From: a virus
Length of the DNA: 64,000 nucleotides
Virus record (IMG/VR): IMGVR_UViG_3300023179_009086
Coordinates: 1 to 64,000 of that record
Direction: 5' to 3' (one strand)
Under the pieces are notes generated by a model, which saw only the letters and a list, made by a program, of their open reading frames with translations, was not told the origin of the DNA and searched no databases. Below are positions 1 through 64,000 of the stretch, one piece after another. The position numbers and the translations under genes were made by a program. Positions within the stretch are counted from its first letter, which is position 1; each line of letters opens with the position of its first letter.

Positions 1-511
1 CTGCTTGATTAACTTTTTCTTTAAATTCTGGAGAATTATTGTATTTATTCTGAATGGAAGGAAACTTTCTTAGAGTAACTAGAGCTTCTTCAATAGGATG
101 AATTATTTCTTCAGGTTTCTTTTTATCCTCAATATATCTTAGGTAGAGCCAGGAGAGATAATCTTCGTTTAAGTTGGAAAGATCAATCTCAGCATATTTC
201 TCTTTAATTTTTTCAGATAATTCTTCAATTTTAGTTTTAGGCTTAGATTCAGTAGCTTCTTGAATTAATTTTTTTAATTCTTCAAAAGTAGGAGGTAGAG
301 GTGGATTTAAGTTTCCTTCTTCTAAAGTAGTATTTGGATCACTAGTTTTAATAAACTTGTTGTAGTACTGTACAGCTAGACCTGCAGCGGCTCTTTCACC
401 TGGATACTTGGAGATAAAGATAGTTCTTAAGGCATCCAAGTCTTTAGATTTGGTGGCAGCTAACTTAGTTAACAGATTGGAAAAATATAATTGTCTTTCA
501 GATTTTAACAT
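1..511 (-). CDS. Hypothetical protein, runs off the window edge (MLKSERQLYFSNLLTKLAATKSK...)
   Basis: ATG at 511-509 with GGAG just upstream. I read the frame open by hand for most of its length. It is missing from the ORF track, presumably because its stop lies outside the window. Confidence 0.7.
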   Translation of the reverse strand, partial: MLKSERQLYFSNLLTKLAATKSKDLDALRTIFISKYPGERAAAGLAVQYYNKFIKTSDPNTTLEEGNLNPPLPPTFEELKKLIQEATESKPKTKIEELSEKIKEKYAEIDLSNLNEDYLSWLYLRYIEDKKKPEEIIHPIEEALVTLRKFPSIQNKYNNSPEFKEKVNQA

Positions 512-606
512 TTTTGCTCCAAAACTAATTAAAACTTAATTATTAATAAGTTTTGAGACTTTATTTGATTCTTCTGATAAATTAAGATTTTTTAAAATCT
601 TTGCAA

Positions 607-1512
607 TTATCCTTCGCAGGCCAGGCATTCTGATCCATCTGCTAGTTGTTTTAGATCAATCTCTTCAATTATATTTCTTTCTATTTTTTGAGAAACTTTG
701 TCTGCTTTAATAATTTTTTCCGATCTGCAGTAATAAAGAGTTTTTAAACCTTTCTTCCATGCAGTAAAGTGTACCGCATGAAGATATTTAATTCCGGTAT
801 CGGGCTTGAAAAATACATTGACTGACTGCCCCTGATCAATGAACTGCTGTCTATCTGCCGCATGATCAATTACCCATCTTTGGTCAATTTCGATTGCTGT
901 CTTAAATACAGATTTTGTCCAATCATCAAAAATATCTAAACTTTGAATAGAGCCGCCACTTGAAATAATACTTGACCAAATATCTTGATAATCAAGTTTT
1001 GAGCTCTTAGAACACATATCTTTTATTATTTGATCTAGATACCTATTTTTATTCATATACGAACCTGACAGCGTATCCTGTCTGTAACAATTTGCTTTAA
1101 ACGGTTCTATAGAAGGCGAGGTATTTCCTAGAATAATTGAGGATGAGTTATGTGTCACCACCCCATTTTCAAGAACATAATCATGTGTCGTTGGAACTTC
1201 AATATCAAAAGTTGGCATAATTTCGCCTGTCGCCATCACAGATTCGACATACCAGCCATTTGTAAGCTCCATTCCTGAAATGAGCTCAACCACCTTAACC
1301 CAATCATGCTCTTTGGTTAGAAACTTATGATTTGCCGTACATCTTATAGAGAAGACGGACTCTCCCTTAATCATTATTAAATCAAGAACTTCCACATATC
1401 CGTTGAAATAAAATTTATTTACATCAGCAATCCCTTCCGATGTTTTTATAGAAATATTATTATCAGACTCAAACCATTGCGGCTGCTTCATCTTCACATT
1501 TTTAACTTTCAT
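607..1512 (-). CDS. nrdA: Ribonucleotide reductase class Ia alpha subunit, C-terminal fragment fused to a 122-aa C-intein
   Basis: After ...VVTHN the protein reads SSSIILGNTSPSIEP, QQFIDQGQSVN, GLKTLYYCRS (tyrosine pair) and a terminal CLACEG redox cysteine pair. Own AGGA SD 8 nt before the ATG. Confidence 0.93.
   Translation of the reverse strand: MKVKNVKMKQPQWFESDNNISIKTSEGIADVNKFYFNGYVEVLDLIMIKGESVFSIRCTANHKFLTKEHDWVKVVELISGMELTNGWYVESVMATGEIMPTFDIEVPTTHDYVLENGVVTHNSSSIILGNTSPSIEPFKANCYRQDTLSGSYMNKNRYLDQIIKDMCSKSSKLDYQDIWSSIISSGGSIQSLDIFDDWTKSVFKTAIEIDQRWVIDHAADRQQFIDQGQSVNVFFKPDTGIKYLHAVHFTAWKKGLKTLYYCRSEKIIKADKVSQKIERNIIEEIDLKQLADGSECLACEG
1147..1512 (-). mobile_element. C-terminal half of a split intein (122 aa) carrying blocks B, F and G
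   Basis: IRCTANHKFL (block B TxxH), TFDIEV (block F), NGVVTHN|S (block G, +1 Ser). Confidence 0.88.
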
Positions 1513-1536
1513 TGTTTATTTCCTAGTATTTTGCGT

Positions 1537-4500
1537 TTAATTTATTAATATAATTTCGTCATTTTCCATTAACTCTGATGCAATAATGGATATTTCTGAG
1601 CCATCCCTACTTACCTTTAGGCTTTGACCAATATGAATTTCTTTGGATGTGCCATCATCGAAGTCAACAGTAAGATACTCGAATGATTTCATGTCGACAC
1701 CAAGCTTGGCGCCTATATCGTCAAATGATATTGATTCTCCATCACTAGAAATAATCTTTGTATCAGAAGTTACGCAAGCATTTGGCGCAATCGCAAGGAT
1801 GTGACTAAATCTTTTTCCTGTTCCAACGGCATCGGGAGCTTCACCCCTTTCCTTTCCAAGCTCAAGGTCGGCAATATCTAATAAACCCCTAATTTGTTTA
1901 AACATTCTAATATTGGTTGATTTTGCCAAAGCACTTTCAAAAGGAATTCCTTTTTGCTGCAAATAAGCATGAAACCCAAGCGCCCCAATTCCTATAGACC
2001 TCTCTCTCATGGCGGAGAATTTAGCCCTTGATATTGACTCTGGAGCATTTTCAATAAAGTAAGTTAAAACATTGTCAAGCATTTCTGCAACATCTTTTAA
2101 GAAAAGAGGATCATCTTTCCACTGATCATATGTCTCTAGATTTAACGATGAAAGACAGCAAACCGCTGTTCTCTCATCTGATGTGGGAAGAATTATCTCC
2201 GAACAATTGTGTGTGATGACGCCATTACATACCCAGAGATGCTGGTCTGTATGAACTCCCACACAATAAACATCCTGTTTTCCCGCTGGTTCTATTTTTG
2301 TAATTTTTGAAGATTTTTCTGAATTATTTTCAAATTTATCGTTTGCAACATAAGGTGAGCCGACTATATGATTAATCTTGTAAATACTTGAATATTCGGA
2401 GATACAAACTGAGTTTGTATCGTCATCAATGTTTGATGTTACTCCAAGATTCGAAAGAATAAGTTGAAGGCTTGCAGCATCTTCTTTGAATGAGCAAATA
2501 CTTATTTTTGATACAAAGATATGCTTGTCAAAATCTATGGATGTAGATGATGACAAAATGATCTTGCTTATGTAAGAAATATGTGTTTGTTTATCTGAAT
2601 TCCAAAGCCAATTTGGAATCATCATGTTTTCTATTGAATGATTTTCTGAAAAGTACTCTCTTACTTTTTCTATATTATTCTGCGTTCCAAATACGCCCTC
2701 ATGTGACTGAATAAATATATCATCTCCGATGTTCAATTCTGAAAGTGCAATCGCTTCAACTTTTCCGTTCTTCTTTGCCAGAATCTTATGATACCCAGTG
2801 ACAGTATGAGTCATGCCATTGTCGAGAGTAACTTTGAATGTCTCTGCATTTCTCTCAATTAGATTCATCTTCGTGGACTTTACAGGGCCATCATTTGATG
2901 CAAGAATAAGATCCTCTCCAAGATCATAAAGCTCTTTTGCAGTCAACATTCCAAAATTAGTTGGGACTCTCTGATCTCCTGAGACGCAGAGATTACTCTG
3001 TCGAACTTGTAGGCCTTTACTTTTTAGAAAATCTGGGAGAAAGCGATTTGATGTATCGATAAAGTGAATGTATGGCTCTCCTGTCTGCATTCTCAGCTCT
3101 AAAATCTTTTGCCACAATTCTTTCGCAGACACAACCTCCTTCACCTGACCGGTGTGTGGCTCTTTTAGTTCCCATGAGTCATCAACATTAGGATCTATCA
3201 TAGATCTCTCAATAATCTTCATAAAACTATCAGATATATTTATTCCATGGTGGAGATTTAGACATCTCATGTTTTGATCGCCTGTTGGCTTTCTCATTTC
3301 AAGAAATATAGGAACGTCAGGATGAGAAATATCCAGATAAGCGGCGTAAGATCCTCTCCGTGTATTTCCGCAAACAATTGGCGTTTCTCCCGCTCTAACT
3401 ACAATCTTTCCGGTCCGGACCACACAACAATGGACCATTCCTTCATACTGAATATGTTCTTTTCTTAACTTTTCAAGAAGGAAGTAATTCTTACTCCCAA
3501 CAAAAACTGTATACATATCTTGCCTTGGCTTGTCTCTTTTTCTATGAAAGATTCTGCTCTGTCGGCCAGCAATTACAGAAAGCGCCTGAACAATCGATGC
3601 GTTTTCTTTTATAGTGCTAAAGTAAATAAAACTATGCTGCCTGTTTCTTGTTGCATCCCATTCCGCAATTTCTTCAAGCATGGCGGAGGCATCCTCTTGG
3701 GTAATTCTTGACAAATCAATCCAAGAGAGACTCTTTAGCCCATCAAAATTCATACCTTTAGCATAAACGCTAACAGTGCCGTCTAAATTGTTAGCCTGCC
3801 ATGTTTCCAAATCTAGATTTGATAGAATTTCTGTTATTCTTGAAATCTTTCTTTCTTTTTTTAGATGGAATTCACATACGCCGTCCGCCCTAATATGAGC
3901 ATCTGCCTGTATTGCAATTTTCAGGCGAGTAAGTGCATCTAGTTTGGATTGTGATCTAGACTTCTTTGCTGCGTTCCAGAACCTAACTTCATTATGAAAC
4001 TTCAATTCTGATGCACGAACCTTCTCTAGTTTTTTTGACCAGCCAGATTTAACTTTTCTCTCAACAACCATAGAGTGATCTTCCGTTACTGAAATTTCTA
4101 TTCCTCTAGTTTTGTTATAGAATTTGATTATATTCCCATTATATTTTTCAGATACTATTTCTAGTGGTTTTTCAAAACAGATTCCTCCATCATCATCGAT
4201 CACTGCAACATCGTCATTTTTAGTCAGTAGCTCCATAGGCTTCCAGCCTGAAGATGTCAGTATTTCTGTTCCGGGAACATAGCAATTCCCTTGTTTGAAA
4301 GCCAGGGATGAAGCATCATAAATCTTTAGGTGTGGCATAACACCAGTAGATTTGTCACCAGCCGACCTAATCCCAAAACCCAAACCAACGCCGCCGCCAA
4401 GCATTGATAACCAGTTTGTCTCAGAAAGAGTGTCTACCAGACCCTTGGCTGTATCAGGAATCCATGATAGAAAACAACTAATTGGTAAACCATACTTAGT

Positions 4501-4734
4501 TCTACCAAAGGACAGAATTGGGGTGGAATAGCTCAACCAATGCTTGCTAGCATAATCATAGAGTCTCTGGGCATGATCTTGATTTGAGGAGAATTGCTTT
4601 GAAACAAAAGCAAACCTCTGCTGTGGTGAGGTTTCTTCATCTCTCATGTATGATTCTTTTAACCTTTTTAGGCCTAACTCATCAAATAAAGAGTCTCTAC
4701 TATAATCTACATTAATTCCAAGATAACTAGACAT
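1537..4734 (-). CDS. nrdA: Ribonucleotide reductase class Ia alpha subunit, N-terminal fragment with two cis inteins and an N-intein
   Basis: STPILS, LPISCFL, GGGVG, QGN|TRRG, TGEPYI, SNL|CSEI, AVCCLSSLNL, ERSIGIGALG, AIAPNA. No ATP cone. The exteins sum to about 597 aa with the downstream fragment. Confidence 0.93.
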   Translation of the reverse strand: MSSYLGINVDYSRDSLFDELGLKRLKESYMRDEETSPQQRFAFVSKQFSSNQDHAQRLYDYASKHWLSYSTPILSFGRTKYGLPISCFLSWIPDTAKGLVDTLSETNWLSMLGGGVGLGFGIRSAGDKSTGVMPHLKIYDASSLAFKQGNCYVPGTEILTSSGWKPMELLTKNDDVAVIDDDGGICFEKPLEIVSEKYNGNIIKFYNKTRGIEISVTEDHSMVVERKVKSGWSKKLEKVRASELKFHNEVRFWNAAKKSRSQSKLDALTRLKIAIQADAHIRADGVCEFHLKKERKISRITEILSNLDLETWQANNLDGTVSVYAKGMNFDGLKSLSWIDLSRITQEDASAMLEEIAEWDATRNRQHSFIYFSTIKENASIVQALSVIAGRQSRIFHRKRDKPRQDMYTVFVGSKNYFLLEKLRKEHIQYEGMVHCCVVRTGKIVVRAGETPIVCGNTRRGSYAAYLDISHPDVPIFLEMRKPTGDQNMRCLNLHHGINISDSFMKIIERSMIDPNVDDSWELKEPHTGQVKEVVSAKELWQKILELRMQTGEPYIHFIDTSNRFLPDFLKSKGLQVRQSNLCVSGDQRVPTNFGMLTAKELYDLGEDLILASNDGPVKSTKMNLIERNAETFKVTLDNGMTHTVTGYHKILAKKNGKVEAIALSELNIGDDIFIQSHEGVFGTQNNIEKVREYFSENHSIENMMIPNWLWNSDKQTHISYISKIILSSSTSIDFDKHIFVSKISICSFKEDAASLQLILSNLGVTSNIDDDTNSVCISEYSSIYKINHIVGSPYVANDKFENNSEKSSKITKIEPAGKQDVYCVGVHTDQHLWVCNGVITHNCSEIILPTSDERTAVCCLSSLNLETYDQWKDDPLFLKDVAEMLDNVLTYFIENAPESISRAKFSAMRERSIGIGALGFHAYLQQKGIPFESALAKSTNIRMFKQIRGLLDIADLELGKERGEAPDAVGTGKRFSHILAIAPNACVTSDTKIISSDGESISFDDIGAKLGVDMKSFEYLTVDFDDGTSKEIHIGQSLKVSRDGSEISIIASELMENDEIILIN
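1540..1776 (-). mobile_element. N-terminal half of a split intein (79 aa)
   Basis: Starts CVTSDTKIISSDG (block A) right after APNA and ends at the TAA. No TxxH and no terminal HN. Confidence 0.85.
2206..2988 (-). mobile_element. Cis intein (261 aa) inserted at the thiyl-radical Cys of NrdA; endonuclease region probably degenerate
   Basis: SNL|CVSGDQRV ... TVTGYHKI ... DVYCV ... NGVITHN|CSEI. The central region has only remnant LAGLIDADG-like segments (IPNWLWNS, LQLILSNLGV). Confidence 0.9.
3364..4284 (-). mobile_element. Cis intein (307 aa) with a LAGLIDADG-like endonuclease domain
   Basis: QGN|CYVPGTEILT ... VTEDHSM ... IAIQADAH ... EIAEWDAT ... PIVCGN|TRRG. Penultimate residue is Gly, +1 is Thr. 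Confidence 0.9.
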
Positions 4735-4751
4735 TTTATTTCTCCGATCTA

Positions 4752-5291
4752 TTATGATTCTAATTCTGGATTATACTGTTCCGATATTTGTCCATCTTTC
4801 CAAATTCTAACTAAATTTGTTTCTTCAGAAAGTGTAAATACTGATATAACATCTTTTCTCATTGAAAATGAGGCTGCGCTTATATGTCTAGTTCCACATC
4901 CATCTGGAACATCCAAAATTGGATTATCTACTGTTAGATAAATCTTACTACCTAATATTTGTCCATCTCTATTGATAACTATAGATCCATCATTGTTCTC
5001 TTTTATAAGAGAATGAAATTCTTTTTCAAAGGAACTAATGGAAATATTTAAATATTTTTGAATTGGATTTAATCCAATTTGCCTCATTCCTGGCACAATA
5101 TGATCTCGGTAAAAATCAAAATTACCAAAAACTATTAGGCAGCCAATATTGGCTGCTGTTTTATGAGAGGAATTTGAAATCTCAATTAAAGAATTATAGA
5201 TCTTCTTTTCTACTTTTTGAAACTCTCTTGCAGAGTTAAATTGAAAAGAAAAATCTACAGATGATACCTTCTGTAAATCTTCTGTAGTCAT
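4752..5291 (-). CDS. Stand-alone diadenylate cyclase (DAC/DisA_N) domain protein
   Basis: IGCLIVFG, NDGSIVINRDGQI (DGA-like motif), GCGTRHISAA (RHR-like motif), LSEET..VRIWKDG. No TM segment or regulatory domain. Confidence 0.8.
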   Translation of the reverse strand: MTTEDLQKVSSVDFSFQFNSAREFQKVEKKIYNSLIEISNSSHKTAANIGCLIVFGNFDFYRDHIVPGMRQIGLNPIQKYLNISISSFEKEFHSLIKENNDGSIVINRDGQILGSKIYLTVDNPILDVPDGCGTRHISAASFSMRKDVISVFTLSEETNLVRIWKDGQISEQYNPELES

Positions 5292-5299
5292 TTGTTATC

Positions 5300-6682
5300 C
5301 TATCCGCTAAATCCATCCTCATCATAAGTAAGATGAACTTCTTCATTTTTAGCATTTATAGTCTGAATATTAATTGGATTTTTCCATATTTCATAAATAT
5401 ATTCACATACTTTTTCTATATGTTTGATATCCAAAGTTCCAATATGGGTACTTTCATGTTTTAATTGTAAAAATCCATCTTCCACACCGACGATGCTAAC
5501 CAGGGGTGCTCGATAGTCATAGAGATTTTTAACCAGGGACTCTGCAACATCATCTACATCAGTAGATACGACCTCTACTATTTCATCAAAATTATTTTTA
5601 TAATGTTTATAAGTAAACAACTCAAGTTCTTGTACTAATTCTTTAGTTAGATATCCTTTTACAAAAGAAATATCATCCTCTTCCTCTACTACTTCAAAAA
5701 CTTTTTGAAGTCCATTTATATTAGATTCTCCTTTTTGATATTTTTCATCCCATCTTTTTTTAATATCATTAAAAATAGAAAAACCCAAAAAATATGGATT
5801 AATATTTAATTTATTAGATCCAGGTTGAACTACTCTTTCATGTACTTTACAAAATTCTAAATGTTCTGATTGAGAAGTTAAATCAGTTTCATACATTAAA
5901 TCTGCATGGCAAAAACTTGCAAATCCTTCATTCATAATTTTTGTCATATATTGTGGATAAAAATAATAAGATTCTTCTCTAATTATTTCTAAAACATCTT
6001 TTTTCCATGATTCTAAATCTTTAGAATAATTTACCAAAAACCAAATAAGATCATATTCAGGATGTGGTGGAAAAGTGTCATTTAAAACATGCATTTTTTT
6101 AGAAGTAGCTGGAAGTCCGTGCATATCCGCAAATTCTCCATTGGAGATTTCTTTTATAAGAGTTCTTTTTTTTGGATATGGTTTTCTATGAATTCCTTTG
6201 TGCCAATCAATATGTTTATCTATTGCAAATCCTATATCCATTACTCTTTCTACTTCTTTTAAGCCATAATGAGCAATATACTCCTCTATTCTCTGAGCTC
6301 TTTCTGCAGCATGATAAACCATTTTATTATCTGTTTGTTTAAACAAAAAATTATTTTTAAAAAAATGAACATGTCCAAAAACATGGGCAGCTACCATTAG
6401 ATTAACAATATCTGAATTTGTATCTAATAAAAAAGCATAAGAAGGATCATTATTTAAAACTACTTCATAAATTTTTGAGTGTCCCATTTCTCCTTGCATT
6501 TTTTGATAATCATAAGATTGCCCATAAGACCAATGTCTAGCTCTAGTAGGTAATCCATAACTAACTACTTCTAACATTACTTCATTAGGAACTATTTCAA
6601 AATTAACTGGATAAAAGTTTAGTCCAAAATTTTTAGCCAATTTTTCCATTTCAACAATTTTTTCTGTTAATGTTTTAGACAT
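5300..6682 (-). CDS. spoVR: SpoVR/YcgB family protein
   Basis: GLPTRARHWSYG, IYEVVLNNDP, AHVFGHVHFFKNN, YFYPQYMTKIMNEGFASFCH, INPYFLGF. Start moved to the ATG at 6682 (GGA SD). Confidence 0.92.
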   Translation of the reverse strand: MSKTLTEKIVEMEKLAKNFGLNFYPVNFEIVPNEVMLEVVSYGLPTRARHWSYGQSYDYQKMQGEMGHSKIYEVVLNNDPSYAFLLDTNSDIVNLMVAAHVFGHVHFFKNNFLFKQTDNKMVYHAAERAQRIEEYIAHYGLKEVERVMDIGFAIDKHIDWHKGIHRKPYPKKRTLIKEISNGEFADMHGLPATSKKMHVLNDTFPPHPEYDLIWFLVNYSKDLESWKKDVLEIIREESYYFYPQYMTKIMNEGFASFCHADLMYETDLTSQSEHLEFCKVHERVVQPGSNKLNINPYFLGFSIFNDIKKRWDEKYQKGESNINGLQKVFEVVEEEDDISFVKGYLTKELVQELELFTYKHYKNNFDEIVEVVSTDVDDVAESLVKNLYDYRAPLVSIVGVEDGFLQLKHESTHIGTLDIKHIEKVCEYIYEIWKNPINIQTINAKNEEVHLTYDEDGFSG

Positions 6683-7871
6683 TTTTATCCTTTTTTGCAA
6701 TACCATCTATATTAAAAAACATTTTTAATGCATCAAAGACTTCATCTTTAGAATTTACTTTCATAGTTACAAATCTTGTTCTTTTAATTTTTTTCTTTAA
6801 AATATCATGAAGAGTATCATAACCAGATTTATTCCATTGAATTTCTCTATCATTAGGGGCTATCTCTCCGTACCCTATGGCAGTACATAGTGGCAATAAT
6901 TTTTCAATATATTTAATACAAAGATTATTGTCTTCTCCCCAATTATCACCATCAGAGAATTCAAAAACATAATTATTCCAATATTCAACAGGGTGATGAT
7001 TTTGTATATGTTCGTACGCTAATTTAAAAGCAGTACTACAATTTGTACCACCAGAGCTTGAGATTTTAAAAAATTCTTTTTCCTCTACAATAAAAGCTTT
7101 AGAATCGTGAGCTATAAAAACAAAATCTATTTTTTTATATCTTCTTTTTAAAAATTGAACCATCCAAAAATAAAAACTTTTGGCAATATAAGTTTTTTCG
7201 TTATTCATGGATCCACTTCGATCCATCATAATATATACTGCAGCATTAGAATGATATTCTCTAACAATATCATAATTTTTATATCTTAAATCATCTTGAT
7301 TAAAGTTTGCAATTTTGGCTTCACCTTTTGCAGCATTTCTTTTTAGATTTTGAAGAATAGTTTTTTTCAAATCTAAGTTAGGCATAATGCCTTTTTTATC
7401 AATTGATGCAAATTCTTCATTTTCAATTTCAATAACAGAAGTTTGTTTTGGCTCCATCCATGGAAGGTTGAGTTCTTCCAACATAATGTCTACCAATTCA
7501 TCTATTGTAACGTCTGCATCAAAAGTTCTTTCACCTTCTTTATTTCCAGCTCCATCTCCGCTGGATTCTTCTGGCTGGCCACTTTTTATTTTAAATTTAT
7601 CACCCTTACCAGCTTTAACACCCTGACCGGTAGCATCTTGAGAATTCAATTTGCCATATTTGATTTTATATTGATCAAGAAATCTGATGGGAACTTTAAT
7701 TTTTTTATCCCCATCGGATGTAATGATATTATATTCGGTAATAAGATCTTTGCCATTTTTACGAATGGCATCTTTTACCAACTCTTTATGTCTATCTGAG
7801 TCTCTCTTACCTCTTCTTTTTAGCTTCCAGATATCAGAGAGATTCTCAGAGGATTTGGAAGTAGAGCTCAT
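6675..7871 (-). CDS. yeaH: YeaH/YhbH (DUF444) vWA-domain protein
   Basis: DSDRHKELVKDAI, EELNLP, DDLRYK, MIDAS DRSGSM, SSGGT, FSDGDNW. Lies between prkA and spoVR. Confidence 0.9.
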   Translation of the reverse strand: MSSTSKSSENLSDIWKLKRRGKRDSDRHKELVKDAIRKNGKDLITEYNIITSDGDKKIKVPIRFLDQYKIKYGKLNSQDATGQGVKAGKGDKFKIKSGQPEESSGDGAGNKEGERTFDADVTIDELVDIMLEELNLPWMEPKQTSVIEIENEEFASIDKKGIMPNLDLKKTILQNLKRNAAKGEAKIANFNQDDLRYKNYDIVREYHSNAAVYIMMDRSGSMNNEKTYIAKSFYFWMVQFLKRRYKKIDFVFIAHDSKAFIVEEKEFFKISSSGGTNCSTAFKLAYEHIQNHHPVEYWNNYVFEFSDGDNWGEDNNLCIKYIEKLLPLCTAIGYGEIAPNDREIQWNKSGYDTLHDILKKKIKRTRFVTMKVNSKDEVFDALKMFFNIDGIAKKDKNV

Positions 7872-9781
7872 TAGTTTCTAGCCATTAATGAACTAACATA
7901 TCTTAGTAATTTGTTAGCAGACTCTGCTGTATATCCATGTTTTTCACATAGAGTATTAATAACTACATTAATTCTTTTAAGCTCTTCCTCATCTGGATTT
8001 CTAGTGCTTACAGTCAATCTGATGACATCTTGTCTTTCATCAAAGAGTTGCTTCTCTAAAGCTTCCTTTAGTTTTGGATGATCTTTGTAATTATAAGAAC
8101 CATTACTACTTTTGGCGCTTCTAAGCATTTTTCTATAGATTTCTTGTCTAAATGACTTTTTACCGCTCTCAGTAATTCCAACTTTTTCTTCAATGGATCT
8201 CATAAGTCTTTCATTTGGATCTTTTAAATTACCCCACTCATCTTCAATTTTAGTTCCATCTAGGAAAGCTCCAACATGATCCATATAATTATTGAGAAGA
8301 TTCTGAAGCTCTTCTTCAAAATTAACAAAGAAAGCTTTTTGAACTTCGCTCTTAGCAAGTTTTGAGTATTCTTCAATAACAGATGTCATAATATTTTCAA
8401 GTCTTTCAATTTCTTTAGAATCAAGTTTTGGATTAGTTTTAAATCCATCTCTAATAGATCTAATTACATCAATAGGAGTAATGCAAGTTGCACCTTCTTG
8501 TGCTAAAGTAGAAGAAATTCTATTAACAATATATCTAGGTGAAATTCCAGACATGCCTTCTGTATCAAATTCTTTCTTTAGAAGAGCAACATCTCCATGG
8601 GAAAAACCTTCGACTTCGTCACCATTATAGAGCCTCATTTTATTAATTGGTGTTGCCGCAGAGTTTTTGGACTCTTTAAGTCTTGATAGAATTGAGAACA
8701 TTGCTGCACAATAAAGTGTATATGGAGCAATATGTACTGATTTAAGATCTGAATTTTTAACTAATTTTTCATAAATCTTAACTTCATCGCTTACATTGAG
8801 ATTATAAGGAACTTTTACAACAATAATTCTATCATGTAAAGCTTCCATTTCTTCTTTTGCTAGAAATCTTTTATATTCGGTCTCATTGCTATGAGCAAGC
8901 AAAAATTCATCAGCATAGATGAGTGGAAATCTTCCAGTTTTAATATTCTTTTCTTGAGCAAGAGTTAATAAAACATAAAGAAATTTTTGATCTACCTTTA
9001 GCATTTCTACGAACTCCATCATGCCTCTGTTGGCTATATTGAGTTCTCCATCAAATCTAAAAGCTCTAGGGTCTGACTCCGATCCATACTCTCCAATCTT
9101 ACTCAAATCCATAGATCCTACTAGCTCGGAAATATCTTGACTCTTTTTATCTGAAGGAACAAAAGTTCCTATTCCAACTCTAGATTGCTCAGAGAAAATA
9201 ACTCTTTTAACTGGTAGATCTAAAAAGTTTCCATTGTACTGTTCTTTTAACACTAAATCCATAAGTGGACTTAACTGTCCTTCTATTTTAATTCCATAAT
9301 TTTCTAGCAAAGATTTTCTCAGATCATTTGGAATAGCCCAAAGTGGATCCTCATGCATAGGAGACTCGGAAAGAGCATAAATGGCACCCTCTGGAGTTTT
9401 TGAAAACTCCTCCATGCCTCTTTTTAACATAATAGCCAATTGTGACTTACCAGAAGAAGTTGGTCCGTATAGTAAAAGTATTCTTCTTGAAACCTCAGAG
9501 CCAGCCGCAGCAGCCCTTAAATAAGACATAATTTGCTCAATGGAATCTTCTGCTCCAAAGATTTCATTAGCAAAAAAATTATATTTAGTAATTTGTCCAG
9601 ATTCGCCTCTCTCCACTCCGGCATGCTCAATCATCTTTAAAACTCTAGAATGAGAGCTTATATTTAAGGCTGGATTCTCTATTACCATTTCCAAATAGTC
9701 TTTTAAGGTACCAGACCAAGAAAGTTCATTAGTTTTCTTGATATGCTTTGTCATTTCTTGGATAAGTTTGGCTGACTTCAT
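7871..9781 (-). CDS. prkA: PrkA/YeaG family AAA+ ATPase (annotated serine kinase family)
   Basis: RILLLYGPTSSGKS (Walker A), SPMHEDPL, SQDISELVG, SESDPRAF.FDGELNIANRGMMEFVEMLK, EALHDRI, GMSGISPR. TAATG coupling to yeaH. Confidence 0.93.
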   Translation of the reverse strand: MKSAKLIQEMTKHIKKTNELSWSGTLKDYLEMVIENPALNISSHSRVLKMIEHAGVERGESGQITKYNFFANEIFGAEDSIEQIMSYLRAAAAGSEVSRRILLLYGPTSSGKSQLAIMLKRGMEEFSKTPEGAIYALSESPMHEDPLWAIPNDLRKSLLENYGIKIEGQLSPLMDLVLKEQYNGNFLDLPVKRVIFSEQSRVGIGTFVPSDKKSQDISELVGSMDLSKIGEYGSESDPRAFRFDGELNIANRGMMEFVEMLKVDQKFLYVLLTLAQEKNIKTGRFPLIYADEFLLAHSNETEYKRFLAKEEMEALHDRIIVVKVPYNLNVSDEVKIYEKLVKNSDLKSVHIAPYTLYCAAMFSILSRLKESKNSAATPINKMRLYNGDEVEGFSHGDVALLKKEFDTEGMSGISPRYIVNRISSTLAQEGATCITPIDVIRSIRDGFKTNPKLDSKEIERLENIMTSVIEEYSKLAKSEVQKAFFVNFEEELQNLLNNYMDHVGAFLDGTKIEDEWGNLKDPNERLMRSIEEKVGITESGKKSFRQEIYRKMLRSAKSSNGSYNYKDHPKLKEALEKQLFDERQDVIRLTVSTRNPDEEELKRINVVINTLCEKHGYTAESANKLLRYVSSLMARN

Positions 9782-9784
9782 TTT

Positions 9785-10069
9785 TTATTCTCCCTCTCCA
9801 TATATATCTCTAATAGTATGTTGGTCACCGTTTTTTATTTTTTCTACTATATTTCTTGCTTCTTCACGCGCCTTTTCGACAATTTCTTGAGAAGATTTAG
9901 AAACTTTACTTGAAATTGTGTTATATATTCTATTAAAATTAGAGTTTCCACATTTTTTACAAATAATATTTTTAAATTTATTTTTATTTATAGACTGAAA
10001 ATCAATTATAGTACAAGAAAGCGTCTGTTCATTTTTGCAATCTATACATTTAATATTATACGTCGGCAT
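9785..10069 (-). CDS. FmdB-type zinc-ribbon protein
   Basis: MPTYNIKCIDC ... CKKCG ... RIYNTISS pattern. Confidence 0.7.
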   Translation of the reverse strand: MPTYNIKCIDCKNEQTLSCTIIDFQSINKNKFKNIICKKCGNSNFNRIYNTISSKVSKSSQEIVEKAREEARNIVEKIKNGDQHTIRDIYGEGE

Positions 10070-10244
10070 TTTCTTTTCCTATAAAAATAACTCGATCTTC
10101 TTCAAATTTTATTTTTCCAGCCATAGCTAGATCTCTAATTATTTGCTTTTGAAATTTTTTATCAGAAATAGTAATAGTAACTTCAAGCTCTTCCGTCTCT
10201 AAGTTAACATTAATATTTTTAATTCTACCTACTTCTTTTTCCAT
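10056..10244 (-). CDS. Small hypothetical protein
   Basis: Packed between co-directional neighbours with abutting or overlapping ends. Confidence 0.65.
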   Translation of the reverse strand: MEKEVGRIKNINVNLETEELEVTITISDKKFQKQIIRDLAMAGKIKFEEDRVIFIGKENADV

Positions 10245-10550
10245 TTATTTATCGGCAAAAATAGCATTAATTATATGAGGATTATCTTGATTAATTAAAA
10301 ATAAAATAGAAGTTTTTTTATCTTTTTTAATTTTAGAAATTAAATTGAATGGAATTGACATAATTGGAACGGCTCCAATTATAATTGGTGAATCTATCAT
10401 TTTATCTATAGGCAATAGATCTAAATATTTTTCAGACATATTTATATTTAATACTAAATATTTTGAATATTCTTCAGATAAAGAAATTTTTATTTCTATA
10501 ATATCATTTTTATTAATGCCAGATGATTTTATCCCTTTTCTATATTTCAT
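10245..10550 (-). CDS. Hypothetical protein
   Basis: Likely start is the ATG at 10550 (GGAG 6 nt upstream), overlapping the dnaB stop. Confidence 0.6.
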   Translation of the reverse strand: MKYRKGIKSSGINKNDIIEIKISLSEEYSKYLVLNINMSEKYLDLLPIDKMIDSPIIIGAVPIMSIPFNLISKIKKDKKTSILFLINQDNPHIINAIFADK

Positions 10551-11907
10551 TTTCATCTCCACTATCTGCAATCCAATTATCAGGAAGACTTTCAATTCTA
10601 CTTTTATCAAAAGCCTTCTTTAAGAGAATTGCACCCTTAGCGCCATCTCGATTTTTTACAATATGAATTTCCATATCTTCTCGGAGATGTTCATCTTCTC
10701 TATTTCCAATAATTAAAGCAATAGCTGCGTTATCTCCAATCATTTTACTTCTGCCGAAGTCTTCTAGATTTACATCATCTACTTTTTTACCATTAGTTTT
10801 TTTCTGGGCTGCTTTTCTTTGCGCTGCAGTAACTACTGGTAAATTCTTTTTTCTACAGAATTCATGTAATTCCTCAGAAACTTTTCCAACGTCGAGCCAG
10901 TCGGTTCCTACCGCTCCAATAGTGGGCTTCATAAGCTGAAGATAATCAACAAAAACTGCATCTGGTTTAAAGATGCCAAGAATAGTTTCATATTTGGCCT
11001 CTATTTCTCCCATGGTTGTTCCACGGGGCATATCTAGAATGTAAAAAACTTTATCATAAGTTTTTTGAAATTCTAAACATTTAGACCATCTATAATGCTC
11101 ATCTCCAGAAAGGGTAGCCCTCATAATTCCCCTATGTCTAATTCCAGCAAGATTGGCATCTAGTCTTTGTTCCAATTGCTGTTTAGACATTTCCAGAGAA
11201 ATGTAAAGAATATTTTTTCCATCTGGATGGCCAGTAATGCCTTCTGCAGGATCATTGCTACCCCTCCATGCATTAATAGCCATATTCATCATTAAGAGGG
11301 ATTTTCCAGAAGATGAAGCTCCACCGATGACTAACATCTCTGAATTTTTAATTCCCCAAGTATAATCGTCTAATTCTTTATAACCAGAGAGAAAACCTCT
11401 GATTTGTTCTGGATTTTCTAATACATAATCATAGTGTCTTAAACGATCTTCTGTAGAATCAGAAACTCTTCCTTCTGAAAAAGCACTTTGTTTATAAAGT
11501 TTTTCAGTTTGAGCAATGACTTTTTTAATATCATCATTGATATCTTTAATATCACTACCTTCTTCTTCTATTTCTTCTACTTTTTTAACTAACCTATCAG
11601 CAAGATATTTATTATATCTTATTTTAATTTTATCTATTAAAAATCCAATCTCATTAGCTTGAGTTTTTTCACCCTCAATAATAGAAATAACTCTTGTGGG
11701 TTCCCCATCTTGTTCTAGAAGTTCTTTTAGTACATTGTGAGAGGGTGGGATTTTATGTCTTGAATAATAAGTGCAAATTTTTTCTACAGCTGGTTTAAAA
11801 TCTGGTAACAAAACTGCTTTTATTAGATCTGGATCTAAATTTCTAATTACCTCATTATACTCTAGAGGTCCTTTGGACATCCAAGATAAAATTTTAGCAT
11901 CTATCAA
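10540..11907 (-). CDS. dnaB: DnaB-like (SF4) replicative helicase
   Basis: GGASSSGKS, YISLEMS, FVDYLQLM, VVTAAQ, IVKNRDG. Confidence 0.92.
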   Translation of the reverse strand: MIDAKILSWMSKGPLEYNEVIRNLDPDLIKAVLLPDFKPAVEKICTYYSRHKIPPSHNVLKELLEQDGEPTRVISIIEGEKTQANEIGFLIDKIKIRYNKYLADRLVKKVEEIEEEGSDIKDINDDIKKVIAQTEKLYKQSAFSEGRVSDSTEDRLRHYDYVLENPEQIRGFLSGYKELDDYTWGIKNSEMLVIGGASSSGKSLLMMNMAINAWRGSNDPAEGITGHPDGKNILYISLEMSKQQLEQRLDANLAGIRHRGIMRATLSGDEHYRWSKCLEFQKTYDKVFYILDMPRGTTMGEIEAKYETILGIFKPDAVFVDYLQLMKPTIGAVGTDWLDVGKVSEELHEFCRKKNLPVVTAAQRKAAQKKTNGKKVDDVNLEDFGRSKMIGDNAAIALIIGNREDEHLREDMEIHIVKNRDGAKGAILLKKAFDKSRIESLPDNWIADSGDENEI

Positions 11908-12569
11908 GATTTCCTCCTTTGATCCTTGCCTCCCACGTATAAGACCTCTATATGCTGCGACCTAAGCGACTTAAAGGTTCTTCCGAAGTGGCCTGCAAAT
12001 ATTTTATCCACATCATCGGCGTTAGAACACATTATGGTTGGTAGGCCATTTTGAAATCTGCTTCGAAGCAGATGTTCCATTGTAGAACCAAATAACTGCT
12101 CGGATTTTTCAGATGGAAAAATCCATCTTGGATCCAGCTCATCTATGGCCAAAAAATCTGTATCCAAAAGTGATTGTAAATATTCTCCACTATTGTCTTT
12201 AATTACTTTATTAACAATATCTGCCATAGTAGTATAGATTGATTTATAATCACTTACAATTGCTAACTTTAAAAGACAACAAATGCTATAAGTCTTACCG
12301 ACGCCTAAAGATCCAACTAAAATCATAGATCCGCCATGATCGTATATTTTATTGATATCTTTTAATTTTTCTCTAAATAAATCTGCAAAATTTTGATCAC
12401 CAATAAAATCCTTAAAAGAAGAATTCCAATAAATTGTAGGAATACCGGCTACTGCATATCTATCTATTCTAGATGCTTTTTTCTGACAGTTAAAACAAGA
12501 TCCATTTTGACAAGTACATTCATTATATATTTTTTGTTTTTCTCTAGTAATTTTATTATCAGGAATCAT
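11904..12569 (-). CDS. DnaC/DnaI/IstB-like ATPase, probable helicase loader
   Basis: N-terminal CxC...CxxC, AGIP, GSLGVGKT, LAIDELD, RFQNGLPTIMCSN. Overlaps the dnaB start. Confidence 0.82.
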   Translation of the reverse strand: MIPDNKITREKQKIYNECTCQNGSCFNCQKKASRIDRYAVAGIPTIYWNSSFKDFIGDQNFADLFREKLKDINKIYDHGGSMILVGSLGVGKTYSICCLLKLAIVSDYKSIYTTMADIVNKVIKDNSGEYLQSLLDTDFLAIDELDPRWIFPSEKSEQLFGSTMEHLLRSRFQNGLPTIMCSNADDVDKIFAGHFGRTFKSLRSQHIEVLYVGGKDQRRKS

Positions 12570-12966
12570 CTTCTACCTTAAAATTTAAGACATTACTTGA
12601 ATTAGTTTCTTTAAAAGAAATAGAAAGATCATCTTCATTATCATGATGTTTTTTACCCAATAATGATCTTGGTATATTTAAAAATGTTTCAGAATAAGAA
12701 ATTCCATTTTCTGGAAAAAATTCTTCAATATATTCTTCTTTTTCAGGAGGATTTTCTTCAGAAATATGTTTAATATTTTTTTCTTTTATTTTATTAGAAT
12801 TTTCAATTTTAACAAAATTGACTTTATTTTTAAATAATAAATATAATTCTCCATTTTTATTTAAAATAATTTTATCAGAATCCTGACTAGCAACAAGGCC
12901 AGAAATTTCCCATCCGCCGTCTAGAAAGAAAGACGCATATTTACCAACTAAATTTGTGTTTGACAT
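12559..12966 (-). CDS. Sm/Hfq-like fold protein with acidic C-terminal tail
   Basis: FFLDGGWEISGLVASQDSDKIIL...LYLLFKNKVNFV aligns by eye to the Hfq Sm1/Sm2 pattern. Confidence 0.5.
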   Translation of the reverse strand: MSNTNLVGKYASFFLDGGWEISGLVASQDSDKIILNKNGELYLLFKNKVNFVKIENSNKIKEKNIKHISEENPPEKEEYIEEFFPENGISYSETFLNIPRSLLGKKHHDNEDDLSISFKETNSSNVLNFKVEDDS

Positions 12967-13565
12967 TATATAATCTCCATATTTTTTGCTTTAGAAATTA
13001 CCAAAAATTCTATTGAGTCCATTGGTAATTTATAATTTTCAATATACTTTTCTAAAATTTTTAAATCACTAATTTCATCAATTTGATGTTTTTCAAAAAT
13101 TTCTGGATAATCTTTTTTAATTATTGAAAGAAATATTTCCAATTTATTTTTATCAGAATTTTTTTGTAAATAAAAAGAATACATTCTTTCAAATTCGTTC
13201 ATCATTGATGGCATTAAAAATAAATTTGTTCCAGTTACAGATTTATCACCACTTCTAAATTTATAATCAAACATCCAATTAATATAATTATATATTTTAT
13301 TGATTACTTTTCCTTTGGCTTCTAATTTTAGAAGAGGTGAAAGATCCTCATAGTTTTCTGGTGCAAATGTCTTAAATAATTTTGCAAAATCACGACTTTC
13401 TTTTCCCTTTCCAGGATCATCTTTCCATCTAACAAGTCTAAATCTTACCCCATTTTTTTGTTCATATTTATGACAAAAATACGCCATAAGCGTAATATGA
13501 TTCCATTTTGAACGTTCTTTTTCTATCCATTCTGGAATCATTACATAAAATTCTTCTTGGGTCAT
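12966..13565 (-). CDS. Hypothetical protein in the replication cluster
   Basis: Likely start is the ATG at 13565 (AGGAG 4 nt upstream). TAATG coupling to the next gene. Confidence 0.7.
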   Translation of the reverse strand: MTQEEFYVMIPEWIEKERSKWNHITLMAYFCHKYEQKNGVRFRLVRWKDDPGKGKESRDFAKLFKTFAPENYEDLSPLLKLEAKGKVINKIYNYINWMFDYKFRSGDKSVTGTNLFLMPSMMNEFERMYSFYLQKNSDKNKLEIFLSIIKKDYPEIFEKHQIDEISDLKILEKYIENYKLPMDSIEFLVISKAKNMEII

Positions 13566-13657
13566 AGAACTCCTTCTGCAGGGATAGCTACAGTTGTAGA
13601 AACTTTTTACTGCATAAGCAAAAATAACCACAGGATGGTAAACGAATTATTTTTTTA

Positions 13658-15187
13658 TTATGTCCATTTAACTGGTTTTCTATCTGGATAAGATAAAATC
13701 TCTTTTTTTGGCATTAAAATTTTAAAAGCAGGCTCACTTTCATAAATTTTAATTCTAGATTCAGAATGATCTTTTAAATACTTACAATTATCATAAAAAT
13801 CAACAATTATTGCTTTCTCTTTTCCTTTTGCTAGTCTAATAACTCTACCTATTCTTTGTAGGGCTCTACCGCTTGACTTTCCTGAGCCAGCCAAAACTAG
13901 TGCATCAAGTTCTGGTATATCTACGCCTTGATCAAAAATTTTTGAGGCAACAAGAACTTCAATTTTTCCATCCTTCATATCTTGAATAGTTTCCAACCTA
14001 TTTTTTGTAGATTTTGCGCCATCTAAAAATTTTGCATTGATTCCATCTTCAGATAATAAATCCATAATTTTTTTACCGTGATTAACTCTAACCACTAAAA
14101 TTAAAATTTTCTTGCCTGCAGATAATAATTTTTTTGTTGCTTTTAAAATTAAAGCATTCCTATCATCATTTTCTACAATATATTTTGTATATATTTGAGG
14201 ATAATTTGTTCCAACATTTCTTATTACTGGAACATTAAAAAAATGAATTTCTGGAGGAATCAAAAATCCTTTCTTAATTAATTTCGTTGCATTTAAATCA
14301 TAAATTTTCTTGCCAGCCACTGCTTCAATCAAGATATCATCTCCAGTATCTCTCCATGGAGTTCCAGATAATAAAAATCTATGTTTAGCAGAAATACTAG
14401 CTTTATGAATAAATTGTAATGTTTCCGAAGCAGCATATTGGCATTCATCAAAAATAAATAATTGTGCTTCTTCTACTTTTTTTCTAATTTCTAACTTGGT
14501 AGACGATTTTAAAGATATATTTTTTTCTTCTGTTAAATCATTGTCTTCTATTTTTGCTTCTTTATCAAAGGCTGCGGCAGCAGACCAAATTGTCATAATG
14601 GTAATTTGATGACCTAATTCACAAATTCCACCTCCCACAATTCCACAGGTAATTCCGTATGCACTTTCTATAGTATTTTTCATTTGATAAAGTAATTCAA
14701 TACCTATTACATAAATAACAGTTGGAATATTATATTGCGCTGCCAAGCTAGCTATTATTAGACTTTTTCCACCACCGGTGGCAACACGAATTATTCCAGA
14801 ACCATTTTCCTTAGCAGCATCTAGGGCTGCCCTTTGATATTCTCTAATCTCAAATTTAGAAGTATCAAGTATTAGTGGTGGTCCATATTTTAGAATTGGT
14901 CTATGGTCTTCTACAGAATATTGTATTTTTTCTTCATCCAATATTTCTTTAACTCTAGTTAAAAACCCAACTGGAAATTTCTGAGACTGACTAAATAATC
15001 TTATTTTGCCATCCCAACCGCCCATCTTCCCAGAAAGACCATAGCCACCTCGTCCACCAGTCATAAACTGGTATCCAGGGTGGCTATAGCTTAAAGATTC
15101 ATCTAATTTTTGAAAAAGATTTAAACTTAATTGTCCATCAATTTTTATAAAAGTATTGTAAATTTTTAAAGTTAACATAATTTCCAT
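13658..15187 (-). CDS. Superfamily 2 helicase (UvsW/Rad25-like)
   Basis: WDGKIRLF, IREYQ, ATGGGKS, DECQ, SGTP, GVDIPELD, QRIGR. Confidence 0.9.
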   Translation of the reverse strand: MEIMLTLKIYNTFIKIDGQLSLNLFQKLDESLSYSHPGYQFMTGGRGGYGLSGKMGGWDGKIRLFSQSQKFPVGFLTRVKEILDEEKIQYSVEDHRPILKYGPPLILDTSKFEIREYQRAALDAAKENGSGIIRVATGGGKSLIIASLAAQYNIPTVIYVIGIELLYQMKNTIESAYGITCGIVGGGICELGHQITIMTIWSAAAAFDKEAKIEDNDLTEEKNISLKSSTKLEIRKKVEEAQLFIFDECQYAASETLQFIHKASISAKHRFLLSGTPWRDTGDDILIEAVAGKKIYDLNATKLIKKGFLIPPEIHFFNVPVIRNVGTNYPQIYTKYIVENDDRNALILKATKKLLSAGKKILILVVRVNHGKKIMDLLSEDGINAKFLDGAKSTKNRLETIQDMKDGKIEVLVASKIFDQGVDIPELDALVLAGSGKSSGRALQRIGRVIRLAKGKEKAIIVDFYDNCKYLKDHSESRIKIYESEPAFKILMPKKEILSYPDRKPVKWT

Positions 15188-15214
15188 TTATTTTTATATT
15201 CATATTCATGATAT

Positions 15215-15220
15215 ATTATA
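15215..15220 (-). promoter_or_regulatory. Candidate -10 element (TATAAT) upstream of the helicase/replication cluster
   Basis: Perfect TATAAT in the short intergenic gap. AT-rich background weakens the call. Confidence 0.35.
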
Positions 15221-15248
15221 AACAGAAATTAATTTTGTGACAACTATT

Positions 15249-16607
15249 CTAGCGTTTTCTCCTCATATCAATGAGGGAATTTTGAGAACTTCCTGTAACT
15301 TGAAGTCTATTAAAACCAGAATTTTTTCTTTGAATTTTTTTATGAATCTCACTAGCAACATTAGCTACTGCATCATCTTCAAGTGACATACTCATAGCCT
15401 TTACTCTATCTTTTTCTTTTTGAGAAGAAACTGCAGATTGAGCTTTACTTTCTTCTTTTAAAGTTTCTATTCTAGATTTAGGGAGTCCTAATCCAGCAAA
15501 CCAGCTATAGATTTTAACAGAATCTGTTTCAGATTCAACATCATAAATACCCTGAAATATAAAGGCGCCCTTTGTTTGTTCAGAAATCATATGAAAACAA
15601 TAATTAATATTAATGGCTGGAAGTTTATCTAAAACTTCTTTAGAACCAGTAATAATAACTCCACCCACCCTTGTTTGAGTTAAATCAAAACCTTCAGCTA
15701 GCATGTTAGAATTTAAACTATCAATAACTGATTCAGCTAGGGCGGTCTCATTCATATAATCTTCAACTTCAATGACACCATAAACAGAACAATCTCCTGC
15801 AGAAACAATCTTCCCGAAATCACTTGGATCCAGAGAAGTAAATCTTGATGGTCTAGAAGTTAAATGGTTAAAGACATCAATAGGTTCAACGATAGCTCTA
15901 TTGGAGGCCTCCCAGAATTTAGCCTGGGATAGATTTGCATAAATAGCCTCTATTCTAGCATTATCAACAACAACTAAAGAAGCAATAACATTGGCCGAGG
16001 AAAGTTTGGCTAACTTAGAAAGAGTTTCAAGGGAATTCTTTTTAGACTGAGAATCCTCTGTAGCTTTTGGCAATACATAAATAACTCCAACCGGAGTTCC
16101 AAACTCATATAACATAGGTACCATAGTTTCAACAGAGGAAGATCCAGTTCCTCCGCCACCAGAAACAGCTAGGTAAACCATATTATTGCCTTCAATAATT
16201 TTTCTAGAGAATTCTGTAATCTCATCCAGAGATGAAGCAAAAATCTCTCGACCCAATTCAAGATCTTTTCCGGTTCCGCCAAGAGTTCCGGTTAACAGAA
16301 GTTTGTTATGGGGAAGCACATCAATATATTCAAGATCTTGAGAAGAAGTGTTTATAACTCCAGCATCATAACCTAGCTTGTGAAAAACTTCGGCAATTCT
16401 AGAACCAGCCTGGCCGACACCTATTACGGCCATTTCAATAGCCACACTTCTTTTAGCAACGACTTTTGGCACTTCTTCCTCCACTTTCTTTTCTAATCTT
16501 CCTCTAAGTTTTTGTAAAGTAGCAGCATCTAAAGCAGATTTATTTAATGCAGATGTTAACTTATCATTTTCTTCTTTTATTTCTTCTTTTGTTTTATTTT
16601 GTTCCAT
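15249..16607 (-). CDS. Tubulin/FtsZ superfamily GTPase (PhuZ/TubZ/CetZ-like)
   Basis: IGVGQAGSRIA, INTS, GGTGKD, signature GGGGTGS, VVVDNA, LDPSDF. Start moved to 16607 (GAGGA SD). Confidence 0.88.
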   Translation of the reverse strand: MEQNKTKEEIKEENDKLTSALNKSALDAATLQKLRGRLEKKVEEEVPKVVAKRSVAIEMAVIGVGQAGSRIAEVFHKLGYDAGVINTSSQDLEYIDVLPHNKLLLTGTLGGTGKDLELGREIFASSLDEITEFSRKIIEGNNMVYLAVSGGGGTGSSSVETMVPMLYEFGTPVGVIYVLPKATEDSQSKKNSLETLSKLAKLSSANVIASLVVVDNARIEAIYANLSQAKFWEASNRAIVEPIDVFNHLTSRPSRFTSLDPSDFGKIVSAGDCSVYGVIEVEDYMNETALAESVIDSLNSNMLAEGFDLTQTRVGGVIITGSKEVLDKLPAININYCFHMISEQTKGAFIFQGIYDVESETDSVKIYSWFAGLGLPKSRIETLKEESKAQSAVSSQKEKDRVKAMSMSLEDDAVANVASEIHKKIQRKNSGFNRLQVTGSSQNSLIDMRRKR

Positions 16608-17547
16608 AAAAATCCTCACAATATTTATTGATTTGTTCTGCAATTGCAGATGGTTCTATAACTGCAAACGGAATTAAAGAATCAGACTGATTATACCCAG
16701 AAACTCTACATAAGTAGTTTGAATGCTCTTTCATCGGCTCAACATTAGAGGTAATAATATCACATCCAATTTTTTTAGCTTCAAAAAAACACATACCAAG
16801 ACCCTCCCTAGTTGAGGGGGCAATAATACAATCTGCTTCAGCATATGCATCATGAATTTCTTGCCTAGAAATTTTTTGACCAATAAAAGTTATTCTTTTA
16901 TCTTTTACTTCCATATTTTTGAGTCCAGAAATAATTAATCTAACTTTTTGAAAAGAAACTAATGAAAAAGAGTTAATAACAGCAGGTGTATTTTTTTGAT
17001 TAATTTCAGAATTAGATCCAGGATGATAAAAAGTTATTATATCTTTTTTTTCTTTTTTTATCTTGGAAAAATTAGGACAAAAATCCCAAGTTATTTTTTT
17101 TGCATTTGAAAAATTTTTAAATAGAAAAAATGTTTGATCTGTTAAACAATATACTTCAGAAAATTTTTTATATTTATTTTGATAAAGATCAGTTTTCATT
17201 GACCATTCGGGCATAGGAATGTCTATTACCTGCACTCCTATCTTAGAAATAGCCTCTACCCAATGAGAATCTTTTATAAAAGTTTCAAACGAAAATATTT
17301 TTTTAATATTATATTTTTTAATATAAGAAATAAGTTGTAAACTATAAGAAATATCACTATTAAATAATAAAAAATTATTCATTTCACTTTTAAAGTGTCC
17401 GGTCCATTTATTATTAACATAAATAAAACTTTTCTTAGGAATCATAAAAACTTGATTTCCTAATTGTTCTTGATAAATTTTAAAAGATTCAGCAAGATAA
17501 TATAAACCAGAAATAAATGGATATGTAATTACACCAATATTTTCCAT
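16594..17547 (-). CDS. GT-B (GT4-like) glycosyltransferase
   Basis: ADCIIAPSTREGLGMCFFEA (E-x7-E motif). Confidence 0.8.
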   Translation of the reverse strand: MENIGVITYPFISGLYYLAESFKIYQEQLGNQVFMIPKKSFIYVNNKWTGHFKSEMNNFLLFNSDISYSLQLISYIKKYNIKKIFSFETFIKDSHWVEAISKIGVQVIDIPMPEWSMKTDLYQNKYKKFSEVYCLTDQTFFLFKNFSNAKKITWDFCPNFSKIKKEKKDIITFYHPGSNSEINQKNTPAVINSFSLVSFQKVRLIISGLKNMEVKDKRITFIGQKISRQEIHDAYAEADCIIAPSTREGLGMCFFEAKKIGCDIITSNVEPMKEHSNYLCRVSGYNQSDSLIPFAVIEPSAIAEQINKYCEDFYGTK

Positions 17548-18242
17548 TATTGTTTCATTCTTTTTATAGAATCTTGTTTAATTTTTTCTACATTAGTTAA
17601 TAATAAATTAAGATTTTTTGGATTAGAAGTCAAAGAAACTTTATTAATAGTATCTCTATGATAAAGATACAATGGATCATGAATATAATTAATTTTATAT
17701 TTTTCAACAATTCTCAACCAAAGATCATAGTCTTCTGCTAAAAGATAACTTTCATTAAAGTTACCAACTTCTTCCAAAATTTTTCTCTTGACCATGACAG
17801 ATCCGGAAGCTACAAAGTTATTTTTAATCATATTATCATATGAGATATCTATTTCTTTTTTATAGAAAGGACTAGTAATTGTTATTCTATTAATCCAGAA
17901 TCTATAATTCCCACAGACCATGGCCGCATCATTTTGCATTAAACTATTTAAACTAGCTAGAATTCTTCCTGGTAACATAGCATCATCTGCATCAAGAAAA
18001 GCAATATACTCTGATGAACTATTTTTGATTCCCAAATTTCTAGCAGCAGCCGGACCTGAATTAGTATCAGTTTTTAAAAAATTAATTCCATATTTCATTG
18101 CAATTTTTTCAGGAGAATCTGAAGAGCAATCATCTATTAAATAGATATTTTTTTTTAAAATACCTTGTTTTAAGCAACTATTTAAAGCTGCTTCTAAATA
18201 TTTTGTTTGATTAAAAATTGGAATAATTACATCAACATTCAT
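17547..18242 (-). CDS. GT-A (GT2) glycosyltransferase
   Basis: VIIPIFN, IDDCSSD, NSGPAAARNLG, FLDADD, AEDYDLWLR. Confidence 0.9.
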   Translation of the reverse strand: MNVDVIIPIFNQTKYLEAALNSCLKQGILKKNIYLIDDCSSDSPEKIAMKYGINFLKTDTNSGPAAARNLGIKNSSSEYIAFLDADDAMLPGRILASLNSLMQNDAAMVCGNYRFWINRITITSPFYKKEIDISYDNMIKNNFVASGSVMVKRKILEEVGNFNESYLLAEDYDLWLRIVEKYKINYIHDPLYLYHRDTINKVSLTSNPKNLNLLLTNVEKIKQDSIKRMKQ

Positions 18243-19143
18243 TTAACAACCATAAATAATAATCTGATAATGTTTCTTTTTTAAAATTGCTAAGAATAAA
18301 TTCCCTAGCTCCCAAGGACAAATCTTCCCTTAATTTTTCATCTCTCAAAATTATTTCCGAGGCCCTACTTAATTCTTCAATATTTTTATTTACAATAATT
18401 CCTGTCTGATAATGAATACCCATCATAAAAACCCTAGGATGTGTAACCACTGGTACACCTGCAGCTAATTGCTCTAGTACTGCTTCAGATTTAGTTTCCG
18501 ACAAGCTAGTACAGACATATCCTGCGTAACTACTAGCTACCTCTACATGTTCCATGTATCTATATGGAATAGGATATCCTAACAAATCTAGCTTGTCAAC
18601 AATTTTTTTTCTTAACTCCAGTGCCGTATTTAAATCTTTTGAGTCATGGGAGGAATTTCCTTTCCATAAAATTTTATGGATTTTTTTTTCTTTAGGAGTC
18701 CAAAGGTCATAATCTGGTCCTGTCATAAATTCTTCAATTCTATAATTTAAATATTTTTTTAATTTATATTTAATTTCTTTATTAACAACTAAGATAAGAT
18801 CTGGATGTATATCTTTACAAAGTTTAATTTCTTTTTTTGGATCAGTTCCGTCAAACAAATTAGGACCCAAAATAATTTTTTTACCTTTTTGTTTTTCTTG
18901 TTTGACAATAAACAAAAATTCTTCTGTTAAACCGCTCCACCAATGGACGTAATTATTAGTTTTAAAATTATATTCTTTAATATTTTTAATATTAACATTA
19001 TTAATATCAGTTTGTAACTTTGTAAAAATATTAAAATTTACTTTACAAAATTTTGTAAAGTTCCAGCAGCTTATGCCTGGCCCATTAGTAAAATTTCCAT
19101 ATCCATAATTAAAAACTAAAAGATTAACATCTTCCATATTCAT
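18232..19143 (-). CDS. GT-B (GT4-like) glycosyltransferase
   Basis: TSLSETKSEAVLEQLAAGVPVV. Confidence 0.72.
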   Translation of the reverse strand: MNMEDVNLLVFNYGYGNFTNGPGISCWNFTKFCKVNFNIFTKLQTDINNVNIKNIKEYNFKTNNYVHWWSGLTEEFLFIVKQEKQKGKKIILGPNLFDGTDPKKEIKLCKDIHPDLILVVNKEIKYKLKKYLNYRIEEFMTGPDYDLWTPKEKKIHKILWKGNSSHDSKDLNTALELRKKIVDKLDLLGYPIPYRYMEHVEVASSYAGYVCTSLSETKSEAVLEQLAAGVPVVTHPRVFMMGIHYQTGIIVNKNIEELSRASEIILRDEKLREDLSLGAREFILSNFKKETLSDYYLWLLNEC

Positions 19144-19507
19144 CTTCTAATCTAACAACATCATCTAAATGATCAGTTGATGTTTCTATAATTTTAACGT
19201 CTTCATTTTCTGCATAAAAACGATGAATTAAATTAGCTTCTATATGAAATGAAGAACCTTCTATTAAATGATAATAATTTTCTATATTATTTTTTAATAT
19301 CATTAAAGTTAATGAACCAGAATCTATATAAATAGTTTCTTCTTTAATTTTATGAAATTGTTTGGATGTTTTATGTCCTTTTTTTATAAAAAGAATTTTA
19401 GAAACATATCCGGCTTCTTTACTATGCGCCCAAATAATCTCATAACCCCAAGGTTTTTCTATTTTTATTGTATTAAAATGTTGTTCAGGATAATGATGAT
19501 AAATCAT
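19124..19507 (-). CDS. Cupin, mannose-6-phosphate isomerase (type II C-terminal)-like
   Basis: EKPWG, SKQFHKIKEET, IHRF, DDVVRLEDEYGR. Confidence 0.78.
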   Translation of the reverse strand: MIYHHYPEQHFNTIKIEKPWGYEIIWAHSKEAGYVSKILFIKKGHKTSKQFHKIKEETIYIDSGSLTLMILKNNIENYYHLIEGSSFHIEANLIHRFYAENEDVKIIETSTDHLDDVVRLEDEYGRC

Positions 19508-20456
19508 GTAGATACATCTCTTCTAATAACATTTTCCAATTATATTCTGGTTTCCAACCTAATTTTTTTCTAGCTTTTTCAGCATTTCCAAGTAGATAAG
19601 AGACGTCTGATGGTCTCATAAATTTTTGATCTTGTTCATAAACATCTTCAAATTTTAAATCTGCAATAGTACAAACGTATTTTAACATTTCTTCTATTGT
19701 AGCTCCGGCTCCGGTGGCTATGATAAAATCATCAGGCTCTTCTTGCTGAAGCATTAAGTGCATCGCTTTACAATAATCCTTGGCATGACCTTCATCTCTG
19801 AAAGCATTTAAATTTCCCATTTTTATTTTTTGTTCTTTTCCTACTTTTATTTTTGCAATACCACTAGTAATTTTTCTAGTGGCAAAATCAAAACCCCTTC
19901 TAGGAGAGCTGTGATTGTGAAGAATACCATTACAAGCAAATAAATTATAAGACTTTCTATAATTAATTACTGACCAGTAAGCTGCTAATTTTGAAATAGC
20001 ATAAGGTGACATAGGATTCATTATATTTGTTTCTATAAAACCATTTTCAGGACAAATAGATGATCCAAATAACTCTGAAGTAGAAGCTTGATAGTATCTT
20101 GTATATGGAGAAATATTTCTAATTAATTCTAATTGATTAATTACCGCTTCTCCATTAATACGAAAAGAATATGTTGGTTCTATAAAAGACTGACCTACAT
20201 GAGACATTGCTGCAAGATTATACCACTCATGTGGTTTGTAATGATGCAAAATTCTGCAAATAAAAGTAGAATCAGTAATATCACCAATTAATAATTTAAA
20301 ATTATTATTATCAATAATTTGATTTAAATTATCTAATTCGTTTTTTGTACTTATTCTTCTAGTAATTCCTATAACTTTATAACCTAAAGATATAAGATGT
20401 TCTGATAAATAAGATCCATCTTGTCCGGCAACACCAGTTATTACTGCTATTAACAT
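19485..20456 (-). CDS. gmd: GDP-mannose 4,6-dehydratase
   Basis: ITGVAGQDGSYL, YNLAAMSHV, YQASTSELFG, SPYAISK, SPRRG.DFATRKIT, GNLNAFRD.GHAKDY. Confidence 0.92.
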   Translation of the reverse strand: MLIAVITGVAGQDGSYLSEHLISLGYKVIGITRRISTKNELDNLNQIIDNNNFKLLIGDITDSTFICRILHHYKPHEWYNLAAMSHVGQSFIEPTYSFRINGEAVINQLELIRNISPYTRYYQASTSELFGSSICPENGFIETNIMNPMSPYAISKLAAYWSVINYRKSYNLFACNGILHNHSSPRRGFDFATRKITSGIAKIKVGKEQKIKMGNLNAFRDEGHAKDYCKAMHLMLQQEEPDDFIIATGAGATIEEMLKYVCTIADLKFEDVYEQDQKFMRPSDVSYLLGNAEKARKKLGWKPEYNWKMLLEEMYLHDLSSLS

Positions 20457-20489
20457 ATTTTTCTCTATTTTATTTTACTTAAAAATTAT

Positions 20490-20523
20490 AAAAAAAGCAG
20501 CTAGTTCAAATTAGCTGCTTTTT
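20490..20523. terminator. Intrinsic terminator, potentially bidirectional
   Basis: AAAAAAGCAGCTA-GTTCAAAT-TAGCTGCTTTTT hairpin with A and T tracts, 8 nt after the endonuclease stop. Confidence 0.8.
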
Positions 20524-20531
20524 AAAAATTA

Positions 20532-22115
20532 TTAAATTATTTTTTTATACAATCTTTGTCCAGCATCATATATTTTTGTCCATTTTAATTCTTCTGCATA
20601 TTCTTTTTCAGATAAACATCTGGAATCCATATTTGCTCTACAAGCAAGTCGATTATATGTTGCTTTATTATCGGTCCATTTCCAACTCAAAATATCATGA
20701 TCCTTTTTAAATCCATGTTGGAGAAGAAAGCTTCCAACTCCATATCTAAGATCTACCCAATAATGAATTTCATTATATTTGCCAAATAATTTTTTTTCAA
20801 GATATGATAAGAGTTTGGAAAAGCCTCCAACAACTACTGTATTTAGTGCTGATGAGAGTCTTTCTATTATCAATTTCTTTCCTACAACTCTATATGAGAG
20901 ACAAGTCAAAATTTCATTATTATATTTTAAACATATATTTTTATATTTTCCACTTCCAGGTCCCATTAGATGGGTTCTTTCATAAAATGCTGATGCATCA
21001 GCAGAATTAATAATTTCTATTTTTGTTTTTCTTGCAAAAATTTTATTAGAAGTTTTTCCCAAAGAATTATCAACTATTGATTTAATTATATCAATCTTTG
21101 TCTCTATTTCATCAGATCTAAATTGAAAAATTCTAAAATTAAATAATTCATATTTTTCTCTCATAGAAAAATGATAATTCTTATTTTTAACTACATTATC
21201 TGAATGCCAATATAAACCATCGGCATTCAGATAATGTGATTCAGAAAGTTTAAAATCAGGTCTATAATTAATAATATCTTTATCTATTTCATTTATTTTT
21301 TTATTCCATTTTTGAATTCCAAAGGTATTTTCTATAATTTTTTCTATATTAGTTTTTGAAAAAATAAAATTAGAAATAAAATTATTAATATCTTCATCTG
21401 TATAATTTTCTTTATTTCTAATCCAATGACTAAACCAATATAGTGAAATATTAAATGTTTTAGAGAATTCAATTTTAGAATAAAATTTACCTTTATAATT
21501 TACTCCATATTTTTCCGCATATTTTTTTTTAGATTTATTTGCAATTTCTTTATTCATAGCAGGAGCAATTGCACCATATTTTTGGATATTTGTTTCTTCT
21601 ACTTTTTTTCTAATTTCAGGAAGAGACATTACCCATTCAACGCCATATTTCTTTAAATAAGTTTCTTTTTGCTTTGAAATTGCTAGATCTGATGCAGAAG
21701 CATGTTCAACACCATATCTTTCTAAAGATGTTTGTTTAAACTTTTCTTTTATTTCTTCACTTTGTAGTGGACTGTTTACCCCATATGAATCAAAAAGAGA
21801 TTTTTCTTGTTTTTGTTTAAACTCATCAATCTGCATTGCATTTTCTGAGCCATACTTTTCTTTCATAGTTGATTTTAATTTTAAAATTCTAGTTTCATCT
21901 ACTTTTTTAGCATTTTCTTTAGATCTTTTTAAATTAAATTTTTTTACATATTTGGCAATAACATTGATAGATGAATCAACTTCTTCAGCAATTTCTTTTA
22001 GAGTTTTATTTTCAATTATATACTTCTCTTCAAGCCAATGCTTATCTCTATAAGGTGGACTATAGTTTTTACCAAATCTAAAAGTTTCTAGTCTTCTATC
22101 TTTTTTCTCTTCCAT
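20532..22115 (-). CDS. Free-standing putative homing endonuclease (Hef-like): HTH, 23-aa repeats, Vsr/PD-(D/E)xK-like nuclease, C-terminal GNAT-like domain
   Basis: N-terminal WLEEKY...LKEIAEEV HTH; six xxYG repeats; RPDF...NADGLYWHS; KIFARKT...THLMG...VVGGFSKLL...VDLRYG. Confidence 0.65.
   Translation of the reverse strand: MEEKKDRRLETFRFGKNYSPPYRDKHWLEEKYIIENKTLKEIAEEVDSSINVIAKYVKKFNLKRSKENAKKVDETRILKLKSTMKEKYGSENAMQIDEFKQKQEKSLFDSYGVNSPLQSEEIKEKFKQTSLERYGVEHASASDLAISKQKETYLKKYGVEWVMSLPEIRKKVEETNIQKYGAIAPAMNKEIANKSKKKYAEKYGVNYKGKFYSKIEFSKTFNISLYWFSHWIRNKENYTDEDINNFISNFIFSKTNIEKIIENTFGIQKWNKKINEIDKDIINYRPDFKLSESHYLNADGLYWHSDNVVKNKNYHFSMREKYELFNFRIFQFRSDEIETKIDIIKSIVDNSLGKTSNKIFARKTKIEIINSADASAFYERTHLMGPGSGKYKNICLKYNNEILTCLSYRVVGKKLIIERLSSALNTVVVGGFSKLLSYLEKKLFGKYNEIHYWVDLRYGVGSFLLQHGFKKDHDILSWKWTDNKATYNRLACRANMDSRCLSEKEYAEELKWTKIYDAGQRLYKKII
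21495..21875 (-). repeat. Six degenerate 69-nt (23-aa) coding repeats, consensus about K.T...KYGVE
   Basis: YG codons recur at exactly 69-nt spacing (about 21505, 21574, 21643, 21712, 21781, 21850). Confidence 0.85.
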
Positions 22116-22156
22116 AGGAGTGCCCCCTTAGGATAATTATATCCTTCCTGCAGGAA
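22116..22156 (-). promoter_or_regulatory. Three adjacent inverted repeats covering a TATAAT box and the RBS of the endonuclease gene
   Basis: TTCCTGCAGGAA palindrome; AGGATA-TAAT-TATCCT; AGGGG-GCA-CTCCT immediately before the ATG. Confidence 0.6.
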
Positions 22157-22165
22157 AGTACCACT

Positions 22166-24001
22166 TTATTCTATGGTGAGGCTCTTAGCCAGATTAATCG
22201 GTCTATCTACGGAGCAACCTCGCAAATCGGCAAGGTGTAGTGAGATAAGCTGTCCTACAATTAAGAAAGTAATTGTATTAAGAATTTTATTTTCATTAGA
22301 TGGGATAATTATACTATAATTAACTGAATTAATAAAATCTTGTGGACAACCTTCTTCAAAAATACCGATAACCTGACCATTGCGACTAGTTATTTCTTTA
22401 ATATTTGCCATCATTTTGGTTCCGAGAATATTATTCTCAACCAAAGCAATAGTAGGTCTAATATTATTAATTAATGCTAATGGACCGTGCTTTAGCTCAG
22501 ACCCAGAATATCCTTCGGCATGAATATAACTTATCTCTTTTATTTTTAAAGCATATTCTCTAGCTATAGGTTCAAGTTTATCTCTACCAATAATTAACAT
22601 TGAATCAATATTTTTATAATTATTAAAAATATCTCTAATATCATTAGATTTTAATAAAATTTTTGAAATCTTATCTGGAAGCAAATATAATTCATTTATA
22701 ATTGAAATATAATTTTCAGGAGACATGGTTCCCTTTGAACCAAGTAGGGCTGCAAGAAGAATCATATTAATTATTTGATTGGTAACAGATTTGGTAGCAG
22801 CAACAGATGCTTCTTTACCAGATCTAATATAAATTCCACAATCTACCATTCTTGAAATAGTAGATGAAACTACATTTACTATACCAATAATAGTTGAGTT
22901 TTTCTTTTTAAAGTTATTTATACATCCTATTGTATCTGCTGTTTCACCAGATTGAGATACACAAATTAATGATGTTTTATCATCTGCAATAATATCATAA
23001 TATTGCAGTTCTCCAGCAGAAATTGCTTTGGATTTAATTTTAGCCATAGATTCCATAGCATATGCGCCAATTTGAGATGCATAAAAAGCAGAACCACATC
23101 CAGTAAAAATAAACTCTTGAGTTTTTAAAATTTTAAAAAGATGTGATTCAATACCGCCTAGTTTTATTAACTCTAATAATGGATTTACTCTACCGGCTAG
23201 CGTAGTTCTAATATATTCTGGTTGTTCAAAAATTTCTTTTTCTAAAAAATATTTATATTTATCTTTAGTATAAATTGAATTTACTGAAGATAATTCTTCA
23301 AAAGAAAATGTAGAATCTTTTCCAGAAAAATGTTTAATAATAATATTTTTTTTATGTTCTAAAATAGCATATTTATTATTTTCTAAAACTACTGTTTTTT
23401 TAACAAAATATGGCAAAGAAGGTATATCTGAAGATATATAAAATACATCAGAATCAATTCCAATACAAAGTGGAGAACCTAATCTTGCTAAAAATAATTT
23501 TCCTGGATTATCTAAATGAGCCATGACAAATGCATAGGCACCTTTTAATTCAGAAAAAACAATGTTTAAAGCTTCTTCAATATTGGAAGTTTTTTCATGC
23601 CAATATTGTATTAAATTTGGAATAACTTCTGTATCAGTTTCTGAATAAAAGGAATATCCATTAGAAATTAAAAAACTTTTAATTTCAGTATAATTTTCTA
23701 TAATTCCATTATGAACAACTGAAATTTTTTTATTATTTGATAAATGAGGATGAGCATTTGCTTCTGTAATGCCTCCATGAGAGGCCCATCTATCATGCCC
23801 AAATCCTATAAAGGAATCACCAGTATCAATATGATCCGGTAGTTTTTCTGGATGACCAACAGATTTGATGATGTCAAATCTATTAGAATAGACTACACTA
23901 ATACCACAACTATCATATCCTCTGTAAGAAATATTTGATAACATTTCTTTTAATTCAGAGTAGTAATTATTTTTACCTATTATACCTACTATACCACACA
24001 T
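22166..24001 (-). CDS. glmS: Glutamine:fructose-6-phosphate amidotransferase
   Basis: MCGIVG, RGYDS, GH.RWA.HG, NAHPH, HNGIIEN, SQSGETAD, ELKHGP, NLAKS.TIE. Confidence 0.95.
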   Translation of the reverse strand: MCGIVGIIGKNNYYSELKEMLSNISYRGYDSCGISVVYSNRFDIIKSVGHPEKLPDHIDTGDSFIGFGHDRWASHGGITEANAHPHLSNNKKISVVHNGIIENYTEIKSFLISNGYSFYSETDTEVIPNLIQYWHEKTSNIEEALNIVFSELKGAYAFVMAHLDNPGKLFLARLGSPLCIGIDSDVFYISSDIPSLPYFVKKTVVLENNKYAILEHKKNIIIKHFSGKDSTFSFEELSSVNSIYTKDKYKYFLEKEIFEQPEYIRTTLAGRVNPLLELIKLGGIESHLFKILKTQEFIFTGCGSAFYASQIGAYAMESMAKIKSKAISAGELQYYDIIADDKTSLICVSQSGETADTIGCINNFKKKNSTIIGIVNVVSSTISRMVDCGIYIRSGKEASVAATKSVTNQIINMILLAALLGSKGTMSPENYISIINELYLLPDKISKILLKSNDIRDIFNNYKNIDSMLIIGRDKLEPIAREYALKIKEISYIHAEGYSGSELKHGPLALINNIRPTIALVENNILGTKMMANIKEITSRNGQVIGIFEEGCPQDFINSVNYSIIIPSNENKILNTITFLIVGQLISLHLADLRGCSVDRPINLAKSLTIE

Positions 24002-24178
24002 GTTATATATTAAAATATTAATATTTTTTATAATAATTTTTTAATTCTATTTTTAAAAATTTTATTAAAAAATATTTAAGTAAAATTTTTATTTTATATA
24101 TCTGCTAATAAAAATTTAATTTTTTAAATAAATAATAAAATATAAAATTTAATACAACATTTACTACAATATTTTATA

Positions 24179-24970
24179 TTAATCTTTCCTCATTTTATTT
24201 CTTTCTGATACACACCCAGATAAAACTTCACATGGAATATTTAAATTTTTCATTTGTTCCAATAAAGCACTAGTATCTTTGGGAAAGCAATGACCCCCAT
24301 AACTAAGACTTTTATCTGGACCTGGAACAGTTGTATGCATTGGATTTATCCATCCATTTTTTAACATAAGATTTTTTGTTTTGTTAAAATTAATATTTAG
24401 CTCATTACATAATAAATAAAATTCATTAAATATTTGTACTTTTATTGCATAAAAAGTATTACAAAAAATCTTCATTGATTCAGATTCATGTGATGTACAT
24501 ATAGATATTTCTGCATTAGGATAATATTTTTGATAAAGAGAAATAATATTTTGATGTTTAATATTATTAAAACCAATAACTATATGTTTTTGATTATGAA
24601 AATCATCAAATGCTGTTCTTTCTGTTAAAAATTCTGGATTATGAACAATTTTAATATTGTATTTTTTTTCTAAAATATGACATGTTCCTGGCAAAACTGT
24701 TGATTTAATTACAACTAAACCAGAAAAATTATTTTCTTTAAGTAAATTTAAATTTTCTTCTATAGCAGAAAGATCATATCCATGTCCATTTTTATATGGA
24801 GTGGGAAGGCAAAAAAATATAATATTAGAATTTATTATAGAATTAATCGATCCAATATTTTGATATTTATCATAAATATTTATTTTTAAACCATTATTAT
24901 AAAATGATTTATTTAAAGCAGATCCGACAAATCCATTACCTATCTGTGATATTATCATTTTAAAATTCAC
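24179..24970 (-). CDS. UDP-glucose/GDP-mannose dehydrogenase family protein lacking the C-terminal domain
   Basis: IGNGFVG, CLPTP, KSTVLPGT, NPEFL, K..CNTF, GGHCFPKD. Only 263 aa. Confidence 0.85.
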   Translation of the reverse strand: MNFKMIISQIGNGFVGSALNKSFYNNGLKINIYDKYQNIGSINSIINSNIIFFCLPTPYKNGHGYDLSAIEENLNLLKENNFSGLVVIKSTVLPGTCHILEKKYNIKIVHNPEFLTERTAFDDFHNQKHIVIGFNNIKHQNIISLYQKYYPNAEISICTSHESESMKIFCNTFYAIKVQIFNEFYLLCNELNINFNKTKNLMLKNGWINPMHTTVPGPDKSLSYGGHCFPKDTSALLEQMKNLNIPCEVLSGCVSERNKMRKD

Positions 24971-25611
24971 TTAACACAATAAATTACAAAAGAACCATTT
25001 TCAATAAATTCAGTATCAATTATTTTAAAATTTAAACTATTTAATATTTTTAAACAATTTTCATGAGATGGTCTATATCCCTCAAAACTTCCTGAATTTT
25101 TATTTGTTTCTGATATTTTTTTATTAAAATGTAATATAGATATTCCATTATCTTTTTGAATTCTATATATTTCAGATAAAGTTAAAGTTAAATATTCTAA
25201 AGTTGGAATATGTTGAAGAACATGAAAAGAGTAAATTATATCAAAAAAGTTATCTTTAAAATTTATTTTTTCAACTTCAGATAAATTTAAAAAAATATCC
25301 TCATTTAAACAGTGCTCTTTACAAAATTTTATCATATTTTCAGATATATCTGTACCATAAAATTTTGCTTCTTTTCTTTTTGAAAAAAACTTTAATATTC
25401 TTCCAACTCCACAGCCAAAATCTAATATTTTATAACCATTTATATTATTTGTATGTTTTAAAATTATATTATCTATAACACTAATAACAATAGTCTCGTC
25501 AAAAGAAGAAATTCCAGTATTTTTACTTTTTAAAGTAGAAACTCTTTCGTATTTTGCTTCGTCTATAGTATCTACATTCCAAAATTTTTTTATTTTTTCT
25601 GAATCATTCAT
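24967..25611 (-). CDS. Class I SAM-dependent methyltransferase
   Basis: ILDFGCGVGR, GTDISENMI, FDIIYSFHVLQHI. Confidence 0.88.
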   Translation of the reverse strand: MNDSEKIKKFWNVDTIDEAKYERVSTLKSKNTGISSFDETIVISVIDNIILKHTNNINGYKILDFGCGVGRILKFFSKRKEAKFYGTDISENMIKFCKEHCLNEDIFLNLSEVEKINFKDNFFDIIYSFHVLQHIPTLEYLTLTLSEIYRIQKDNGISILHFNKKISETNKNSGSFEGYRPSHENCLKILNSLNFKIIDTEFIENGSFVIYCVK

Positions 25612-25617
25612 AACTAC

Positions 25618-26322
25618 CTACTTATTAACTTGCTTATCAATATAATTAATATTATACTTTATATTAATAAAATTAGAAATTTTATTTAATTCATTTTTGT
25701 TATTTATAAAATTTAAAAAATTTACTTCTAAATATTGATATTTATTCAAACTAAACCTATTTAAAGACCATTGATTTAATACTTCATTTGCATACCAATA
25801 AAATTTATTAAAATCTGATAAATTATTCCATTCTATTGTATTTTTGTTATTGATAAATTTATCATATGGCTCAAATAATGAATTTTTCCATAATTCATTA
25901 TAATATTTTTTATATTTTAAATCATTATATTCTAAAGATCTTTTTTGTAATCTTAAATTAAAAGATTTTGCAATATCAGTATTATTTCTATTTATTTTTA
26001 AAATTTTAAAATTATAATTAGAATTTATTAAAAAAGGTAAAAAATATCTGCCTAATTTATGATCTGTGATAAAAATATTTTCTTTATTAGAAAAATTTAT
26101 TAATTTATTTTTTAAATATTTATCACATAAATTATAATATTCTTTGTTATTTTTTTCTTGATTTTTTATCTCACTAACAGGAATATCCGACCATGGTTCA
26201 TGTGCTACGATATTGTTATCATTGATATGAATAAAATCTTTTGAATAATTAGATTCACCAAATATATATGATAAATATCCAGTTCCACATCTTCCAGATG
26301 AATATGTAAAAATTATATTCAT
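25618..26322 (-). CDS. Sulfotransferase-like protein
   Basis: N-terminal SSGRCGTGYL resembles the 5'-PSB loop, followed by HEP and R.....A.S (3'-PB-like). Start placed at MNIIF, overlapping the upstream stop (ATGA). Confidence 0.55.
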   Translation of the reverse strand: MNIIFTYSSGRCGTGYLSYIFGESNYSKDFIHINDNNIVAHEPWSDIPVSEIKNQEKNNKEYYNLCDKYLKNKLINFSNKENIFITDHKLGRYFLPFLINSNYNFKILKINRNNTDIAKSFNLRLQKRSLEYNDLKYKKYYNELWKNSLFEPYDKFINNKNTIEWNNLSDFNKFYWYANEVLNQWSLNRFSLNKYQYLEVNFLNFINNKNELNKISNFINIKYNINYIDKQVNK

Positions 26323-27233
26323 TTTCTTGACATCTTTAAACAATGTTCAAAAAATATTTCATAACTTAAAATTGTTTTATTCCATGAATATTCTTTTACA
26401 CTATTTATACAATTATTGGATAAATTTTCAAAATTTAATTTTTTTATAATATTAATTTTATTAATTAAATCTTCTATATTTCTTTCAAATAAAAAACCAT
26501 TATATCCGTCTTTTATTAAATATTTTGACCATCCAACTTTTGTGCTCAAAACTGGTATACCACACGCCAATGCTTCCAAAACTGGCATTGGACCACCCTC
26601 TGATTTTGAAGCACATATTAGAACAGATCCTTGATTATAAAAACTTGGCATTGCAGAGTTATCTATCTGCATATCTCTAGATTGAGTTAATAGTTTCAAA
26701 TCTTTTAATTTACTAAAAGTTGGAAATATAATATCACTATATCCTTTTATATCTCCATGATTGTTTTTGCTTGTATTTCCAGCCCATAAAAATATATTAT
26801 TAAAATTTAATTTTTTACTTTTAAAAAAAATATTTGGATCATATCCAGTTTGTGTCAAAAAAACTTTACTTGAATTTAGATCATTTTTTAAAGCAATTGA
26901 TGGAACACCAATGGCAATGTATTTATTACAAAAGTTTATAATATCTTTTTCAGACATACACCTCTTTTGCCAAGAGTTATAACTATGTATTCCTACACAT
27001 ATTTTGTTATTTGTAAAATTTCTAATATTATTTGGTCCAACTTTATGTATATTTCCCCAGTAAAACCAAAAAACTAAATCATAATTATTAAAATCTAATA
27101 TAATTTTTTTATTAAGAATATCTTCTTCATAAACTAACTCATAATTAAATTTTTTAGAAAATTTAATAATATTTTTAGCTATTATATCGTAAGCCCAGTC
27201 TTTAGTGTCTGCTACTATAAGTATTTTATTCAT
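26319..27233 (-). CDS. GT-B (GT4-like) glycosyltransferase
   Basis: CASKSEGGPMPVLEALACGIPVLSTKVG. Confidence 0.85.
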   Translation of the reverse strand: MNKILIVADTKDWAYDIIAKNIIKFSKKFNYELVYEEDILNKKIILDFNNYDLVFWFYWGNIHKVGPNNIRNFTNNKICVGIHSYNSWQKRCMSEKDIINFCNKYIAIGVPSIALKNDLNSSKVFLTQTGYDPNIFFKSKKLNFNNIFLWAGNTSKNNHGDIKGYSDIIFPTFSKLKDLKLLTQSRDMQIDNSAMPSFYNQGSVLICASKSEGGPMPVLEALACGIPVLSTKVGWSKYLIKDGYNGFLFERNIEDLINKINIIKKLNFENLSNNCINSVKEYSWNKTILSYEIFFEHCLKMSRK

Positions 27234-28356
27234 ATTTTTTTATAAAATTATAATAATCTAAGTTTTTATTTTTTTCTAATAAATTAATATTTTCAAAAAA
27301 TATATTAGAATAGTTTTTTTTCAAAATACCATTTGTTCCTAATTTTATTAAATTATTTGTTGCTTCAAAATTATTAAGATATAAAAGTTTTTTTGTTTCT
27401 TGTGATGCAAAAAGATTTTTATTTCCAAAATTATTATAAGCAATTACTGGTTTTTTCAAAAACATTGATTCTCTGATAGACCTTGACAAAGACTCCATCT
27501 TACAGCAATGTAGTATGCAGTCCATAGATTTTATATAAAAATTTGCATCAGGAACTAATCCTGTAATATTTACATAGTTTTGAATATTTAAATTCAAACA
27601 ATTATTTTTAATAGTTTGAATATATTCTTTATCTCCATCTCCTATAAAATATAATTTTCTAGGAAAAACAATATAGTTGTGTTTTTTTTCAATAGATTTA
27701 AAAATGTCAATTGCATCAAAAGGATTTTTAGATGGTTGAATTCTCCCTATAACTCCTATAGAAAATTCACTATTTGGTATATTAAAATTTTTCTTTCTAA
27801 ATTCTTTATAATCAAAATTATTTAATTCTAAATAACGTTTTAAGTTTAATGGTGGATGCAAATAAATAAATTTATTTTTTATTTTTAAATCTATATCTTT
27901 GTTTTTATTATATGTTAATGATAAATGATGATTTAAAGTTTCTTTTGAATTAAAAATAAAAAAATCAACATTTAAATTATCATTTAATGGAGATAAAACA
28001 TGAATAGAATTTTTTCCTGGAACATAAATATTTATATTTTTTTTATTTTTTAGTTCTTGTTTTATTTCATCATTTAATATTCTATATTGTAATATAAAAA
28101 AAAGATCAGTATTTTTTATATTTTCTAATAAAATATTTTTTGAATAAAATTCTTCTGTAAAAACTTCATTTGTTAAAATATTAAATCTTTTTGAAAAAAT
28201 ATCAAAATTAATAAAATCTTTAAATATATTATTATTTTCTATATCAAAATTAATCCAAGTATTATAATTTTTATTTTTAAAATATAAATATAATTCTATC
28301 ATTGATGTTTCTGCGCCACCAATGCCAGCTGGTGGTCTTATAATTCCTATTTTCAT
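27226..28356 (-). CDS. GT-B (GT4-like) glycosyltransferase
   Basis: IGGAE, IGRIQPSKN, MESLSRSIRESM..KKPVIA. Confidence 0.8.
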   Translation of the reverse strand: MKIGIIRPPAGIGGAETSMIELYLYFKNKNYNTWINFDIENNNIFKDFINFDIFSKRFNILTNEVFTEEFYSKNILLENIKNTDLFFILQYRILNDEIKQELKNKKNINIYVPGKNSIHVLSPLNDNLNVDFFIFNSKETLNHHLSLTYNKNKDIDLKIKNKFIYLHPPLNLKRYLELNNFDYKEFRKKNFNIPNSEFSIGVIGRIQPSKNPFDAIDIFKSIEKKHNYIVFPRKLYFIGDGDKEYIQTIKNNCLNLNIQNYVNITGLVPDANFYIKSMDCILHCCKMESLSRSIRESMFLKKPVIAYNNFGNKNLFASQETKKLLYLNNFEATNNLIKLGTNGILKKNYSNIFFENINLLEKNKNLDYYNFIKKYE

Positions 28357-28370
28357 GTTTTTCTCTTATT

Positions 28371-29243
28371 TTATTTTTTTAAAAAATTTAAAAAATTTTT
28401 AGATTGCTTTTTCCATGTCCAATTTTTTACTATTTCATTTTGAAATAAAATTCCATTTAAATTTAAATCAATATTATTATTTATAATATTGTTAACTTTT
28501 AAATTAAAATCATTTTCTGATATAATAATATTATCTTTTAAATTTTTGTTTTTAAATAATTCAGAAACATTTCCAACATTTGTTGATATTACATTTCTTC
28601 CACAAGCTGATGCTTCTAGCACTGGATTTGGAGTTCCCTCTGATGAGCTATAGCATATTAAAGTTCCTATTTTATTGTAAAAATCTACCATTTGGTTTTC
28701 ATCAAACAAATCTTTATTTGTAGCTGTTATTAGTTTTGCATTTTTATTTTTTAAAATTATATTTTTAATAATTTCAAACCTTTTTTCTTTTCTATCAGAA
28801 TTACCTACAAATCCAAAAATATTTTTATATTCATTTGGATTTGTATATTTTTTATATATTTTTTCATCCACACCAAATGGTGTATAATAAAATGAATTAT
28901 AATATTTTTTATACTCTTCTAGTAAATGAATATTTGATACACTAAATTTTTTATGTTTTAATAAAATTTCTTTAATATTTATTGGTCTATTTTTTTCATG
29001 GCTACTTATTGTAGTTATTAAATTTAAATCTTTATTTATTAAATAAGGTTCAATAATTTTATAGATTGGCCAATTTAATAAATAAATTATATCAAAATTT
29101 TTTAAATTAAAATTTTTAACTTCATTAAAATGAATAATTTCTGCATTTAAATTTAAATGTTTTTTTAAATTCATAGCCCTTTTATATAAGGCCCATTTAT
29201 AACTATCTACTATAAATAAATATTTTAAATTATTTGTTTCCAT
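28371..29243 (-). CDS. GT-B (GT4-like) glycosyltransferase
   Basis: SSSEGTPNPVLEASACGRNVISTNVG. Confidence 0.85.
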   Translation of the reverse strand: METNNLKYLFIVDSYKWALYKRAMNLKKHLNLNAEIIHFNEVKNFNLKNFDIIYLLNWPIYKIIEPYLINKDLNLITTISSHEKNRPINIKEILLKHKKFSVSNIHLLEEYKKYYNSFYYTPFGVDEKIYKKYTNPNEYKNIFGFVGNSDRKEKRFEIIKNIILKNKNAKLITATNKDLFDENQMVDFYNKIGTLICYSSSEGTPNPVLEASACGRNVISTNVGNVSELFKNKNLKDNIIISENDFNLKVNNIINNNIDLNLNGILFQNEIVKNWTWKKQSKNFLNFLKK

Positions 29244-30136
29244 TTTTCTATATATGTTTTAATATTAAAATATTTAATAGCTGTTTCTCTACCAGCATTT
29301 GAAATTTGATCATAAAGCGTTTTATTAGATAATAATAAATTAACTGCCTTTATCATACTATTTGGATCATTTGCAATTAAACTATTTACTTTATCTTTAA
29401 AATAAAATGGTGTATCATAATTTGAGGTTGTAATTATTGGCAAACCACACATCATGGCTTCGCCTCTAGATCTTGGAACTGCACTATGCAATGCTGTATT
29501 TAGATATCCAGAGTATGAATTATAAATATCAACTAATTTTGGATATGGAAATGTTCCAATATTAGATGGTATTCCTTCATTGCCATGACCAATTACGTCA
29601 CAAATTTTAGTCTGATCATTAACAAGTTTCCAATTAGAATATCCTAAAAATTCCCCTCTTTGTTTAAATAAACTATATGATGATAATATTCTTTTATTTT
29701 TAATTATATTTAATAGTTTAAATTCATTTGGATCAAAACCATGAACTATGTGATAGTGTTTTTTGGCTGGCATTTGTTTTTTAAATTTGTCCATAGATAC
29801 TTTTGAATTCCAGACAACAATTTTACACCAATCTGGAATTTTAAATGGAGTATGTGTTTGAACTACTGCTATTGGTTTTGCGCCATTTTTTACAAATGGA
29901 TAATAATCTTCATGTTTTATTCCAGATCTAATCATTATAACATCAGGAGATATATCTTTTAAATTATCTTTTGTTATAAAATTGACATTATCTTGTTTTG
30001 GCCTTCCCAATGATTCATGCGTATGCAATTCATTATTTACTCCCATACAATAAAATGTTGCATTATTTTTAAAAAATTCATATTGATGACCACCATGTAC
30101 TAGGAAGTCTAAAACTTTAGGATATGATTTCATCAA
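29225..30136 (-). CDS. GT-B (GT4-like) glycosyltransferase
   Basis: IVHGFD, YLNTALHSAVPRSRGEAMMCGLPIIT. Confidence 0.78.
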   Translation of the reverse strand: MMKSYPKVLDFLVHGGHQYEFFKNNATFYCMGVNNELHTHESLGRPKQDNVNFITKDNLKDISPDVIMIRSGIKHEDYYPFVKNGAKPIAVVQTHTPFKIPDWCKIVVWNSKVSMDKFKKQMPAKKHYHIVHGFDPNEFKLLNIIKNKRILSSYSLFKQRGEFLGYSNWKLVNDQTKICDVIGHGNEGIPSNIGTFPYPKLVDIYNSYSGYLNTALHSAVPRSRGEAMMCGLPIITTSNYDTPFYFKDKVNSLIANDPNSMIKAVNLLLSNKTLYDQISNAGRETAIKYFNIKTYIEKWKQII

Positions 30137-31154
30137 TTGTTTTCTCTATAATATTTGAGACATTTTTTATTGAAAAATCATTAAATAAATTAGATTTTTT
30201 TATTTTATTATTAAATACAAATCTTAATCTTTCTTTTAAAGATTCAATATTTGGTTTTGCCCATTTTTGATCACTAGAGTATAGTTTATTCCATTCCATT
30301 CCAGTTACTGGAACAATTTTATGATTAATATAATAAATGTTTTCTTTTAAAAAATCAGTAATACCACCGTATTTTGTTGTAATAATTGGATTACCAAAAA
30401 ATGCTGCCTCATGAATGGGCATACCCCAGCCCTCTCCATAGTGTGGTAGAACAAAACAATCACTATAATTATGCAAAGAATAAATATTACTTTCAGATAA
30501 ATAATCTGATATTAAAAAAACTTTTGCTTTACTATTATAGTATTTTTTTATTTTTTGTATTTGCTCTATTATATCTGAAACTTTTAAATTAGAAATTAAA
30601 TTAATTTTTAAAATTAAAACAACTTCTTCTCCATATTTAAATTCATCAAAATAAGCATTTAATAATTCATTATAACCTTTTCTTGGTTGCCATTGAAAAA
30701 TAGAATAAAATTTATAATAATTTGGATTTAAAAAATATTTAGATAAAGTATTTTTTAATTTAATATTTTCCGTATTTAAATTAGCAAGAGATGGAGTTGG
30801 AATTATTTTAATGGGATTTTTGTACCCAGCCTTAAGACAAACCTCCTTTACCAATTCACATGGAGCCCAAATTTCGTCAGAATCAATAATACTTTTCGAC
30901 CATTTCTCTGGTAAAGAATCAGTTTCCCAATAAAAATAAATAATTCGATATTTTCCAGATCTATCAGCTGGATAGGGTGGATGATTTAAAAAGAATTCTA
31001 TATCATATTTTAAATTATGATCATATGAAATAATATCATGAATAATTTTATAATCAATTTTATGATTTAAAATTTCTTGAAATGATTTTTTAAAAGCCTC
31101 TGTAGCCATTCCATATCCAGAATTGCTTTTAACTCCATTAAAAATTATATTCAT
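30117..31154 (-). CDS. GT-B (GT4-like) glycosyltransferase
   Basis: SGYG, WETDSLP, DEIWAP, QPRKG, CFVLPHYGEGWGMPIHEA. Confidence 0.87.
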   Translation of the reverse strand: MNIIFNGVKSNSGYGMATEAFKKSFQEILNHKIDYKIIHDIISYDHNLKYDIEFFLNHPPYPADRSGKYRIIYFYWETDSLPEKWSKSIIDSDEIWAPCELVKEVCLKAGYKNPIKIIPTPSLANLNTENIKLKNTLSKYFLNPNYYKFYSIFQWQPRKGYNELLNAYFDEFKYGEEVVLILKINLISNLKVSDIIEQIQKIKKYYNSKAKVFLISDYLSESNIYSLHNYSDCFVLPHYGEGWGMPIHEAAFFGNPIITTKYGGITDFLKENIYYINHKIVPVTGMEWNKLYSSDQKWAKPNIESLKERLRFVFNNKIKKSNLFNDFSIKNVSNIIEKTIDEIIS

Positions 31155-32527
31155 ATTATTATTCCATCAATAATTTTCATTTTATTATCAATATTAATTT
31201 CTATTGGTTTTTTAAAATCTTGAATAATTCTTTTAAAAAATATATTTGCAATATTTTCTGCATTATATTCTTTTGATTTTAAAACATTTTTATAATTATA
31301 GTTATAGTTATCATTAATAAATAATTTAATTTTATTAAAATCATAATTTATTTTATCAAATGTTAAAGAAATTGTATCTTTTAAAAGATCTGGTATTCCA
31401 CCAACTTCGGTACTTAAAATAGGCAGGCCTGATGCTAATGCTTCTAAGATAACATTTGGAACACCTTCCATTTCTGAGGTTAATAGTAAGCAATCAATTT
31501 TCTTATAAAAATCTAAAGCATTCTGCCATCCCAACATAGTAACATTTTTTCCTTTAGAATATGAAATTACTTCTAATTTTAATGGTCCATCACCAGCTAT
31601 ATATAAAGGTAAATTTAATTTTTCAGCTAGATCTATAGCTAATAATGGATTTTTTTCTTTAGAAAGTCTTCCTATAAAACCTAGATTTTTAATTTTAGTT
31701 GTTTTTCTGGAAAAATTAAATTTATTAAAATCTAATGGTGGAGGACAAATAATTTGTTCTTCAACATTAATATTTTTACCAACAAGAGTGGAGGTTTTAA
31801 AAACTACATCTATATTTTCTCTTTTTTCTATTAAAGACATAGCATCTGGCCATACAAAATCACTATGATAAATTTCATAAATTTTAATAGAAGGATTTAA
31901 TTTTTTATATGATAATAAATCATTATATAATTTTTTACTATTATAAAAAATTATTTGTTCATAACTATTTAAATTTAAAAATTGAAATAAATTATTTAAA
32001 TAATTTTTTATTTTAATATTTTTTGAAAATGTTGAATTTTTAATTTTATTATCAGAATTAATTAATAAATCAATAGGTAAATATGAAGGAACAAATTTTA
32101 ATAAATTTTCTAAATAAACTTCTGCGCCACCATATAATTGATATGGAATAATAAAACATATTTTAGCATATAAATCTATATATTCTTCTTTTTGTTTTGA
32201 AATAATTAATCTATTTATAATAATTTTTCCAATAGATCCTTTATTTTTTTCAATTAAAATTTCATCAGGCTCTTGGGGTAAAGAGCAATGTATTTTTTTT
32301 ACATTAAAAATATTAGAATCAATTATTTCTTTTATATTTTTTAATAAAATTTTATTTTTAAAAAATGAAATATTTAAAAAACTATCTCCAGATTGTTTTT
32401 TGCAAATTAATTCAATAATAAAATTATTACTTAAATTACTTACTGGAAGTTTAATTTTGTAATTAGAAAAAATTTCTATAGGAAAATTATATAAATTTTT
32501 ATTAAACTGTGAATCAAAAAGTTTCAT
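31151..32527 (-). CDS. GT-B (GT4-like) glycosyltransferase with an extra ~115-aa N-terminal domain
   Basis: YGGAE, IGRLSKEKN, AGDGP, TSEMEGVPNVILEALASGLP. Confidence 0.87.
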   Translation of the reverse strand: MKLFDSQFNKNLYNFPIEIFSNYKIKLPVSNLSNNFIIELICKKQSGDSFLNISFFKNKILLKNIKEIIDSNIFNVKKIHCSLPQEPDEILIEKNKGSIGKIIINRLIISKQKEEYIDLYAKICFIIPYQLYGGAEVYLENLLKFVPSYLPIDLLINSDNKIKNSTFSKNIKIKNYLNNLFQFLNLNSYEQIIFYNSKKLYNDLLSYKKLNPSIKIYEIYHSDFVWPDAMSLIEKRENIDVVFKTSTLVGKNINVEEQIICPPPLDFNKFNFSRKTTKIKNLGFIGRLSKEKNPLLAIDLAEKLNLPLYIAGDGPLKLEVISYSKGKNVTMLGWQNALDFYKKIDCLLLTSEMEGVPNVILEALASGLPILSTEVGGIPDLLKDTISLTFDKINYDFNKIKLFINDNYNYNYKNVLKSKEYNAENIANIFFKRIIQDFKKPIEINIDNKMKIIDGIII

Positions 32528-33609
32528 TTTATTAAATTTTCAATTTGTTTTGCAACACTATTCCAATTATATGTTTCTTTTAATATTTCATTATTTAAAA
32601 ATAATTTTTGAAATAAATTATTATAATTTTTATAAGCATTAATCATTTCTTGTGCTAAATGATTTACATCGGGCATATAAATTTTTGCACCTTTATTCAC
32701 TCTCCAATATTGATATTTTTCATCAGCTTCTACTTGTTTTACATCAATTAATAAAGAATTTTTATCATTTAAAAAATCTAATTGTCCGGTGCATCTAGGG
32801 GCAATAATAATTTTATTTAAAAACAAACCTTCTAATAAAGGTAAACCAAATCCTTCTGATGATGAAGCACTAACTACAGCATCACAAACATTATAAAGTG
32901 GTACAATATCATCAAGAGTATCAATAACAACTTCAACCGTTGGAAGATTTTTACCAAATTTTTTTTGAGCGTTCATTAATTGTTCTAAAAAATAACATTC
33001 AAATTTATGTTTTGGTTTATTAAGATTAGTTTTTATAACTAAACATACATCATCATCTTCTTTAAAAGCAGAATAATAAGCTTCTAAAATTAAATTTATA
33101 TTTTTTCTATAATGTGGTATTGAAATATTTAGAAATTTAAATTTTTTATTATTTTTTAATAAAAATTTATTCTTGTTATTAAGTATAGATAAATCTATAC
33201 CATGTGGTATAGTAATACATTTTTTAGAATCCCATCCGTTAGCTATAAAATTTTCTCTAGTCCAATTGCTAGATGGAAAAACATAATCAATATGTTTTAA
33301 TTCTGATATCCATTCTTTAGGTAAAATAGAAGATTCATAATTATAAATTGCTGCTTTTACTTTAGATTTTTTATTAAATCTTGTATTAAAATTTACGGGT
33401 AGAGTATAAGCAATATCAAGATCTGGAGATGGATGCCATTTTTCCAAATCTTTAATTAAATTATCAGGTATTAATTCTCTTCCGTTAATTGATTTTAAAT
33501 ATAAATTATTGCCTCTATTTTTAAAAGCAGTAAGTAACCCTCTCATAGTTACCGCCCAACTATGAGAGGTTCCAAGCATAGTTTCAGACCTTATATTTAA
33601 AAAATTCAT
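32524..33609 (-). CDS. GT-B (GT4-like) glycosyltransferase
   Basis: IPHGID, HYRKN, SSSEGFGLPLLEG. Confidence 0.87.
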   Translation of the reverse strand: MNFLNIRSETMLGTSHSWAVTMRGLLTAFKNRGNNLYLKSINGRELIPDNLIKDLEKWHPSPDLDIAYTLPVNFNTRFNKKSKVKAAIYNYESSILPKEWISELKHIDYVFPSSNWTRENFIANGWDSKKCITIPHGIDLSILNNKNKFLLKNNKKFKFLNISIPHYRKNINLILEAYYSAFKEDDDVCLVIKTNLNKPKHKFECYFLEQLMNAQKKFGKNLPTVEVVIDTLDDIVPLYNVCDAVVSASSSEGFGLPLLEGLFLNKIIIAPRCTGQLDFLNDKNSLLIDVKQVEADEKYQYWRVNKGAKIYMPDVNHLAQEMINAYKNYNNLFQKLFLNNEILKETYNWNSVAKQIENLIK

Positions 33610-33636
33610 AAGGTAATTATACTAAAAATATTTAAT

Positions 33637-36600
33637 TTAAGCCGAGAAACTACAAGGAAATGGACCTTCAATAAAAACGCCAGTAGAAGTTGAGCCAGTA
33701 ATAAAGAAGCAATCATCAGATTCTGATAAAATTACTTCTGGAACGCATTTACCAAGTCCAATTCTAGAAAGATCATTAATATTAATTGTTAAATCATTAT
33801 TTTTAAATCCAGATTTTTTCAAATAAACACCCAGATTTAAAACTGTTCTATTTTCAGTAATAACAGAGTCATATAGTATATTTTTTGTTTGTAATGTTAA
33901 AATTCCAGTAGATGGATCTAAAGTTGATCCTACTTTAAAAATAACTCCAGTTGTAATATCATAATAAATAATATTTAAAGATATTGAGTTTGTAATATTA
34001 AACGAATTAAGCTCATCAGTTTCTGATGTTAAAAGAAAAGCCTTATAATATCCTGGCAAATGACCAGGAACTGAAAGCATACTTTTGATTGCATCTGTAA
34101 CATCAAAACCAATGGTATCTGTTGCAATACCAGATATTGGTGCCAAAGATGAGATAATAGAAGTATTTGTAGATAAAATTAAATCCAAATACTTTGATAA
34201 ATTATTTGCATTAATATTTTCATAAGGAATTAATTTAAAATTAGAACTTGTAATATTAAAATCTTGAGATGCAATAAAGTTAATTGTTGCTGATATAACT
34301 TCGGTTTTTGAATTTAAATTTAAAGGAAAATTAAAAGATAATTCATTTAATTTTGGTCCAGCATATCCAATTAAAATTTCAGAAGATGTAATTTCATTTG
34401 ATACTTCCTCTTCATATGCTATGATAAAATCATTTGATAAAAAGTAAGTTTTATAAATATAAGAAGAAGAAGTTGTAACACCAGACGCTTCAGTTTTAAA
34501 TATTAAATTAGCAGCACCTTCACCAGGATTGGTAGAAAGTAATTCTCCAATTTTTATATATTCTTGTTCAAGAACTAATGAATTATTATTTTGATAATAG
34601 TAATAGGCAGTAGTAATATCATTAATTCTTCTTATTCTAAAATTAATGCTTTCATCCTCATCTTCTGGTGCAGGAATACTGTAATCAAATGCATAAATTT
34701 CAGAAGAACCATCATTGACAGAGCCGCTCCAGAAAATCTCTACACCATCTCCATTCCCAGACTGCCTCCATCCCAACTTTAAAACCGAGGTTCCACTATA
34801 TTCATTATTCATAGTAACTTGCATATAAGTCTGGATACTTCCTAATAATAATTTTGATGGGTCCCAGGAATTTCTTTTTCCAGTAAAAGAAATTGTAAAA
34901 TCTCCTGTTAAATCTGGTTCAGCAATAGGTCTGGTTAATGTTGAATAAGTTGAGGTAGAGGTATTAACATTAATTTCAAAAGAAGAATATGTGGTATAAT
35001 TATTAATTGTAGTATTTCCATCATTAGAATATGATGGCCAAGAAGAAAATCCAGAAGAATATATTTCTGGATAAGAAGAGTTTAAAATAATATCATTACT
35101 AGAATATGAAACCTCTGTCTCTGTAGTATAGCCATCTGCCGCATATCCATCGACTAAGGCATCTACATAAAGACTGGAAATTGCTTTTGATATTTTAACC
35201 CTTCCTAGTGATAAATCTGTAACACTACCTGAATCGTTGCAGCCGACTAATGTACCATCTGAATATCTCATGGCAGGATATCCTGCTGCAGTATTACAAG
35301 TTCCATTATAAGATTTTATAAAAGATTCATAAATATTAATTGAACAATCATCAATAGATCCCGGTGGTAGTGGTAATAAAACATTAACATATTCAAAATC
35401 ACCATGATGAGGTACTCCTGGTGCGGAAAGAATATCACCATTAGGTATATATAAATCATTTGGTAAAACTTTTTGATTTTTAATAACTGGTGATTCACTT
35501 AATTCATTAAAACAAACTTCATTTTCACATAAACAATTTTCTGTTTTAACTTCTAAAACAGCTTGTTCTACAAATCTTCTTAAATCAATAACATTTAATA
35601 AATTATTAGAAAATAAATTCCCAGCAGATGTAATGGTCCAGTTTTTAAAATCTGCTGGTATATTAACTAATAAATTATTATCAGCAAAAGTATTAACTTC
35701 TGTACCAGAATAAACTATAAGATCAAAAGCAGAGGAACCAATAAAACTTACTGAATTACCATCTAGAGTTGTAACTAAAGCAGAGGCATTTAATCCAGTA
35801 AAAGAAATTTCTGATATAAAATATTCTCCAGCATCACTTTCAGTTTCTGGAATAACAATTTTATCACCAGCTCTAATAATTCTTGTAGTCTCTTGGGAAA
35901 TTACACTAAAAGAAATAGCGTTAGTAGAGGTAGTGCAAACTCCAGTGTTAGCTATATCTTCAAAAATTAAAGGATAATTATTAACAGAATCAATATTAGA
36001 AAGTCCAATCTCTAAAACTGTAAATTCTTCTGGAATGGAAAAATTGATATACCCATCAATTGCATCCTCTATAATTGAAATATCGCTGCCATCAATTGAT
36101 CCATCATTATTTACATCTGATTTATAAAAATTAATTAAATCAATACTTCCATTTAATATTAAATTTTGAGTTACAGACGAGGTATAAGTATTTCCTGCTA
36201 ATTCTAGTACAGAATTAAGGTCCTGATAAGTAATCTTTCCATCGGAATTTAAATCTGCAACATTTTGAACTGAACAAGAAATTGATGAAATTTTATATTG
36301 AGATCCACAATTGCAACTGGTATCTGGAATAAAAATTCTATTTAAAATTGCTTTAGTTTTAATATCATTAGAAGGATTTATAAAATAAATTTTATCTGGA
36401 GTTATTTGTCCAACATAAGAAAATGTTCCAGAAATATCAGCTGGAGATCTATCATTATTATCTACAACATAACCTAAAATATTTGGATTTAAATCTAAAA
36501 TAGAATTTAATTCACTTTCTAATAGAATAGTAACACTATAAGAATCTAAAATTCTTGTAAAAGTATAATTTCCAGTTCTTGGATGAGCAATTGGTGTAGT

Positions 36601-38133
36601 AAATTTTTCAGATCTATCTAGAATAATATAATTTTTTTCTCCATTTATATTTTTTAATTCTATATCTTTTAATGTAAATGGAATTAAATTATTTCCTATA
36701 TATTCTATATAACTTGGAACTTCAAATTGAACTCCATCCTCAGAGAAAATTTTTCCACTAGCTATTTCTATTGTAGAAGTATGAAGTTCAAACCATAAAC
36801 TTCTATCGGAATCATCAACATATTTATTATTAACTATATCAAATTCTGTAAATAAAGTAGTTTTTAAATCATATTCTTCTTGAATGGTCAGGGCTTGACC
36901 ATTCTGTTCTTTTTTATAAGCTTTATCATACCCCTGATACAATCTAATTGTACCTGTTGAGGTGTCTCCAACTCTTTTTATAATAAAACAATAATAAGAG
37001 TCTATTTCAAGGGATGGTTCTAAATTTGGATTTGCAATAAGTGTTGATGAGAAATCAAAATTAACAATAGTAGGAGTTTCTCCTAATTTTATACCCATTG
37101 AAATAAAATCATTATAAGAATAAGATGTCTCAACTAAAGATATTGCTTCTGGGTCAAAATTTATAAGATTTTCTGGAATAGCATCGGTAATACAGTTAGC
37201 AGCAGTAGTTAATTTGTGAATAGAAATAACTAAATTTCCAGAAAATTCTGAAGAAATAGAGGTATCAAGACCCATTAATAAAGATATATTTTGTAAACCA
37301 TTTGTTTTGGCTAAAAACTTTTGACCATAAGCAGTAGCAGAACTTTCTCCGGCAGAAAATAATAATATTTCTGCAGGATCTGTTTCATAATAAATTTCAC
37401 TTGTTGAAAAAGTTTCATCAAGTGCCTCTGAAAAAATATCTAACAAAGATAGTTCTTCAGAATAAGTTATAAAATTATTTAAATAAAAATTAGGACTTTC
37501 TATTTGAGAAATAGAAAGGGATTTTGGAAAAACTTCTATTGCATCAGATTCATAAATTAAAAGATCAATATTTTGTGATGATAAATAATCATAAGAACTA
37601 ACAGAATTATTGTAAAAAGAACTTCCTAATCCACCACTTAAGTTGTTAAAATATATAGCATATATATATTTATAATAATTAGAAGTTATTTTTTTTAAAG
37701 AATCTTCAAAATTTAAATATTCAGTAACAATTTCACCTCTAGAATCTAGTGGATTATATCTTGATCCTAGAATTATAATTTTTACTGGATAATTATTTTT
37801 AATAGTAGCATTCTTAAGTTCAAAAATAATTCTTTTTCCATATTCAGCATCAGAAGGCTGTCTGTCTAAATAGATTGGTTTACCATCAAATTTTCCGGCA
37901 CTAATTACAAACTTTGAAATATTTTCAGCATAAAAACCTGGATTACTTAATGTAAGAAGTATGCGATTTTCAATTGGATTATCTTTTACTAAACCACTGC
38001 CATGAGCAGAAGCCATATGATTAGATGTTAAACCCCTTAAATGGTTTTGCTCCTGATCTAAATCTGCTTCTGATAACTTTTGTCCATCAAAAAAGTTAAC
38101 TCTTGGCACAATTGTTATATTACTTGTTGACAT
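33637..38133 (-). CDS. Large tail/baseplate-attached (fibre-like) protein with a dockerin/EF-hand-like motif pair
   Basis: N-terminal RVNFFDGQKLSEADLDQEQ resembles baseplate-attachment N-termini. DLNSDGKITYQDL and DVNNDGSIDGSDI motifs. Follows the gpI-like gene. Start moved to 38133 (GGAGAG SD). Confidence 0.6.
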   Translation of the reverse strand: MSTSNITIVPRVNFFDGQKLSEADLDQEQNHLRGLTSNHMASAHGSGLVKDNPIENRILLTLSNPGFYAENISKFVISAGKFDGKPIYLDRQPSDAEYGKRIIFELKNATIKNNYPVKIIILGSRYNPLDSRGEIVTEYLNFEDSLKKITSNYYKYIYAIYFNNLSGGLGSSFYNNSVSSYDYLSSQNIDLLIYESDAIEVFPKSLSISQIESPNFYLNNFITYSEELSLLDIFSEALDETFSTSEIYYETDPAEILLFSAGESSATAYGQKFLAKTNGLQNISLLMGLDTSISSEFSGNLVISIHKLTTAANCITDAIPENLINFDPEAISLVETSYSYNDFISMGIKLGETPTIVNFDFSSTLIANPNLEPSLEIDSYYCFIIKRVGDTSTGTIRLYQGYDKAYKKEQNGQALTIQEEYDLKTTLFTEFDIVNNKYVDDSDRSLWFELHTSTIEIASGKIFSEDGVQFEVPSYIEYIGNNLIPFTLKDIELKNINGEKNYIILDRSEKFTTPIAHPRTGNYTFTRILDSYSVTILLESELNSILDLNPNILGYVVDNNDRSPADISGTFSYVGQITPDKIYFINPSNDIKTKAILNRIFIPDTSCNCGSQYKISSISCSVQNVADLNSDGKITYQDLNSVLELAGNTYTSSVTQNLILNGSIDLINFYKSDVNNDGSIDGSDISIIEDAIDGYINFSIPEEFTVLEIGLSNIDSVNNYPLIFEDIANTGVCTTSTNAISFSVISQETTRIIRAGDKIVIPETESDAGEYFISEISFTGLNASALVTTLDGNSVSFIGSSAFDLIVYSGTEVNTFADNNLLVNIPADFKNWTITSAGNLFSNNLLNVIDLRRFVEQAVLEVKTENCLCENEVCFNELSESPVIKNQKVLPNDLYIPNGDILSAPGVPHHGDFEYVNVLLPLPPGSIDDCSINIYESFIKSYNGTCNTAAGYPAMRYSDGTLVGCNDSGSVTDLSLGRVKISKAISSLYVDALVDGYAADGYTTETEVSYSSNDIILNSSYPEIYSSGFSSWPSYSNDGNTTINNYTTYSSFEINVNTSTSTYSTLTRPIAEPDLTGDFTISFTGKRNSWDPSKLLLGSIQTYMQVTMNNEYSGTSVLKLGWRQSGNGDGVEIFWSGSVNDGSSEIYAFDYSIPAPEDEDESINFRIRRINDITTAYYYYQNNNSLVLEQEYIKIGELLSTNPGEGAANLIFKTEASGVTTSSSYIYKTYFLSNDFIIAYEEEVSNEITSSEILIGYAGPKLNELSFNFPLNLNSKTEVISATINFIASQDFNITSSNFKLIPYENINANNLSKYLDLILSTNTSIISSLAPISGIATDTIGFDVTDAIKSMLSVPGHLPGYYKAFLLTSETDELNSFNITNSISLNIIYYDITTGVIFKVGSTLDPSTGILTLQTKNILYDSVITENRTVLNLGVYLKKSGFKNNDLTININDLSRIGLGKCVPEVILSESDDCFFITGSTSTGVFIEGPFPCSFSA

Positions 38134-38191
38134 TAACTCTCCATAGTTTTTCAATAAGATTTTTATTTATTAATAGACTAAATAATTGATA

Positions 38192-41100
38192 TTAGCACGC
38201 CTTTCTTTTAAATTTTACAAGAACGTTAGTATGAGATGGCTTTAATCTATTAACTAAATATACAATTAAATCTTCTATTTCACTAGAGTTAATTTTACCA
38301 AAATCATCAACAACCTCTATATCAAACTCATAAATACCCCTGATTAAATCTGTTATAGTAACATAATTATTGTTATTTTCAAATATTTCAAAATCATTAA
38401 TATAAGATGTATATAGATCCTCCTTTACTGGAAGTATAGTATTTAAATTAGCACTATAATTTAAATCTAAATAATTTCCAGAAGAATCTTTTATTTGTAA
38501 TCTATCATTTTTACTAATTCTAAAATTATCAATTCTAGATAAACAAGAATTAAATCCATCATATCTAGAACCTATATAAATTTGTTCCAGAGAATCTGTA
38601 ATAGAAATTATTCCATTTAAAACAGAGCTAGAATTAGTTAATCCATCTATAGCTAATTTTAGATAATCATTTCCTGTATTTATCTTCCATGCCGCAGATA
38701 CTTTATGCCAAGAATTTGAGATCCAATCAATAGGTTGATAAACAAAAGATTCAAAATATTTATTAGATATTTTAAAATATATTTTTTGATTTTCAAAATA
38801 TATTTGAATTCTAGATTCATTTGAAGATTTTTCAAAATATTTTACAATAACTGGATCATTACTTATTAATTTAGTTTTTAGATAAATAATTTTTCCATCT
38901 TTTTTAAGAGTAGCACCACTAGCAAAATTATTAAAAACTCCAGTTCCACCTTCTAGTCTACCAGAAATTTTAGATCTAAAAATTTCATCATATCTATTAG
39001 TTTCATAAATTAAAGAATCTTTTTTCTGAGGAAGGGTAATTGAAATAATTTTTTCTGCAGAAGTTGGTAGTTCAATAATACTAGTAGAAGATGGTGTAAT
39101 AAAAGCAGTTTTTACATTATATGAATCAAAAATTACTCTTCTTTTATTATCTGTATCAGAAGATAATAATGGACTAATCCAAAATTCTATTGTTCCAATA
39201 TTTTTATCAAAAATATTAGGAGCACTATAAAAAATTGGATTAGTATTATAAAATTTACCAGAATACTTAAAATTATTATTTACGCTATTATAGCCAACAA
39301 TTAATTCATTATTGCTTGCATATTTTGCTTCATTAAATAAAGGACCGCCTTCGGCTCTATGAGCTTCTACATAAGTTTCATTAGCAATACTATCAGTATA
39401 ACCTAATTTTTTCATTTCTGAAATAAATTTAATTTTATTATTTATAAAATTAGATAATAATTCTAAATCATTAGCATTTAATTTATATTTAAAATTATCT
39501 TTTGTATTTAAAAATATTTTATTTCTAAGTCTTCTAATTTGCAAATCAAATGGATCATCAAAATGTGATAAGAAAATTGTTTGTTCATCAAGACAAGGTT
39601 TTTTATTTGAAATATATTCTTCAGTAATATTTCTTGCAAAAGTACTGGCAGATTGATAACTTCTTATATCTCCAGACATTTCTGTAATAATTTTTACCTC
39701 ATCTAATAATCCACCTAATTTTTTATTACCTAAAATATCAGAACCTAAGAATATTTTTTCTCCAACTCTAGGTAATTTAATTTTTAAATAAGATGGATAT
39801 TCAAAAAGATAACTACCAGATGGTAGCTTATACTCTACTTGGCCATTACTACCATAAGTGGTAATGTAGAATACACCATTAGAATATTTATAAATTTCTG
39901 CATAATCTCCATTATTATTTTCATCTGTAATATTATCAGATTCAAAAATTGAAAATACTAATGGTTCATAATCAATATCTATAAGTTTAAAGTTACCACT
40001 AACTTTAGTTATCTTAGTGTAAAAATTAATTAATTGATATATTTTATTATCAACTATAGAAAGATATTCAGAAGCAAATCCTTCTGAAGTTTCTCCTTCA
40101 ATATACAAATAATTATCATCTGAATAACCATCTTTACAGTAATTAATATTATCTGATTCAAACTTAATAGAAATTAATCTTCCATAATTTAAAATTTGAT
40201 AAATTGAACTTGTATCTAGATTATTGTTAATTTCAAATGAAAAAATATTTTCATTTAGCGATCCAGAAGGTATAGTATCATCTAGTAAAATTCTTTTAAT
40301 TTTAACAGATTTTAAATCTATTGGTTTTGACATATTGGTAATAAAACCAGAAACTTCATTTAAATATTCTGGACCTAAAATACTATTACTTGAATAATTT
40401 ATTTTTTCAGAAATTTTAGATTTGTTTAAACCAAAATTTTCAATCCAAATATCAAGATCTGATACCTCAATAGAAGGTACCCAATTACAATCTATATCTT
40501 GATATAAAAAGTCTATATTTCCATTGTTTAAATTAATTCTATATTTTGGATTAATAACATTATTTTCTACAATAGAAATTAAATTATTATCAACCGTATA
40601 AAGTACTCCACCAAGCTCCGTTGTAACTTTCTGGCAGTCTGTTTGATAAATTTCAAACTTAGTGGAAGAAAAAATAGTATTAAGTTGATTTCCAAAAATA
40701 TTTGGTGGGCGATAAAATTCTATATTTGTAGCAGATGTTGTAAAATAATATGGTGTTAAATTTTCAATATCTAATAAATAAATAGTCTTATTATCTACAG
40801 AACCAATAACAAAAGCTTTATTATTTAGTTCAGAAGCTAAATTACCATTTTTAATAATAATTGTTTTTCCAATATCATCATTAGTAAAGGAAGATGATAA
40901 GGAATAAAGATAATTTTCTCCAGCTAAAATTTGACCATCATTATATACTTCATAATAAGAAATTTTAGTTTCAGAAAAATCTTGAATTACATCTCTAGCA
41001 ATATCTCCAACTTTTGCGTCTCTCCAGGGTGAAAGATATCCGCCAAATCTATATAATGATGGAGTTTCTTTGCCATCGATAAAAAGGTGCATTTCATCTT

Positions 41101-44100
41101 GTTGATATTCTGTATTAATTCTCCAGGAGGCTCCAATGTGATGAAATTCTCCAGGTAAAAAATCTTTAATGTTGGAAGAAATATTGTAAAAATTTTTATC
41201 TTTTTTAAATAAAGAATCATAAATTCTAAAATTTAAATATCCATAAAAATCTTTATATATAGAAATTCTATTTTGATATAAATCTTCTCCAGAATCAAAA
41301 ATATATCTTTCCAGATCAGAAACAAGCACAAGTGTATCAATATCAGATCCGGATTCCATATATCCATAAGCATCAAGATATCCATCTGCTTTATTATAAA
41401 ATTTAAAATCAATTAAGTTAGTTTGAATTAATAACTTATCAGTATCTTCTAAATTTGTATCAATTTTACTAGAATTTAAATTTAATTCAATATAATCTAT
41501 ATCAATAGATATTTGATTATAAAGATCAATAAAATTATCTGAAACTATATCTTTATCATTAAATTTAATATAAATACCATTTTCTATAATATTATCACAA
41601 TTATAAGTATACTGATTAAAGGTAGAATATTTAATTCTTGAAATAATATTATTTTTGTAATAAATTGTAATTAAATTATCATATTTATTTATTACAACTT
41701 GTAAATTATAAAAATTATTATCTGCCCAATTAAATGGAATTAAGTCTAAAATATCTTTAGAAATACCATCTATAATTGCTAAGTATTTTTGACTTGAACT
41801 AGCTGCAAGTGAAATTTTAATATCTTTATTTCCATCAAAGATTTCTGTAATTGTTGTTCCTATTAAATTACCAGTAATATTTCCTGAGAATTTTCCAGAG
41901 TTTGATCCAATGATATTGGAATCAAAATCTAAAACTTTAAAAGAAATTTCATATTGTAAATCTTGAATGCAATTTAATGGCAAATAAAGATAACTATTGG
42001 AATCTTCAATATTATTAATTCTATAAACATTTGATATTAAAGATGTATTAAAGTTTCCAACTTTTTTCCAATTATTAATATTATGTTCTGTTCCACCAAT
42101 AATTGTATTAATTAAATCACTTCCAAAATTATAAATTGATTTCCATCCACCATTTTCTAATAAAGATTGTCCGCAAAATCTATATTTTGCATCACAAGAA
42201 TCTATTGGACATTCTGAATCATCCAACATAGATTTTGCATATGAAAATCCACCATCTGTGGTAATTTTGCCTTCAATATAATCTTTTAATTCTATTGATT
42301 CATATTCAATATTATAACCATCAAGTGCGTATCCATCTGGACCAATAGATACTATAGATTGATTTGGAATAACTGATTTTATTTTCCAGCTTCCAACATT
42401 ATTTTCATCTACTTTACAATTTTCATCAAACCAAATATATATTGATTTATTATCAGTATTTATATCTGGTATACCATAAACATTTTTGCTATCTTTATTT
42501 AATGTAAAAATAAAATTATTAGGATTACTTTTTCCAGAACCAATATAAATATTGCTTAAACTTAATCCTTCTTCAATTAAATAATTAAATTTAGAAATAT
42601 TTATTTTATTTTTTACAACAGGATCTAAACATCCAATAAATATTTTATTATTTAAATCAGAAATTCCATCAATTTCGGAATTTAAATTATATTCTGAATT
42701 AAACCAAGAATTTAAATTTAAGAAATCAAATAATTCAGAATATTGTCCTGCAGACAATAAATCAGAATAAGCAATATTAAAATTATAATTATTTATTTTT
42801 AAATTAACTTGATTTAATATAGGCTGTCTAAAAATATCTAAATTTAATTCTTCAGATGTAAAATTTACCAAAATTGGTCTAGGATCAAAGTTATATAAAT
42901 ATTCTGAATTAAATTTTTCTCTAATAATAGAAATAACTGGAGTTAATATAATTCCATTTCCACTTGGTCTAGTTGAATTAATTACTTCACTACCAAGCTG
43001 GGTAATATATTGTTGATTATCCGGGATCCTATTAACATAAAATCCATAAATATTTCCATCATCCGGGATAAAATCTATTTCATTTTCATTTATATCAATA
43101 AAAGATATTATTGAATAAACTCTACCATCTTCTAAAACATATTTACAGCCATTAATTTTATCATTAAGAATATTAAATTTTTCAGATAAATATGAAATAT
43201 TTATTTCTTCTGTTAATGTTATTTTAATTTTATTAAAATTTTCATCTCTAAATAATTCTAAAGAAGAAATATCATCATATGTAATACAGTTACAATTTTT
43301 TATAATATATGGACCATCAAAATTGGGTGTCTCATTTTGAGAAATATTTTCATCTTTTATTTTTAAAATATAAATTTTATCTGTTTCAGAATTTATAATT
43401 GGAGATAAAGCGCCAGCTATTAAAAGTACTTTATTTTCATCTCCTACTGAAAATACAAATGGACTGGAGTAATAAGATAAGAATATTTCCAAACCATCGC
43501 CTAGGAAGCCCCTGGACGACACTGGGAGGCCAGATATAAAACCACCCATACCAAGGGTGGACAACCTCTCTGCTAGCATCCCAGAGTCATTTCTGTAGAA
43601 ACTAGAAAGGGAAGCGGATGATCCGGTAAGGGTTGCTGAAAATGAGATGGAGTGTTTTGAAAATTTAGAAGAATTTAATCTATCATGATATTTTGTAATT
43701 CCAAAAGGACCTATTTTTTCTTCATTTTCAATATATTGGTAATTGTAAAGAGATAAATTATTTCCCGTCCAATCAGTGATACCATACCTATCATCTGACA
43801 TAAATAATTCAAAATTTTGATCTTTAAAAATATTAGAATTAAATTTTAAATTAAAATAAATTTCAGCCATTTTTGAAAAATCAAAAGTAAGATTAGCATC
43901 ATTATTGATTCCATGCCAATCATTTCTAATCCAACAGCTAAAAGTACCTTCATCTAAATTTATTCCCGTCTTTGCCGGAGTTGTAATAACAACATCATTA
44001 TCAATTAAAACTCCAGAATCAAATTTTCCAGATTCAAATTTTAAAATTCCATTATATTCTATATTTCCGGGATTTAATAAATCTCTTCCCAAAATCCATG

Positions 44101-47100
44101 ATCCAAAAAATGATTCTGAAATTTCTGGAGTCTGTTCTGTAAATTTTTGAATTAAATTTTCAAAAGAAGAAATTACAGGACCTCGAGAAAATGCTTCAAG
44201 AGTACCTTGTAATGCTTTTCTGTAAATTTCTCTATCAGTATTTTGTAAAAATTTTGTAAAAAATGGAATTTTAGTTAATAATCCAAAATTATTTTTTAGC
44301 GAATCTCTTAAAGCACCATATTTATAAGTAACATAATATGTTTCAGATTCTAAAATAGAATTATTAATTTGCCAATTAATTTCATTATCACCATATTCAT
44401 ATGAAACAACTAGATTATCTGTAGTTGCTGTATAATTATAATAAATTGAACCAGAAGTATACCATGTTGCTAATCTTGTGCCTGGTAATGGAATAAAATC
44501 ATTTAAATAAGTAATTTGAATTAAATCATAATTATTAATTAAACATTCTTCTGAAATATTAATATTAACATTAGATCCTACTTCTGTTATATTAATTTCA
44601 TTAACAATTTTAGCCACACCAATAGTAGGTAATATATATCCAGAAATATCCGGAAGGTTAGAAACAGTTGTTTCTCCGGTAAATATATCATAACTTAAAA
44701 TTTTAAATTTTAAACCAATACTATCTTTTACATAATCATTTAATAAATTAATATTTAAATCAACATCTAAATAAATTAAACTTTCAGTATTTAAATCTTC
44801 AACATTATAAATTTCTGTATTAAATTTTAAACCATCTAAAGTTTGATCTGATATTTCTAAATTTAAAGTTAAATTTTTAATACTATAAATAAATCCAAAA
44901 TTTTCTTTTGGAATAGAAAAAGTATAACCAAAATTATTTTTTGCTTTAAAATTTTTATTATTTTTTAAATCCAAATAGTTATTAATAATATTAAAACTAG
45001 GTAAATATAAATTTTTACCATTATCAACAATAGATTCTAAGGCATCAGATTTAGAACTTGCTTTTTCTCGATAATTAAAATTTAAAGAATTAGAACCAAA
45101 AATAGAACTTAATTCATATAATCCATAAAATAAAGTAGGGGTTAATCTTGTATAAATTAAATAATCTTCTGTAATTATATTTGTTTCTATTTCATTATTA
45201 TTAAAATCTAAAACGGTAGTTTCATTTGGCAATTCAAAACAAGAATTTAAATTTTTAATATAAATACCATTATTTATAGAAGTTTTATCAGTTAAATAAA
45301 AATAATCTTTATCTGAAGAAACTTTCTTTCTATAAATACCATTACATGTAATAATATTAACATTATCCGATATTATTTTAGCATGTTCGTAAGAAGCATA
45401 ACCTAAATCTATATCATAATTTAAACCTACAGAAACATGTATAATTCCATTATTATAATCAACAATATAATCGCCAATATTTTGTAAATTAGCTAAAGCT
45501 ATTGTATTTATAGATAAATTTTCTTGATTTTTAATTAATTTAGATTTAGTAGAAGAATAAAATTCATTATCTGTAAAAAAATATTTTTCATTAATAAAGT
45601 TTTTTTCATTTAAAATTAATGATGAATCAACAAAAGTTCCAATTGCATCATTTTTTTGATTTAAAATATTTTTATTATTTAATTGTATTGAAAGGCAATA
45701 TATTCCAATATAATATTCTTGATTTAAAATGGGTAAATCAGAAGAACTTGTTAAAGCAAAAGAATTTATATTTTCATTACCATCTGGATCTGCAAAAAAT
45801 TTAATATTCATATTTTGAACTTCACCATTGATATCTTTTAAAAGATATTCAGAGGAGTTCAAATTAATTAAATGAGAAGGAATAGGTGGACTAATAATAA
45901 TATTATTAAGACTTAAATTATTTGTTATTTTAAATTTAAAAATAGAATTTAAAAATTTAAAATAAGGAAATATTTTTTCATTTTGTATTTTATCAAAATT
46001 TGGAATACTGTTATTTATAGAAGAAAATTTTGGAGGATTTAAACCAGAAAATGTTATTTCATTTTTATAAAATGAAATAGGCTGATAAGTTTCTCCAGTT
46101 GTCTGATTATATACAGAAAATACTTTAGTAATTGGTGCATTCTTTGTTTTTAAAGTATAAGTTGATAATAAATTTGATTCAACTTGTTCATTTAAAACTT
46201 CAATATGTATTTCTGGTTTATAATCAATATTTTCAACAAATTGTTGTTGATAACTAAAAGATATTGTTGCAATATTTTGCTGCAAAGATCTCCCAGAAGT
46301 TGCAACAAAATCATTATTATCAGTATAATAATCTAAATCTTTAGTATAAGTTTTTCTATAGAAATAATTAACATAGTATTGATAACTACTAGTTCCAAAA
46401 AGATTTTTATCTCCAAAAACAATTACTTCTCCAGTTTGATAATTGACAGTATATTCACCAGATGAAGATGGTAATTTGGAAGTATTAAATGGAATTTCAT
46501 ATAAAAATATATTTCCATCTATACCATTAATTGAAAGATCTCCTATAGTTCCAAGTTCTCCAGATTCATTTGTAATTGGTGCATTTTTTAAAAAAAATCT
46601 TGTTGATTCTTGTGGAATTGATTCATAAGAAACTTTTTCAATATTATAAACTAAAATAGAATCTATATTAATTTTTTCAGAAAAATCTTTATACAAATAA
46701 GAAATTTTAATTAAATCACCAGGAGATGGAAGAATAAACCCAGATGATTCAGATAATAAAATTTGATTAGAATTTAAAGAATTATAAGAAAAAGCTCTTT
46801 TTGGATCATATCTATTATCTTTAATAGAATAATTTAATTTTTCAATATTATAAATATATTCAGTTTGTTCACATAAAGCTGTTGCTTCTTTAATTATTGA
46901 TAAACTTTCTAATTTAATAATATTATTTTTTTCTAATGTTAATAAATATCCTGAAATATTTGTATTTAAATTACTAAAAATAATTTCTTCTGAATAAAAT
47001 TCTTGTTGTAATGAAATTGGATAATCTGAAACAATTTTTTGAGATAATATTTTAGAATTAGAATTAAAATATAATTCCTTAAAAATTAAATTCCGACCGG

Positions 47101-47671
47101 CCGGGAACTTTGAGATAGATTCAACCATATAAGCATTTTCATGTGCCAATCGATCTTTAGCACCTGCACCCCTAATTCTGAATTCATCCTCTACTCTTAC
47201 AGAAATATAGTTATCAGAAAGAGCTTCACCAATATGTTTTTCTACTTGATAAAGCTCTTCTGCTCCCACAGATAAAATATTTTTAAGATTAGAACCATCT
47301 AGATTATAAGTCTTTGGTAGATTCAAAAAAATTCTATCTCTGATTGGATTATAAGAATCTGAACCTACAAAGTAGATAGATCTACTGATATCATCATTAG
47401 CCAACTGGTCGCCATCTTCAGCTAAAAATTTAATCTGATCTGTGTCTTTTAAAGTTAATAAATAAAGATTTCCAGAAACTTGTGGATTAGTTGTTAATAA
47501 TATAGAAGTATCAGAAACAAATACATTTAATATTTTTATAGCATCTTCTAGTCCAACGGAAGAGTTTACTTCAAAGTTATCTACAGTAATTAATGTAGAT
47601 AATTTTTTATTAAAACCTATTTCTAATTGGGTAGATGATATTACCTGTAATGTATTTGGTCTTAAAGCCAT
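38192..47671 (-). CDS. Giant baseplate wedge protein (P2 gpI/Mu gp48-like core) with LamG-like and Ig-like insertions
   Basis: Directly follows baseplate J. Internal LKNNFG...YRKALQG...GP segment, C-terminal LVNRLKPSHT, LamG-like strands (GTFSCWI, FHHIGASW, LFIDG, DEVKI, GTIEFWI, WHKVSAAW, IDNFRIS). Confidence 0.65.
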   Translation of the reverse strand: MALRPNTLQVISSTQLEIGFNKKLSTLITVDNFEVNSSVGLEDAIKILNVFVSDTSILLTTNPQVSGNLYLLTLKDTDQIKFLAEDGDQLANDDISRSIYFVGSDSYNPIRDRIFLNLPKTYNLDGSNLKNILSVGAEELYQVEKHIGEALSDNYISVRVEDEFRIRGAGAKDRLAHENAYMVESISKFPAGRNLIFKELYFNSNSKILSQKIVSDYPISLQQEFYSEEIIFSNLNTNISGYLLTLEKNNIIKLESLSIIKEATALCEQTEYIYNIEKLNYSIKDNRYDPKRAFSYNSLNSNQILLSESSGFILPSPGDLIKISYLYKDFSEKINIDSILVYNIEKVSYESIPQESTRFFLKNAPITNESGELGTIGDLSINGIDGNIFLYEIPFNTSKLPSSSGEYTVNYQTGEVIVFGDKNLFGTSSYQYYVNYFYRKTYTKDLDYYTDNNDFVATSGRSLQQNIATISFSYQQQFVENIDYKPEIHIEVLNEQVESNLLSTYTLKTKNAPITKVFSVYNQTTGETYQPISFYKNEITFSGLNPPKFSSINNSIPNFDKIQNEKIFPYFKFLNSIFKFKITNNLSLNNIIISPPIPSHLINLNSSEYLLKDINGEVQNMNIKFFADPDGNENINSFALTSSSDLPILNQEYYIGIYCLSIQLNNKNILNQKNDAIGTFVDSSLILNEKNFINEKYFFTDNEFYSSTKSKLIKNQENLSINTIALANLQNIGDYIVDYNNGIIHVSVGLNYDIDLGYASYEHAKIISDNVNIITCNGIYRKKVSSDKDYFYLTDKTSINNGIYIKNLNSCFELPNETTVLDFNNNEIETNIITEDYLIYTRLTPTLFYGLYELSSIFGSNSLNFNYREKASSKSDALESIVDNGKNLYLPSFNIINNYLDLKNNKNFKAKNNFGYTFSIPKENFGFIYSIKNLTLNLEISDQTLDGLKFNTEIYNVEDLNTESLIYLDVDLNINLLNDYVKDSIGLKFKILSYDIFTGETTVSNLPDISGYILPTIGVAKIVNEINITEVGSNVNINISEECLINNYDLIQITYLNDFIPLPGTRLATWYTSGSIYYNYTATTDNLVVSYEYGDNEINWQINNSILESETYYVTYKYGALRDSLKNNFGLLTKIPFFTKFLQNTDREIYRKALQGTLEAFSRGPVISSFENLIQKFTEQTPEISESFFGSWILGRDLLNPGNIEYNGILKFESGKFDSGVLIDNDVVITTPAKTGINLDEGTFSCWIRNDWHGINNDANLTFDFSKMAEIYFNLKFNSNIFKDQNFELFMSDDRYGITDWTGNNLSLYNYQYIENEEKIGPFGITKYHDRLNSSKFSKHSISFSATLTGSSASLSSFYRNDSGMLAERLSTLGMGGFISGLPVSSRGFLGDGLEIFLSYYSSPFVFSVGDENKVLLIAGALSPIINSETDKIYILKIKDENISQNETPNFDGPYIIKNCNCITYDDISSLELFRDENFNKIKITLTEEINISYLSEKFNILNDKINGCKYVLEDGRVYSIISFIDINENEIDFIPDDGNIYGFYVNRIPDNQQYITQLGSEVINSTRPSGNGIILTPVISIIREKFNSEYLYNFDPRPILVNFTSEELNLDIFRQPILNQVNLKINNYNFNIAYSDLLSAGQYSELFDFLNLNSWFNSEYNLNSEIDGISDLNNKIFIGCLDPVVKNKINISKFNYLIEEGLSLSNIYIGSGKSNPNNFIFTLNKDSKNVYGIPDINTDNKSIYIWFDENCKVDENNVGSWKIKSVIPNQSIVSIGPDGYALDGYNIEYESIELKDYIEGKITTDGGFSYAKSMLDDSECPIDSCDAKYRFCGQSLLENGGWKSIYNFGSDLINTIIGGTEHNINNWKKVGNFNTSLISNVYRINNIEDSNSYLYLPLNCIQDLQYEISFKVLDFDSNIIGSNSGKFSGNITGNLIGTTITEIFDGNKDIKISLAASSSQKYLAIIDGISKDILDLIPFNWADNNFYNLQVVINKYDNLITIYYKNNIISRIKYSTFNQYTYNCDNIIENGIYIKFNDKDIVSDNFIDLYNQISIDIDYIELNLNSSKIDTNLEDTDKLLIQTNLIDFKFYNKADGYLDAYGYMESGSDIDTLVLVSDLERYIFDSGEDLYQNRISIYKDFYGYLNFRIYDSLFKKDKNFYNISSNIKDFLPGEFHHIGASWRINTEYQQDEMHLFIDGKETPSLYRFGGYLSPWRDAKVGDIARDVIQDFSETKISYYEVYNDGQILAGENYLYSLSSSFTNDDIGKTIIIKNGNLASELNNKAFVIGSVDNKTIYLLDIENLTPYYFTTSATNIEFYRPPNIFGNQLNTIFSSTKFEIYQTDCQKVTTELGGVLYTVDNNLISIVENNVINPKYRINLNNGNIDFLYQDIDCNWVPSIEVSDLDIWIENFGLNKSKISEKINYSSNSILGPEYLNEVSGFITNMSKPIDLKSVKIKRILLDDTIPSGSLNENIFSFEINNNLDTSSIYQILNYGRLISIKFESDNINYCKDGYSDDNYLYIEGETSEGFASEYLSIVDNKIYQLINFYTKITKVSGNFKLIDIDYEPLVFSIFESDNITDENNNGDYAEIYKYSNGVFYITTYGSNGQVEYKLPSGSYLFEYPSYLKIKLPRVGEKIFLGSDILGNKKLGGLLDEVKIITEMSGDIRSYQSASTFARNITEEYISNKKPCLDEQTIFLSHFDDPFDLQIRRLRNKIFLNTKDNFKYKLNANDLELLSNFINNKIKFISEMKKLGYTDSIANETYVEAHRAEGGPLFNEAKYASNNELIVGYNSVNNNFKYSGKFYNTNPIFYSAPNIFDKNIGTIEFWISPLLSSDTDNKRRVIFDSYNVKTAFITPSSTSIIELPTSAEKIISITLPQKKDSLIYETNRYDEIFRSKISGRLEGGTGVFNNFASGATLKKDGKIIYLKTKLISNDPVIVKYFEKSSNESRIQIYFENQKIYFKISNKYFESFVYQPIDWISNSWHKVSAAWKINTGNDYLKLAIDGLTNSSSVLNGIISITDSLEQIYIGSRYDGFNSCLSRIDNFRISKNDRLQIKDSSGNYLDLNYSANLNTILPVKEDLYTSYINDFEIFENNNNYVTITDLIRGIYEFDIEVVDDFGKINSSEIEDLIVYLVNRLKPSHTNVLVKFKRKAC

Positions 47672-47678
47672 TTTTGCC

Positions 47679-50600
47679 CTAATTAATTCTAAATTTATCT
47701 TTTGAAACTGCGTTTATAATAATTGTACCAGGAATAATAGTCTGATTCTCTAAGGCATAAATAAAAGCTTTTCTTCCAGTTTCACCAGACTTATTAAATA
47801 AAGAAATATTAACTGAATCTACGCCTCTTACTCCTGCGGCAATAGAAGAAACATCAGAATAATCAACTCTTGATCCTAGCGAATTAGTAGTTAATAAACC
47901 AGTAATTGCTGTAATAACATTTTGTTCTATAGAAGTTGCTTCTGTTAAAAAATCATCATTTATTAAAATAGTTCCAGATACATCTACTGATATTGCAAAA
48001 GCCTCTTTTACTAAAACATCTGCAGTAATTGGTCTAGAAGCCTCAACTGCTTGGGTTGCATCAATAACAAGTCTATTTAAATTATATGTAATTTGCAATC
48101 TTTCTCCATTTTTTGGAGCCAAAAATGAATAATCAACATTATAATTTGTAAAAGAAATTGGCTGAGTAAAGGCTGTAGCTTCAAGCGTTCCTTTTAAAAT
48201 TCCAGATGCATTTTTAAAACCATTTAAAATTGATATAGAGTTAATTCTTCCAAAAATATTATTTGTAATTTTTACTCCAGAAGTTCTAGCATAAATATCT
48301 TCTTGCTCATTGGTATTAAAAATTTGACAAGATACGATAATGGTATCGCCAGAGTTAAATGAAATAGGATTATTAGAATGAGATGGTATAGAAAATTTTA
48401 AAGATGATAACAAAGAATCTTTAGAAGATCTATTTTGATCATATAAATTATTTAATAATCCATAACCGTGAATATCCAAATCATAAGAAACGCCACCTGA
48501 TAAGTAAGAAGCTTTATCTATTTTTGCAATACCATATGTATCTGGAATTGAAGATATATTTAATTTTGATGATAAAGCATTTGTAATGTCAATAATATTA
48601 CCATTAGTATTAATTCCAGATATTTCTAAATTATATCTATTAAAAGAAATGCCTTGTACTTTTATTTTTCCTGGATTAGTGATCGAAGAAAATACAAATC
48701 TTAACTGAGCCGGACCATATCTAAATACAGAAGATGGTATTGAATTAATAAAATTAAAATCAATTGGTTGATTTAAAATATCTATAGTTCCACCAATGCT
48801 GATTAATGTATTGGCATTGGCAATAGATTGAATAGGCAAATTAACTAAATCTGTTTGAGAAATTAAAAAGTCTATTTTAGAAACATAAGAAACATAAATA
48901 GGTGATTGGTTTGCAAATAAACTATCGACTAAAGTATTAATACCCTGAGCGTCTCTAGCCTGCTCACTTGGAAGAGTAATTATATTATTGGAAAAAGTTC
49001 CATCGGTCCCTTCAAAGTTATATAATTCTATTTTATTATAGAAAACTTCAACAGCCTCACCGGCAGAGCCCATAGAATCTGTAGGTAGAATAATTTTTTT
49101 CCCAATAATACTACCATTATTTAATGTTGTATTATATAATTCTAAACTATCAGAAGATCTTCTAATAGAAATTACATTATTAATTGTTTCATTAAGAACT
49201 GATAAATCTACACCAAAACTTTCTACTCCATTTACTGTAATAATTGATATTATTGAGTTTATAGAAGATTCAGTCCAAATAGAAGCAATAGAAGTAATAT
49301 TATTTAATATTTCAACTTGATACTCTAAAGCGTCATTACTTAATGTAATTAAAGATTCTTCTTTAAAGATACCATTAGGAGTAGTCCAATCTATAACATC
49401 ATTACTAGATCTTGTTTTATAAACAGATATATTGTCATATCCTGCAAAATCAACGGCAGGATCAAAATATTTTCTCCAAATATAATTAACAGAAATTACA
49501 TCAGATGGAGTAGGTAGTTGTCTACCAGAAATTGTAATTTGTCCGTCCATATTAAGACCAGTTTTTTCATCAAAATTTTGATCAGAAATAATATAAACTT
49601 CACCAGTAGTTAAATTTTGTACTCGGCTAACTCTAATAACTGGTTTGTGAATAAGATTTATAATATTTCTATTAGTTTTATTAACAAATGAAGCTTCATT
49701 AGTTTCTGAAATATCTAAATAAACATATTCTAAATTATTTATATCTGTAAAATTTAAAGAATCAATACTATTAATTGTACCTTTAGAAATTGATTCTCCA
49801 AGAACTTTTTTAGATCCAGAGATAAAATGAATTTTATCATAACCAAATGGACTTCCGCCAACACTATCTGAGACATCTTTTATTAGTTCAAAATTTCCAA
49901 TTGTTTCACCATATTGGTTAATATATTTTTGAACTAGCTCTCCAGATTGACTACCTGTAATTGAAATTACATTGCTGACCGGTTGAAGTGGTAAATTATT
50001 ATTTTTTAAAGCTAAAAATCTTCTTTCTTCTATTGTTCTAGTTAAATCTTGATTTTGTTGTCCAAGAACATAGTCATTTTCCTCTCGAGTGGGATCTCCT
50101 TTTCCAGATAGATCTGTAAAAATATATGATTCAGAAATTGATTCAGTTTTAGTTCCAAGAACATAAATATCTACTTTTCCACCATTTCCTGAATTTAAAA
50201 TTCTAGTTCCACCGTCAGAAGTTGCTATAGTTTCAGTTCCATCTCTTAACATAAGAGAGCTTCCTGGTTCCACTACAATAGCATCTTGAATTCCATTCAA
50301 TGATAAAACTGCATTTCTATAACCAGCACTAGTTCCAATATTTGCCCCACTGAATATAGACAAAATTCTAGATCTAAATCCATCATCTCCTTCGCGATTT
50401 TGACCGCCAGAAAATGAAGATAGATTTGTTACAACTAATCCATTAAGATTGACATCCAAAGAAATCATTTGAAGGGAAGAGATATTTCCGGCAGTACCAA
50501 TTCTTGTACATTGAACTGGAACTTCCAAAGCATAATTAGCAGTTATACCAGCTAAATTTAAAGATTTTTTTAATCTATTAGCATTAGCACTCAACCTGCC

Positions 50601-50990
50601 CTTATCTCCAACGGACATGGAATAATTTCCAAGAGTTTTATAAGTTAGACCATTTCTAGAAGTTGCTGTAGTACCAGTTGGAATTGGAATATCTGAAGAT
50701 AAATTATTTGTACAAATAACAATAAATCCAGAAGCTGGAGATCCAGTTTTTCTACCTATACCAAAATTACTAGCCAATAAATCTAAATCTTGACCAGAAG
50801 AAGATGCTAAAGATTGTTTTTGAGATACAACGTTTAAAACATTGTAAAATCTAGCAATTTGGTCAGCTGGAAGATCAATAAAAAGATCTCTAGAAACACT
50901 TCCAGGCTTGGTATCTAAATTTGGTTGGCTAATTTTAAGCCTTTCAATCATAGAATTTACGATATCACTAAAACCTCTAGAACTAGCCAT
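47679..50990 (-). CDS. Baseplate J/gp6-like wedge protein with a large central insertion
   Basis: PGSVSRD, SGQDLDLLASNFGIGRK, GTAGNI, GGQNREGDDGFRSRI, GGKVDIYV, and C-terminal LG..VDYSDV...GVRGVDSV. Confidence 0.85.
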   Translation of the reverse strand: MASSRGFSDIVNSMIERLKISQPNLDTKPGSVSRDLFIDLPADQIARFYNVLNVVSQKQSLASSSGQDLDLLASNFGIGRKTGSPASGFIVICTNNLSSDIPIPTGTTATSRNGLTYKTLGNYSMSVGDKGRLSANANRLKKSLNLAGITANYALEVPVQCTRIGTAGNISSLQMISLDVNLNGLVVTNLSSFSGGQNREGDDGFRSRILSIFSGANIGTSAGYRNAVLSLNGIQDAIVVEPGSSLMLRDGTETIATSDGGTRILNSGNGGKVDIYVLGTKTESISESYIFTDLSGKGDPTREENDYVLGQQNQDLTRTIEERRFLALKNNNLPLQPVSNVISITGSQSGELVQKYINQYGETIGNFELIKDVSDSVGGSPFGYDKIHFISGSKKVLGESISKGTINSIDSLNFTDINNLEYVYLDISETNEASFVNKTNRNIINLIHKPVIRVSRVQNLTTGEVYIISDQNFDEKTGLNMDGQITISGRQLPTPSDVISVNYIWRKYFDPAVDFAGYDNISVYKTRSSNDVIDWTTPNGIFKEESLITLSNDALEYQVEILNNITSIASIWTESSINSIISIITVNGVESFGVDLSVLNETINNVISIRRSSDSLELYNTTLNNGSIIGKKIILPTDSMGSAGEAVEVFYNKIELYNFEGTDGTFSNNIITLPSEQARDAQGINTLVDSLFANQSPIYVSYVSKIDFLISQTDLVNLPIQSIANANTLISIGGTIDILNQPIDFNFINSIPSSVFRYGPAQLRFVFSSITNPGKIKVQGISFNRYNLEISGINTNGNIIDITNALSSKLNISSIPDTYGIAKIDKASYLSGGVSYDLDIHGYGLLNNLYDQNRSSKDSLLSSLKFSIPSHSNNPISFNSGDTIIVSCQIFNTNEQEDIYARTSGVKITNNIFGRINSISILNGFKNASGILKGTLEATAFTQPISFTNYNVDYSFLAPKNGERLQITYNLNRLVIDATQAVEASRPITADVLVKEAFAISVDVSGTILINDDFLTEATSIEQNVITAITGLLTTNSLGSRVDYSDVSSIAAGVRGVDSVNISLFNKSGETGRKAFIYALENQTIIPGTIIINAVSKDKFRIN

Positions 50991-51000
50991 AAAATACCTC

Positions 51001-51429
51001 TTACATTAACCTAATAGTAATATTATCAAAAACTTCTGTCAATTGCTGGGTTAGAACAGATATTCTTAAATTATATAATCTTGGATCTACATTATCTCTT
51101 AAAACACCAATATCTAAAACAGAGACTATAACTTCTGCCGGAGATAAAGTTTGAGATCTTGCTTGTCTTTTCTGCATAGCAATTAGTCCGTTTATTGCAG
51201 ATAAAGCAGTATTTTTTATTTCTGCTTCTGTTAATTTAAAATCTGTAGATCCAATTTCTATTTGTCCCAATCCACTGCCATATCCTGGATGATACTTATT
51301 ATCACCATAAGCAGTTAATAAAATTTTAATAATATCTTGTCTTAATTTTTGATTTCCAGAGACCGTAACAATATATCCAGAATTATCTATCTGCAAATCA
51401 CCTTTAAAAATTTTTAAATCAAATGACAT
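51001..51429 (-). CDS. Baseplate wedge subunit gp25/gpW-like
   Basis: GDLQID, VSGNQKLRQDIIKILLT..G...YHPGYGS. Directly upstream of baseplate J. Confidence 0.82.
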   Translation of the reverse strand: MSFDLKIFKGDLQIDNSGYIVTVSGNQKLRQDIIKILLTAYGDNKYHPGYGSGLGQIEIGSTDFKLTEAEIKNTALSAINGLIAMQKRQARSQTLSPAEVIVSVLDIGVLRDNVDPRLYNLRISVLTQQLTEVFDNITIRLM

Positions 51430-51494
51430 TTTTCAACCTAATTATCTATAGAAAAATAATAGATAAATATAGGTAAAATTATGCATTTAATTAT

Positions 51495-53531
51495 TTACCC
51501 CACCAATAGTTCGACAAATAACTTATATACTGAATAAACTCTTTCTGTTAAAACATTAACAGCTTCTCCAATAGGAATTTCTGAAATTTGTCTTTTTCTT
51601 TCATCATCAAAAGTATCAGGATTAACTTGAAGATACATCATATCTATTTGAGATTTAGTCATTAAAGAAATTAAATATTTTTCTTCAATTGTGAGCATAG
51701 CAATAATTATTGCAATTAAATCGACAATTCCAACACCACTTCTGATTCCAATTATTACTTCTAAATCTTTAGCAACCCCACTTCCAACTGAGTTTTCAGT
51801 TTTTGCTTTTCTATCTTCTTGCTCAATTCTTTGATTGATATATTTTCTTGGAACTTGAACTAAATTTACCAAAGAAGACATAAGATAAGAATCAGGTATA
51901 GAGGAATTGCGATTAATATCAGTTTGAAGATTAAGAGAATCTTGTTCAGAATCTTTAGTACCAAGCAATAACATTATAGAATCTTCAATAAGAGCATAAT
52001 TATTTAAAATAACTCTTTCTTTAGAGAGTTCTCTATCAACTACTGGAACTGCTGATAGAACTGAAGATTTTGGATCATAGCAACTTCCAAAAAGACCTTT
52101 ACCGGTTCTTCTTTGCGTTACAGAGATTTGTTCTATATTTTTTTTAGTACTTTCAGCTAAAGCTTCTAGTGTATCTAGCATTCTAATAATTAATAATGAT
52201 TCTAAATAACCTAAAAGCTCTCCAGAAACACTTGTTTGAGCTATTTGTTTACTATTATCTTCTCCTATTAAATAAGGTATGGCACTATCTTCGTAGGCTT
52301 TAGTTCCGGAAATAACATCTGTCCTTATTCTAATAATAGTTTCTAGCAAACTAGACTTTAAATAATTTCCATTAACTATTCTTTTTGTTATTGGTAAAAA
52401 TGGTTCTGCAACAATTTTGTTTGAATCATTAATACATTTTGAAATTCTTCCATCTTTAACTAATGGAAAAAGTAATGAAGAATAACTATATATATTTTTT
52501 TCAATATTATTTAAAGAAAGATCACTAGGTTCTTTTAAAATTAAATCATTATAAAGTTTATTTATATCATTAGAGTTTAAGAAATTAGAGGAATCTTCAC
52601 TTATGTACGCATAATAAATAAATAATAAATATCCAGTATAATTTGCTTTAAAAGTTTCTTGATTATTATCATAAAATTCTTTTGGGGTCTTAATAGACCA
52701 AGAAATAGGATCTCCTCCACTTCTATCTTTTTGATAGATTTCCTCTACTTTTTGCAATAAATTTTTTCCATCTTCTATTTTTTTAGATAATAATGCTGAT
52801 ATATAATTATTATATTTAGTTTCTAAATTTTGTATTACATCTTCGGAATTTTGATCGGCTTCTATTAGTTGATTAAGTATGTCTGAAAAAGTTTGTATTT
52901 CTGTAACTGCTTCTTCAGAAAAATTTCTTTCTTTTCTTAAAAAATCTGCTGAACTTATATTAGTATCAACAAGATTAAAATGTGAAATTCCAGCGTTGCA
53001 TCCAATAGTGCTAAAAGCTTGTCTTATATCTAAATAAGAAGTATAAATATTTTCAGCATTAACTTTATTAGTTTGTAATATACCATTGCTATCAACTATT
53101 GATAAAGTTATTCCTTTAGTATCTTCATCTATATCTTCCCAAGATGGAAGCCCTAACATTCTAAAAAAAGCATTTTGATAACTTTCTAATGGCGTTGATT
53201 CATTAGATATTTCTTCAAAAATGGTGCTTATTCCATCTGGATTATTAATTGTTGATGTAATAGCTTCAAAAATACTAGATGGTAAATAACTAGATCTTGT
53301 ATCTTCAATTGATTTAATAAATGTATCAAATTCTGTATTAATTAAACTAAAAGCATATTTATAAAAATTTTTATTAGAATTATCTTGTTCATCTATATCT
53401 ACGAAAGTCTCTGAAACATTAGCCTGAGCTTCTTTTAATATATTTATAAAACTAGATTCTTCTGATCCAAAAAGAAGATTGTTATCAGAAATAATTCCTA
53501 TAATTTTATCAATATTTGCTTGAGAAGACAT
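51495..53531 (-). CDS. Hypothetical, probably structural protein
   Basis: 678-aa ORF with TAATG coupling to the 2662-aa gene, inside the baseplate module. Confidence 0.6.
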   Translation of the reverse strand: MSSQANIDKIIGIISDNNLLFGSEESSFINILKEAQANVSETFVDIDEQDNSNKNFYKYAFSLINTEFDTFIKSIEDTRSSYLPSSIFEAITSTINNPDGISTIFEEISNESTPLESYQNAFFRMLGLPSWEDIDEDTKGITLSIVDSNGILQTNKVNAENIYTSYLDIRQAFSTIGCNAGISHFNLVDTNISSADFLRKERNFSEEAVTEIQTFSDILNQLIEADQNSEDVIQNLETKYNNYISALLSKKIEDGKNLLQKVEEIYQKDRSGGDPISWSIKTPKEFYDNNQETFKANYTGYLLFIYYAYISEDSSNFLNSNDINKLYNDLILKEPSDLSLNNIEKNIYSYSSLLFPLVKDGRISKCINDSNKIVAEPFLPITKRIVNGNYLKSSLLETIIRIRTDVISGTKAYEDSAIPYLIGEDNSKQIAQTSVSGELLGYLESLLIIRMLDTLEALAESTKKNIEQISVTQRRTGKGLFGSCYDPKSSVLSAVPVVDRELSKERVILNNYALIEDSIMLLLGTKDSEQDSLNLQTDINRNSSIPDSYLMSSLVNLVQVPRKYINQRIEQEDRKAKTENSVGSGVAKDLEVIIGIRSGVGIVDLIAIIIAMLTIEEKYLISLMTKSQIDMMYLQVNPDTFDDERKRQISEIPIGEAVNVLTERVYSVYKLFVELLVG

Positions 53532-56500
53532 TAATTTACCATATCTGTAAAAGCTACTTGAGGATTTAGACTTGGAGTTCCATTACCAGAATCATCTGTA
53601 GAATCAACAAATTGATTGCCAGTAAATAATACAGTTAAAATTCTATCAACTTTGACTAAAGCTCCCGGTGGAAAGATTTCTGGCGAAATAGTGGTAGCTG
53701 TAGCATCGGGAATACAATCTGAAGAATCTCCAGTAGTAGTAGTTGTAATAACAGTAGAAATACCCCTATCTGTTACGGCCTGAACTATTACATTGCAAAT
53801 ACTTGCTTTAATGGTAACTTTACCAGGAGTCTTAGAAGTTATTTTGGCAGTATAAATAGATCCATTTTTTGCCCATAAAAGATCTTGATTTTTATCTATT
53901 TTCTCAATACTAGCACCAGTAGCAGTAGTATCTGAAACAATTGTAATCGCAATTTTTTCTCTAGCATCTAAAGAATCAATGATTTCATCATCATATGAAT
54001 CTCTAGGTATGATTTGAATGGTAGCGGAATCTCCAGCTTTTATAGTTACCGAATCACCGATTCCAGAAGCATATTCCATGGCGCCAGTAATGGTAGGCAT
54101 GGTAGATACGGCACCGTCTGTTACAACTTCTGTAACAATATTGGATGGATCAATATATCCTTCTAAATCAGTTTCATCAGTATCTTCAATTAATTTAAAA
54201 GTAGTATTTAATGGATTAATAACAAACTTACAAGAATCGTCAATTGCTTTATTTGTACAATCAACCAAATTAGTATAAGCTGACATTACACTTTCCACAG
54301 ATATAGTACTTGGAATATCTCCAACTGCTAATTTTTCTCTTATCTTAACAACAATACCTTTTTCTCCAACAAAGAAGTCTATAAAATCTGTGACACAATT
54401 AAGATATGGTCTAACTATGTCTCCTCCAAAATCTGAGTTAAATCCTGGAAGATCTAATAATAATTCATTGGTTTGAGAAGCACCACAAGCGGCAGCAATA
54501 TCATCCGCTACTTGTCTTAAATCAACAAAGTAAATTTGTGGAAAATTATAGACATCAATAGTATTAATAGCATATTGAAAGTCATCATTTTCTGCCCAAT
54601 TTCCATTAGCAAAATCATAAATACCATAGTCAAGATATGGGAAGTTAAATAATTCTGGATTATCAATTAAAACAGTAGGATCTATAGTATTTAAAAGATT
54701 TTCTAAATAAATTTTAAATTTAGAAGCTCCACCTACTCCTACATAATCATCGGATAATTCTGTAAAGGGGTTTCCAGATAAAAATAAATCATCATTTAAC
54801 TTTCTATAATTCAAATACAATGTATAAGGATCAGTAGTACTACCATCACCGCTGATGGCAATTGGTTTTTTAGATCCAAATATACCAGGATCTTTTTCTA
54901 TCCAAGAAACAGAACCATTTAATAATAAAAAGATATCTACGGAAATTCCTTCAAAGAATCCAGCATTGGCTTGCATTTTCAAAATAGCGTCACCAAGTTC
55001 TTCGCGATATCCTTGGTTAAAGACTCCAGAACTTGAATTACCTCCTTGAGCACAATAATTTAGTAAATCGTCTACCATCCGGCTCTTAAATAAACCTCCT
55101 TTTTGTTCATAAGAAGCCGTTTTTCTAATAACTTGTCTTTCTTCTCTATCAAATTTTTGAGTTTCTGCGGCTGGAAAATTAATCATTTTTGCAAAAATAT
55201 TATCAACTACTGGATATTTAATTCCATTAATTTCATCAAATCTAATTGATAATCCATTTTCTTCTATAAAATAAACGTTAAATTTTTCATCTACAATGGC
55301 AAAAGATGGTATTCCTCCAAAAGTTTTTGTCACAGTGGTGGTAGTAGTAATTGGTTCATATGTAATTGGATCAATTGTAGATTCAATAACTTCTATATCT
55401 GCCACCAGTGGTTTTGCTTTATAGGTATAAGTTCCATTAGATCCAGTTCCAGCATATTCGATAAAATCGGAAAATCCATCAATGGGGCTAATTAACTTTA
55501 TATTTTCTTGATTAATTGTTGATCCGGTATGAATTTCTAGGGAATTGCCATTTTTACTCAACATAGCTGGAGGAGAATCTAATGTAAATAAATCATCTAT
55601 AATTTTTTTCTTAAAGAAAATTCCAATAATGCCCCAGGCATAATCACTAGTTAAACCAGCTGATTTAAATTGGAATTCTACAAATCTAGGATCATTTTTT
55701 CGATCTAAAGTAGCCGTACCAAATGAGAATCTTTTTTTAGATTTAGTGCAAGAAATTCCAAAAGAACCATCAAAGGTTCCGCCATTAAATCTTAACTTTC
55801 CATAATTTATATTATCTATAAATCCATCACCATCTTGATCGCCTGAAAAATATCCACCTTCTAAAACTACTTTATTTTCATTTGTTTGAGAATCAATAAG
55901 ATCAGGAAGTGGATTTCCTGCATATCCGGTGTTGTTTGGAACAACAATATAGGTACCATTATTAATGGCTTCAGAAACTTTATATAAAACATTGTTGACA
56001 GGATTACCAGCCCCATCTTCTGGTGGATTATTATAATCAACATCTATAATTTGTTCTGGATCATTATTTTCAGAATCAGGTGTATTTCCATTTTCACCAG
56101 TTCTTTCTACTGAAAGGTTGGTATAGTCTTGTGCCAATGGAATCATAGCATCTGGAACAATAAAACCTCTTGGAGCAACCCTGCCAACAATTAATCCTGC
56201 TAACATTGAAGGATCGATACAAGCGGGTTCATCTTCATCTTGGGTGATCTGGCATGGGAAGGAAAAAACCAGTTGAAGTAGCTCTAGTATTAATCCTAAA
56301 ATTTGAACTATTGGTTCAATAACTTGCAAATCAGCTTCAATAGTTAAAAGATGTTCATTTAATACTAATTCTAAATTTTTAATTGATTCAAAATCTCTTC
56401 TTCTGACAGCTATATCTAGTGCTGTTATAGTTTCATTAATAGCAACAATAATTCCTAAAATTTTTTGAATAACACAAAGTAATAACTCTAATATATGCAA

Positions 56501-59500
56501 TAAAATTGTTAAAAACAATACTGGCATAGAGATTTGTGGAAGCAATAAAATTAAATCAAATAAACAAGCAAATAATCGAATTACTGCAAAAGCTAATTTT
56601 ACAGGATTTAATAAAGCACAAATAACGTCAATAATACAAAAAATAACTTTAATAGGAATATAAAGAATTTTTAAAAATTTTAATTGAGCAGAAATTTCTG
56701 CTGTTAAATGAAATGATAAATCACAAACACTTTTTAAAGCCTCTTTAGCTGTAAGGGATTTATCATATATAACTGGACCAACTTTAAGTTTAGCTTTATC
56801 AATAATATCATCTAAAGATTTTTTAGATTGTTTATCTATAGAACTTTTTGCTTTATCAAAAAATTTTTCAATATCTTGACCTGCAGTTGGATCTAAAACT
56901 CTTTCAGCTTTTAATCTATTTCTATTTGAATTTGTAATAATAAATTTAGCACAATCTGATCCAGAAAAATTTAAATTATAAACTGAGGGCTCTAAAATAA
57001 CACTATAAATATAAAATTCTCCATCTCTTTTAATAAAATTTGAACTAGTTCTATAACCACCTAATTCAAATTTTGAATCCTTATCTCCACCTTTTACTTT
57101 TACAATTATCTCTAGAGGTGAGGAGCCTAGTTTTATATTTGAAAAATTATTTTGAAAATATTCTGTTTTATCAAATTTTGTAGTAATACTATAAATTTCT
57201 GGAACTTTAGCTTCAATTACATGAGTTTGCTCTATAAATGTTGATACTATAATAAAAAGTTGATTATCAGATGATTTAGATATAAAACCAGAATCATATT
57301 CAAATGATTCAGGTAAATAAGTATAGTATTGATTTAAAGAATTTATAGAAGTAGACCTTCCACTAGGACCTATATTTGCATCTAGTACAGAATCTACTAT
57401 TCCGGATAAACTATAATTTGCACTAGATAAAGCATCAGTTAATGCAGATGCTTGCCTCATTAGTGAATTTACTTGCTCTACAGCGGCAGTGATTTGAGCA
57501 GCAGTAGCATTAGCATCATTTATTAAAAATTGAAGATTATCTGTAGCATTATTTAAATCAAGAATAGAATTATTTGATGAAGTTGCTAATGCAATAGCTG
57601 CATCAGAAGAGTTATCAGGATTACTTAGTACTTCTTGATTTCTACTGGAAATATTTGAAACTTTTGAACTTGTTTCTGTTAAAATAGATTCTGCAGATTT
57701 TACAGCACTATCTCTATTTTGAATTACATCTAAAGTATTAGAATTTACAACAATTACATTTTCTTCAAGAAATCCATCTTTTTTAATTTCATCAGATAAA
57801 AAAGCACCAAAAATTTTATTAGAACTTTCAGGTAGAATGGTAGATTCTAAATTTCCAAAGGTAATTTCTAAATTAATTGGTTTAATTTTAATAGGAGATA
57901 CAAATTTAATATACAAATCAGAAGAAGAATTTCCACCAATTATTGATCTATATATTGCACCACTACTATTTGATTTATCTGAAGAATCAGATTTATTTAC
58001 ATATCCATATTTTTGGTAGTATGTTAAACCACTAGAATCAATAATTGGAAGAATTAAAGATGCACTATTTTGTTTAAAATTACTAAAATAAGTTTCTATT
58101 CTTCTAGCTTCTAAATTTTTAATTTTAACTACTTGAATATCATTTGATGTAGTTATTTCATAATCTGATGAGTTAAGAGTTTTTGAAACTTTTGTATATA
58201 ATTCAGAACCATAAATAGAATTATATTCATAATCATCTATGCTAATAGATACATCTGAATATCCATTTAGATTTAATGAAGATATACCCCTGAAATAAGC
58301 ACAGGCAATATTACTAGAAAGATAAGTTATTTTTCCAACCAAATTTTTAGTGATTTCTTCAGAACCTATATAAAATTGATAACAATCTTTATAATATTTT
58401 TTATCTTTTTTTGGTGCATTAAATATAATAAAAAGATGATCAAGTGTATCCTGAACAGATATTTTTTCATTTCTAATTTCGTTCAGTCTTGATTCGGAAA
58501 TCATACGAGATGGAATTGCTTTTTTAATTTTAAAATTAATACTATCTTTTTCTGTTTTATTTGCATTTGCAATATTAGAAATATCAAAATTACAAATACA
58601 ATCTTTTTGATTATCTGATTTAGCAATTAATCCAAGAATATATGGAGGATTAATAAAAGCTCGTCTATCTGGATCATCTGATCCAAGTTGAAGAACAGCG
58701 GCCGAAGAATATTTATCAGACTCTGAAAACAAAATTGTAGAATCAGAAGTAAAAATTTCATTTGAAAAAATTAAATAAGCTTTACTTGATGTTATAGGTC
58801 CATCAATTAAAGCTCTAACATTATATGGGCCGGATTCTATAGGTCCGGGAATAGAAATTTCAGCAAAGTTAGATAAAATATTTTTAGAAAAATTTTGGTC
58901 TCCAAAAGACCATATTATTTTTTTATTAGAATAATAAGTTTCTCCATAAATGTTGATAGAAATAACATCTTCTTTTAATCCAAAAGTTTCAACTAATGCT
59001 TTACTTTTTAAAGCTAGATAAGCAAAAATATTATTTTTGTTTTGAGATGTAAAAATATTAGAAGTACATCCAATTTTTATTTTAGCACTATTTCCACTAA
59101 ATAATAGTGGAATAGAGTCGGGACCATTATTATTAATAGAAGTAAAAGTTAAATCTTTAGTTACTCCTTTTGGTTTATAATAAATGGAATTAAATGAACC
59201 AAAATTAACTTTATCAGAACTTTTTCTAGGTAAAGTTGCAGAGGTTGCACTATCAAGAGATATATAAACAACAATATCTTTATTTGTTTCTTTATTTTTA
59301 GTTTTTTTAACTTTAAGATAAACTGGAAATTCTCCCAGGTTAGTTGTCAACTCTGACCATTTTTTATTAATATTTATTATAACCGAATTAGAAGTAGCTA
59401 TAAAACCTGGATCCAATTTATTGGCAATTGTTTTATCTCCAGTGCCCCCTACTACTAGAAGTGCCTCTTCTGCGCTTTCTAAATTTTCACCAATAATTTC

Positions 59501-61519
59501 AATAGATATTTCATCATTAGTTCTAAGCGGGTTACCTCCAAGATATCCATTTGGACTAATAGAGGTAATTTTTGCCTCTCCTAGGGAAATATTTATATTT
59601 GGTCCAGGAAGTCTTACGAATTGTCCGGTTGTATCATCAATTATATATGTAGCAAAACAAATTTTATTTGTAGTATCAGATAAATCAAAATATTGTTCTG
59701 TATCAGTAGATGGAATAGTATTGTCAGTTTTAAAATATTTTTTTAATTTATTTATTCCAGAAGATGAAAGTTTTAAAATCAAATCTTTTGGATCTATTCC
59801 AGAATCAACTGTAGAATCAAGTGAAATTAATTCTATCCAATGTTCTGGAATAACTGTATCAATATCTTTTGGAATAGTAATTTCATTTGAATAATTAAAA
59901 GAAGAAGTAGAATCTGGGGCGCTAAGTAAAAAACGAGGATAGTTACCAGACATAATATATCTAGTATGCTCTTGTTGTGTTGAGTAGAATAAAACTTCTC
60001 TACTATCAATAATTTGATTATTTTCTCTATCTGTAATTACAATTTCTGGTCTATTTATAGAAGATAAAATTGTATCAACAGAAGTTACTCCATATTTGCT
60101 TGTATTATTTTCAAAAAGAGGAATAGTTTTATATTTTTTATATAAATTATTAACTTCTTCTTTTATATTTTGTGTAGTACTAAAATATAAAGGTTTATAA
60201 TCTAATGGAATTGTAGCAATCTCAATTGGTTGAGAATAATTTATTTCTAAATTTTTATCTAAACTTTTATTGTTATTATCTTGAATATTGTTATTTGCAG
60301 CATTAGATTTTATTAAAGGTGCTAAATAATATTTTAATTTAAATTGATTTAAATTATTTATAGAATTTTGTAAATAGATAGAATCTAATCCAGTATAAAT
60401 AATTTCTTCATCAATTTGACTACCGGAATTTTCTGGGTAAGAAATTTCACCATCTTTCAGAGTAAGAGATGGTAGCTGATTATATTTCAATACTAGTGGA
60501 CAATACTCATAAGTTGAGTCATTTTTTGTTAAAATTTCAAGAATATAAAATAAAGATTCTTTAATACCATTATCTTCTCTAGTAGTAAAATTACTATAAT
60601 ATTCAGCAGAATCTCTACCAGAGAGGTCTGGCATTTTGATATAAAAATTAGAATTAAAAAATGTGTAATATCCACATAATTGTAATTTATCATCTGCTTC
60701 TGCAATTAGAACCTCTTCTCCAATTCTATAGAGTGGAAAAATTTCTAAAATTGCAACAGAAATAATATTTTGAATTTCAATTGATGTAAAATTATTTGGA
60801 TTTTGATTTAATTCATTTAATTTTTTATATATATCTAAAAATTTTATATTAAAATTGCCTACAAAAGTTCCGGGTCCGGCTTTGGCTTCTTCATTAACAA
60901 GGCTTAATACAGAATATATATCTAAAATTGACTCAAATGGAATAAATTGAAAAGAAGCAAATGGAGAAATATTTTTATCTCTAAAATTTTTTTGTATATT
61001 TTCACTATAAACTGTTTGAAGATCTGAAGCAGTACTTTGACTAAAAACTGTACTTAAAATAAATTCTGGAACGCCATCTTTTTCATAGAAATTTTTGCTA
61101 GAACCTAAAAATTTTGAAATCTCATAAAAAGTTCTATTTAAAGCAATTTTAAGATCAGATAATTGTTTATATCCTGCAAATGAAACATCTTTTCCTAAAG
61201 CAGAATCTTTTAATAAATATTTTGCAATAATTTTTTCTTTTATAGCTGTTACTTTTGCATCATAAGATGTAGTATCTTTTTTCTTAAAATTATAGTTAGA
61301 ATTATTGGTATTAACCTGTACAATTGCTCCACCAGATAGTGGAATAGCGTCTGCAGTATTAGATGGAATAATAACTTTAGAATATGCAGTAAGAAAGGAT
61401 TTGGTACCTTCTAAATCTGGACTAGTTGGATCACAGTTTACTTGAACAGCAATTTGATCTTCATTAGTATTAATTTCTCCAATGACAAGAGAAGTTATTG
61501 ATATTGGTGTATTACTCAT
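53531..61519 (-). CDS. Giant virion-associated protein with Ig-like domains, a coiled coil and a long hydrophobic helical region
   Basis: ITSISP...IEIIGENL (IPT/TIG-like), Ala/Asn-rich heptads, a ~145-aa Leu/Ile/Cys-rich stretch, C-terminal AGDSATIQIIPRD...YTAKITSKTPGKVTIKASI (invasin/filamin Ig-like). Confidence 0.6.
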   Translation of the reverse strand: MSNTPISITSLVIGEINTNEDQIAVQVNCDPTSPDLEGTKSFLTAYSKVIIPSNTADAIPLSGGAIVQVNTNNSNYNFKKKDTTSYDAKVTAIKEKIIAKYLLKDSALGKDVSFAGYKQLSDLKIALNRTFYEISKFLGSSKNFYEKDGVPEFILSTVFSQSTASDLQTVYSENIQKNFRDKNISPFASFQFIPFESILDIYSVLSLVNEEAKAGPGTFVGNFNIKFLDIYKKLNELNQNPNNFTSIEIQNIISVAILEIFPLYRIGEEVLIAEADDKLQLCGYYTFFNSNFYIKMPDLSGRDSAEYYSNFTTREDNGIKESLFYILEILTKNDSTYEYCPLVLKYNQLPSLTLKDGEISYPENSGSQIDEEIIYTGLDSIYLQNSINNLNQFKLKYYLAPLIKSNAANNNIQDNNNKSLDKNLEINYSQPIEIATIPLDYKPLYFSTTQNIKEEVNNLYKKYKTIPLFENNTSKYGVTSVDTILSSINRPEIVITDRENNQIIDSREVLFYSTQQEHTRYIMSGNYPRFLLSAPDSTSSFNYSNEITIPKDIDTVIPEHWIELISLDSTVDSGIDPKDLILKLSSSGINKLKKYFKTDNTIPSTDTEQYFDLSDTTNKICFATYIIDDTTGQFVRLPGPNINISLGEAKITSISPNGYLGGNPLRTNDEISIEIIGENLESAEEALLVVGGTGDKTIANKLDPGFIATSNSVIININKKWSELTTNLGEFPVYLKVKKTKNKETNKDIVVYISLDSATSATLPRKSSDKVNFGSFNSIYYKPKGVTKDLTFTSINNNGPDSIPLLFSGNSAKIKIGCTSNIFTSQNKNNIFAYLALKSKALVETFGLKEDVISINIYGETYYSNKKIIWSFGDQNFSKNILSNFAEISIPGPIESGPYNVRALIDGPITSSKAYLIFSNEIFTSDSTILFSESDKYSSAAVLQLGSDDPDRRAFINPPYILGLIAKSDNQKDCICNFDISNIANANKTEKDSINFKIKKAIPSRMISESRLNEIRNEKISVQDTLDHLFIIFNAPKKDKKYYKDCYQFYIGSEEITKNLVGKITYLSSNIACAYFRGISSLNLNGYSDVSISIDDYEYNSIYGSELYTKVSKTLNSSDYEITTSNDIQVVKIKNLEARRIETYFSNFKQNSASLILPIIDSSGLTYYQKYGYVNKSDSSDKSNSSGAIYRSIIGGNSSSDLYIKFVSPIKIKPINLEITFGNLESTILPESSNKIFGAFLSDEIKKDGFLEENVIVVNSNTLDVIQNRDSAVKSAESILTETSSKVSNISSRNQEVLSNPDNSSDAAIALATSSNNSILDLNNATDNLQFLINDANATAAQITAAVEQVNSLMRQASALTDALSSANYSLSGIVDSVLDANIGPSGRSTSINSLNQYYTYLPESFEYDSGFISKSSDNQLFIIVSTFIEQTHVIEAKVPEIYSITTKFDKTEYFQNNFSNIKLGSSPLEIIVKVKGGDKDSKFELGGYRTSSNFIKRDGEFYIYSVILEPSVYNLNFSGSDCAKFIITNSNRNRLKAERVLDPTAGQDIEKFFDKAKSSIDKQSKKSLDDIIDKAKLKVGPVIYDKSLTAKEALKSVCDLSFHLTAEISAQLKFLKILYIPIKVIFCIIDVICALLNPVKLAFAVIRLFACLFDLILLLPQISMPVLFLTILLHILELLLCVIQKILGIIVAINETITALDIAVRRRDFESIKNLELVLNEHLLTIEADLQVIEPIVQILGLILELLQLVFSFPCQITQDEDEPACIDPSMLAGLIVGRVAPRGFIVPDAMIPLAQDYTNLSVERTGENGNTPDSENNDPEQIIDVDYNNPPEDGAGNPVNNVLYKVSEAINNGTYIVVPNNTGYAGNPLPDLIDSQTNENKVVLEGGYFSGDQDGDGFIDNINYGKLRFNGGTFDGSFGISCTKSKKRFSFGTATLDRKNDPRFVEFQFKSAGLTSDYAWGIIGIFFKKKIIDDLFTLDSPPAMLSKNGNSLEIHTGSTINQENIKLISPIDGFSDFIEYAGTGSNGTYTYKAKPLVADIEVIESTIDPITYEPITTTTTVTKTFGGIPSFAIVDEKFNVYFIEENGLSIRFDEINGIKYPVVDNIFAKMINFPAAETQKFDREERQVIRKTASYEQKGGLFKSRMVDDLLNYCAQGGNSSSGVFNQGYREELGDAILKMQANAGFFEGISVDIFLLLNGSVSWIEKDPGIFGSKKPIAISGDGSTTDPYTLYLNYRKLNDDLFLSGNPFTELSDDYVGVGGASKFKIYLENLLNTIDPTVLIDNPELFNFPYLDYGIYDFANGNWAENDDFQYAINTIDVYNFPQIYFVDLRQVADDIAAACGASQTNELLLDLPGFNSDFGGDIVRPYLNCVTDFIDFFVGEKGIVVKIREKLAVGDIPSTISVESVMSAYTNLVDCTNKAIDDSCKFVINPLNTTFKLIEDTDETDLEGYIDPSNIVTEVVTDGAVSTMPTITGAMEYASGIGDSVTIKAGDSATIQIIPRDSYDDEIIDSLDAREKIAITIVSDTTATGASIEKIDKNQDLLWAKNGSIYTAKITSKTPGKVTIKASICNVIVQAVTDRGISTVITTTTTGDSSDCIPDATATTISPEIFPPGALVKVDRILTVLFTGNQFVDSTDDSGNGTPSLNPQVAFTDMVN

Positions 61520-61550
61520 AGAATTTATTTTACTTTTTTAAATAAATATT

Positions 61551-63989
61551 TTAAGTTAATTGCGTTGTTAAATCAACAATTTCTGCAGCAACTTCCGCAA
61601 CTCTTTCTGCATCAGTTGGATTACCAGAAGTATTATTAGCTGTATTGGTAGGTGTTCCAGCATCTTTTGGAACTCTACTCTTTTCAAGAACTTTGACTCC
61701 CCCCATACCTCCATTTAAAATAATGCCATTTCTAGATTGAAGAGTTATTGATCCAGCATTATTTATCATCATAGGAGTATTATTTTTCATACCAGAAATT
61801 ACAATTCCTTTTTCACTAATAGAGATTATAAAATCTGAATCAATGGCTTCCGGATTATCACCAGAATTACCCTCCTCTTCATCCATAAGTCCTTTATTTG
61901 TTAAATTTACTCTTAAATCTAATCTACCGGGATTCCAAGTTCCATCACTAGAATGTCCCCCAATATTAAACATGGTATCACCATCAGTTTGTACAGATAA
62001 GCTTCTACCTTTTTTATCTTTACCAAACCACATAACTGCACCACCTTGGGTATCAAGTGTAATGCTTTTTCCATCGGCTGCGTCAGATCCAATAGAAGTC
62101 TCTAAAGATCCTTCTAAATTTATATTTGCGCTAACTCCACTATAAGATGGATCTGATTCCGACTGATCTAAATCACTATTAGAATAGACTGGAAGATCTG
62201 AATATATTTTCCCACCAAAAACAAATGAGCCACCTGGATTAATAATAGGATCTTGAGGATCTATTAGAACTGTTCCATAAGCTTTTTGGTATTCTTTTTG
62301 GCTAGGATTGGAGAGAGAGCCTTCAAATCTAGCGCTTGATTTTTCAAAAGTTTCAGAAACAGCCATACCAATTGTTGCGACACCAGACAAAACAGAGCTT
62401 ACAAGAGGTGGTGGATTTACAGATGTAATGTAATTTGCCAAAAGCATTTCGCAGGCAGCATACATATTATGATATTTAGTAGTATTAACCCTAATTTTTA
62501 AACCATTAACATCTGATTTTCCAAAATAACCATTTGAATTTGAAAATTCTATGCCAGAATATCTAGTGGTATTTAATCCCTTGACTGATAATGCTAAAGC
62601 CGCTGGATCACCACTAGAGGGCGGAAAAATAATTTTTCCATCATTATCTCTTAATGTAACTGGAATTTTCTCCAAAGAACTTGGTTGCGCAAATCCATTA
62701 GTAATCTGGGGAGTATAGTTGTCTGGATCTTTCATAAAATAAGTTTCATCTACATACATAACATTACCATATCTAGATGATTTTGGAATATTAACTTTTA
62801 AAACCCCTTCTTTATCAAGAATTACTCTTGTATTATTTGAAGAAATAAAATCTTCTTTAATATTTGTATGAGTATTTAATTGAAAATGATAACCAATTCC
62901 TCTGCTAAAATTATTTTTTATTTTAATAAAAGCAGGGTTGTTATCCTCAATAACTTGATAAGAATCTCTTGAATTTTTAAAATCATCAAATAAAGTAACT
63001 CCATAGTTAATATTAATTGGACTATAATTATTTTCTTCAGATAATAAATTTCCAGAAATTACTTGCAATAATTGATCTGGTGCCATGTAAAAAAGATTAT
63101 AAAGATTTCTACTTTCATAAAATCTTCCCAGCTCTACACTATCGTAAGCACTATCTGGATTATTTGTTAAATTTAAAATTTGCTTTTCATTTTCAAAACC
63201 AATAAATTTAGCCTTTTCAGTTACTTGATTAATTATTTTTTTATAAAATGTTAATGGAACATTTCTTGGATTATTCATAATTTTAGCATCATAGGCTTTT
63301 GCCGGATAGAGTAATCCAATTTTATTTTCAGTATTTAAATCTGGACGAGTAACCGCATACATATTAGAATTTGATTTAATTTGATCTGATTCATTTTTTG
63401 ATTTCTGATGATATTCTCCAGAAAAGCTTCTAGAAGCAGCAGAAATTATTTGTGAATAATGAGAAATATTATTTAAAAATGTAGAAGAATTTAAAGTTTC
63501 AATAGAAATTCCATTTCCATTATTTTCTAATAATTCTATTGTTCCACTTTGTCCTTTATAGGCTTTAAATAATAATTTTTGATTAATCAAACTTCTTAAT
63601 AAAATATCTCCGGGTTCAACTTCATAGTTTCCATCAATCATGACACCTTGTTCTGTATTAGGCAAAGGTTCTGACATACTTTCATGATTTTGTTGAGCAG
63701 GATTGAAAATTCCTTTAATAATCTGAGTGTGATTTGTAGATCCAGGAAAAACTCTAATAGCAAGAGCTTTAGATCCAGTTTGAGGTTTATAAAATAAACC
63801 AAATTGTCCACCAGTTATGGATCCTAATTCTGTATCAAGAATTTCACTTGGAGCCGAAGTATGTTTTGCAACTATAGTTCCATTACTTGATATTTCTTTG
63901 ATAATTACCTCTTGAGGAATCATGGAGGTAAGATTTTCAAAAATATCGTTTCTAACGGCGTTTATAATTCCTTGAATTATTTTACTCAT
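61551..63989 (-). CDS. Putative baseplate hub/spike (gpV/gp5-like) protein
   Basis: N-terminal GLFYKPQTGS.AL and VEPGDILLRS, C-terminal beta-strand repeats (ITLDTQG, LSVQTDG, ITLQSRNGIILNG), and position upstream of gp25/J. The motif support is weak. Confidence 0.45.
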   Translation of the reverse strand: MSKIIQGIINAVRNDIFENLTSMIPQEVIIKEISSNGTIVAKHTSAPSEILDTELGSITGGQFGLFYKPQTGSKALAIRVFPGSTNHTQIIKGIFNPAQQNHESMSEPLPNTEQGVMIDGNYEVEPGDILLRSLINQKLLFKAYKGQSGTIELLENNGNGISIETLNSSTFLNNISHYSQIISAASRSFSGEYHQKSKNESDQIKSNSNMYAVTRPDLNTENKIGLLYPAKAYDAKIMNNPRNVPLTFYKKIINQVTEKAKFIGFENEKQILNLTNNPDSAYDSVELGRFYESRNLYNLFYMAPDQLLQVISGNLLSEENNYSPININYGVTLFDDFKNSRDSYQVIEDNNPAFIKIKNNFSRGIGYHFQLNTHTNIKEDFISSNNTRVILDKEGVLKVNIPKSSRYGNVMYVDETYFMKDPDNYTPQITNGFAQPSSLEKIPVTLRDNDGKIIFPPSSGDPAALALSVKGLNTTRYSGIEFSNSNGYFGKSDVNGLKIRVNTTKYHNMYAACEMLLANYITSVNPPPLVSSVLSGVATIGMAVSETFEKSSARFEGSLSNPSQKEYQKAYGTVLIDPQDPIINPGGSFVFGGKIYSDLPVYSNSDLDQSESDPSYSGVSANINLEGSLETSIGSDAADGKSITLDTQGGAVMWFGKDKKGRSLSVQTDGDTMFNIGGHSSDGTWNPGRLDLRVNLTNKGLMDEEEGNSGDNPEAIDSDFIISISEKGIVISGMKNNTPMMINNAGSITLQSRNGIILNGGMGGVKVLEKSRVPKDAGTPTNTANNTSGNPTDAERVAEVAAEIVDLTTQLT

Positions 63990-64000
63990 TTTACGACCTC

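Follow-up and report, generated by a model that had tools for sequence, protein, structure and literature searches.

Results

Organisation of the split nrdA gene

The window analysed here is a stretch of 64,000 nucleotides (positions 1 to 64,000 of IMG/VR virus record IMGVR_UViG_3300023179_009086). On its minus strand, nrdA is divided over two genes. The N-gene (1537..4734) encodes 1065 aa followed by TAA, matches the Pfam families Ribonuc_red_lgN, Ribonuc_red_lgC, Intein_splicing and Hint, and holds two contiguous inteins (intein 1, 3364-4284; intein 2, 2206-2988; both on the minus strand). The C-gene (607..1512) encodes 301 aa and ends with the NrdA C-extein (607..1146; 179 aa and the stop codon), which corresponds to profile positions 390-522 of Ribonuc_red_lgC. 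A spacer of 24 nt (1513..1536, minus strand) separates the genes without a change of frame. The first TAA (1537-1539) is followed in the same frame by a second TAA (1516-1518), and a Shine-Dalgarno sequence, AGGAAA, is located at 1519-1524, 6 nt upstream of the ATG at 1510-1512 (all minus strand). With two stop codons, a Shine-Dalgarno sequence and a start codon between them, the halves are two separate genes, as is the case for split inteins. A preliminary description of this DNA, based on the letters only, had placed the third NrdA intein on two genes 24 nt apart, with two TAA codons and a separate Shine-Dalgarno sequence, and all of these features were found as described.

That description had also called for confirmation of the junction in other data. 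Independent contigs from three other lake metagenome runs (two other studies) bridged the junction (1513-1539) without indel; they differed from the window by three SNPs, all of them outside 1513-1539. In a second JGI data set, a near-length protein search retrieved only a near-copy of the N-half, 99% identical and of equal length (1065 aa). The same tail end point was present in about 19 protein clusters. The locus had no megablast match in GenBank phages, the N-half gave one chance-level match only in a tblastn search of phages, and a phmmer search of PDB with the N-half gave no match. The N-halves of distant relatives were taken from scans of viral and metagenome contigs.

The active intein

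The third intein consists of an IntN of 79 aa (1540..1776, minus strand), in which Cys1 directly follows AIAPNA, and an IntC of 122 aa (1147..1512, minus strand), which ends in THN and is followed by SSS. The first 33 aa of IntN (1678..1776, minus strand), comprising Cys1, block A and a short helix, are all that the N-gene encodes of the active Hint fold. They align residue for residue with the start of the contiguous mini-inteins P0006 and L004, and Cys1 is invariant among all N-halves. The remainder of the active intein is located on the C-gene (1147..1479, minus strand) and comprises the N2 hairpin, block B (TANH), N4, block F, block G (THN) and Ser+1. The match of IntC to Pfam Intein_splicing starts at profile position 37, and IntC residues 12-121 match the atypically split intein VidaL (the best PDB sequence match, E 3e-4); IntC therefore holds blocks B (T59..H62), F and G. 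TANH occupies IntC residues 59-62, and T59, H62, D103, H110, H121 and N122 are invariant. The tail of IntN had no Pfam or PDB sequence match, and IntN showed Cys1 and block A only. The Pfam and VidaL matches thus bear out the earlier assignment of block A alone to the 79-aa half and of blocks B, F and G to the 122-aa half.

All features of a class-1 intein are present: Cys1 after the N-extein, the TxxH of block B, blocks F and G, the penultimate His, the terminal Asn and Ser+1. The break is located between block A (N1) and N2 and leaves blocks B, F and G in IntC, as in atypical split inteins. The IntN of these is short (about 16-37 aa, block-A strands only), whereas it measures 79 aa here, residues 34-79 being a separate conserved module. 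Canonical split inteins are broken after block B/N4 and have an IntC of about 35-50 aa; here the catalytic block B is part of the 122-aa IntC, and a break at the canonical site was found only in a dead nested copy (see below). Judged from its sequence, the nrdA intein of this freshwater phage is naturally split, of class 1 (Cys1/Ser+1), and broken after block A, where atypical split inteins break.

A tail and a head at the break point

IntN continues beyond its catalytic part in a tail of 46 aa (1540..1677, minus strand; net charge -7), and IntC begins with a head of 11 aa (1480..1512, minus strand; net charge +4). About 8 aa of the head are extra, the last few corresponding to the native loop of mini-inteins. 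Tail and head are together referred to as the clasp.

The tail is a degenerate homologue of the block B to N4 part of a canonical IntN. In hhalign, it matched canonical-split relatives with a probability of 80% (E 1.5e-5; 44 of 46 columns), co-terminal with the C-terminus of IntN, a significance that rests on a few canonical or mini relatives. The score was 30.8, compared to 9.8 +/- 1.8 for a column-shuffle null, and none of 200 shuffles reached it. The best single targets were L030, a canonical split intein (E 3e-8), and P0024 (E 5e-8). Opposite the TANH of canonical relatives, the window has GQSL and most relatives have xYDD. PDB profile matches of the tail to inteins were sub-threshold and in the same register, and a Pfam scan of the clasp members gave no family.

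The head appears to correspond to the beta-strand that opens a canonical IntC, whose start it resembles: it reads MKVKNVKMKQP in the window, the canonical 36-aa IntC of L030 starts with MKIKSIKKSEK and the clasp-bearing L014 with MKIKSIKKPEK. Those split forms of which both ends could be read all carry the module and all begin with M-K/P-h-K-K-h-K. Net charges range from -1 to -8 for the tails and from +2 to +4 for the heads; those of the canonical L030 are -7 and +4. The proposals that the tail mimics the terminal part of a normal IntN but has lost TxxH, that the head mimics the start of a normal IntC, and that their charges are complementary are thus all upheld. So is the proposal that removal of both leaves a mini-intein, of about 144 aa; contiguous mini-inteins of 140-161 aa, with neither tail nor head, occupy the same nrdA site in relatives.

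The module was present in every split lineage sampled, at about 30% identity and with conserved D/G/R/A/D positions. Pairwise dN/dS of the tail was 0.18-0.59 in pairs with unsaturated synonymous change (core, 0.08-0.34), and pN was lower than pS in 6 of the 6 pairs. The module is under purifying selection.

An endonuclease gene between tail and head

In relatives, a gene for a putative Vsr-like homing endonuclease is located exactly between tail and head. Members of phrog_22677 occupy this position in L001, L003 (as a remnant) and L007, and aligned endonuclease homologues are found in the gap of L013, L022 and L025-L027. The same endonuclease family is present at the canonical site in L036 (BLASTP 5e-22). 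The endonuclease ORFs belong to phrog_22677, a family of unknown function; the sole PDB match of their profile was I-Bth0305I (3r3p, E 0.021), with DUF559 and MTES_1575 sub-threshold. In L013 a strong hairpin is predicted over the ribosome-binding site of the endonuclease (-24.8 kcal/mol, z -8.2).

Where fractured genes have a free-standing endonuclease between their halves, the window keeps a relic of 14 nt within the spacer (1513-1526, minus strand): the 444-aa endonuclease ORF of L013 ends in the same sequence, CTAGGAAATAAACA followed by ATG. A mosaic patch of 90 nt (1537..1626, minus strand; the last 29 tail codons and the stop) adjoins the endonuclease insertion point. It has 38 mismatches to L013, compared to 0-3 per 30 nt in the flanks, and fits a conversion tract linked to gain or loss of the endonuclease. 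The absence of an endonuclease between the halves, reported in the preliminary description, is therefore real but not original, since a relative with 96% identity still has the gene; by this comparison the endonuclease was lost recently in the window lineage. Elsewhere in the window, a nuclease ORF of 527 aa with repeats (20532-22115) was not detectably the lost endonuclease (hhalign probability 2%, KYG-type repeats only).

Evolutionary states among relatives

Besides the mini-inteins and the true canonical-split relatives (L030, L036 and P0144), contiguous inteins with the whole module were found (L008/L020, L015/L016, L021/L024, P0131, P0134 and P0135). A further contiguous form, P0142, carries an internally deleted clasp; the module is therefore dispensable once the halves are fused. 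On the core tree, clasp and mini forms are interleaved, L003 and L004 being sisters (support 100/98). The contiguous-clasp forms branch as close sisters to split forms and therefore look like fusions that followed loss of the endonuclease. The preliminary description had named, as evidence against a clasp, contiguous homologues in which the same segments form an ordinary loop that is dispensable for association; contiguous inteins with the clasp do exist, but as sisters of split forms.

The family thus shows, side by side, the mini-intein, the canonical split, the clasp with endonuclease, the clasp-split without endonuclease, the re-fused clasp and the decaying clasp. The life cycle of an endonuclease within an intein can thereby be tested directly, and so can the origin of atypical split sites.

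Predicted structure

Structures were modelled for the relative L021, a contiguous-clasp form with a tail 28-31% identical to that of the window. The AlphaFold2 model (pLDDT 93, pTM 0.82) aligned to complete Hint folds (gp41-1, Npu DnaE and others) over 119-138 of its 197 residues (Z about 16, rmsd 1.7-2.4 A), so about 60 residues are extra, and the joined halves are predicted to form a complete Hint fold. The L021 clasp alone gave a pLDDT of 86. The best 21 listed Foldseek matches and the best 25 VIA matches of the clasp were all Hint domains, with a best VIA Z of 8.8, a level that unrelated small beta folds can come near. The matches cover, for example, gp41-1 residues 46-104 and PI-PfuI 82..429, and thus span the canonical split or endonuclease site. 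Accordingly, the predicted fold of the clasp is a compact domain of which the head strand is a part, and the proposed intein-like nature of the clasp agrees with this superposition. A complex prediction for the window tail (residues 34-79) and IntC scored 0.05 relative to a mark of 0.32 and was taken as evidence in neither direction on binding.

Discussion

We interpret the locus as an atypically split nrdA intein that carries a dead canonical-split junction as a clasp, with docking of the halves followed by trans-splicing; we put the probability of this reading at roughly 0.7. The module of about 57 aa at the break (the acidic 46-aa tail on IntN and the basic head of about 8-11 aa on IntC) would be a catalytically dead copy of a canonical split-intein junction (block B to N4, stop, start and first IntC strand), imported from another subgroup of the same intein family. 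Deletion of the endonuclease gene in the window would have left 14 nt, two stops and a downstream ribosome-binding site, and the two polypeptides would be translated separately. The basic head strand would then pair with the acidic tail and so complete a small half-Hint beta-module. By this clasp, the block-A piece of 33 aa would be tethered to the C-half, whose Hint domain is complete but for that piece, after which the fold would close and trans-splicing would yield intact NrdA. In this reading, the clasp probably brings the halves together for protein splicing.

It is unlikely, though not negligibly so, that the module is a neutral scar, in which tail and head are leftovers of endonuclease insertion without a role and the halves associate by insertion of the block-A strands only, in the manner of the TerL and VidaL atypical split inteins. 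Known atypical split inteins do work without a clasp (PMC11766414), one contiguous relative has lost part of its clasp, and dN/dS is higher in the tail than in the core. Against this, every sampled split lineage has kept the module with its conserved positions and charge complementarity, pN is below pS in all pairs, and a compact domain including the head strand is predicted.

Far less probable is an ordinary insert domain, for instance DNA-binding: an older accessory part that was split by the endonuclease and does not derive from a split intein. Contiguous inteins with the entire module and the lack of a Pfam family would suit such a domain. It would not account for a tail that is co-terminal with canonical IntN ends, with the break in the same loop, for a head that matches a canonical IntC start, or for structural matches that are nearly all to Hint domains and span the canonical split site; moreover, the contiguous-clasp forms look like the fusions described above.

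We give marginally less credit still to an internal duplication, with the tail as a tandem copy of the intein's own block B to N4. Hint folds have pseudo-two-fold symmetry and tend towards repeats (bioRxiv 10.1101/546465), but hhalign found no similarity between the tail and the C-halves of its own family (E 0.15), which argues against a duplication. The tail profile was also at noise level against every clasp-bearing core, its own included (E 0.011-0.63), yet reached E 3e-8 to 1e-5 with L030, P0024 and P0020, which belong to another subgroup. On these alignments, the tail stems from a different subgroup of the intein family and not from the host intein.

That the gene is broken or mis-assembled, or is read through into one contiguous protein, can practically be dismissed: both stops and the ATG do share one frame, but independent contigs have the same junction, relatives carry 1.1-1.4 kb between the halves with stop position and start the same, and the catalytic residues are all intact in a core with low dN/dS. 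Stop-codon read-through and an alternative genetic code were rejected because the gap of relatives holds a whole gene.

Within the preferred reading of a dead canonical junction acting as a clasp, we tentatively suggest, at somewhat below even odds, that the clasp was the cargo of an endonuclease cassette (tail, stop, endonuclease, start and IntC strand) from a canonical split intein. Such a cassette could colonise a second site in contiguous mini-inteins and spare the host gene, because it brings its own docking junction. The clasp site is near the site that is pseudo-symmetric to the canonical one. The suggestion is supported by the same endonuclease family at canonical and clasp sites, by the origin of the tail in another subgroup together with the interleaving of clasp and mini forms on the core tree, and by the 90-nt patch, which is linked to presence or absence of the endonuclease between the window and L013. 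If true, this would be a selfish element with its own repair kit, and a portable module to split any mini-intein after block A.

Protein ligation has key tools in split inteins, of which the atypical ones with a tiny N-piece are prized yet weak binders. Here, nature appears to have countered this weakness with a high-affinity, charge-zippered canonical junction grafted onto an atypical break point. If the clasp docks the halves, it would be a ready-made module, possibly a transferable one, with which mini-inteins could be split after block A, and new orthogonal pairs might follow.

Comparison with known systems

Split inteins are known as a kind, and the clasp-bearing variant is new; a published description of such an intein was not found in the literature. 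The natural atypical split inteins AceL-TerL (25+104 aa), GOS-TerL (37+115 aa) and VidaL (PMC11766414; PDB 6vgv) resemble the nrdA intein in their break, which separates block A from the remaining Hint fold, their long IntC with blocks B, F and G, and their phage or metagenome origin. They differ in that their IntN are short, bare block-A peptides, compared to 79 aa here, where 46 aa of IntN and the IntC head make up an extra module that is predicted to fold. Their host gene is terL instead of nrdA.

The contiguous mini-inteins of Campylobacter phages CP220, NCTC12673 and PC14 and the metagenomic P0006 and L004 belong to the same family and share the insertion site, with 27-38% identity to the window over IntC residues 10-122. 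They are single ORFs with no tail/head module and no endonuclease.

The fractured genes of gp41-1, NrdJ-1 and NrdA-2 combine canonical split inteins with free-standing Vsr-like or GIY-YIG endonucleases (Dassa 2009, PMC2677866). Their full arrangement is found in the relatives L001, L007, L013 and L022-L027, where an endonuclease ORF separates the halves and overlaps at its 3' end with the start of IntC. IntN is likewise acidic and IntC basic, and a split allele without endonuclease is known as well (gp41-7). Unlike in these genes, the nrdA site here is APNA|SSS and not that of the thiyl-radical Cys, the break in the active intein follows block A and not N4, and the canonical junction is present only as a dead nested copy.

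In phage Aeh1, NrdA is divided into NrdA-a and NrdA-b, and the tails at the break arose with insertion of mobE (Crona 2011, PMC3045599). There too, nrdA is split by a mobile endonuclease and the break has short C- and N-terminal tails, which in Aeh1 are needed for assembly of the product. The Aeh1 halves contain no intein, are not spliced and associate non-covalently, whereas the tails described here are proposed to dock an intein that ligates its exteins.

The split nrdA gene

In the window nrdA is carried on the minus strand by two genes, an N-terminal gene of 1065 aa (1537..4734) and a C-terminal gene of 301 aa (607..1512). The N-terminal gene contains two contiguous inteins, intein 1 (3364-4284) and intein 2 (2206-2988), the latter at the thiyl-radical Cys site (SNL/C...THN/CSEI). 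A third intein is divided: its N-half (IntN, 79 aa, 1540-1776, Cys1 after AIAPNA) ends the first gene, and its C-half (IntC, 122 aa, 1147-1512) begins at the ATG of the second and ends in THN, followed by Ser. The spacer consists of 24 in-frame nt after the TAA stop; besides an AGGAAA ribosome-binding site it contains another TAA. Positions 1513-1539 were spanned without indel by contigs of three other lake metagenome runs (two other studies), and a protein of the same length, 99% identical to the N-gene product, was present in another data set. The break reported in the preliminary description is therefore real.

Intein 2 is a presence/absence polymorphism: phage L001 (74% related) has an uninterrupted SNLCSEI, although both intein 1 and split intein 3 are common to L001 and the window. 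Two genes directly upstream of nrdA (4752-9781, minus strand) are DAC-like (179 aa) and SpoVR-like (468 aa).

Relatives of the split intein

IntC matched the Pfam profile Intein_splicing from profile position 37 onward only, and the best PDB sequence match of its residues 12-121 was the atypically split VidaL intein (E 3e-4). The last 46 aa of IntN (the tail) gave no match in Pfam or PDB sequence searches. Relatives, sought with IntC among 1.8 billion representative proteins, were either split, beginning at IntC residue 1, or contiguous at the same nrdA site. In contiguous mini-inteins of 140-161 aa (P0006, P0008, P0012, L004 and others), a 33-aa block-A part joins directly to the W-containing strand that succeeds the start of IntC (the head); the 46-aa tail and ~8 aa of the head are absent. 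The contiguous mini-intein proposed to remain once both pieces are removed thus has existing counterparts. All split forms start IntC with M-K/P-h-K-K-h-K, and the N-genes that could be read end in a tail of 42-46 aa with one conserved pattern, except that of L027, which has an aberrant, shorter end of 34 aa. Tail and head together constitute the clasp. IntN of this type occurred in ~19 protein clusters, always within an RNR alpha fragment.

The same IntC type, with an MKVKKI head, was seen in P0066 (486 aa) at the start of a different, longer RNR-like C-extein whose final part is Cys-rich and zinc-ribbon-like; another RNR class may thus also carry the clasp-split intein. In Campylobacter phage CPt10 (NC_027996.1 / FN667789.1, about 121100-121444), nrdA is annotated in NC_027996.1 as "disrupted" relative to phage CP220; this gene carries a contiguous relative of the split intein.

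Origin and evolution of the clasp

A profile of ten tails aligned by hhalign to block B through N4 of the canonical-split relatives, which break after block B/N4 (44/46 columns, probability 80%, E 1.5e-5), and the alignment reached the C-terminus of their IntN. The score was 30.8, versus 9.8 +/- 1.8 (maximum 15.9) in a column-shuffle control (n=200). The position of the catalytic TxxH is occupied by GQSL in the window and by xYDD in most relatives. The clasp heads of the window (MKVKNVKMKQP) and L014 (MKIKSIKKPEK) resemble the canonical IntC start of the relative L030 (MKIKSIKKSEK). Both proposed likenesses, of the tail to a normal IntN end with TxxH lost and of the head to a normal IntC start, were thus borne out. 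Net charge was -1 to -8 in tails and +2 to +4 in heads, compared with -7 and +4 in L030.

Internal duplication as the source of the tail is very unlikely: the profile matched all clasp-bearing cores (the intein minus the clasp), the window's own included, at noise level only, and its best single-sequence matches were L030 (E 3e-8), P0024 (5e-8) and P0020 (1e-5). These scores mark the tail as an import from another intein subgroup.

In a core-region tree, clasp-bearing inteins did not form a single clade, mini-intein L004 was sister to the clasp-split L003 (support 100/98), and every contiguous-clasp form was closely sister to a split form. Endonuclease and clasp have thus each been gained or lost repeatedly. 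Two contiguous clasp-bearing inteins, in P0142 (733 aa; clasp internally deleted) and P0135 (1167 aa; linker altered), look like decay of the clasp following re-fusion of the halves; a deletion like that in P0142 would be expected if a contiguous intein can do without the clasp. In the tail pN was below pS in 6/6 pairs, and dN/dS was 0.18-0.59 (four pairs with unsaturated synonymous change) versus 0.08-0.34 in the core.

Loss of the endonuclease

A free-standing endonuclease had been described as absent between the halves; this holds for the window, but the gene was lost recently, leaving a 14-nt relic. In L001, L007, L013, L022/L023 and L025-L027 the halves lie 1.1-1.4 kb apart and the gap is filled by an ORF of 364-453 aa. 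The ORFs of L001 and L007 match phrog_22677, as does a 116-aa remnant in L003, and the remaining ones align with those of L001/L007. In these ORFs KYG-type motifs recur, and the C-terminal part is a nuclease domain; the sole PDB match of their profile was the Vsr-like homing endonuclease I-Bth0305I, and it was weak (E 0.021). In L013 the endonuclease stop overlaps the ATG of IntC, and a 21-bp hairpin directly after the IntN stop (L013:1114-1180, -24.8 kcal/mol, z -8.2) covers the endonuclease ribosome-binding site GGUAGGAG and also holds a UAUUAAUA motif. Such an overlap and such a hairpin are both known from fractured genes (PMC2677866), and the hairpin resembles the translational-control hairpins of fractured genes and of Aeh1 mobE.

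Since IntC of the window is 96% identical to that of L013 and the last 14 nt of its spacer equal the 3' end of the L013 endonuclease ORF, the window represents a recent endonuclease-loss allele that remained split. The two are ~98-99% identical either side of a 90-nt patch (1537-1626, 38 differing bases) in the distal tail, next to the endonuclease insertion point, which looks like a conversion tract tied to endonuclease gain or loss.

Between glmS and gmd, the window contains a free-standing 527-aa ORF (20532-22115, minus strand) in which KYG-type repeats are accompanied by a PD...DGxYWH nuclease-like motif. Its similarity to the endonuclease profile was weak and extended no further than the repeats (hhalign probability 2%), so it is probably a different homing-endonuclease-like cassette.

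Canonical-split relatives occur at the same nrdA site. L030 (2396-4215) combines an IntN of 114 aa and an IntC of 36 aa with an HNH-type ORF; L036 (622-2400), whose IntN is likewise 114 aa long, has a putatively Vsr-like endonuclease homologous to the one at the clasp site (BLASTP 5e-22). Fracture of this intein at the canonical site has thus involved endonucleases of two families. For a third, P0144, the N-terminal gene product alone is known; its canonical-type IntN ends in ...ELNENDDIIEK.

Predicted structure

The clasp is fused in frame within a contiguous intein in three lineages (L008/L020, L015/L016 and L021/L024). An AlphaFold2 model of L021 (26-row alignment) had pLDDT 93 and pTM 0.82. 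Complete mini-inteins matched 119-138 of its residues between 1 and 197 (Z ~16, rmsd 1.7-2.4 A), so ~60 modelled residues would be additional to a complete Hint fold. Predicted alone (59 aa), the clasp had the same six strands (pLDDT 86, pTM 0.63). The best 21 Foldseek matches listed (query TM 0.55-0.73, E 0.06-0.9) and the best 25 of a VIA all-against-representatives search (Z up to 8.8) consisted entirely of Hint domains from inteins or Hedgehog proteins. The canonical split or endonuclease-insertion site lies within the ranges matched (gp41-1 46-104, NrdJ-1 63-128, PI-PfuI 82..429). The Hint fold is pseudo-two-fold symmetric, and the canonical site corresponds by this symmetry to a loop near residue 35 (bioRxiv 10.1101/546465). 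The clasp follows residue 33, in or near this loop, as placed by numbering and HMMER alignments rather than residue-level superposition.

Most likely (probability about 0.7), tail and head rebuild the interface by which canonical halves capture each other, now as a half-Hint module of its own. We infer that this module would hold the short block-A piece to the Hint domain, which is complete but for that piece, and would thereby allow trans-splicing.

Comparison with known systems

No paper in a full-text literature search combined "split intein" with "nested intein", and the literature searched offered no description of a clasp at the break of an atypical split intein. Judged by its sequence features, the window intein would work like a split intein. 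It differs from typical members of the atypical class (break after block A), because its IntN is longer than a bare short peptide, and it falls outside the canonical class, because active block B is located in IntC. The window's nrdA is itself a fractured gene, minus its endonuclease. The closest concept is that of the Aeh1 NrdA tails, which arose with the mobE insertion (PMC3045599), with the difference that the tails described here would serve an intein.

Follow-up and report, generated by a model that had tools for sequence, protein, structure and literature searches.

The locus described here raises the question of whether a phage that encodes homologues of PrkA, YeaH and SpoVR directly beside a diadenylate cyclase (DAC) domain operates them as one functional unit, or whether these genes serve the infection side by side. 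We analysed a window of 64,000 nucleotides from the IMG/VR virus contig IMGVR_UViG_3300023179_009086, a 76.6-kb record that CheckV estimates to be 23% complete, on which the genes that matter to this question are arranged as follows:

10540..11907, minus strand: dnaB-like replicative helicase gene (DnaB_C, 6.6e-32)
9785..10069, minus strand: FmdB-type zinc-ribbon ORF, 94 aa (Zn_ribbon_8, 9.7e-05, under the Pfam cut-off)
7871..9781, minus strand: prkA / yeaG (spdA)-family AAA+ gene, 636 aa (AAA_PrkA, PF08298, 1.1e-121; PrkA_C, PF06798, 8.8e-72)
6675..7871, minus strand: yeaH / yhbH gene (DUF444, PF04285, vWA-like), 398 aa (5.2e-86)
5300..6706, minus strand: spoVR / ycgB gene, 468 aa (Pfam SpoVR, PF04293, 1.3e-109)
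4752..5291, minus strand: minimal stand-alone DAC-domain gene, 179 aa (PF02457, 2.5e-12; 46.9 bits against a cut-off of 27)
1537..4734, minus strand: ribonucleotide reductase large subunit gene (N part; nrdA), intein-bearing (Ribonuc_red_lgC, 6.5e-55, with Intein_splicing and Hint)

Gene layout and viral origin

The prkA, yeaH, spoVR and DAC genes are all intact, and their spacing agrees with the first-pass annotation. The prkA and yeaH genes overlap by a single nucleotide and yeaH runs 32 nt into spoVR; the DAC gene lies 8 nt past spoVR and nrdA 17 nt further, all in one run with dnaB. The zinc-ribbon ORF ends 3 nt before prkA; its CxxC...CxxC pattern and C-terminal D(I/L)YGE were read directly, and homologues precede prkA in every member of the clade, including the divergent lineage L057 (L057:2910-3170). 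The long co-directional run on the window leads from a helicase gene through dnaB to nrdA. Here, nrdA is a downstream neighbor outside the module, while dnaB, which is collinear in all relatives, is an upstream neighbor in the same collinear block. Promoter-like sites among the operon genes were no more numerous than in shuffled sequences, a search for intergenic terminators between these genes found none, and the best promoter-like site (15243-15215) lies upstream of the helicase. Contigs matching the DAC gene and yeaH also occur in RNA libraries, where they may represent carry-over DNA.

Some features of the locus could suggest that the cluster is host DNA caught in a viral assembly or part of a prophage flank. 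The trio and the DAC both belong to typical cellular families, the GC content at 1-12 kb (0.30-0.375) is somewhat higher than that of the remaining window (0.19-0.32), and IMG/VR labels one relative a 'provirus'. However, the identical gene string is present in four relatives that are 94-100% complete (317-395 kb), one of which has direct terminal repeats, and phage replication and ribonucleotide reductase genes lie on either side of the cluster, on one strand. Near-identical DNA was recovered from independent lake and freshwater metagenomes in at least three studies, and a search of 185,579 species genomes returned no relative of the DAC. The record itself carries a baseplate wedge gene (phrog_6, 7e-41). 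Given that complete relatives, one with terminal repeats, share the string, the record is a fragment of a freshwater jumbo phage and not a chimera with host DNA, an outcome that the first-pass annotation had allowed for. The artefact reading is refuted for practical purposes, and the description of the cluster as phage-borne stands.

The trio and the cyclase domain

All three trio proteins match their families over the expected domains. In PrkA, the AAA+ domain spans residues 25-374 and the C-terminal domain residues 379-628, so that the protein is full length, and the Walker A motif GPTSSGKS (residues 106-113), which PrkA function in B. subtilis requires to be intact (PMC9512850), is preserved. 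Its score against NCBIfam PRK15455 (317 bits) falls under the equivalog cut-off of 576; viral PrkA thus appears, from profile comparison, to be a divergent family member whose match is not ortholog-grade. The YeaH translation contains the vWA-type MIDAS motifs DRSGS, GGT and SDGD and matches TIGR02877 (spore_yhbH) at 1.9e-112, likewise under the cut-off. The SpoVR domain is full length (profile positions 5-401 of 407), and the protein shares 53-68% identity with the SpoVR proteins of related phages.

In cells, these three genes act as one pathway, as indicated by their conserved cofitness (bioRxiv 10.1101/072470). PrkA has ATP-dependent protease activity (PMC9512850), starvation-induced bulk turnover of cytoplasmic proteins in E. 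coli depends on YeaG/SpdA (PMC13684143), and in Bacillus the PrkA-YeaH-SpoVR system supports sporulation (PMC9512850).

The trio itself is already known from phages, having been annotated earlier in Thermus phages phiYS40 and TMA, Ralstonia jumbo phage RsoM2USA and the huge phages LR7565xx, among others; the cyclase is the new part. The literature that we searched contained no description of a DAC or cyclase in phages, nor of the PrkA-YeaH-SpoVR-DAC combination. The first-pass annotation had likewise been aware of no virus in which this four-gene combination was characterised; the trio within it is not new to phages.

The predicted structure of the DAC is confident (AF2 pLDDT 89.9), and the 35 Foldseek PDB matches listed (ranks 1-47) are all DacM, DacA, CdaA, CdaM or DisA structures, with a probability of 1.0 and TM values of 0.5-0.69. 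The translation contains DGS, GTRHISAAS and TLSEE motifs. Across 56 homologues, down to 25% identity, G50, G102, G110, R135, H136, S155 and G167 are invariant, with little or no variation at the D-G-A, R-H, Y-L and S-E-E positions. DGS in the window's DAC stands where DGA is found in its six closest aligned relatives and in over 90% of the 56 homologues, and D101 is nearly invariant. The metal/ribose S-E-E and adenine-stacking Y-L residues are present (S155 invariant; E156, E157, Y118 and L119 at least 90% conserved) and align with the VSEE and YL positions of CdaA. In place of the RHR motif, the window's protein has GTRHI. This third residue varies within the family (I, R, K, L, M, T, V or H) and can also be isoleucine in DacZ-type cellular proteins; RHR has been probed only as a whole triplet, by RHR-to-AAA replacement (PMC3328451), and minimal DACs whose motifs deviate further (DGF, GGR) still show activity (bioRxiv 10.64898/2026.08.10.743927). 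Overall, the DAC fold is confident and the catalytic residues are conserved, with variation at the third RHR position.

Members of the family share an N-terminal (V/I)DF(S/T)xQ motif and helix of their own, both conserved and both outside the Pfam domain. Homologues number in the hundreds in metagenomes, with no match in GenBank phages, and the minimal DACs form their own clade (SH-aLRT 97).

Adjacency of spoVR and the cyclase gene, and what it may mean

The first-pass annotation had proposed that the order of trio and DAC be compared in related phages, and there the arrangement proved robust. The DAC gene immediately follows spoVR at all 15 informative loci, with spacings from an overlap to 77 nt. 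The order is kept even in the divergent lineage L057 (GC 42%; PrkA 57% and DAC 42% identity), where spoVR and the DAC gene are separated by an inserted SLOG gene. Inteins and a 3.9-kb insertion interrupt other junctions in the relatives and never this one, and the gene 3' of the DAC varies (sigma factor, class I or II ribonucleotide reductase, others). Separately, we observed that genes of the phage trio string carry inteins at conserved sites.

The surrounding replication block, from the helicase to dnaB-Znr-prkA-yeaH-spoVR-DAC, is fully collinear in the clade. In the PrkA tree of viral sequences, the DAC-linked proteins form one clade (SH-aLRT 99) with phiYS40 and LR756511 as nearest outgroups. 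No DAC was found in 11 PrkA-bearing phage records outside this clade (five distant trio-bearing IMG/VR records, phiYS40, RsoM2USA and four huge phages), and conversely a divergent minimal DAC on a phage-like contig, L063, has no trio within 10 kb on either side (one contig). Co-occurrence is thus confined to one clade, and the adjacency goes back to a single gain. With one acquisition in an equally collinear block, synteny cannot tell a functional unit from inherited gene order, although a genuine functional pair would be expected to leave the same unbroken spoVR-DAC adjacency. Of the four-gene viral module proposed at first, the conserved, lineage-specific string is retained; its components are separable, it was gained once, and functional coupling is no more than a possibility.

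We therefore weighed several readings of the string. Our best explanation, which we think has an even chance of being right, is that the phage carries a viral YeaG/SpdA-type protein-turnover system beside an unregulated cyclic-dinucleotide synthase, and that both would serve host takeover in parallel. According to this proposal, aquatic jumbo phages carry a lineage-specific, presumably co-transcribed string of zinc-ribbon, PrkA, YeaH, SpoVR and minimal DAC genes within a replication and nucleotide-metabolism operon. The trio would be the phage's own version of the cellular YeaG(SpdA)/PrkA-YeaH-YcgB system, comprising an AAA+ ATPase/protease, a vWA partner and SpoVR, with which the phage could draw amino acids and ATP from host protein over the course of a lengthy infection that demands many resources from a nutrient-poor host. 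As a sensor-less catalytic domain of DacZ-like ancestry, the DAC would probably, judging from its conserved residues, be constitutively active after expression and yield c-di-AMP or a related cyclic dinucleotide, and this product would override host control of potassium, osmolytes, the cell wall or dormancy. The two functions would have been joined once, in the ancestor of the clade, and are likely expressed together, most likely acting in parallel and not as one physical machine.

Closer to the first-pass proposal is a true machine of four or five components, in which a PrkA-YeaH-SpoVR complex controls the cyclase or receives its signal. The AAA+ protein or SpoVR might, for instance, respond allosterically to c-di-AMP, or the sensor-less DAC might be activated by the trio. 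The constancy of the spoVR-DAC junction, never split by inteins or the 3.9-kb insertion despite a variable 3' gene, is what such a machine would predict, and the 8-nt spacing, with AGGA just upstream, is tight enough for translational coupling. Since the DAC lacks a sensor domain, regulation in trans is plausible, and its N-terminal motif and helix could serve as a docking element. However, the single evolutionary gain without independent recurrence, the equal collinearity of the entire surrounding block, the DAC-free trios of the 11 other phage records, the L063 protein and the ability of a SLOG gene to come between spoVR and the DAC gene all argue against it. The trio without a DAC is also found in cellular operons. 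On balance, we regard a machine of this kind as unlikely. A more specific possibility, that the phage runs a second-messenger circuit in which c-di-AMP or a related dinucleotide from the sensor-less DAC switches on the trio, or in which that signal is gated by the trio, so that degradation of host protein is timed to the replication programme, we consider improbable.

Two other readings detach the DAC from the trio altogether. It could be a counter-defence device that silences Panoptoo/Panoptes-type guards, mis-sets dinucleotide-sensing effectors or mainly binds nucleotide. PanS, the constitutively active minimal DAC of the Panoptoo defence (bioRxiv 10.64898/2026.08.10.743927), offers a precedent: such enzymes hold a membrane effector in check by producing 3'3'-cUA or c-di-AMP, and the system is set off by phage sponges. 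DacZ-made c-di-AMP, in turn, can be sensed by a TIR-SAVED effector. The phage DAC is equally minimal and sensor-less, and its family is separable from the trio, as L063 illustrates. Nevertheless, PADLOC returned no match for the DAC, the S2TM-beta partner is absent beside it, and its motifs (DGA/S, GTRH) are nearer to those of housekeeping and DacZ-type DACs than to those of PanS (DGF, GGR), leaving this reading an improbable one. Alternatively, the DAC might pair with a following sigma-70-family factor as a signalling/transcription switch, the trio being a mere upstream neighbor. A gene of 179-216 aa with Sigma70_r2 and r4 domains does lie directly after, or overlaps, the DAC stop codon in L041, L043, L047, L048, L049, L051 and L057. 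Yet there is no sigma gene anywhere in the 76.6 kb of our record, where nrdA follows instead, and no sigma match was obtained in the loci of L042, L044, L053/54, L055 and L056, roughly half of the related lineages, which seemingly retain the DAC, all of which makes this pairing very unlikely. The preferred reading remains that of two systems acting in parallel.

Relation to known systems

Synthases of c-di-AMP have so far been treated as cellular. A conserved and abundant phage DAC clade, known to date only from phages and phage-like contigs and present in complete phage genomes of 300-400 kb, would place viruses among the producers of this signal and provide a naturally minimal, sensor-less enzyme for study. 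It is only recently that global starvation proteolysis has been linked to the cellular YeaG/PrkA-YeaH-YcgB system, and compact, intein-bearing phage operons fixed beside a nucleotide-signal enzyme offer an independent angle on the biochemical roles of YeaH and SpoVR. The phage trio is also relevant to the way in which giant phages supply lengthy infections where nutrients in the water are scarce. If the circuit reading were true, the locus would represent the first virus-encoded c-di-AMP signalling system and a biochemical handle on YeaH and SpoVR.

Among known systems, the viral trio most resembles the cellular prkA(yeaG/spdA)-yhbH(yeaH)-spoVR(ycgB) cluster, sharing all three Pfam families and their order, with full-length matches and with Walker A and MIDAS motifs intact. 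It differs in being virus-encoded within a replication operon, with a zinc-ribbon gene before it and a DAC gene after it, and in that all three proteins score under the NCBIfam equivalog cut-offs; control by RpoS, NtrC or sigma-E, moreover, would not be expected for a viral copy. Phages phiYS40/TMA, RsoM2USA and the LR7565xx huge phages share with it clustered PrkA, DUF444 and SpoVR homologues in large genomes. However, their PrkA proteins are only 28-38% identical to that of the window, the gene order in phiYS40 is different and interposes an extra 616-aa gene, and none of phiYS40, RsoM2USA and the huge phages has a DAC anywhere in its genome.

As for the cyclase, the best NCBIfam match is to DacZ/CdaZ of archaea, Planctomycetota and Verrucomicrobiota (NF041371, 8.4e-12 over the DAC domain). 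DacZ-type proteins are also its nearest multi-domain relatives in profile and ESM Atlas searches, and both have a variable third RHx residue, including RHI. The phage protein is nonetheless no DacZ, as it has no DacZ_N, DacZ_P, PK_C or PTS_EIIA sensor domain and reaches only 45 bits against a threshold of 430, covering profile positions 117-268 of 270 without the N-terminal domain. The DAC catalytic fold is common to it and DisA (the DisA structures 3c1y and 4yxm rank high among the structural matches), and the JGI automatic name for the gene is DisA. However, it is a single domain of 179 aa, in contrast to the approximately 360 aa of DisA, and scores 18 bits against a cut-off of 201 for NF010009. 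With neither the linker nor the HhH DNA-binding domains of DisA, and with DacZ-type domains as its closest cellular relatives, it gives no basis for transferring a DNA-integrity checkpoint role, and the sporulation-checkpoint analogy drawn in the first-pass annotation does not hold. PanS, finally, is alike in being a stand-alone DAC domain of approximately 150-180 aa with no sensor and variant active-site motifs. Set apart by description rather than by sequence, PanS is cellular, has DGF and GGR motifs and is paired with an S2TM-beta effector, whereas the neighbors of the phage DAC are spoVR and nrdA, not the S2TM-beta protein PanE, and no defence model matches the DAC.

The gene string and its phage origin

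We found prkA, yeaH, spoVR and the gene for the diadenylate-cyclase (DAC) domain to be intact and on the minus strand by ORF listing and Pfam scans, which bears out the first-pass annotation on this point, and the junction spacings that it had claimed match the ORF coordinates. The prkA and yeaH genes have one base in common, yeaH and spoVR have 32 nt, and 8 nt separate spoVR from the DAC gene, which has AGGA immediately 5' of its ATG and is followed by nrdA after 17 nt.

Features of the window
4752-5291, minus strand: DAC-domain gene, 179 aa (PF02457, 46.9 bits; gathering score 27)
5300-6706, minus strand: spoVR, 468 aa (Pfam 1.3e-109)
6675-7871, minus strand: yeaH/DUF444, 398 aa (Pfam 5.2e-86)
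7871-9781, minus strand: prkA, 636 aa (Pfam AAA_PrkA 1.1e-121, PrkA_C 8.8e-72)
9785-10069, minus strand: FmdB-type Zn-ribbon ORF (CxxC...CxxC, C-terminal D(I/L)YGE)
10540-11907, minus strand: dnaB, upstream of the Zn-ribbon ORF
12559-12966, minus strand: 135-aa ORF, weak Hfq match (Pfam E 0.005, below cut-off)
15249-16643, minus strand: 464-aa ORF, weak PhuZ match (phage tubulin phrog_4733, 1.5e-4)

The trio proteins are Pfam family members with scores below ortholog grade; PrkA carries the Walker A sequence GPTSSGKS and YeaH a MIDAS-type DRSGS. The Zn-ribbon ORF ends 3 nt before prkA, and beyond dnaB, on the same strand, come genes for an IstB-like ATPase and then a helicase. A consensus scan found no excess of promoter-like sites in the run over shuffles, the top site lying 5' of the helicase gene, nor did it find a terminator between any of these genes. 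Since no internal transcription signal rises above chance, the four genes appear to belong to a single long operon and not to stand as a unit of their own. A freshwater metatranscriptome library (X8) contains two short 100%-identical contigs, at 4902-5094 in the DAC gene and 7390-7627 in yeaH, a hint of expression too slight for a claim, with DNA carry-over possible; joints with sides of about 20 nt were disregarded in the metagenome matching.

The Zn-ribbon ORF lies directly before prkA in every DAC-bearing clade member (for example at L057:2910-3170, in the virus contig IMGVR_UViG_3300009537_002640), and this FmdB-type gene is a candidate fifth component. The 135-aa ORF with the weak Hfq match sits in the replication block and its homologues are kept in relatives. 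The window has no tRNA genes.

The source of the gene string is a phage. The record, a 76.6-kb IMG/VR virus contig with a CheckV completeness of 23%, carries a gene for the baseplate wedge as well as structural ORFs of very large size. Four relatives with a completeness of 94-100% (332, 395, 317 and 335 kb) each have the string once, and the 335-kb genome has direct terminal repeats. At least three further studies yielded near-identical DNA in their lake and freshwater metagenomes, and scans with two query alignments (A1 and A3) found no relatives of the DAC in 185,579 prokaryote species, each represented by one genome. A chimera with host DNA, the artefact that the first-pass annotation had considered, is therefore rejected: phage genes stand on the contig, the string recurs in nearly complete or complete phage genomes, and the scanned prokaryote genomes gave no relative of this DAC.

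The DAC-domain protein

Score and predicted fold place the protein in the DAC superfamily. Among curated models it matches haloarchaeal DacZ best, over the catalytic half (8.4e-12, far under the equivalog cut-off), and the CdaA and DisA models score lower still. The DisA analogy drawn previously does not hold. An AlphaFold2 model from a 56-sequence alignment (pLDDT 89.9) superseded one from 7 sequences that was too poor to use (pLDDT 62), and in a Foldseek search of the PDB every top match was a diadenylate cyclase (DacM, DacA/CdaA, CdaM, DisA) at probability 1.0; the ESM Atlas agrees with this fold. The protein consists of a bare DAC domain and an N-terminal extension of about 45 residues. 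Outside the Pfam domain, residues 13-45 of this extension comprise a conserved, family-specific (V/I)DF(S/T)xQ motif and then a long helix. Phylogenetic analysis of 149 DAC domains places the minimal proteins in a single clade (SH-aLRT 97), which is apart from the multi-domain cellular DACs and splits into three subclades.

Among homologues down to 25% identity, G50, G102, G110, R135, H136, S155 and G167 are invariant, and conservation is at least 90% at D101, A103, Y118, L119, E156 and E157. These positions correspond to DGA, R-H, Y-L and S-E-E, whose aligned counterparts in CdaA make the contacts with ATP and metal. At the third position of RHR the family varies; the window protein has Ile there, as in the RHx of DacZ-type cellular proteins; the published loss-of-function mutant had all three RHR residues replaced (PMC3328451). 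Minimal DACs of the PanS type, from Panoptoo defence, are active with DGF and GGR motifs and can make 3'3'-cUA in place of c-di-AMP (bioRxiv 10.64898/2026.08.10.743927). Collectively, the conserved ATP- and metal-contacting positions, the RHI of DacZ types and the activity of deviant PanS proteins make it likely that the phage DAC is an active cyclic-dinucleotide synthase, of uncertain product. The window protein has DGS, with Ser for Ala in the DGA motif, which adds a minor doubt to this predicted activity.

The c-di-AMP receptor family PF06153 is absent from five records. At a distance from the DAC gene, three complete relatives have ORFs of 276-296 aa that match DHH phosphoesterases below the cut-off (G008:C1:107499-107804, G009:C1:31847-32128 and G007:C1:340906-341199) and could be nanoRNase-like or c-di-AMP-phosphodiesterase-like. 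Thus, no phage-encoded reader or eraser of the signal is established.

The DAC protein is common in metagenomes: one search gave 415 clustered homologues, the best 120 of which are all 175-207 aa, with some on 200-420 kb contigs and others Tara-derived, and 374 matches came from a profile search against 1.8 billion representatives. The window protein had no tblastn match among 50,697 GenBank phage records, where a divergent family member found just two weak matches, both short faecal fragments; the high-GC subgroup (A3) found nothing in a viral-contig scan, nor did a metagenome-contig scan with another alignment (A8), whose patterns were poor. No account of a DAC encoded by a phage turned up in text searches of the literature, and a lead to a phage 'DisA_N' (PMC11273794) was a false text match.

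Conservation and separability of the string

The first-pass annotation had proposed a four-gene viral module controlling host dormancy or starvation state, or else an AAA+/vWA remodelling machine with the cyclase as its client or output. The synteny and tree comparisons that it called for bear out the adjacency: spoVR is immediately upstream of the DAC gene in 15/15 DAC-bearing viral loci with upstream sequence, with gaps from a 1-nt overlap to 77 nt. L057, a 206-kb contig of 42% GC with PrkA and DAC identities of 57% and 42%, keeps the order with a YpsA/SLOG gene (L057:8469-8972, Pfam 1.2e-08) between spoVR and DAC. It is the most divergent trio-plus-DAC lineage, and its CheckV completeness of only 25%, if correct, would mean that the whole genome is very large. 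The adjacency of spoVR and DAC also survives in-frame inteins, most with LAGLIDADG endonucleases, at two different sites in SpoVR (after about residues 264-272 and 109) and one in PrkA (after about 298) of related loci (L044:6346-8955, L049:6303-8957, L054:6413-8986, L004:3240-6257). It likewise survives an insertion of about 3.9 kb that parts prkA from yeaH in the complete 335-kb relative (G009:C1:215949-219843), and a change of the gene 3' of DAC, which can be a sigma-70-family factor, an RNR of class I or II, or another gene. Intein insertion sites usually coincide with functionally critical motifs, and those in SpoVR could point to active regions.

Other features argue against a functional unit. 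The block from helicase and dnaB through the Zn-ribbon ORF to DAC is equally collinear throughout. In a PrkA tree of viral sequences, all those linked to a DAC group together (SH-aLRT 99), which indicates one gain and no independent recurrence. No DAC was found anywhere in 11 PrkA- or trio-bearing phage records outside this clade, namely five from IMG/VR (one 92% complete, 342 kb), phiYS40, RsoM2USA and four huge phages (595-642 kb), and no trio lies within 10 kb of the one divergent minimal DAC whose surroundings were read, on L063, an 85-kb phage-like contig. These comparisons show a conserved, lineage-specific string with separable parts; the adjacency stands, whereas a functional unit goes beyond the evidence.

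In about half of the related lineages, a small gene with Sigma70_r2 and r4 directly follows or overlaps DAC (L041:9538-10113, L047:9531-10070, L049:9468-10058, L051:9476-10078, L057:9535-10185).

Possible roles and known systems

Uptake of potassium and osmolytes is under the control of c-di-AMP, as are the homeostasis of the cell wall and processes related to dormancy. Fitness data place yeaG, yeaH and ycgB in one pathway (bioRxiv 10.1101/072470), PrkA of B. subtilis is a Lon-like ATP-dependent protease required for sporulation (PMC9512850), and E. coli YeaG, now SpdA, is needed for the turnover of cytoplasmic protein that starvation induces, which is largely non-specific and yields amino acids and ATP (PMC13684143). 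The most likely reading, to which we give roughly even odds, is that trio and DAC act in parallel in host takeover. In a jumbo phage of slow-growing freshwater bacteria, the trio would convert host protein to building blocks and energy, with the phage RNR as a nucleotide counterpart of this recycling, and the sensor-less DAC would contribute an unregulated cyclic-dinucleotide signal.

A true coupled machine of trio and DAC ranks second and seems unlikely; the constant adjacency would suit it, the separability of the parts speaks against it, and a complex prediction for SpoVR and DAC, both entered as alignments, weighs neither way (score 0.00, mark 0.32). Somewhat less probable again, and third in rank, is a counter-defence role for the DAC product, which the Panoptoo and TIR-SAVED findings suggest. 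We consider a pairing of DAC with the sigma-70-family factor improbable, given that this gene is missing from all 76.6 kb of the record, where nrdA takes its place after DAC.

The phage-borne trio has literature precedent (PMC8504454) and is already annotated in the Thermus phages phiYS40 and TMA ('serine kinase', 'SpoVR'), in the Ralstonia jumbo phage RsoM2USA and in several huge uncultured phages. In this string a virus-borne minimal DAC clade is fixed behind the virus-borne trio, and its cyclase belongs to none of the DisA, DacZ and CdaA types and is, as far as testable, distinct from PanS.

Follow-up and report, generated by a model that had tools for sequence, protein, structure and literature searches.

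A stand-alone DAC-domain gene conserved in a lineage of aquatic jumbo myophages

Many bacteria and archaea use cyclic di-AMP (c-di-AMP), an essential second messenger, to control potassium, osmolytes and the cell envelope. Cyclic nucleotides are known targets of viruses, which destroy or sponge them. Signals of the c-di-AMP type were recently shown to act in anti-phage immunity. The diadenylate cyclase (DAC) domain occurs in several cellular settings. CdaA/DacA has a three-helix membrane anchor and cdaR/glmM neighbors, while DisA, a protein of about 350 aa, joins the domain to a helical spine/linker and an HhH DNA-binding domain. CdaS is a cellular, sporulation-specific and sigma-G-controlled enzyme with an RHR motif (B. 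cereus structure 2fb5). The soluble DacZ/CdaZ-type cyclases carry a DACZ_N, DacZ_P or PK_C sensor domain, and DacZ of the archaeon Haloferax volcanii is an example of the DacZ class (PMC6741144). The DacZ and CdaZ classes, whose activity has been shown by experiment, have the architectures DACZ_N-DAC and PK_C-DAC. Finally, PanS of the Panoptoo system is a bacterial lone DAC domain of about 150 aa with DGF/GGR motifs; this minimal DAC is active and constitutive, is paired with the S2TM-beta effector PanE in a two-gene operon of a bacterial defense island, and makes 3'3'-c-di-AMP or cUA, the latter allowed by an extended lid (bioRxiv 10.64898/2026.08.10.743927).

Here, we describe a DAC-domain gene carried by a phage. 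The window analyzed is a stretch of 64,000 nucleotides, part of a 76.6-kb IMG/VR virus record (IMGVR_UViG_3300023179_009086) that is estimated to be 23% complete. An earlier note, made from the letters alone, had proposed that a 179-aa open reading frame at positions 4752-5291 encodes a minimal viral DAC with neither a membrane anchor nor a sensor domain, and had given no strand. The frame is real and lies on the minus strand, with an ATG start (P0001). An AGGA is found ~10 nt upstream of the start, and the gene is separated by 8 nt from the stop of spoVR and by 17 nt from the start of nrdA. DAC (PF02457) is the sole Pfam family in the protein (E 2.5e-12; 46.9 bits for a gathering cut-off of 27; residues 46-168). 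The match spans profile positions 9-118 of 119, with the same outcome in four complete relatives. About 45 residues precede the DAC core, and the match stops 11 residues before the C-terminus, with no second Pfam domain. No membrane segment was detected in the protein (the top 19-residue Kyte-Doolittle mean is 0.83), and a DACZ_N, DacZ_P or DacZ_A sensor domain gave no Pfam match at E<=1. The product is thus a minimal, soluble, virus-encoded DAC-domain protein without anchor or sensor, as had been proposed. A promoter scan stayed at chance level, promoter and terminator scans gave no site between spoVR, the DAC gene and nrdA, and an Rfam search of the window returned nothing. One metatranscriptome run contained an identical contig of 193 nt inside the gene (4902-5094), which is a hint only, as the library may contain DNA.

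We built an AlphaFold2 model of the protein on a 54-sequence alignment. The model is confident (pLDDT 91.1, pTM 0.84) and its alpha/beta fold matches solved DAC structures, at a low level of sequence similarity (18-25% identity, phmmer E about 1e-3, family-profile E 5e-5). The earlier note had made its reading depend on a DisA_N profile or structural match, and both the profile and the fold matches are clear. A search of 90% clusters gave 166 homologues at E<=1e-3, the best 120 of the 166 all at E<=4e-58. The number of homologues and the confident DAC fold confirm that the observation is far above chance. Judged by its sequences, the family is a distant clade of the DAC superfamily. A predicted complex of two copies with ATP and Mg scored a median of 0.37 for a mark of 0.42, which counts neither for nor against self-association.

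The DGS and GTRHISAA motifs of the protein read as the earlier note had described them (D101-G102-S103 and G133-A140), and a further motif that it omitted, S155-E156-E157-T158, is present as well. D101-G102-S103 (4983-4991, minus strand), read directly, is the equivalent of DGA with Ser for Ala, and aligns to the HDG of CdaA/DacA. G133-T134-R135-H136-I137 (4881-4895, minus strand) aligns to the GTRHR of CdaA/DacA, with Ile for the second Arg. S155-T158 (4818-4829, minus strand) aligns to the VSEETG of E. faecium CdaA and S. aureus DacA, and is thereby the equivalent of the phosphate-/metal-binding strand SEET(G) of CdaA. Y118-L119 (4935-4940, minus strand) aligns to the YL(P) of CdaA/DacA that lines the adenine pocket of CdaA. 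We take the position of Y118 to match the adenine-pocket tyrosine Y187 of L. monocytogenes CdaA, the residue changed in the Y187A mutant of PDB entry 6hvn.

These residues are strongly conserved. In alignment A1, which holds 29 family members down to 54% identity, D101, G102, Y118, L119, T134, R135, H136, I137, S155, E156 and E157 are all invariant. C132/G133, I137 and S138 are invariants specific to the family around the active site. The D, G, R, H and S are still invariant in a wider set of 54 sequences (21-49% identity), and D101 and G102 are so in all three alignments (A1, A2 and A3). Conservation extends to an N-terminal motif, D13-F-S-F-Q-F18 (5238-5255, minus strand), located immediately before the region of the model alignable to solved DACs, which starts at residue ~18-22. 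In A1, D13 and Q17 of this motif are invariant and F14, S15, F16 and F18 are at least 90% conserved; the wider family retains [VI]DF..Q. Nei-Gojobori estimates on the DAC genes of related loci gave dN values of 0.11-0.33; synonymous sites were saturated in most pairs, for which dS was not estimable, and dN/dS was 0.07-0.18 where dS could be computed. The gene is under strong purifying selection. The identity of the related DACs to that of the window (57-61%) falls within the range of DnaB, DnaC and SpoVR in the same loci.

The earlier note had taken DGS and RHI as variant motifs of an unusual or degenerate active site, a view that the family does not bear out. DGS, a conservative change, is restricted to P0001-P0011, the 11 nearest relatives (at least 69% identity), and the remaining family has DGA. 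The Ile that follows R-H is family-wide, being found in 118 of 118 members with a readable motif. Beyond the family, only 6 of the 124 nearest 50%-cluster representatives with G-x-R-H have Arg at this position, the others including I (26), L (21), A (18), M (11) and V (11). The position reads I, R, K, L, M or V across diverged stand-alone sister clades that keep the rest of the site. It is also non-Arg in DACZ_N-DAC and PK_C-DAC proteins, which read GARHISA, GARHTAA and GARHVAA. In Leptospira CdaA, the equivalent Asp and first Arg are each essential, and Ser222 of CdaA contacts the beta and gamma phosphates (PMC12974146). M. tuberculosis DisA is killed by RHR>AAA (PMC3328451). The mutants in these two studies cover the Asp, the first Arg, a Ser and the RHR>AAA triple, the second Arg never being changed alone (PMC12974146; PMC3328451). 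Activity, including synthesis of 3'3'-cUA, has been shown for minimal DACs whose motifs are DGF and GGR (bioRxiv 10.64898/2026.08.10.743927). Given this variation across the family and the DacZ/CdaZ classes, together with the activity of DGF/GGR DACs, the motif changes are no ground for expecting an inactive or exotic enzyme, and they point to a putative DacZ-like core.

By sequence comparison, the closest cellular relatives of the phage protein appear to be the DacZ/CdaZ-type cyclases. Among its nearest multi-domain relatives, P0156 (DACZ_N + DAC) shares G-x-R-H-I-S-A with the phage protein and matches it at 37% identity over 125 residues. Structural neighbors in the ESM Atlas are mostly clusters bearing DacZ_P or DacZ_A, whose taxon labels (Archaea, Uroviricota) are contig labels and not hosts. 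Like DacZ/CdaZ, the phage protein is soluble and has a residue other than Arg at the second arginine position of RHR. It differs in being virus-encoded, in keeping S-E-E where P0156 has S-E-T, and in having, instead of a sensor domain, the ~45 N-terminal residues with DFSFQF. The other classes are further away. The phage protein has neither the anchor nor the cdaR/glmM neighbors of CdaA/DacA, lacks both additional domains of DisA, shares 18-25% identity with CdaA/DacA/DisA with Ile for their second Arg, and is 18% identical to CdaS. PanS, which we compared by description and not by sequence, resembles it in being a lone DAC domain; unlike PanS, the phage protein has no effector or transmembrane beta-rich neighbor (spoVR and nrdA are found instead), keeps T-R-H and has a lid of canonical length.

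We then asked which phages carry this gene. The large ORFs of the window all lie on one strand and encode a baseplate J protein, a sheath initiator, very large structural proteins and a tubulin homologue, as well as UvsW-, DnaB- and DnaC-like proteins, glycosyltransferases and an intein-laden ribonucleotide reductase (RNR). DAC-bearing relatives include records of 317, 332, 335 (direct terminal repeats, 100% complete) and 395 kb with one DAC each, a single DAC per genome being found in four relatives that are 94-100% complete; a metagenome contig of 468 kb also carries the gene. The phages marked by the DAC gene are a lineage of jumbo myophages, about 320-400 kb in size (up to 468 kb), that occurs in both freshwater and seawater. 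Near-identical copies of the window's own phage are present in lake and freshwater metagenomes of several studies, and a clade of ~60%-identical DACs is largely oceanic (Tara labels). P0125, a TPR protein with half a DAC, was left out as an apparently chimeric or truncated call.

So far, the family is known only from viruses. No cellular copy turned up when one genome per GTDB species was scanned with family patterns, although a scan of this kind is no proof of absence. Among GenBank phages, tblastn of the DAC against 50,697 records and megablast of 12 kb against the phage records gave no match. PHROGs returned a chance-level match only and has no family for the protein, BFVD holds no viral structure matching the fold at E<=0.001, and scans of viral contigs with the single proteins P0124, P0127 and P0132 found nothing. 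The searched open literature contained no description of a phage-encoded DAC. For Gmd, an 85%-identical match lies on a contig assigned to a freshwater Actinomycetota MAG; the contig may itself be phage, and the family DAC was not found in that MAG. Altogether, the phage protein is a well-conserved member of the DAC superfamily that forms a new, so far virus-only clade in a new setting.

This setting is a conserved stretch of minus-strand genes, ordered dnaC, dnaB, small ORFs, a zinc-ribbon gene, prkA, yeaH, spoVR, DAC and nrdA. Directly upstream of the DAC gene, in marine and freshwater loci alike, is a SpoVR/YcgB-family gene (5300-6706, minus strand; Pfam SpoVR, E 1.3e-109). It is preceded by a gene for a vWA-like YeaH/YhbH protein (6675-7871, minus strand; DUF444, E 5.2e-86) and by one for PrkA/YeaG, which combines an AAA+ and a PrkA C-terminal domain (7871-9781, minus strand; AAA_PrkA, E 1.1e-121; PrkA, E 8.8e-72). 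Directly downstream is the gene for the intein-bearing RNR large subunit (1537-4734, minus strand; Pfam Ribonuc_red_lgC/lgN, Intein_splicing and Hint). The prkA-yeaH-spoVR-DAC block is retained in 17 of the 17 IMG/VR loci with enough flanking sequence. It is also present in a deeply diverged non-marine clade, with 43-47%-identical DACs, the motif RHK and 56-58%-identical PrkA proteins. In this RHK clade, spoVR and the DAC gene are separated by a 54-aa ORF and a YpsA/SLOG-like gene, and a sigma-70-like gene overlaps the DAC stop (an arrangement seen in locus L034). A 38%-identical DAC in another locus, L046, has no spoVR within 1.1 kb upstream.

The same three-gene stress module is found in other large phages, including Ralstonia phage RsoM2USA, the huge phages LR7565xx and Thermus phages. 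A search from the SpoVR side added nine related viral records that have the module but lack a DAC, both within 10 kb and in the rest of the record. In one of them (L064) a cupin gene fills the DAC slot although its RNR is 82% identical to that of the window, and in another (L056) the slot holds a YpsA/SLOG gene and a sigma factor. The two records searched among the phages above, the isolated phage RsoM2USA and the 642-kb metagenome-assembled LR756502, differ from the window's phage in having no DAC anywhere in the genome. The existence of module-only sister phages shows that the DAC is an accessory gene in a variable slot between the PrkA module and the RNR, and not an obligate fourth subunit of PrkA-YeaH-SpoVR.

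Our preferred reading, to which we give a probability of roughly 55%, is that the phage protein is an active, sensor-less, DacZ-like cyclase that makes 3'3'-c-di-AMP during the replication phase. We infer this activity, and with it the product, the timing and the targets, from sequence, model and gene order. The bare DAC domain with its short conserved N-terminal helix would be competent for diadenylate cyclase catalysis. Two domains would, by analogy with solved DACs, meet face to face, each binding ATP with Mg or Mn through D101-G102, T134-R135-H136, S155 and E157, with Y118-L119 at the adenine, and the pair would condense two ATP into 3'3'-c-di-AMP and two pyrophosphates. The gene is read in a minus-strand run with dnaC-dnaB, prkA-yeaH-spoVR and nrdA, so production of the protein probably coincides with phage replication. 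Host c-di-AMP receptors would then be the targets of the cyclic dinucleotide, which would in this way act on K+/osmolyte transport and on cell-envelope or stress circuits, and perhaps also on the phage's own PrkA stress module. That the enzyme is unregulated, as the earlier note had it, is unproven, given the conserved N-terminal extension with DFSFQF and the fixed place behind the PrkA module.

Several points stand against this preferred reading. The sequence similarity to solved DACs is low and the second Arg of RHR is missing. Searches of the complete relatives for a c-di-AMP riboswitch (RF00379), a PstA/DarA receptor (PF06153) or an RCK_C domain came back empty, and sister phages with the PrkA module dispense with the DAC. 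If the host had no c-di-AMP receptors, the product would be left without an obvious target.

A possible partner for turnover is encoded elsewhere in these genomes. Enzymes of DHH-DHHA1 architecture (NrnA, Pde2, DhhP, CnpB) cleave pApA, c-di-AMP or nanoRNA. Among DAC-bearing genomes, each of the five with a completeness of at least 66% encodes one small stand-alone DHH-DHHA1 protein of 276-294 aa, far from the DAC gene; in L074, where the neighbor was scanned, its gene adjoins that of adenylosuccinate synthetase. An orthologue is absent from three DAC-less relatives (75-84% complete), and two others have only a fragment scoring 18-19 bits. As a lead from sequence, the DHH-DHHA1 protein and the DAC are a candidate synthase-hydrolase pair, in which the former may turn the cyclic dinucleotide over. 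Nucleotide salvage may explain the co-occurrence equally well, and the DAC-bearing genomes are related and not phylogenetically independent.

An active cyclase could also serve counter-defense, its dinucleotide keeping guard systems silent as the phage removes immune nucleotides of the host, or jamming CBASS-like cyclic-nucleotide receptors, a possibility that we rate as unlikely. In Panoptes, with 2'3'-c-di-AMP, and in Panoptoo, a constitutive signal of the c-di-AMP type is the antidote that restrains a lethal effector, and the effectors fire when it disappears (PMC12657230; bioRxiv 10.64898/2026.08.10.743927). Phage sponges and phosphodiesterases trigger both Panoptes and Panoptoo (PMC12657230; bioRxiv 10.64898/2026.08.10.743927), and PanS is, like the phage protein, a lone DAC domain with non-canonical motifs. 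The DAC gene is moreover accessory and patchy among sister phages, as anti-defense genes often are. On the other hand, it sits in a conserved block of replication and nucleotide-metabolism genes rather than in a variable anti-defense island, and it is highly conserved over deep divergence, unlike fast-evolving anti-defense genes. PADLOC gave no match to the protein, with a library from 2023 that predates Panoptoo. One version of this idea, which we find quite improbable, is that the phage enzyme mimics the host's antidote signal and so silences guards of the Panoptes/Panoptoo type at the time when host immune nucleotides are destroyed or sequestered by the phage, and that it may reprogram the host through a private DAC and DHH-DHHA1 pair. 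If true, it would make this protein the first cyclic-dinucleotide synthase from a virus to be turned against nucleotide-based immunity instead of serving it.

Another version of an active cyclase would make a different product, for instance a mixed or linear dinucleotide, as PanS makes 3'3'-cUA. DAC domains can do so through a remodeled lid loop, with cUA-making PanS running from D71 to R108 (bioRxiv 10.64898/2026.08.10.743927), and the phage family is very distant from characterized DACs, with its own invariants at C132/G133, I137 and S138. However, the segment from DG to RH is of canonical length and has no extended PanS lid, and the Y-L pair of the adenine pocket is invariant. The distance of 34 residues from D101 to R135, with one single-residue gap relative to CdaA, argues for the canonical product over an asymmetric one of the PanS type. 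We regard a product other than c-di-AMP as distinctly unlikely.

The gene order raises a further alternative, in which the DAC would be a dedicated part of a four-part PrkA-YeaH-SpoVR machine, regulated by or signaling to the module through direct binding. The order PrkA-DUF444-SpoVR-DAC holds in every DAC locus with enough flank (the 17 IMG/VR loci and the 43-47% clade), the gap to spoVR is 8 nt, and DFSFQF is conserved ahead of the DAC-aligning part. Yet all loci come from one phage lineage and are collinear from dnaC to nrdA, and the adjacency is for this reason weak evidence of coupling. The module occurs without a DAC in the nine related records, slot variants L064 and L056 included, and in RsoM2USA and LR756502; two genes split spoVR from the DAC in the RHK clade, and L046 has its DAC without spoVR within 1.1 kb upstream. 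We see a slim chance for this arrangement.

Very improbable, finally, is a non-catalytic DAC that binds c-di-AMP or ATP as a sponge or poisons host DAC oligomers, as the earlier note had also suggested: the second Arg of RHR is lost, there is no regulatory domain and the fold can hold product, since DisA crystals contain co-purified c-di-AMP (entry 3c1y), but such a protein would need no Asp, Thr-Arg-His or Ser-Glu-Glu, all of which are invariant under strong purifying selection, so that the conserved metal- and phosphate-binding residues fit these readings poorly, and heteromers with host DACs of about 20% identity are unlikely.

The phage family suggests that the textbook RHR motif is no requirement of the DAC superfamily. 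A virus making a cyclic nucleotide is not described in GenBank phages, PHROGs, BFVD or the searched open literature, and the interest of the locus lies in a virus encoding a putative cyclic-dinucleotide synthase at all, as well as in the ease of testing it: genes of the family abound in lake and ocean metagenomes, are strongly conserved and should be easy to express at this small size. The product of the DAC may act in host takeover, through potassium, osmolyte and envelope circuits if the host uses c-di-AMP, in cross-talk with the PrkA module, or in counter-defense. The finding raises the question of whether large aquatic phages manipulate host signaling by synthesis.

A candidate partner for the stand-alone DAC-domain protein, the predicted c-di-AMP synthase, is carried elsewhere in these genomes. 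Each of the five DAC-bearing genomes with a completeness of at least 66% (relatives G001-G004 and G015) encodes a small stand-alone DHH-DHHA1 protein of 276-294 aa, and no orthologue was found in three DAC-less relatives that are 75-84% complete. In the corresponding loci (L073-L076 and L078), the gene lies at L073:955-1824 (minus strand), L074:1459-2289 (plus strand) and L075:1411-2295 (plus strand), and is also present in L076 and L078. In L074, the neighborhood that was scanned, it is adjoined by an adenylosuccinate synthetase gene. The DHH-DHHA1 protein may be a c-di-AMP/pApA phosphodiesterase acting as partner of the DAC, or it may serve plain nucleotide salvage.

The DAC protein itself carries an N-terminal motif, D-F-S-F-Q-F (5238-5255, minus strand), that is near-invariant across the family, discernible in the diverged sister clades, and located immediately before the portion over which the model can be aligned to solved DAC structures. 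The motif could serve in docking or regulation. In the non-marine sister clade, whose DAC is 43-47% identical, the gene order 3' of spoVR is a YpsA/SLOG-like gene, the DAC and a sigma-70-like gene (L034:7445-9286). The first, at 25.8 bits, scores slightly below the cut-off for Pfam YpsA. The last, with regions 2 and 4, overlaps the stop of the DAC gene. At L056:11459-12645, the SLOG and sigma genes are present without a DAC.

The neighboring genes spoVR and prkA are interrupted by intein-sized insertions in several relatives, as seen in enlarged spoVR ORFs of 828-884 aa (L002, L004, L006, L011, L016 and L038) and an enlarged prkA ORF of 1009 aa (L002:3228-6257). SpoVR (468 aa) and PrkA (636 aa) of the window show no interruption. 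Inteins usually reside in indispensable phage genes. The large RNR subunit of the window is split over two ORFs (607-4734, minus strand) with Hint and intein-splicing domains, and its orthologue in L064, a locus with a cupin gene in place of the DAC, is 82% identical and also intein-bearing.

Near-identical copies of the window's phage (4500-10100, mostly at least 99% identity) were found in lake and freshwater metagenomes from several studies, while the ~60%-identical relatives with a DGA motif carry Tara Oceans labels. Identical contigs within the DAC gene (4902-5094) and yeaH (7390-7627) from one metatranscriptome library weakly hint at transcription.

A tubulin/FtsZ-family gene (15249-16643, minus strand; Pfam Tubulin, 47.7 bits) closes a glycosyltransferase run in this phage, whose contractile-tail module is conventional. 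The phage GDP-mannose 4,6-dehydratase (19485-20456, minus strand; L026) shares 85% identity with a gene on a 16.5-kb contig of a freshwater Actinomycetota MAG bin and 68% with one in a Pacearchaeota MAG. Either these contigs come from phage and were mis-binned, or the matches hint at the donor or host. Several jumbo-phage records of 158-332 kb (G003, G006, G007 and G008) are labeled "provirus" in IMG/VR; genuine host flanks, if such records have them, would name the host.

What the first reader, a model, noticed from the sequence alone, without database searches (positions are those of the whole stretch)
16594..33609. 17-kb glycosylation island directly behind the baseplate/fibre genes: candidate virion glycan-coat pathway
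Seen: 9 GT-B and 1 GT-A transferases, GlmS, Gmd, an NDP-sugar dehydrogenase, a cupin, a methyltransferase and a sulfotransferase-like gene. The island starts 27 nt after the last tail gene. I see no flippase, polymerase, ABC exporter, priming phosphoglycosyltransferase or obviously membrane-spanning protein, and no base hydroxymethylase. Established: host surface-polysaccharide loci need export machinery; DNA glucosylation needs a modified base and few GTs; virion glycosylation is known in giant viruses and some mycobacteriophages. Inference: a cytoplasmically built, multi-residue glycan (amino-, deoxy- and uronic sugars, methylated or sulfated) is attached to virion proteins.
Basis: partly seen in the sequence, partly recalled or inferred. 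Interest (0 to 1): 0.8.

Follow-up and report, generated by a model that had tools for sequence, protein, structure and literature searches.

The report
Jumbo-phage glycan-building gene island
An uncultured lake jumbo phage carries, between its giant tail genes and its tubulin gene, a 17-kb block of soluble sugar-making and sugar-adding enzymes with no export machinery; it probably decorates a phage-made protein, perhaps the virus particle, but the target is unproven and similar blocks are known in other large viruses.

Summary
Window 16594-33609 (minus strand) has 17 tightly packed ORFs. They are 9 GT-B (GT4-like) and 1 GT-A transferases, GlmS, Gmd, a cupin, a truncated NDP-sugar dehydrogenase, a SAM methyltransferase and a sulfotransferase-fold protein. 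None has a membrane segment.

The island is an old, syntenic feature of a clade of uncultured aquatic jumbo myophages (contigs up to 434 kb). It always lies between a ~1500-aa tail-module protein and a phage tubulin. Both ends are conserved and the centre varies, so it spans 5-44 kb.

Relatives that are 94-100% complete lack a priming transferase and a thymidylate-synthase-type hydroxymethylase. The two scanned whole lack any polytopic exporter-like protein. A cytoplasmic glycan is therefore well supported. Virion proteins as the acceptor remains inference (about 0.45).

New here: the island's last GT is fused in frame to the tubulin in many relatives. In this phage the two are separate genes overlapping by 14 nt, and contigs from two other studies show the same sequence.

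This scan has already noted the GT-tubulin fusion and several comparable phage glycan islands on other DNA. Jumbo cyanophage and giant-virus glycan clusters are published.

Verdict: a real new member of a known kind, with the target unresolved.

The parts
32524..33609 (-). GT-B (GT4-like) transferase, the first island gene, 27 nt after the 1505-aa tail-module gene. It is the most widely kept island gene.
   Evidence: Pfam Glycos_transf_1, E 3.8e-10. EX7E motif EGFGLPLLE. Orthologs at 50-54% identity sit next to the fibre-like gene in G001, G002, G003 and G007, at 78% in L010 and at 31-32% in L037/G008. In G006, G009 and G010 a 50-52% ortholog lies upstream of the tubulin; their fibre gene was not examined.
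31151..32527 (-). GT4 transferase with an extra N-terminal all-beta domain of about 120 aa. This domain is a candidate acceptor-recognition module (inference).
   Evidence: Pfam E 3.4e-20. AF2 pLDDT 90: residues 1-120 are all strands and 121-458 are GT-B. Foldseek best hits are GT4 enzymes such as WbnH, BshA, MshA and PglA; their lengths (324-400 aa) fit a match to the GT-B core alone, though aligned ranges were not given. 55 representative clusters at E<=1e-30.
26319..31154 (-). Five further GT-B transferases: 30117-31154, 29225-30136, 28371-29243, 27226-28356 and 26319-27233.
   Evidence: Pfam. EX7E is present in four of the five; 29225-30136 lacks it. Orthologs in G003 and G007 are collinear at 32-52% identity.
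25618..26343 (-). Sulfotransferase-fold protein. The likely start is the ATG at 26322 (234 aa).
   Evidence: No Pfam, NCBIfam or PHROG hit. AF2 pLDDT 85, pTM 0.85. Nearly all of the best Foldseek PDB hits are PAPS sulfotransferases (CurM ST, TPST1/2, 3-OST), TM about 0.5. G10, R11, G13, T14, R112 and S120 are invariant.
24967..25611 (-). Class I SAM-dependent methyltransferase, probably a glycan O- or N-methylase.
   Evidence: Pfam Methyltransf_11, E 1.2e-19. In G007 its ortholog is fused to a GT-B in a 501-aa protein.
24179..24970 (-). Short NDP-sugar 6-dehydrogenase-like protein (263 aa) without the C-terminal UDP-binding domain.
   Evidence: Pfam UDPG_MGDP_dh_N plus the central domain. TIGR03026 140.8 bits, below the 189.8 cut-off, covering positions 73-294 of 413. 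The catalytic motif GGHCFPKD aligns to UGDH 7kws. The short form is kept at 50-58% identity in relatives.
22166..24001 (-). GlmS, glutamine--fructose-6-phosphate transaminase, the committed step to hexosamines.
   Evidence: NCBIfam NF001484 585 bits and TIGR01135 582 bits, both above cut-off.
20532..22115 (-). DUF7487/HNH homing endonuclease. It is a selfish insert, not a glycan gene.
   Evidence: PF24308, E 2.5e-23. phrog_3339 homing endonuclease, E 6.2e-46. Homologs sit at other positions in L032 and L034.
20492..20523 (-). Terminator-like hairpin (12-bp stem followed by a T run) right after the endonuclease gene.
19485..20456 (-). GDP-mannose 4,6-dehydratase (Gmd).
   Evidence: PF16363, E 5.7e-103. 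TIGR01472 339.6 bits; it is the best family but below the 415-bit equivalog cut-off. 59-66% identical in relatives.
19124..19507 (-). Small cupin, probably a mannose-6-phosphate isomerase-type sugar isomerase.
   Evidence: Weak hits to MannoseP_isomer, Cupin_2 and Lyx_isomer and to the C-terminal PMI part of TIGR01479. 44-54% identical in relatives.
17547..19143 (-). GT-A (17547-18242) and GT-B (18232-19143), part of the conserved block on the tubulin side.
   Evidence: Pfam Glycos_transf_2 E 2.1e-29 and Glycos_transf_1 E 3.1e-7. Orthologs at 36-46% identity are found in nearly all relatives.
16594..17547 (-). GT-B (GT4-like), the last island gene. Its stop overlaps the tubulin start by 14 nt, and its ortholog is fused in frame to the tubulin in many relatives.
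   Evidence: Pfam E 5e-11. EX7E motif EGLGMCFFE. Fused open frames of 800-831 aa in L001-L009 and L033. At least 75 fused protein clusters in public data. K and both E of EX7E are invariant.
15249..16607 (-). Phage tubulin/FtsZ-family GTPase (ATG at 16607). It is the conserved downstream neighbour of the island and is fused to it in relatives.
   Evidence: Pfam Tubulin, E 2.9e-12. The junction sequence ATGGAACAAAATAA follows a T5 run. The identical sequence is found in contigs of two other studies.
33637..47671 (-). Two giant tail-module proteins (1505 aa and 3159 aa) directly upstream of the island. They are candidate fibres and candidate glycan acceptors; both roles are inferred.
   Evidence: They follow Baseplate_J (47679-50990) and a baseplate protein (51001-51429). 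Orthologs at 33-41% identity lie in the same order in G001-G003 and G007. No family or PDB match.

Best explanation
The island is a self-contained cytoplasmic glycosylation module that this clade of uncultured aquatic jumbo myophages has inherited vertically.

Supply enzymes draw host fructose-6-phosphate into hexosamine (GlmS) and mannose/6-deoxyhexose (cupin isomerase, Gmd) pools. A short dehydrogenase-like protein may add a uronic acid. Host enzymes must supply the mutase and nucleotidyl-transfer steps. Ten soluble transferases then assemble a hetero-oligosaccharide, which a methyltransferase and a PAPS-type sulfotransferase tailor.

No lipid-carrier priming enzyme, flippase, polymerase or exporter is encoded. 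The glycan is therefore most likely built directly on a phage-made protein in the cytoplasm. The most plausible acceptors are virion proteins: the giant tail/fibre proteins encoded just upstream, or the capsid or tail surfaces. The result would be a variable sugar coat.

Shown: gene content, solubility, synteny and the absence of export or DNA-modification partners in complete relatives. Inferred: the order of steps, the sugars made and, above all, the acceptor.
For: 1. Content: 10 GTs plus GlmS, Gmd, cupin, dehydrogenase-like, methyltransferase and sulfotransferase-fold genes. Catalytic motifs are intact.
2. No transmembrane segment in any island protein, here or in the islands of G001-G003 and G007. 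The only exception is two small G001 proteins, each with a single N-terminal hydrophobic segment and no Pfam match.
3. The refuting condition, 'exporters elsewhere', fails in relatives. The whole 316-kb G001 (94% complete) and the complete terminal-repeat genome G007 (335 kb) have no polytopic protein except a tape-measure-like one and an M50 peptidase. G001 has no Bac_transf, Glycos_transf_4 or Polysacc_synt, and ABC_tran only below cut-off. G006-G008 (99-100% complete) have no Bac_transf.
4. Every Glycos_transf_1 gene of G001 lies in this one locus.
5. Position is conserved. The ortholog of 32524 sits 5-44 kb upstream of the tubulin in 9 genomes whose tubulins are 44-69% identical to the window's. 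GT divergence tracks that of structural proteins: GT 50-54%, fibre-like 40-41%, baseplate wedge 44-51%. This points to vertical inheritance with the virion genes, not recent capture from hosts. In G001 the island's GC equals the genome's (42.2% vs 43.3%).
6. Conserved ends with a variable centre is the pattern expected for a surface-exposed, diversifying glycan. Giant-virus fibril glycosylation clusters show the same pattern (PMC10117803).
7. Spacing is tight from the tail genes into the island: a 27-nt gap, mostly overlapping genes, and only one strong terminator-like hairpin (12-bp stem, after the endonuclease) among the weaker consensus matches.
8. Precedent: mycobacteriophages glycosylate capsid and tail-tube proteins with their own GTs (summarised in PMC12363180 and PMC12619734).
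Against: - There is no direct evidence for any acceptor.
- No Ser/Thr-rich tail or other acceptor signature appears in the tail-module proteins of this contig. The capsid gene was not identified.
- GT4 and GT2 enzymes of O-antigen and capsule pathways are usually also soluble or peripheral (my own knowledge). Lack of TM segments in the GTs alone therefore does not exclude host lipid-linked acceptors and host exporters.
- The island is physically coupled to the tubulin, a non-virion protein fused to the last GT in many relatives. It also sits where the tail genes meet the tubulin/helicase genes, a boundary that I infer could collect accessory genes.
- Published opinion on the most similar phage clusters, in jumbo cyanophages, favours host-surface modification (PMC7824862, PMC12801897).
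- This phage's own genome is only about 23% recovered, so its own complement is untested.
Confidence: 0.45

Rival explanations
1. Host-envelope remodelling. The soluble or peripheral phage GTs build on a host lipid-linked primer (Und-PP-sugar or lipid A-core). The host's own flippase, polymerase, ligase or ABC transporter then exports the altered glycan. This changes the infected cell's surface, for example to block superinfection or grazing.
For: - This is the standing interpretation of the multi-GT, cupin, SDR and NDP-sugar clusters of jumbo cyanophages such as P-SSM2, S-SCSM1 and S-SCSM2R (13 GTs, 22 cell-wall genes) (PMC7824862; PMC12801897).
- The nearest NCBIfam neighbours of the island GTs are surface-polysaccharide enzymes (TuaG, TuaC, EpsD, WcaA, PglJ, TviE), all far below cut-off.
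- A variable centre with conserved flanks is also typical of O-antigen and capsule loci (my own knowledge).
Against: - No priming transferase, flippase, polymerase, ligase or ABC transporter was found in G001, and no priming transferase in G006-G008. G001 and G007 have no polytopic exporter-like protein.
- Ten GTs would give an unusually large repeat unit for host Wzx/Wzy to accept (my own knowledge).
- The GTs are core genes that diverge in step with virion proteins across hosts whose phages have 27-47% GC. They do not look host-matched.
- One GT is fused to a cytoplasmic filament-forming tubulin.
Confidence: 0.22
2. A non-virion cytoplasmic target linked to the tubulin. The glycan is built on or along the phage tubulin filament, on the tubulin itself, or on another intracellular phage structure or a soluble product. 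The GT-tubulin fusion would serve to place the enzyme there.
For: - The last island GT is fused in frame to the tubulin in 10 of the 15 related loci fetched, and in at least 75 protein clusters from JGI, ENA, Tara and NCBI data.
- Where the two are separate, they stay adjacent and overlap.
- The GT domain keeps its invariant K and EX7E, so it is probably active.
Against: - The fusion involves only one of the ten GTs.
- The linker is long and charged, so it looks like a tether rather than a defined complex.
- The most distant relative, L037/G008, has an SDR rather than a GT before its tubulin.
- A filament-tethered enzyme is equally compatible with glycosylating virion parts that assemble or travel on the filament.
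Confidence: 0.18
3. DNA hypermodification. The transferases glycosylate modified bases of the phage genome to evade restriction.
For: Phage GTs that decorate hydroxymethylated bases with varied glycans are known (cited in PMC12619734 as Pyle et al. 2024).
Against: - No thymidylate-synthase-family hydroxymethylase in the contig, in G001-G003, or in the 99-100% complete G006-G008.
- Ten GTs plus a methyltransferase and a sulfotransferase far exceed what I know of DNA glycosylation systems (my own knowledge).
- ThyX-type and other base-modifying routes were not searched.
Confidence: 0.03

Closest known systems
Megavirinae (giant-virus) fibril glycosylation gene clusters (PMC10117803), and chlorovirus capsid glycosylation as recalled from memory
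   Same: These are virus-encoded clusters that combine nucleotide-sugar pathway enzymes with many GTs (6-33 genes). They act without lipid-carrier export machinery, make bacterial-type sugars, and differ in content between clades within a conserved framework.
   Different: They belong to eukaryotic giant viruses, and their glycans were shown chemically on fibrils. Here the virus is a tailed phage, nothing is shown chemically, the island sits between tail genes and a tubulin gene, and one GT is coupled to tubulin.
Mycobacteriophage virion glycosylation (Che8, Corndog, Myrna; Freeman et al. 2023, known here through PMC12363180 and PMC12619734)
   Same: Phage-encoded GTs modify virion proteins in the cytoplasm, and no exporter is involved.
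   Different: Those systems are described by a few GTs (Che8 gp110, Corndog gp38) and act on C-termini of capsid and tail-tube subunits, as PMC12363180 and PMC12619734 report. This island has ten GTs plus sugar supply, methylation and sulfation. No such tails were found. tblastn of GT 32524-33609 against 50,697 phage records gave no mycobacteriophage hit, only Streptomyces phage GTs at 26-29% identity and one Microcystis phage hit.
Jumbo cyanophage 'LPS / capsular polysaccharide modification' clusters (P-SSM2, S-SCSM1, S-SCSM2R; PMC7824862, PMC12801897)
   Same: These are large tailed aquatic phages with clusters of paralogous GTs, cupin isomerases, SDR epimerases/dehydratases and methyltransferases. 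The product and target are unknown.
   Different: The cyanophage clusters are described as sporadic and polymorphic, and are read as host-surface systems. Here the locus has a fixed position and conserved ends across a deep clade, exporters are absent from the relatives checked, and a tubulin link and a sulfotransferase are present.
Cytoplasmic O-glycosylation of serine-rich repeat adhesins by GtfA/GtfB and follow-on GTs (recalled from memory, not tested)
   Same: A GT4-family enzyme starts protein O-glycosylation in the cytoplasm, and several soluble GTs extend the glycan before the protein leaves the cell.
   Different: No serine-rich acceptor is evident here, and no DUF1975-type insertion. 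The extra module in GT 31151-32527 is an N-terminal beta domain.

Membership tests
Bacterial Wzx/Wzy- or ABC-dependent surface-polysaccharide locus | An initiating phosphoglycosyl transferase (Bac_transf PF02397 or Glycos_transf_4 PF00953) | tested here: not met
   PF02397 and PF00953 are absent from the contig and G001-G003. PF02397 is also absent from G006-G008.
Bacterial Wzx/Wzy- or ABC-dependent surface-polysaccharide locus | A flippase/polymerase or ABC-2 exporter, that is, polytopic membrane proteins | tested here: not met
   PF01943 is absent and PF00005 scores only below cut-off. A hydropathy scan of whole G001 and G007 finds no protein with 4 or more TM segments except a tape-measure-like protein and an M50 peptidase. 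PF04932 and PF01061 were not searched by profile.
Phage DNA glycosylation / hypermodification | A base hydroxymethylase of the thymidylate-synthase family supplying the acceptor base | tested here: not met
   PF00303 is absent from the contig, G001-G003 and G006-G008.
Virus-autonomous glycosylation cluster (Megavirinae/chlorovirus type) | One cluster encodes both nucleotide-sugar pathway enzymes and multiple GTs | tested here: met
   All Glycos_transf_1 genes of G001 lie in this locus.
Virus-autonomous glycosylation cluster (Megavirinae/chlorovirus type) | Content is clade-specific and variable within a conserved framework | tested here: met
   Ends are conserved and the centre varies, spanning 5-44 kb across 9 genomes.
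Virus-autonomous glycosylation cluster (Megavirinae/chlorovirus type) | The glycan is demonstrated on virion proteins | not testable with these tools
   This needs virions. There is no cultured relative.
Mycobacteriophage-type virion glycosylation | Phage GT genes lie within or next to the structural operon | tested here: met
   The island starts 27 nt after the last tail-module gene, on the same strand, with no terminator-like hairpin listed in that gap.
Mycobacteriophage-type virion glycosylation | Acceptor tails at the C-termini of capsid or tail-tube subunits | tested here: inconclusive
   No Ser/Thr-rich stretch stands out in any protein of the contig. The capsid gene is not on this contig, and acceptor rules for this clade are unknown.
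Jumbo-cyanophage polysaccharide-modification cluster | Paralogous GTs with cupin isomerase, SDR enzymes and methyltransferases in a large tailed phage | tested here: met
   compared with the description in PMC7824862.
Jumbo-cyanophage polysaccharide-modification cluster | The product is a host surface polysaccharide | not testable with these tools
   In the passages read, this is offered as a suggestion for the cyanophage clusters, not as a demonstrated result (PMC7824862, PMC12801897).
PAPS-dependent sulfotransferase (for 25618-26343) | Sulfotransferase fold with a 5'-phosphosulfate-binding loop and a 3'-phosphate-binding Arg/Ser pair | tested here: inconclusive
   The fold matches: nearly all of the best Foldseek hits are sulfotransferases, though TM is only about 0.5 and the best E is 2e-4. 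The loop GRCGTGYL and the R112-x7-S120 pair are invariant in 7 homologs. Matching these to the canonical motifs rests on my memory. No profile hit.
NDP-sugar 6-dehydrogenase (for 24179-24970) | Three domains: N-terminal Rossmann, central domain with the catalytic Cys, C-terminal UDP-binding | tested here: not met
   Only model positions 73-294 of 413 are covered and the score is below cut-off. The catalytic Cys motif is present. The C-terminal domain is absent here and in orthologs of 262-281 aa.

The most novel reading that the evidence does not exclude
A glycosylation line organised on a cytoskeleton in a bacterial virus. The phage tubulin filament carries a tethered GT4 enzyme, fused in most of the related loci fetched and translationally coupled in this phage. 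The rest of the island's soluble enzymes work around it to lay a methylated, sulfated hetero-oligosaccharide onto the giant tail/fibre proteins, or onto whole virion parts, as they assemble on the filament. The variable centre of the island would then give each lineage its own virion 'serotype'.
Probability: 0.15. Interest if true: 0.85.

Novelty: new member of a known kind. Interest (0 to 1): 0.55.

Why it matters
What large aquatic phages do with their many glycosyltransferase genes has been an open question since the cyanophage 'LPS clusters' were described.

This clade gives an unusually clean case. The locus has a fixed position and is vertically inherited. It lies between tail genes and a tubulin gene. 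Near-complete and complete relatives rule out self-encoded export and the classical route to DNA glycosylation.

If the product is a virion coat, tailed phages would join giant viruses in making complex, lineage-specific and possibly sulfated sugar coats. That would bear on adsorption, stability, grazing and aggregation of virus particles in lakes and oceans.

The GT-tubulin coupling also suggests that a phage cytoskeleton can position an enzyme. I found no published description of this in the papers searched.

Tried and rejected
- Complex prediction on the window's separate GT (16594-17547) and tubulin returned 'no answer' (score 0.00). It counts neither for nor against binding.
I could not fetch the 146-kb contig that carries an identical sulfotransferase-like protein, nor the short contigs of close relatives. 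The T5 junction was checked with read laying instead.
- The RNA run X7 laid nothing on the junction, so there is no expression evidence.
- Megablast of the island against 50,697 phage records gave no match.
- tblastn of the baseplate wedge and of GT 32524 found only remote hits (Bacillus phage G 29%; Streptomyces phage GTs 26-29%), so there is no cultured relative.
- The 1505-aa and 3159-aa proteins have no Pfam or PHROG family (only two sub-threshold Pfam hits for the 1505-aa one). Neither has a significant PDB-sequence match, and the protein atlas gave no hit for the 1505-aa protein. Their 'fibre' label stays positional.
- Promoter reasoning led nowhere. Sigma-70-like sites are no more frequent than in shuffles (164 vs 161). 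The T4 late motif TATAAATA (recalled from memory) lies upstream of only two island genes and of no tail gene.
- A search for Ser/Thr-rich acceptor tails or N-x-S/T enrichment found nothing distinctive.
- Recent horizontal capture as the island's origin was considered. The distal half of the island is lower in GC (21% vs 29%). However, the same genes are collinear at 32-52% identity in G003 and G007, and G001's island matches its genome's GC. I therefore rejected recent capture.
- A homopolymer assembly error as the cause of the GT/tubulin split was considered and rejected.
- The Freeman et al. 2023 paper itself is not held. It is cited only through papers that summarise it.
- I could not tell whether this clade is the 'moraphage' lineage of PMC12619734, which has four core GT groups. 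That paper never mentions tubulin.

Full report
**What is there.** The window is the first 64 kb of a 76.6-kb viral contig. The contig is estimated at about 23% complete. All real genes are on the minus strand and GC is 19-34% in 2-kb windows.

Between 33609 and 16594 lie 17 ORFs that mostly overlap or sit a few bases apart. Pfam, NCBIfam and PHROG scans give:
- nine Glycos_transf_1-type GT-B proteins
- one Glycos_transf_2 GT-A
- GlmS, above the curated cut-off
- Gmd, the clear best family but below the equivalog cut-off
- a 127-aa cupin whose weak hits are to mannose-6-phosphate/lyxose isomerase cupins
- a class I SAM methyltransferase
- a 263-aa NDP-sugar dehydrogenase-like protein
- a 241-aa protein with no family

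The endonuclease gene is followed by a strong terminator-like hairpin. Homologs of it sit at other places in relatives, so it is a selfish insert.

I folded the family-less protein with six close homologs and one distant ortholog (pLDDT 85). Nearly all of its best Foldseek matches are PAPS-dependent sulfotransferases. A GRxGT loop and an R-x7-S pair are invariant.

The dehydrogenase keeps the catalytic GGxCxPKD motif but lacks the C-terminal UDP-binding domain and part of the Rossmann domain. This short form is conserved in relatives. It is a real variant whose activity is uncertain.

**Flanks.** Upstream in transcription lie a baseplate protein (51001-51429), Baseplate_J/wedge (47679-50990), and then a 3159-aa and a 1505-aa protein. 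The two giants match nothing known, so 'fibre' is a positional inference. Downstream lie a tubulin/FtsZ-family gene (15249-16607) and a UvsW-like helicase.

**Membrane and export.** A Kyte-Doolittle scan finds no TM segment in any island protein. The contig has no priming transferase, no Wzx-type flippase, no ABC ATPase above cut-off and no thymidylate-synthase-type hydroxymethylase.

- Whole G001 (316 kb, 94% complete) and whole G007 (335 kb, terminal repeats, complete) were fetched and scanned. Their only proteins with four or more TM segments are a tape-measure-like giant and, in G007, an M50 peptidase far from the island.
- Profile searches are also negative in G006-G008, which are 99-100% complete. 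Only Bac_transf and Thymidylat_synt were searched there.
- All Glycos_transf_1 genes of G001 lie in this one locus.

**Conservation.** Searches with the tubulin, the 1505-aa protein and a tubulin alignment retrieved 16 related loci from viral metagenome contigs of 48-434 kb.
- The order wedge, giant protein, ~1500-aa protein, island, tubulin is kept in G001, G002, G003 and G007.
- The ortholog of GT 32524-33609 lies 5-44 kb upstream of the tubulin in all nine genomes long enough to tell.
- Both ends are conserved. On the tail side are four GT-Bs at 29-54% identity. On the tubulin side are GT-B, GT-A, GT-B, cupin and Gmd at 35-66% identity.
- The centre varies. G003 and G007 are nearly collinear with the window.
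- G001 adds phosphomannomutase, a DegT aminotransferase, a MocA-type oxidoreductase, an AsnB-like amidotransferase, two sulfotransferases and a second SDR. It also carries unrelated genes.
- G007 adds a sulfatase-family protein, a nucleotidyltransferase, DUF711, GSCFA and a GT-B::methyltransferase fusion.
- The most distant genome, G008 (tubulin 44-47% identical), keeps a minimal ~6-kb version: GT-B, GT-A, two proteins with no Pfam match, GT-A, two small unknown ORFs and an SDR.

GT divergence tracks that of structural proteins, and in G001 the island has the genome's GC. The island is therefore ancient and vertically inherited. It is not a recent host-derived cassette, although in this phage its distal half is lower in GC (21% vs 29%).

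The window lacks the second SDR (a possible 4-reductase/epimerase) that most relatives have after Gmd. How its GDP-4-keto-6-deoxymannose is finished is open. From memory, the chlorovirus Gmd also reduces its own product; that is a lead, not a test.

**The tubulin link.** In 10 of the 15 related loci that carry the tubulin, the last island GT and the tubulin form one open frame of 800-831 aa. A database search finds at least 75 such fused clusters carrying both PF00534 and PF00091, on contigs up to 348 kb from JGI, ENA, Tara and NCBI sources. It also finds many stand-alone 450-480-aa tubulins.

The GT domain keeps an invariant Lys and both Glu of EX7E. In the window the two are separate genes overlapping by 14 nt (ATGGAACAAAATAA). 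One T fewer in a T5 run would fuse them, as in G001.

The split is real in this lineage.
- The same sequence, without gaps, occurs in assembled contigs of runs from two other studies.
- The closest tubulins (86-87% identical) are stand-alone proteins of 450-452 aa.

A structure prediction of the separate pair gave no verdict. This scan had already noted the fusion on other DNA. I found no published description.

**Other structure work.** GT 31151-32527 has a confident N-terminal all-beta domain of about 120 aa in front of a GT4 core. It is a candidate acceptor-binding module, but nothing more can be said.

**Interpretation.** The data strongly support a phage-autonomous, cytoplasmic glycan-building system that depends on the host only for precursor activation. 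They do not identify the acceptor.

Virion proteins are the best guess, at about 0.45, for four reasons:
- co-inheritance with, and tight spacing behind, the tail genes
- absence of any export route in complete relatives
- conserved ends with a variable centre, as in giant-virus fibril glycosylation clusters (PMC10117803)
- the mycobacteriophage precedent (PMC12363180, PMC12619734)

The main rival, at about 0.22, is remodelling of host surface glycans through host carriers and exporters. This is the published reading of the jumbo-cyanophage clusters (PMC7824862, PMC12801897).

A non-virion, tubulin-associated target is about 0.18. DNA glycosylation is unlikely, at about 0.03.

**Novelty.** Multi-GT glycan clusters in large aquatic phages and giant viruses are known, and this scan has flagged several comparable islands elsewhere. 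The island is therefore a new member of a known kind.

Its distinctive points are the fixed position between tail and tubulin genes across a deep clade, the clean absence of export and hydroxymethylase partners in the relatives checked, the sulfotransferase, and the GT-tubulin coupling.

There is no cultured relative, which limits direct testing. The phage occurs in lake and freshwater metagenomes of at least three studies.

Noticed in passing
window 15249-17547; L001-L009, L033: The island's last GT-B is fused in frame to the phage tubulin (800-831 aa) in 10 of the 15 related loci that carry the tubulin, and in at least 75 public protein clusters. In the window one extra T in a T5 run (about 16603-16613) makes two genes that overlap by 14 nt. 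The same sequence occurs in contigs of two other studies.
   Followed up: yes
window 20532-22115, hairpin 20492-20523; L032 15113-16525; L034 2444-3991 and 18021-19436: A DUF7487/HNH homing endonuclease sits between GlmS and Gmd and has its own terminator-like hairpin. Homologs at 37-40% identity sit at different positions in relatives, so it looks mobile.
   Followed up: partly
L036 390-935 and 2085-2504 (= G007 189723-191867): The Gmd ortholog of G007 is one 714-aa open frame. Its two ends match Gmd residues 1-183 and 183-322, so about 390 aa are inserted at one point. This looks like an intein, but I did not examine it.
   Followed up: no
window 24179-24970 and orthologs in G001, G002, G003, G007: A conserved short NDP-sugar dehydrogenase-like protein (262-281 aa). 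It keeps the catalytic Cys motif but lacks the whole C-terminal UDP-binding domain and part of the Rossmann domain. How it binds its substrate is unexplained.
   Followed up: partly
G007 176240-177745 (L046): A 501-aa protein fuses a GT-B (ortholog of window 28371-29243) to the island's SAM methyltransferase (ortholog of 24967-25611). This ties methylation to the glycan pathway.
   Followed up: partly
window 24001-24179: The second SDR (26-30% identical to Gmd, possibly a reductase/epimerase) that lies beside Gmd or GlmS in most relatives is missing here. In G003 it lies between the dehydrogenase-like gene and GlmS. The window has only a 177-nt gap at that place.
   Followed up: partly
L011 6046-15756 (G001 island centre): G001's 40-kb version of the island also holds genes unrelated to glycans: NifU, a MotA/ExbB-like protein, a PcfJ-like 1122-aa protein, a DUF5591 825-aa protein and, nearby, a 710-aa Fis-type HTH protein. 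The site therefore also collects other cargo.
   Followed up: no
window 53531-61519: A 2662-aa protein has four strongly hydrophobic segments at residues about 1618-1733. Its G001 and G007 counterparts look the same. It is probably the tape-measure protein.
   Followed up: no
L038 6182-6841 (G007): A 219-aa, four-TM Peptidase_M50 (site-2 protease-like) gene is the only small polytopic membrane protein in this complete jumbo-phage genome.
   Followed up: no
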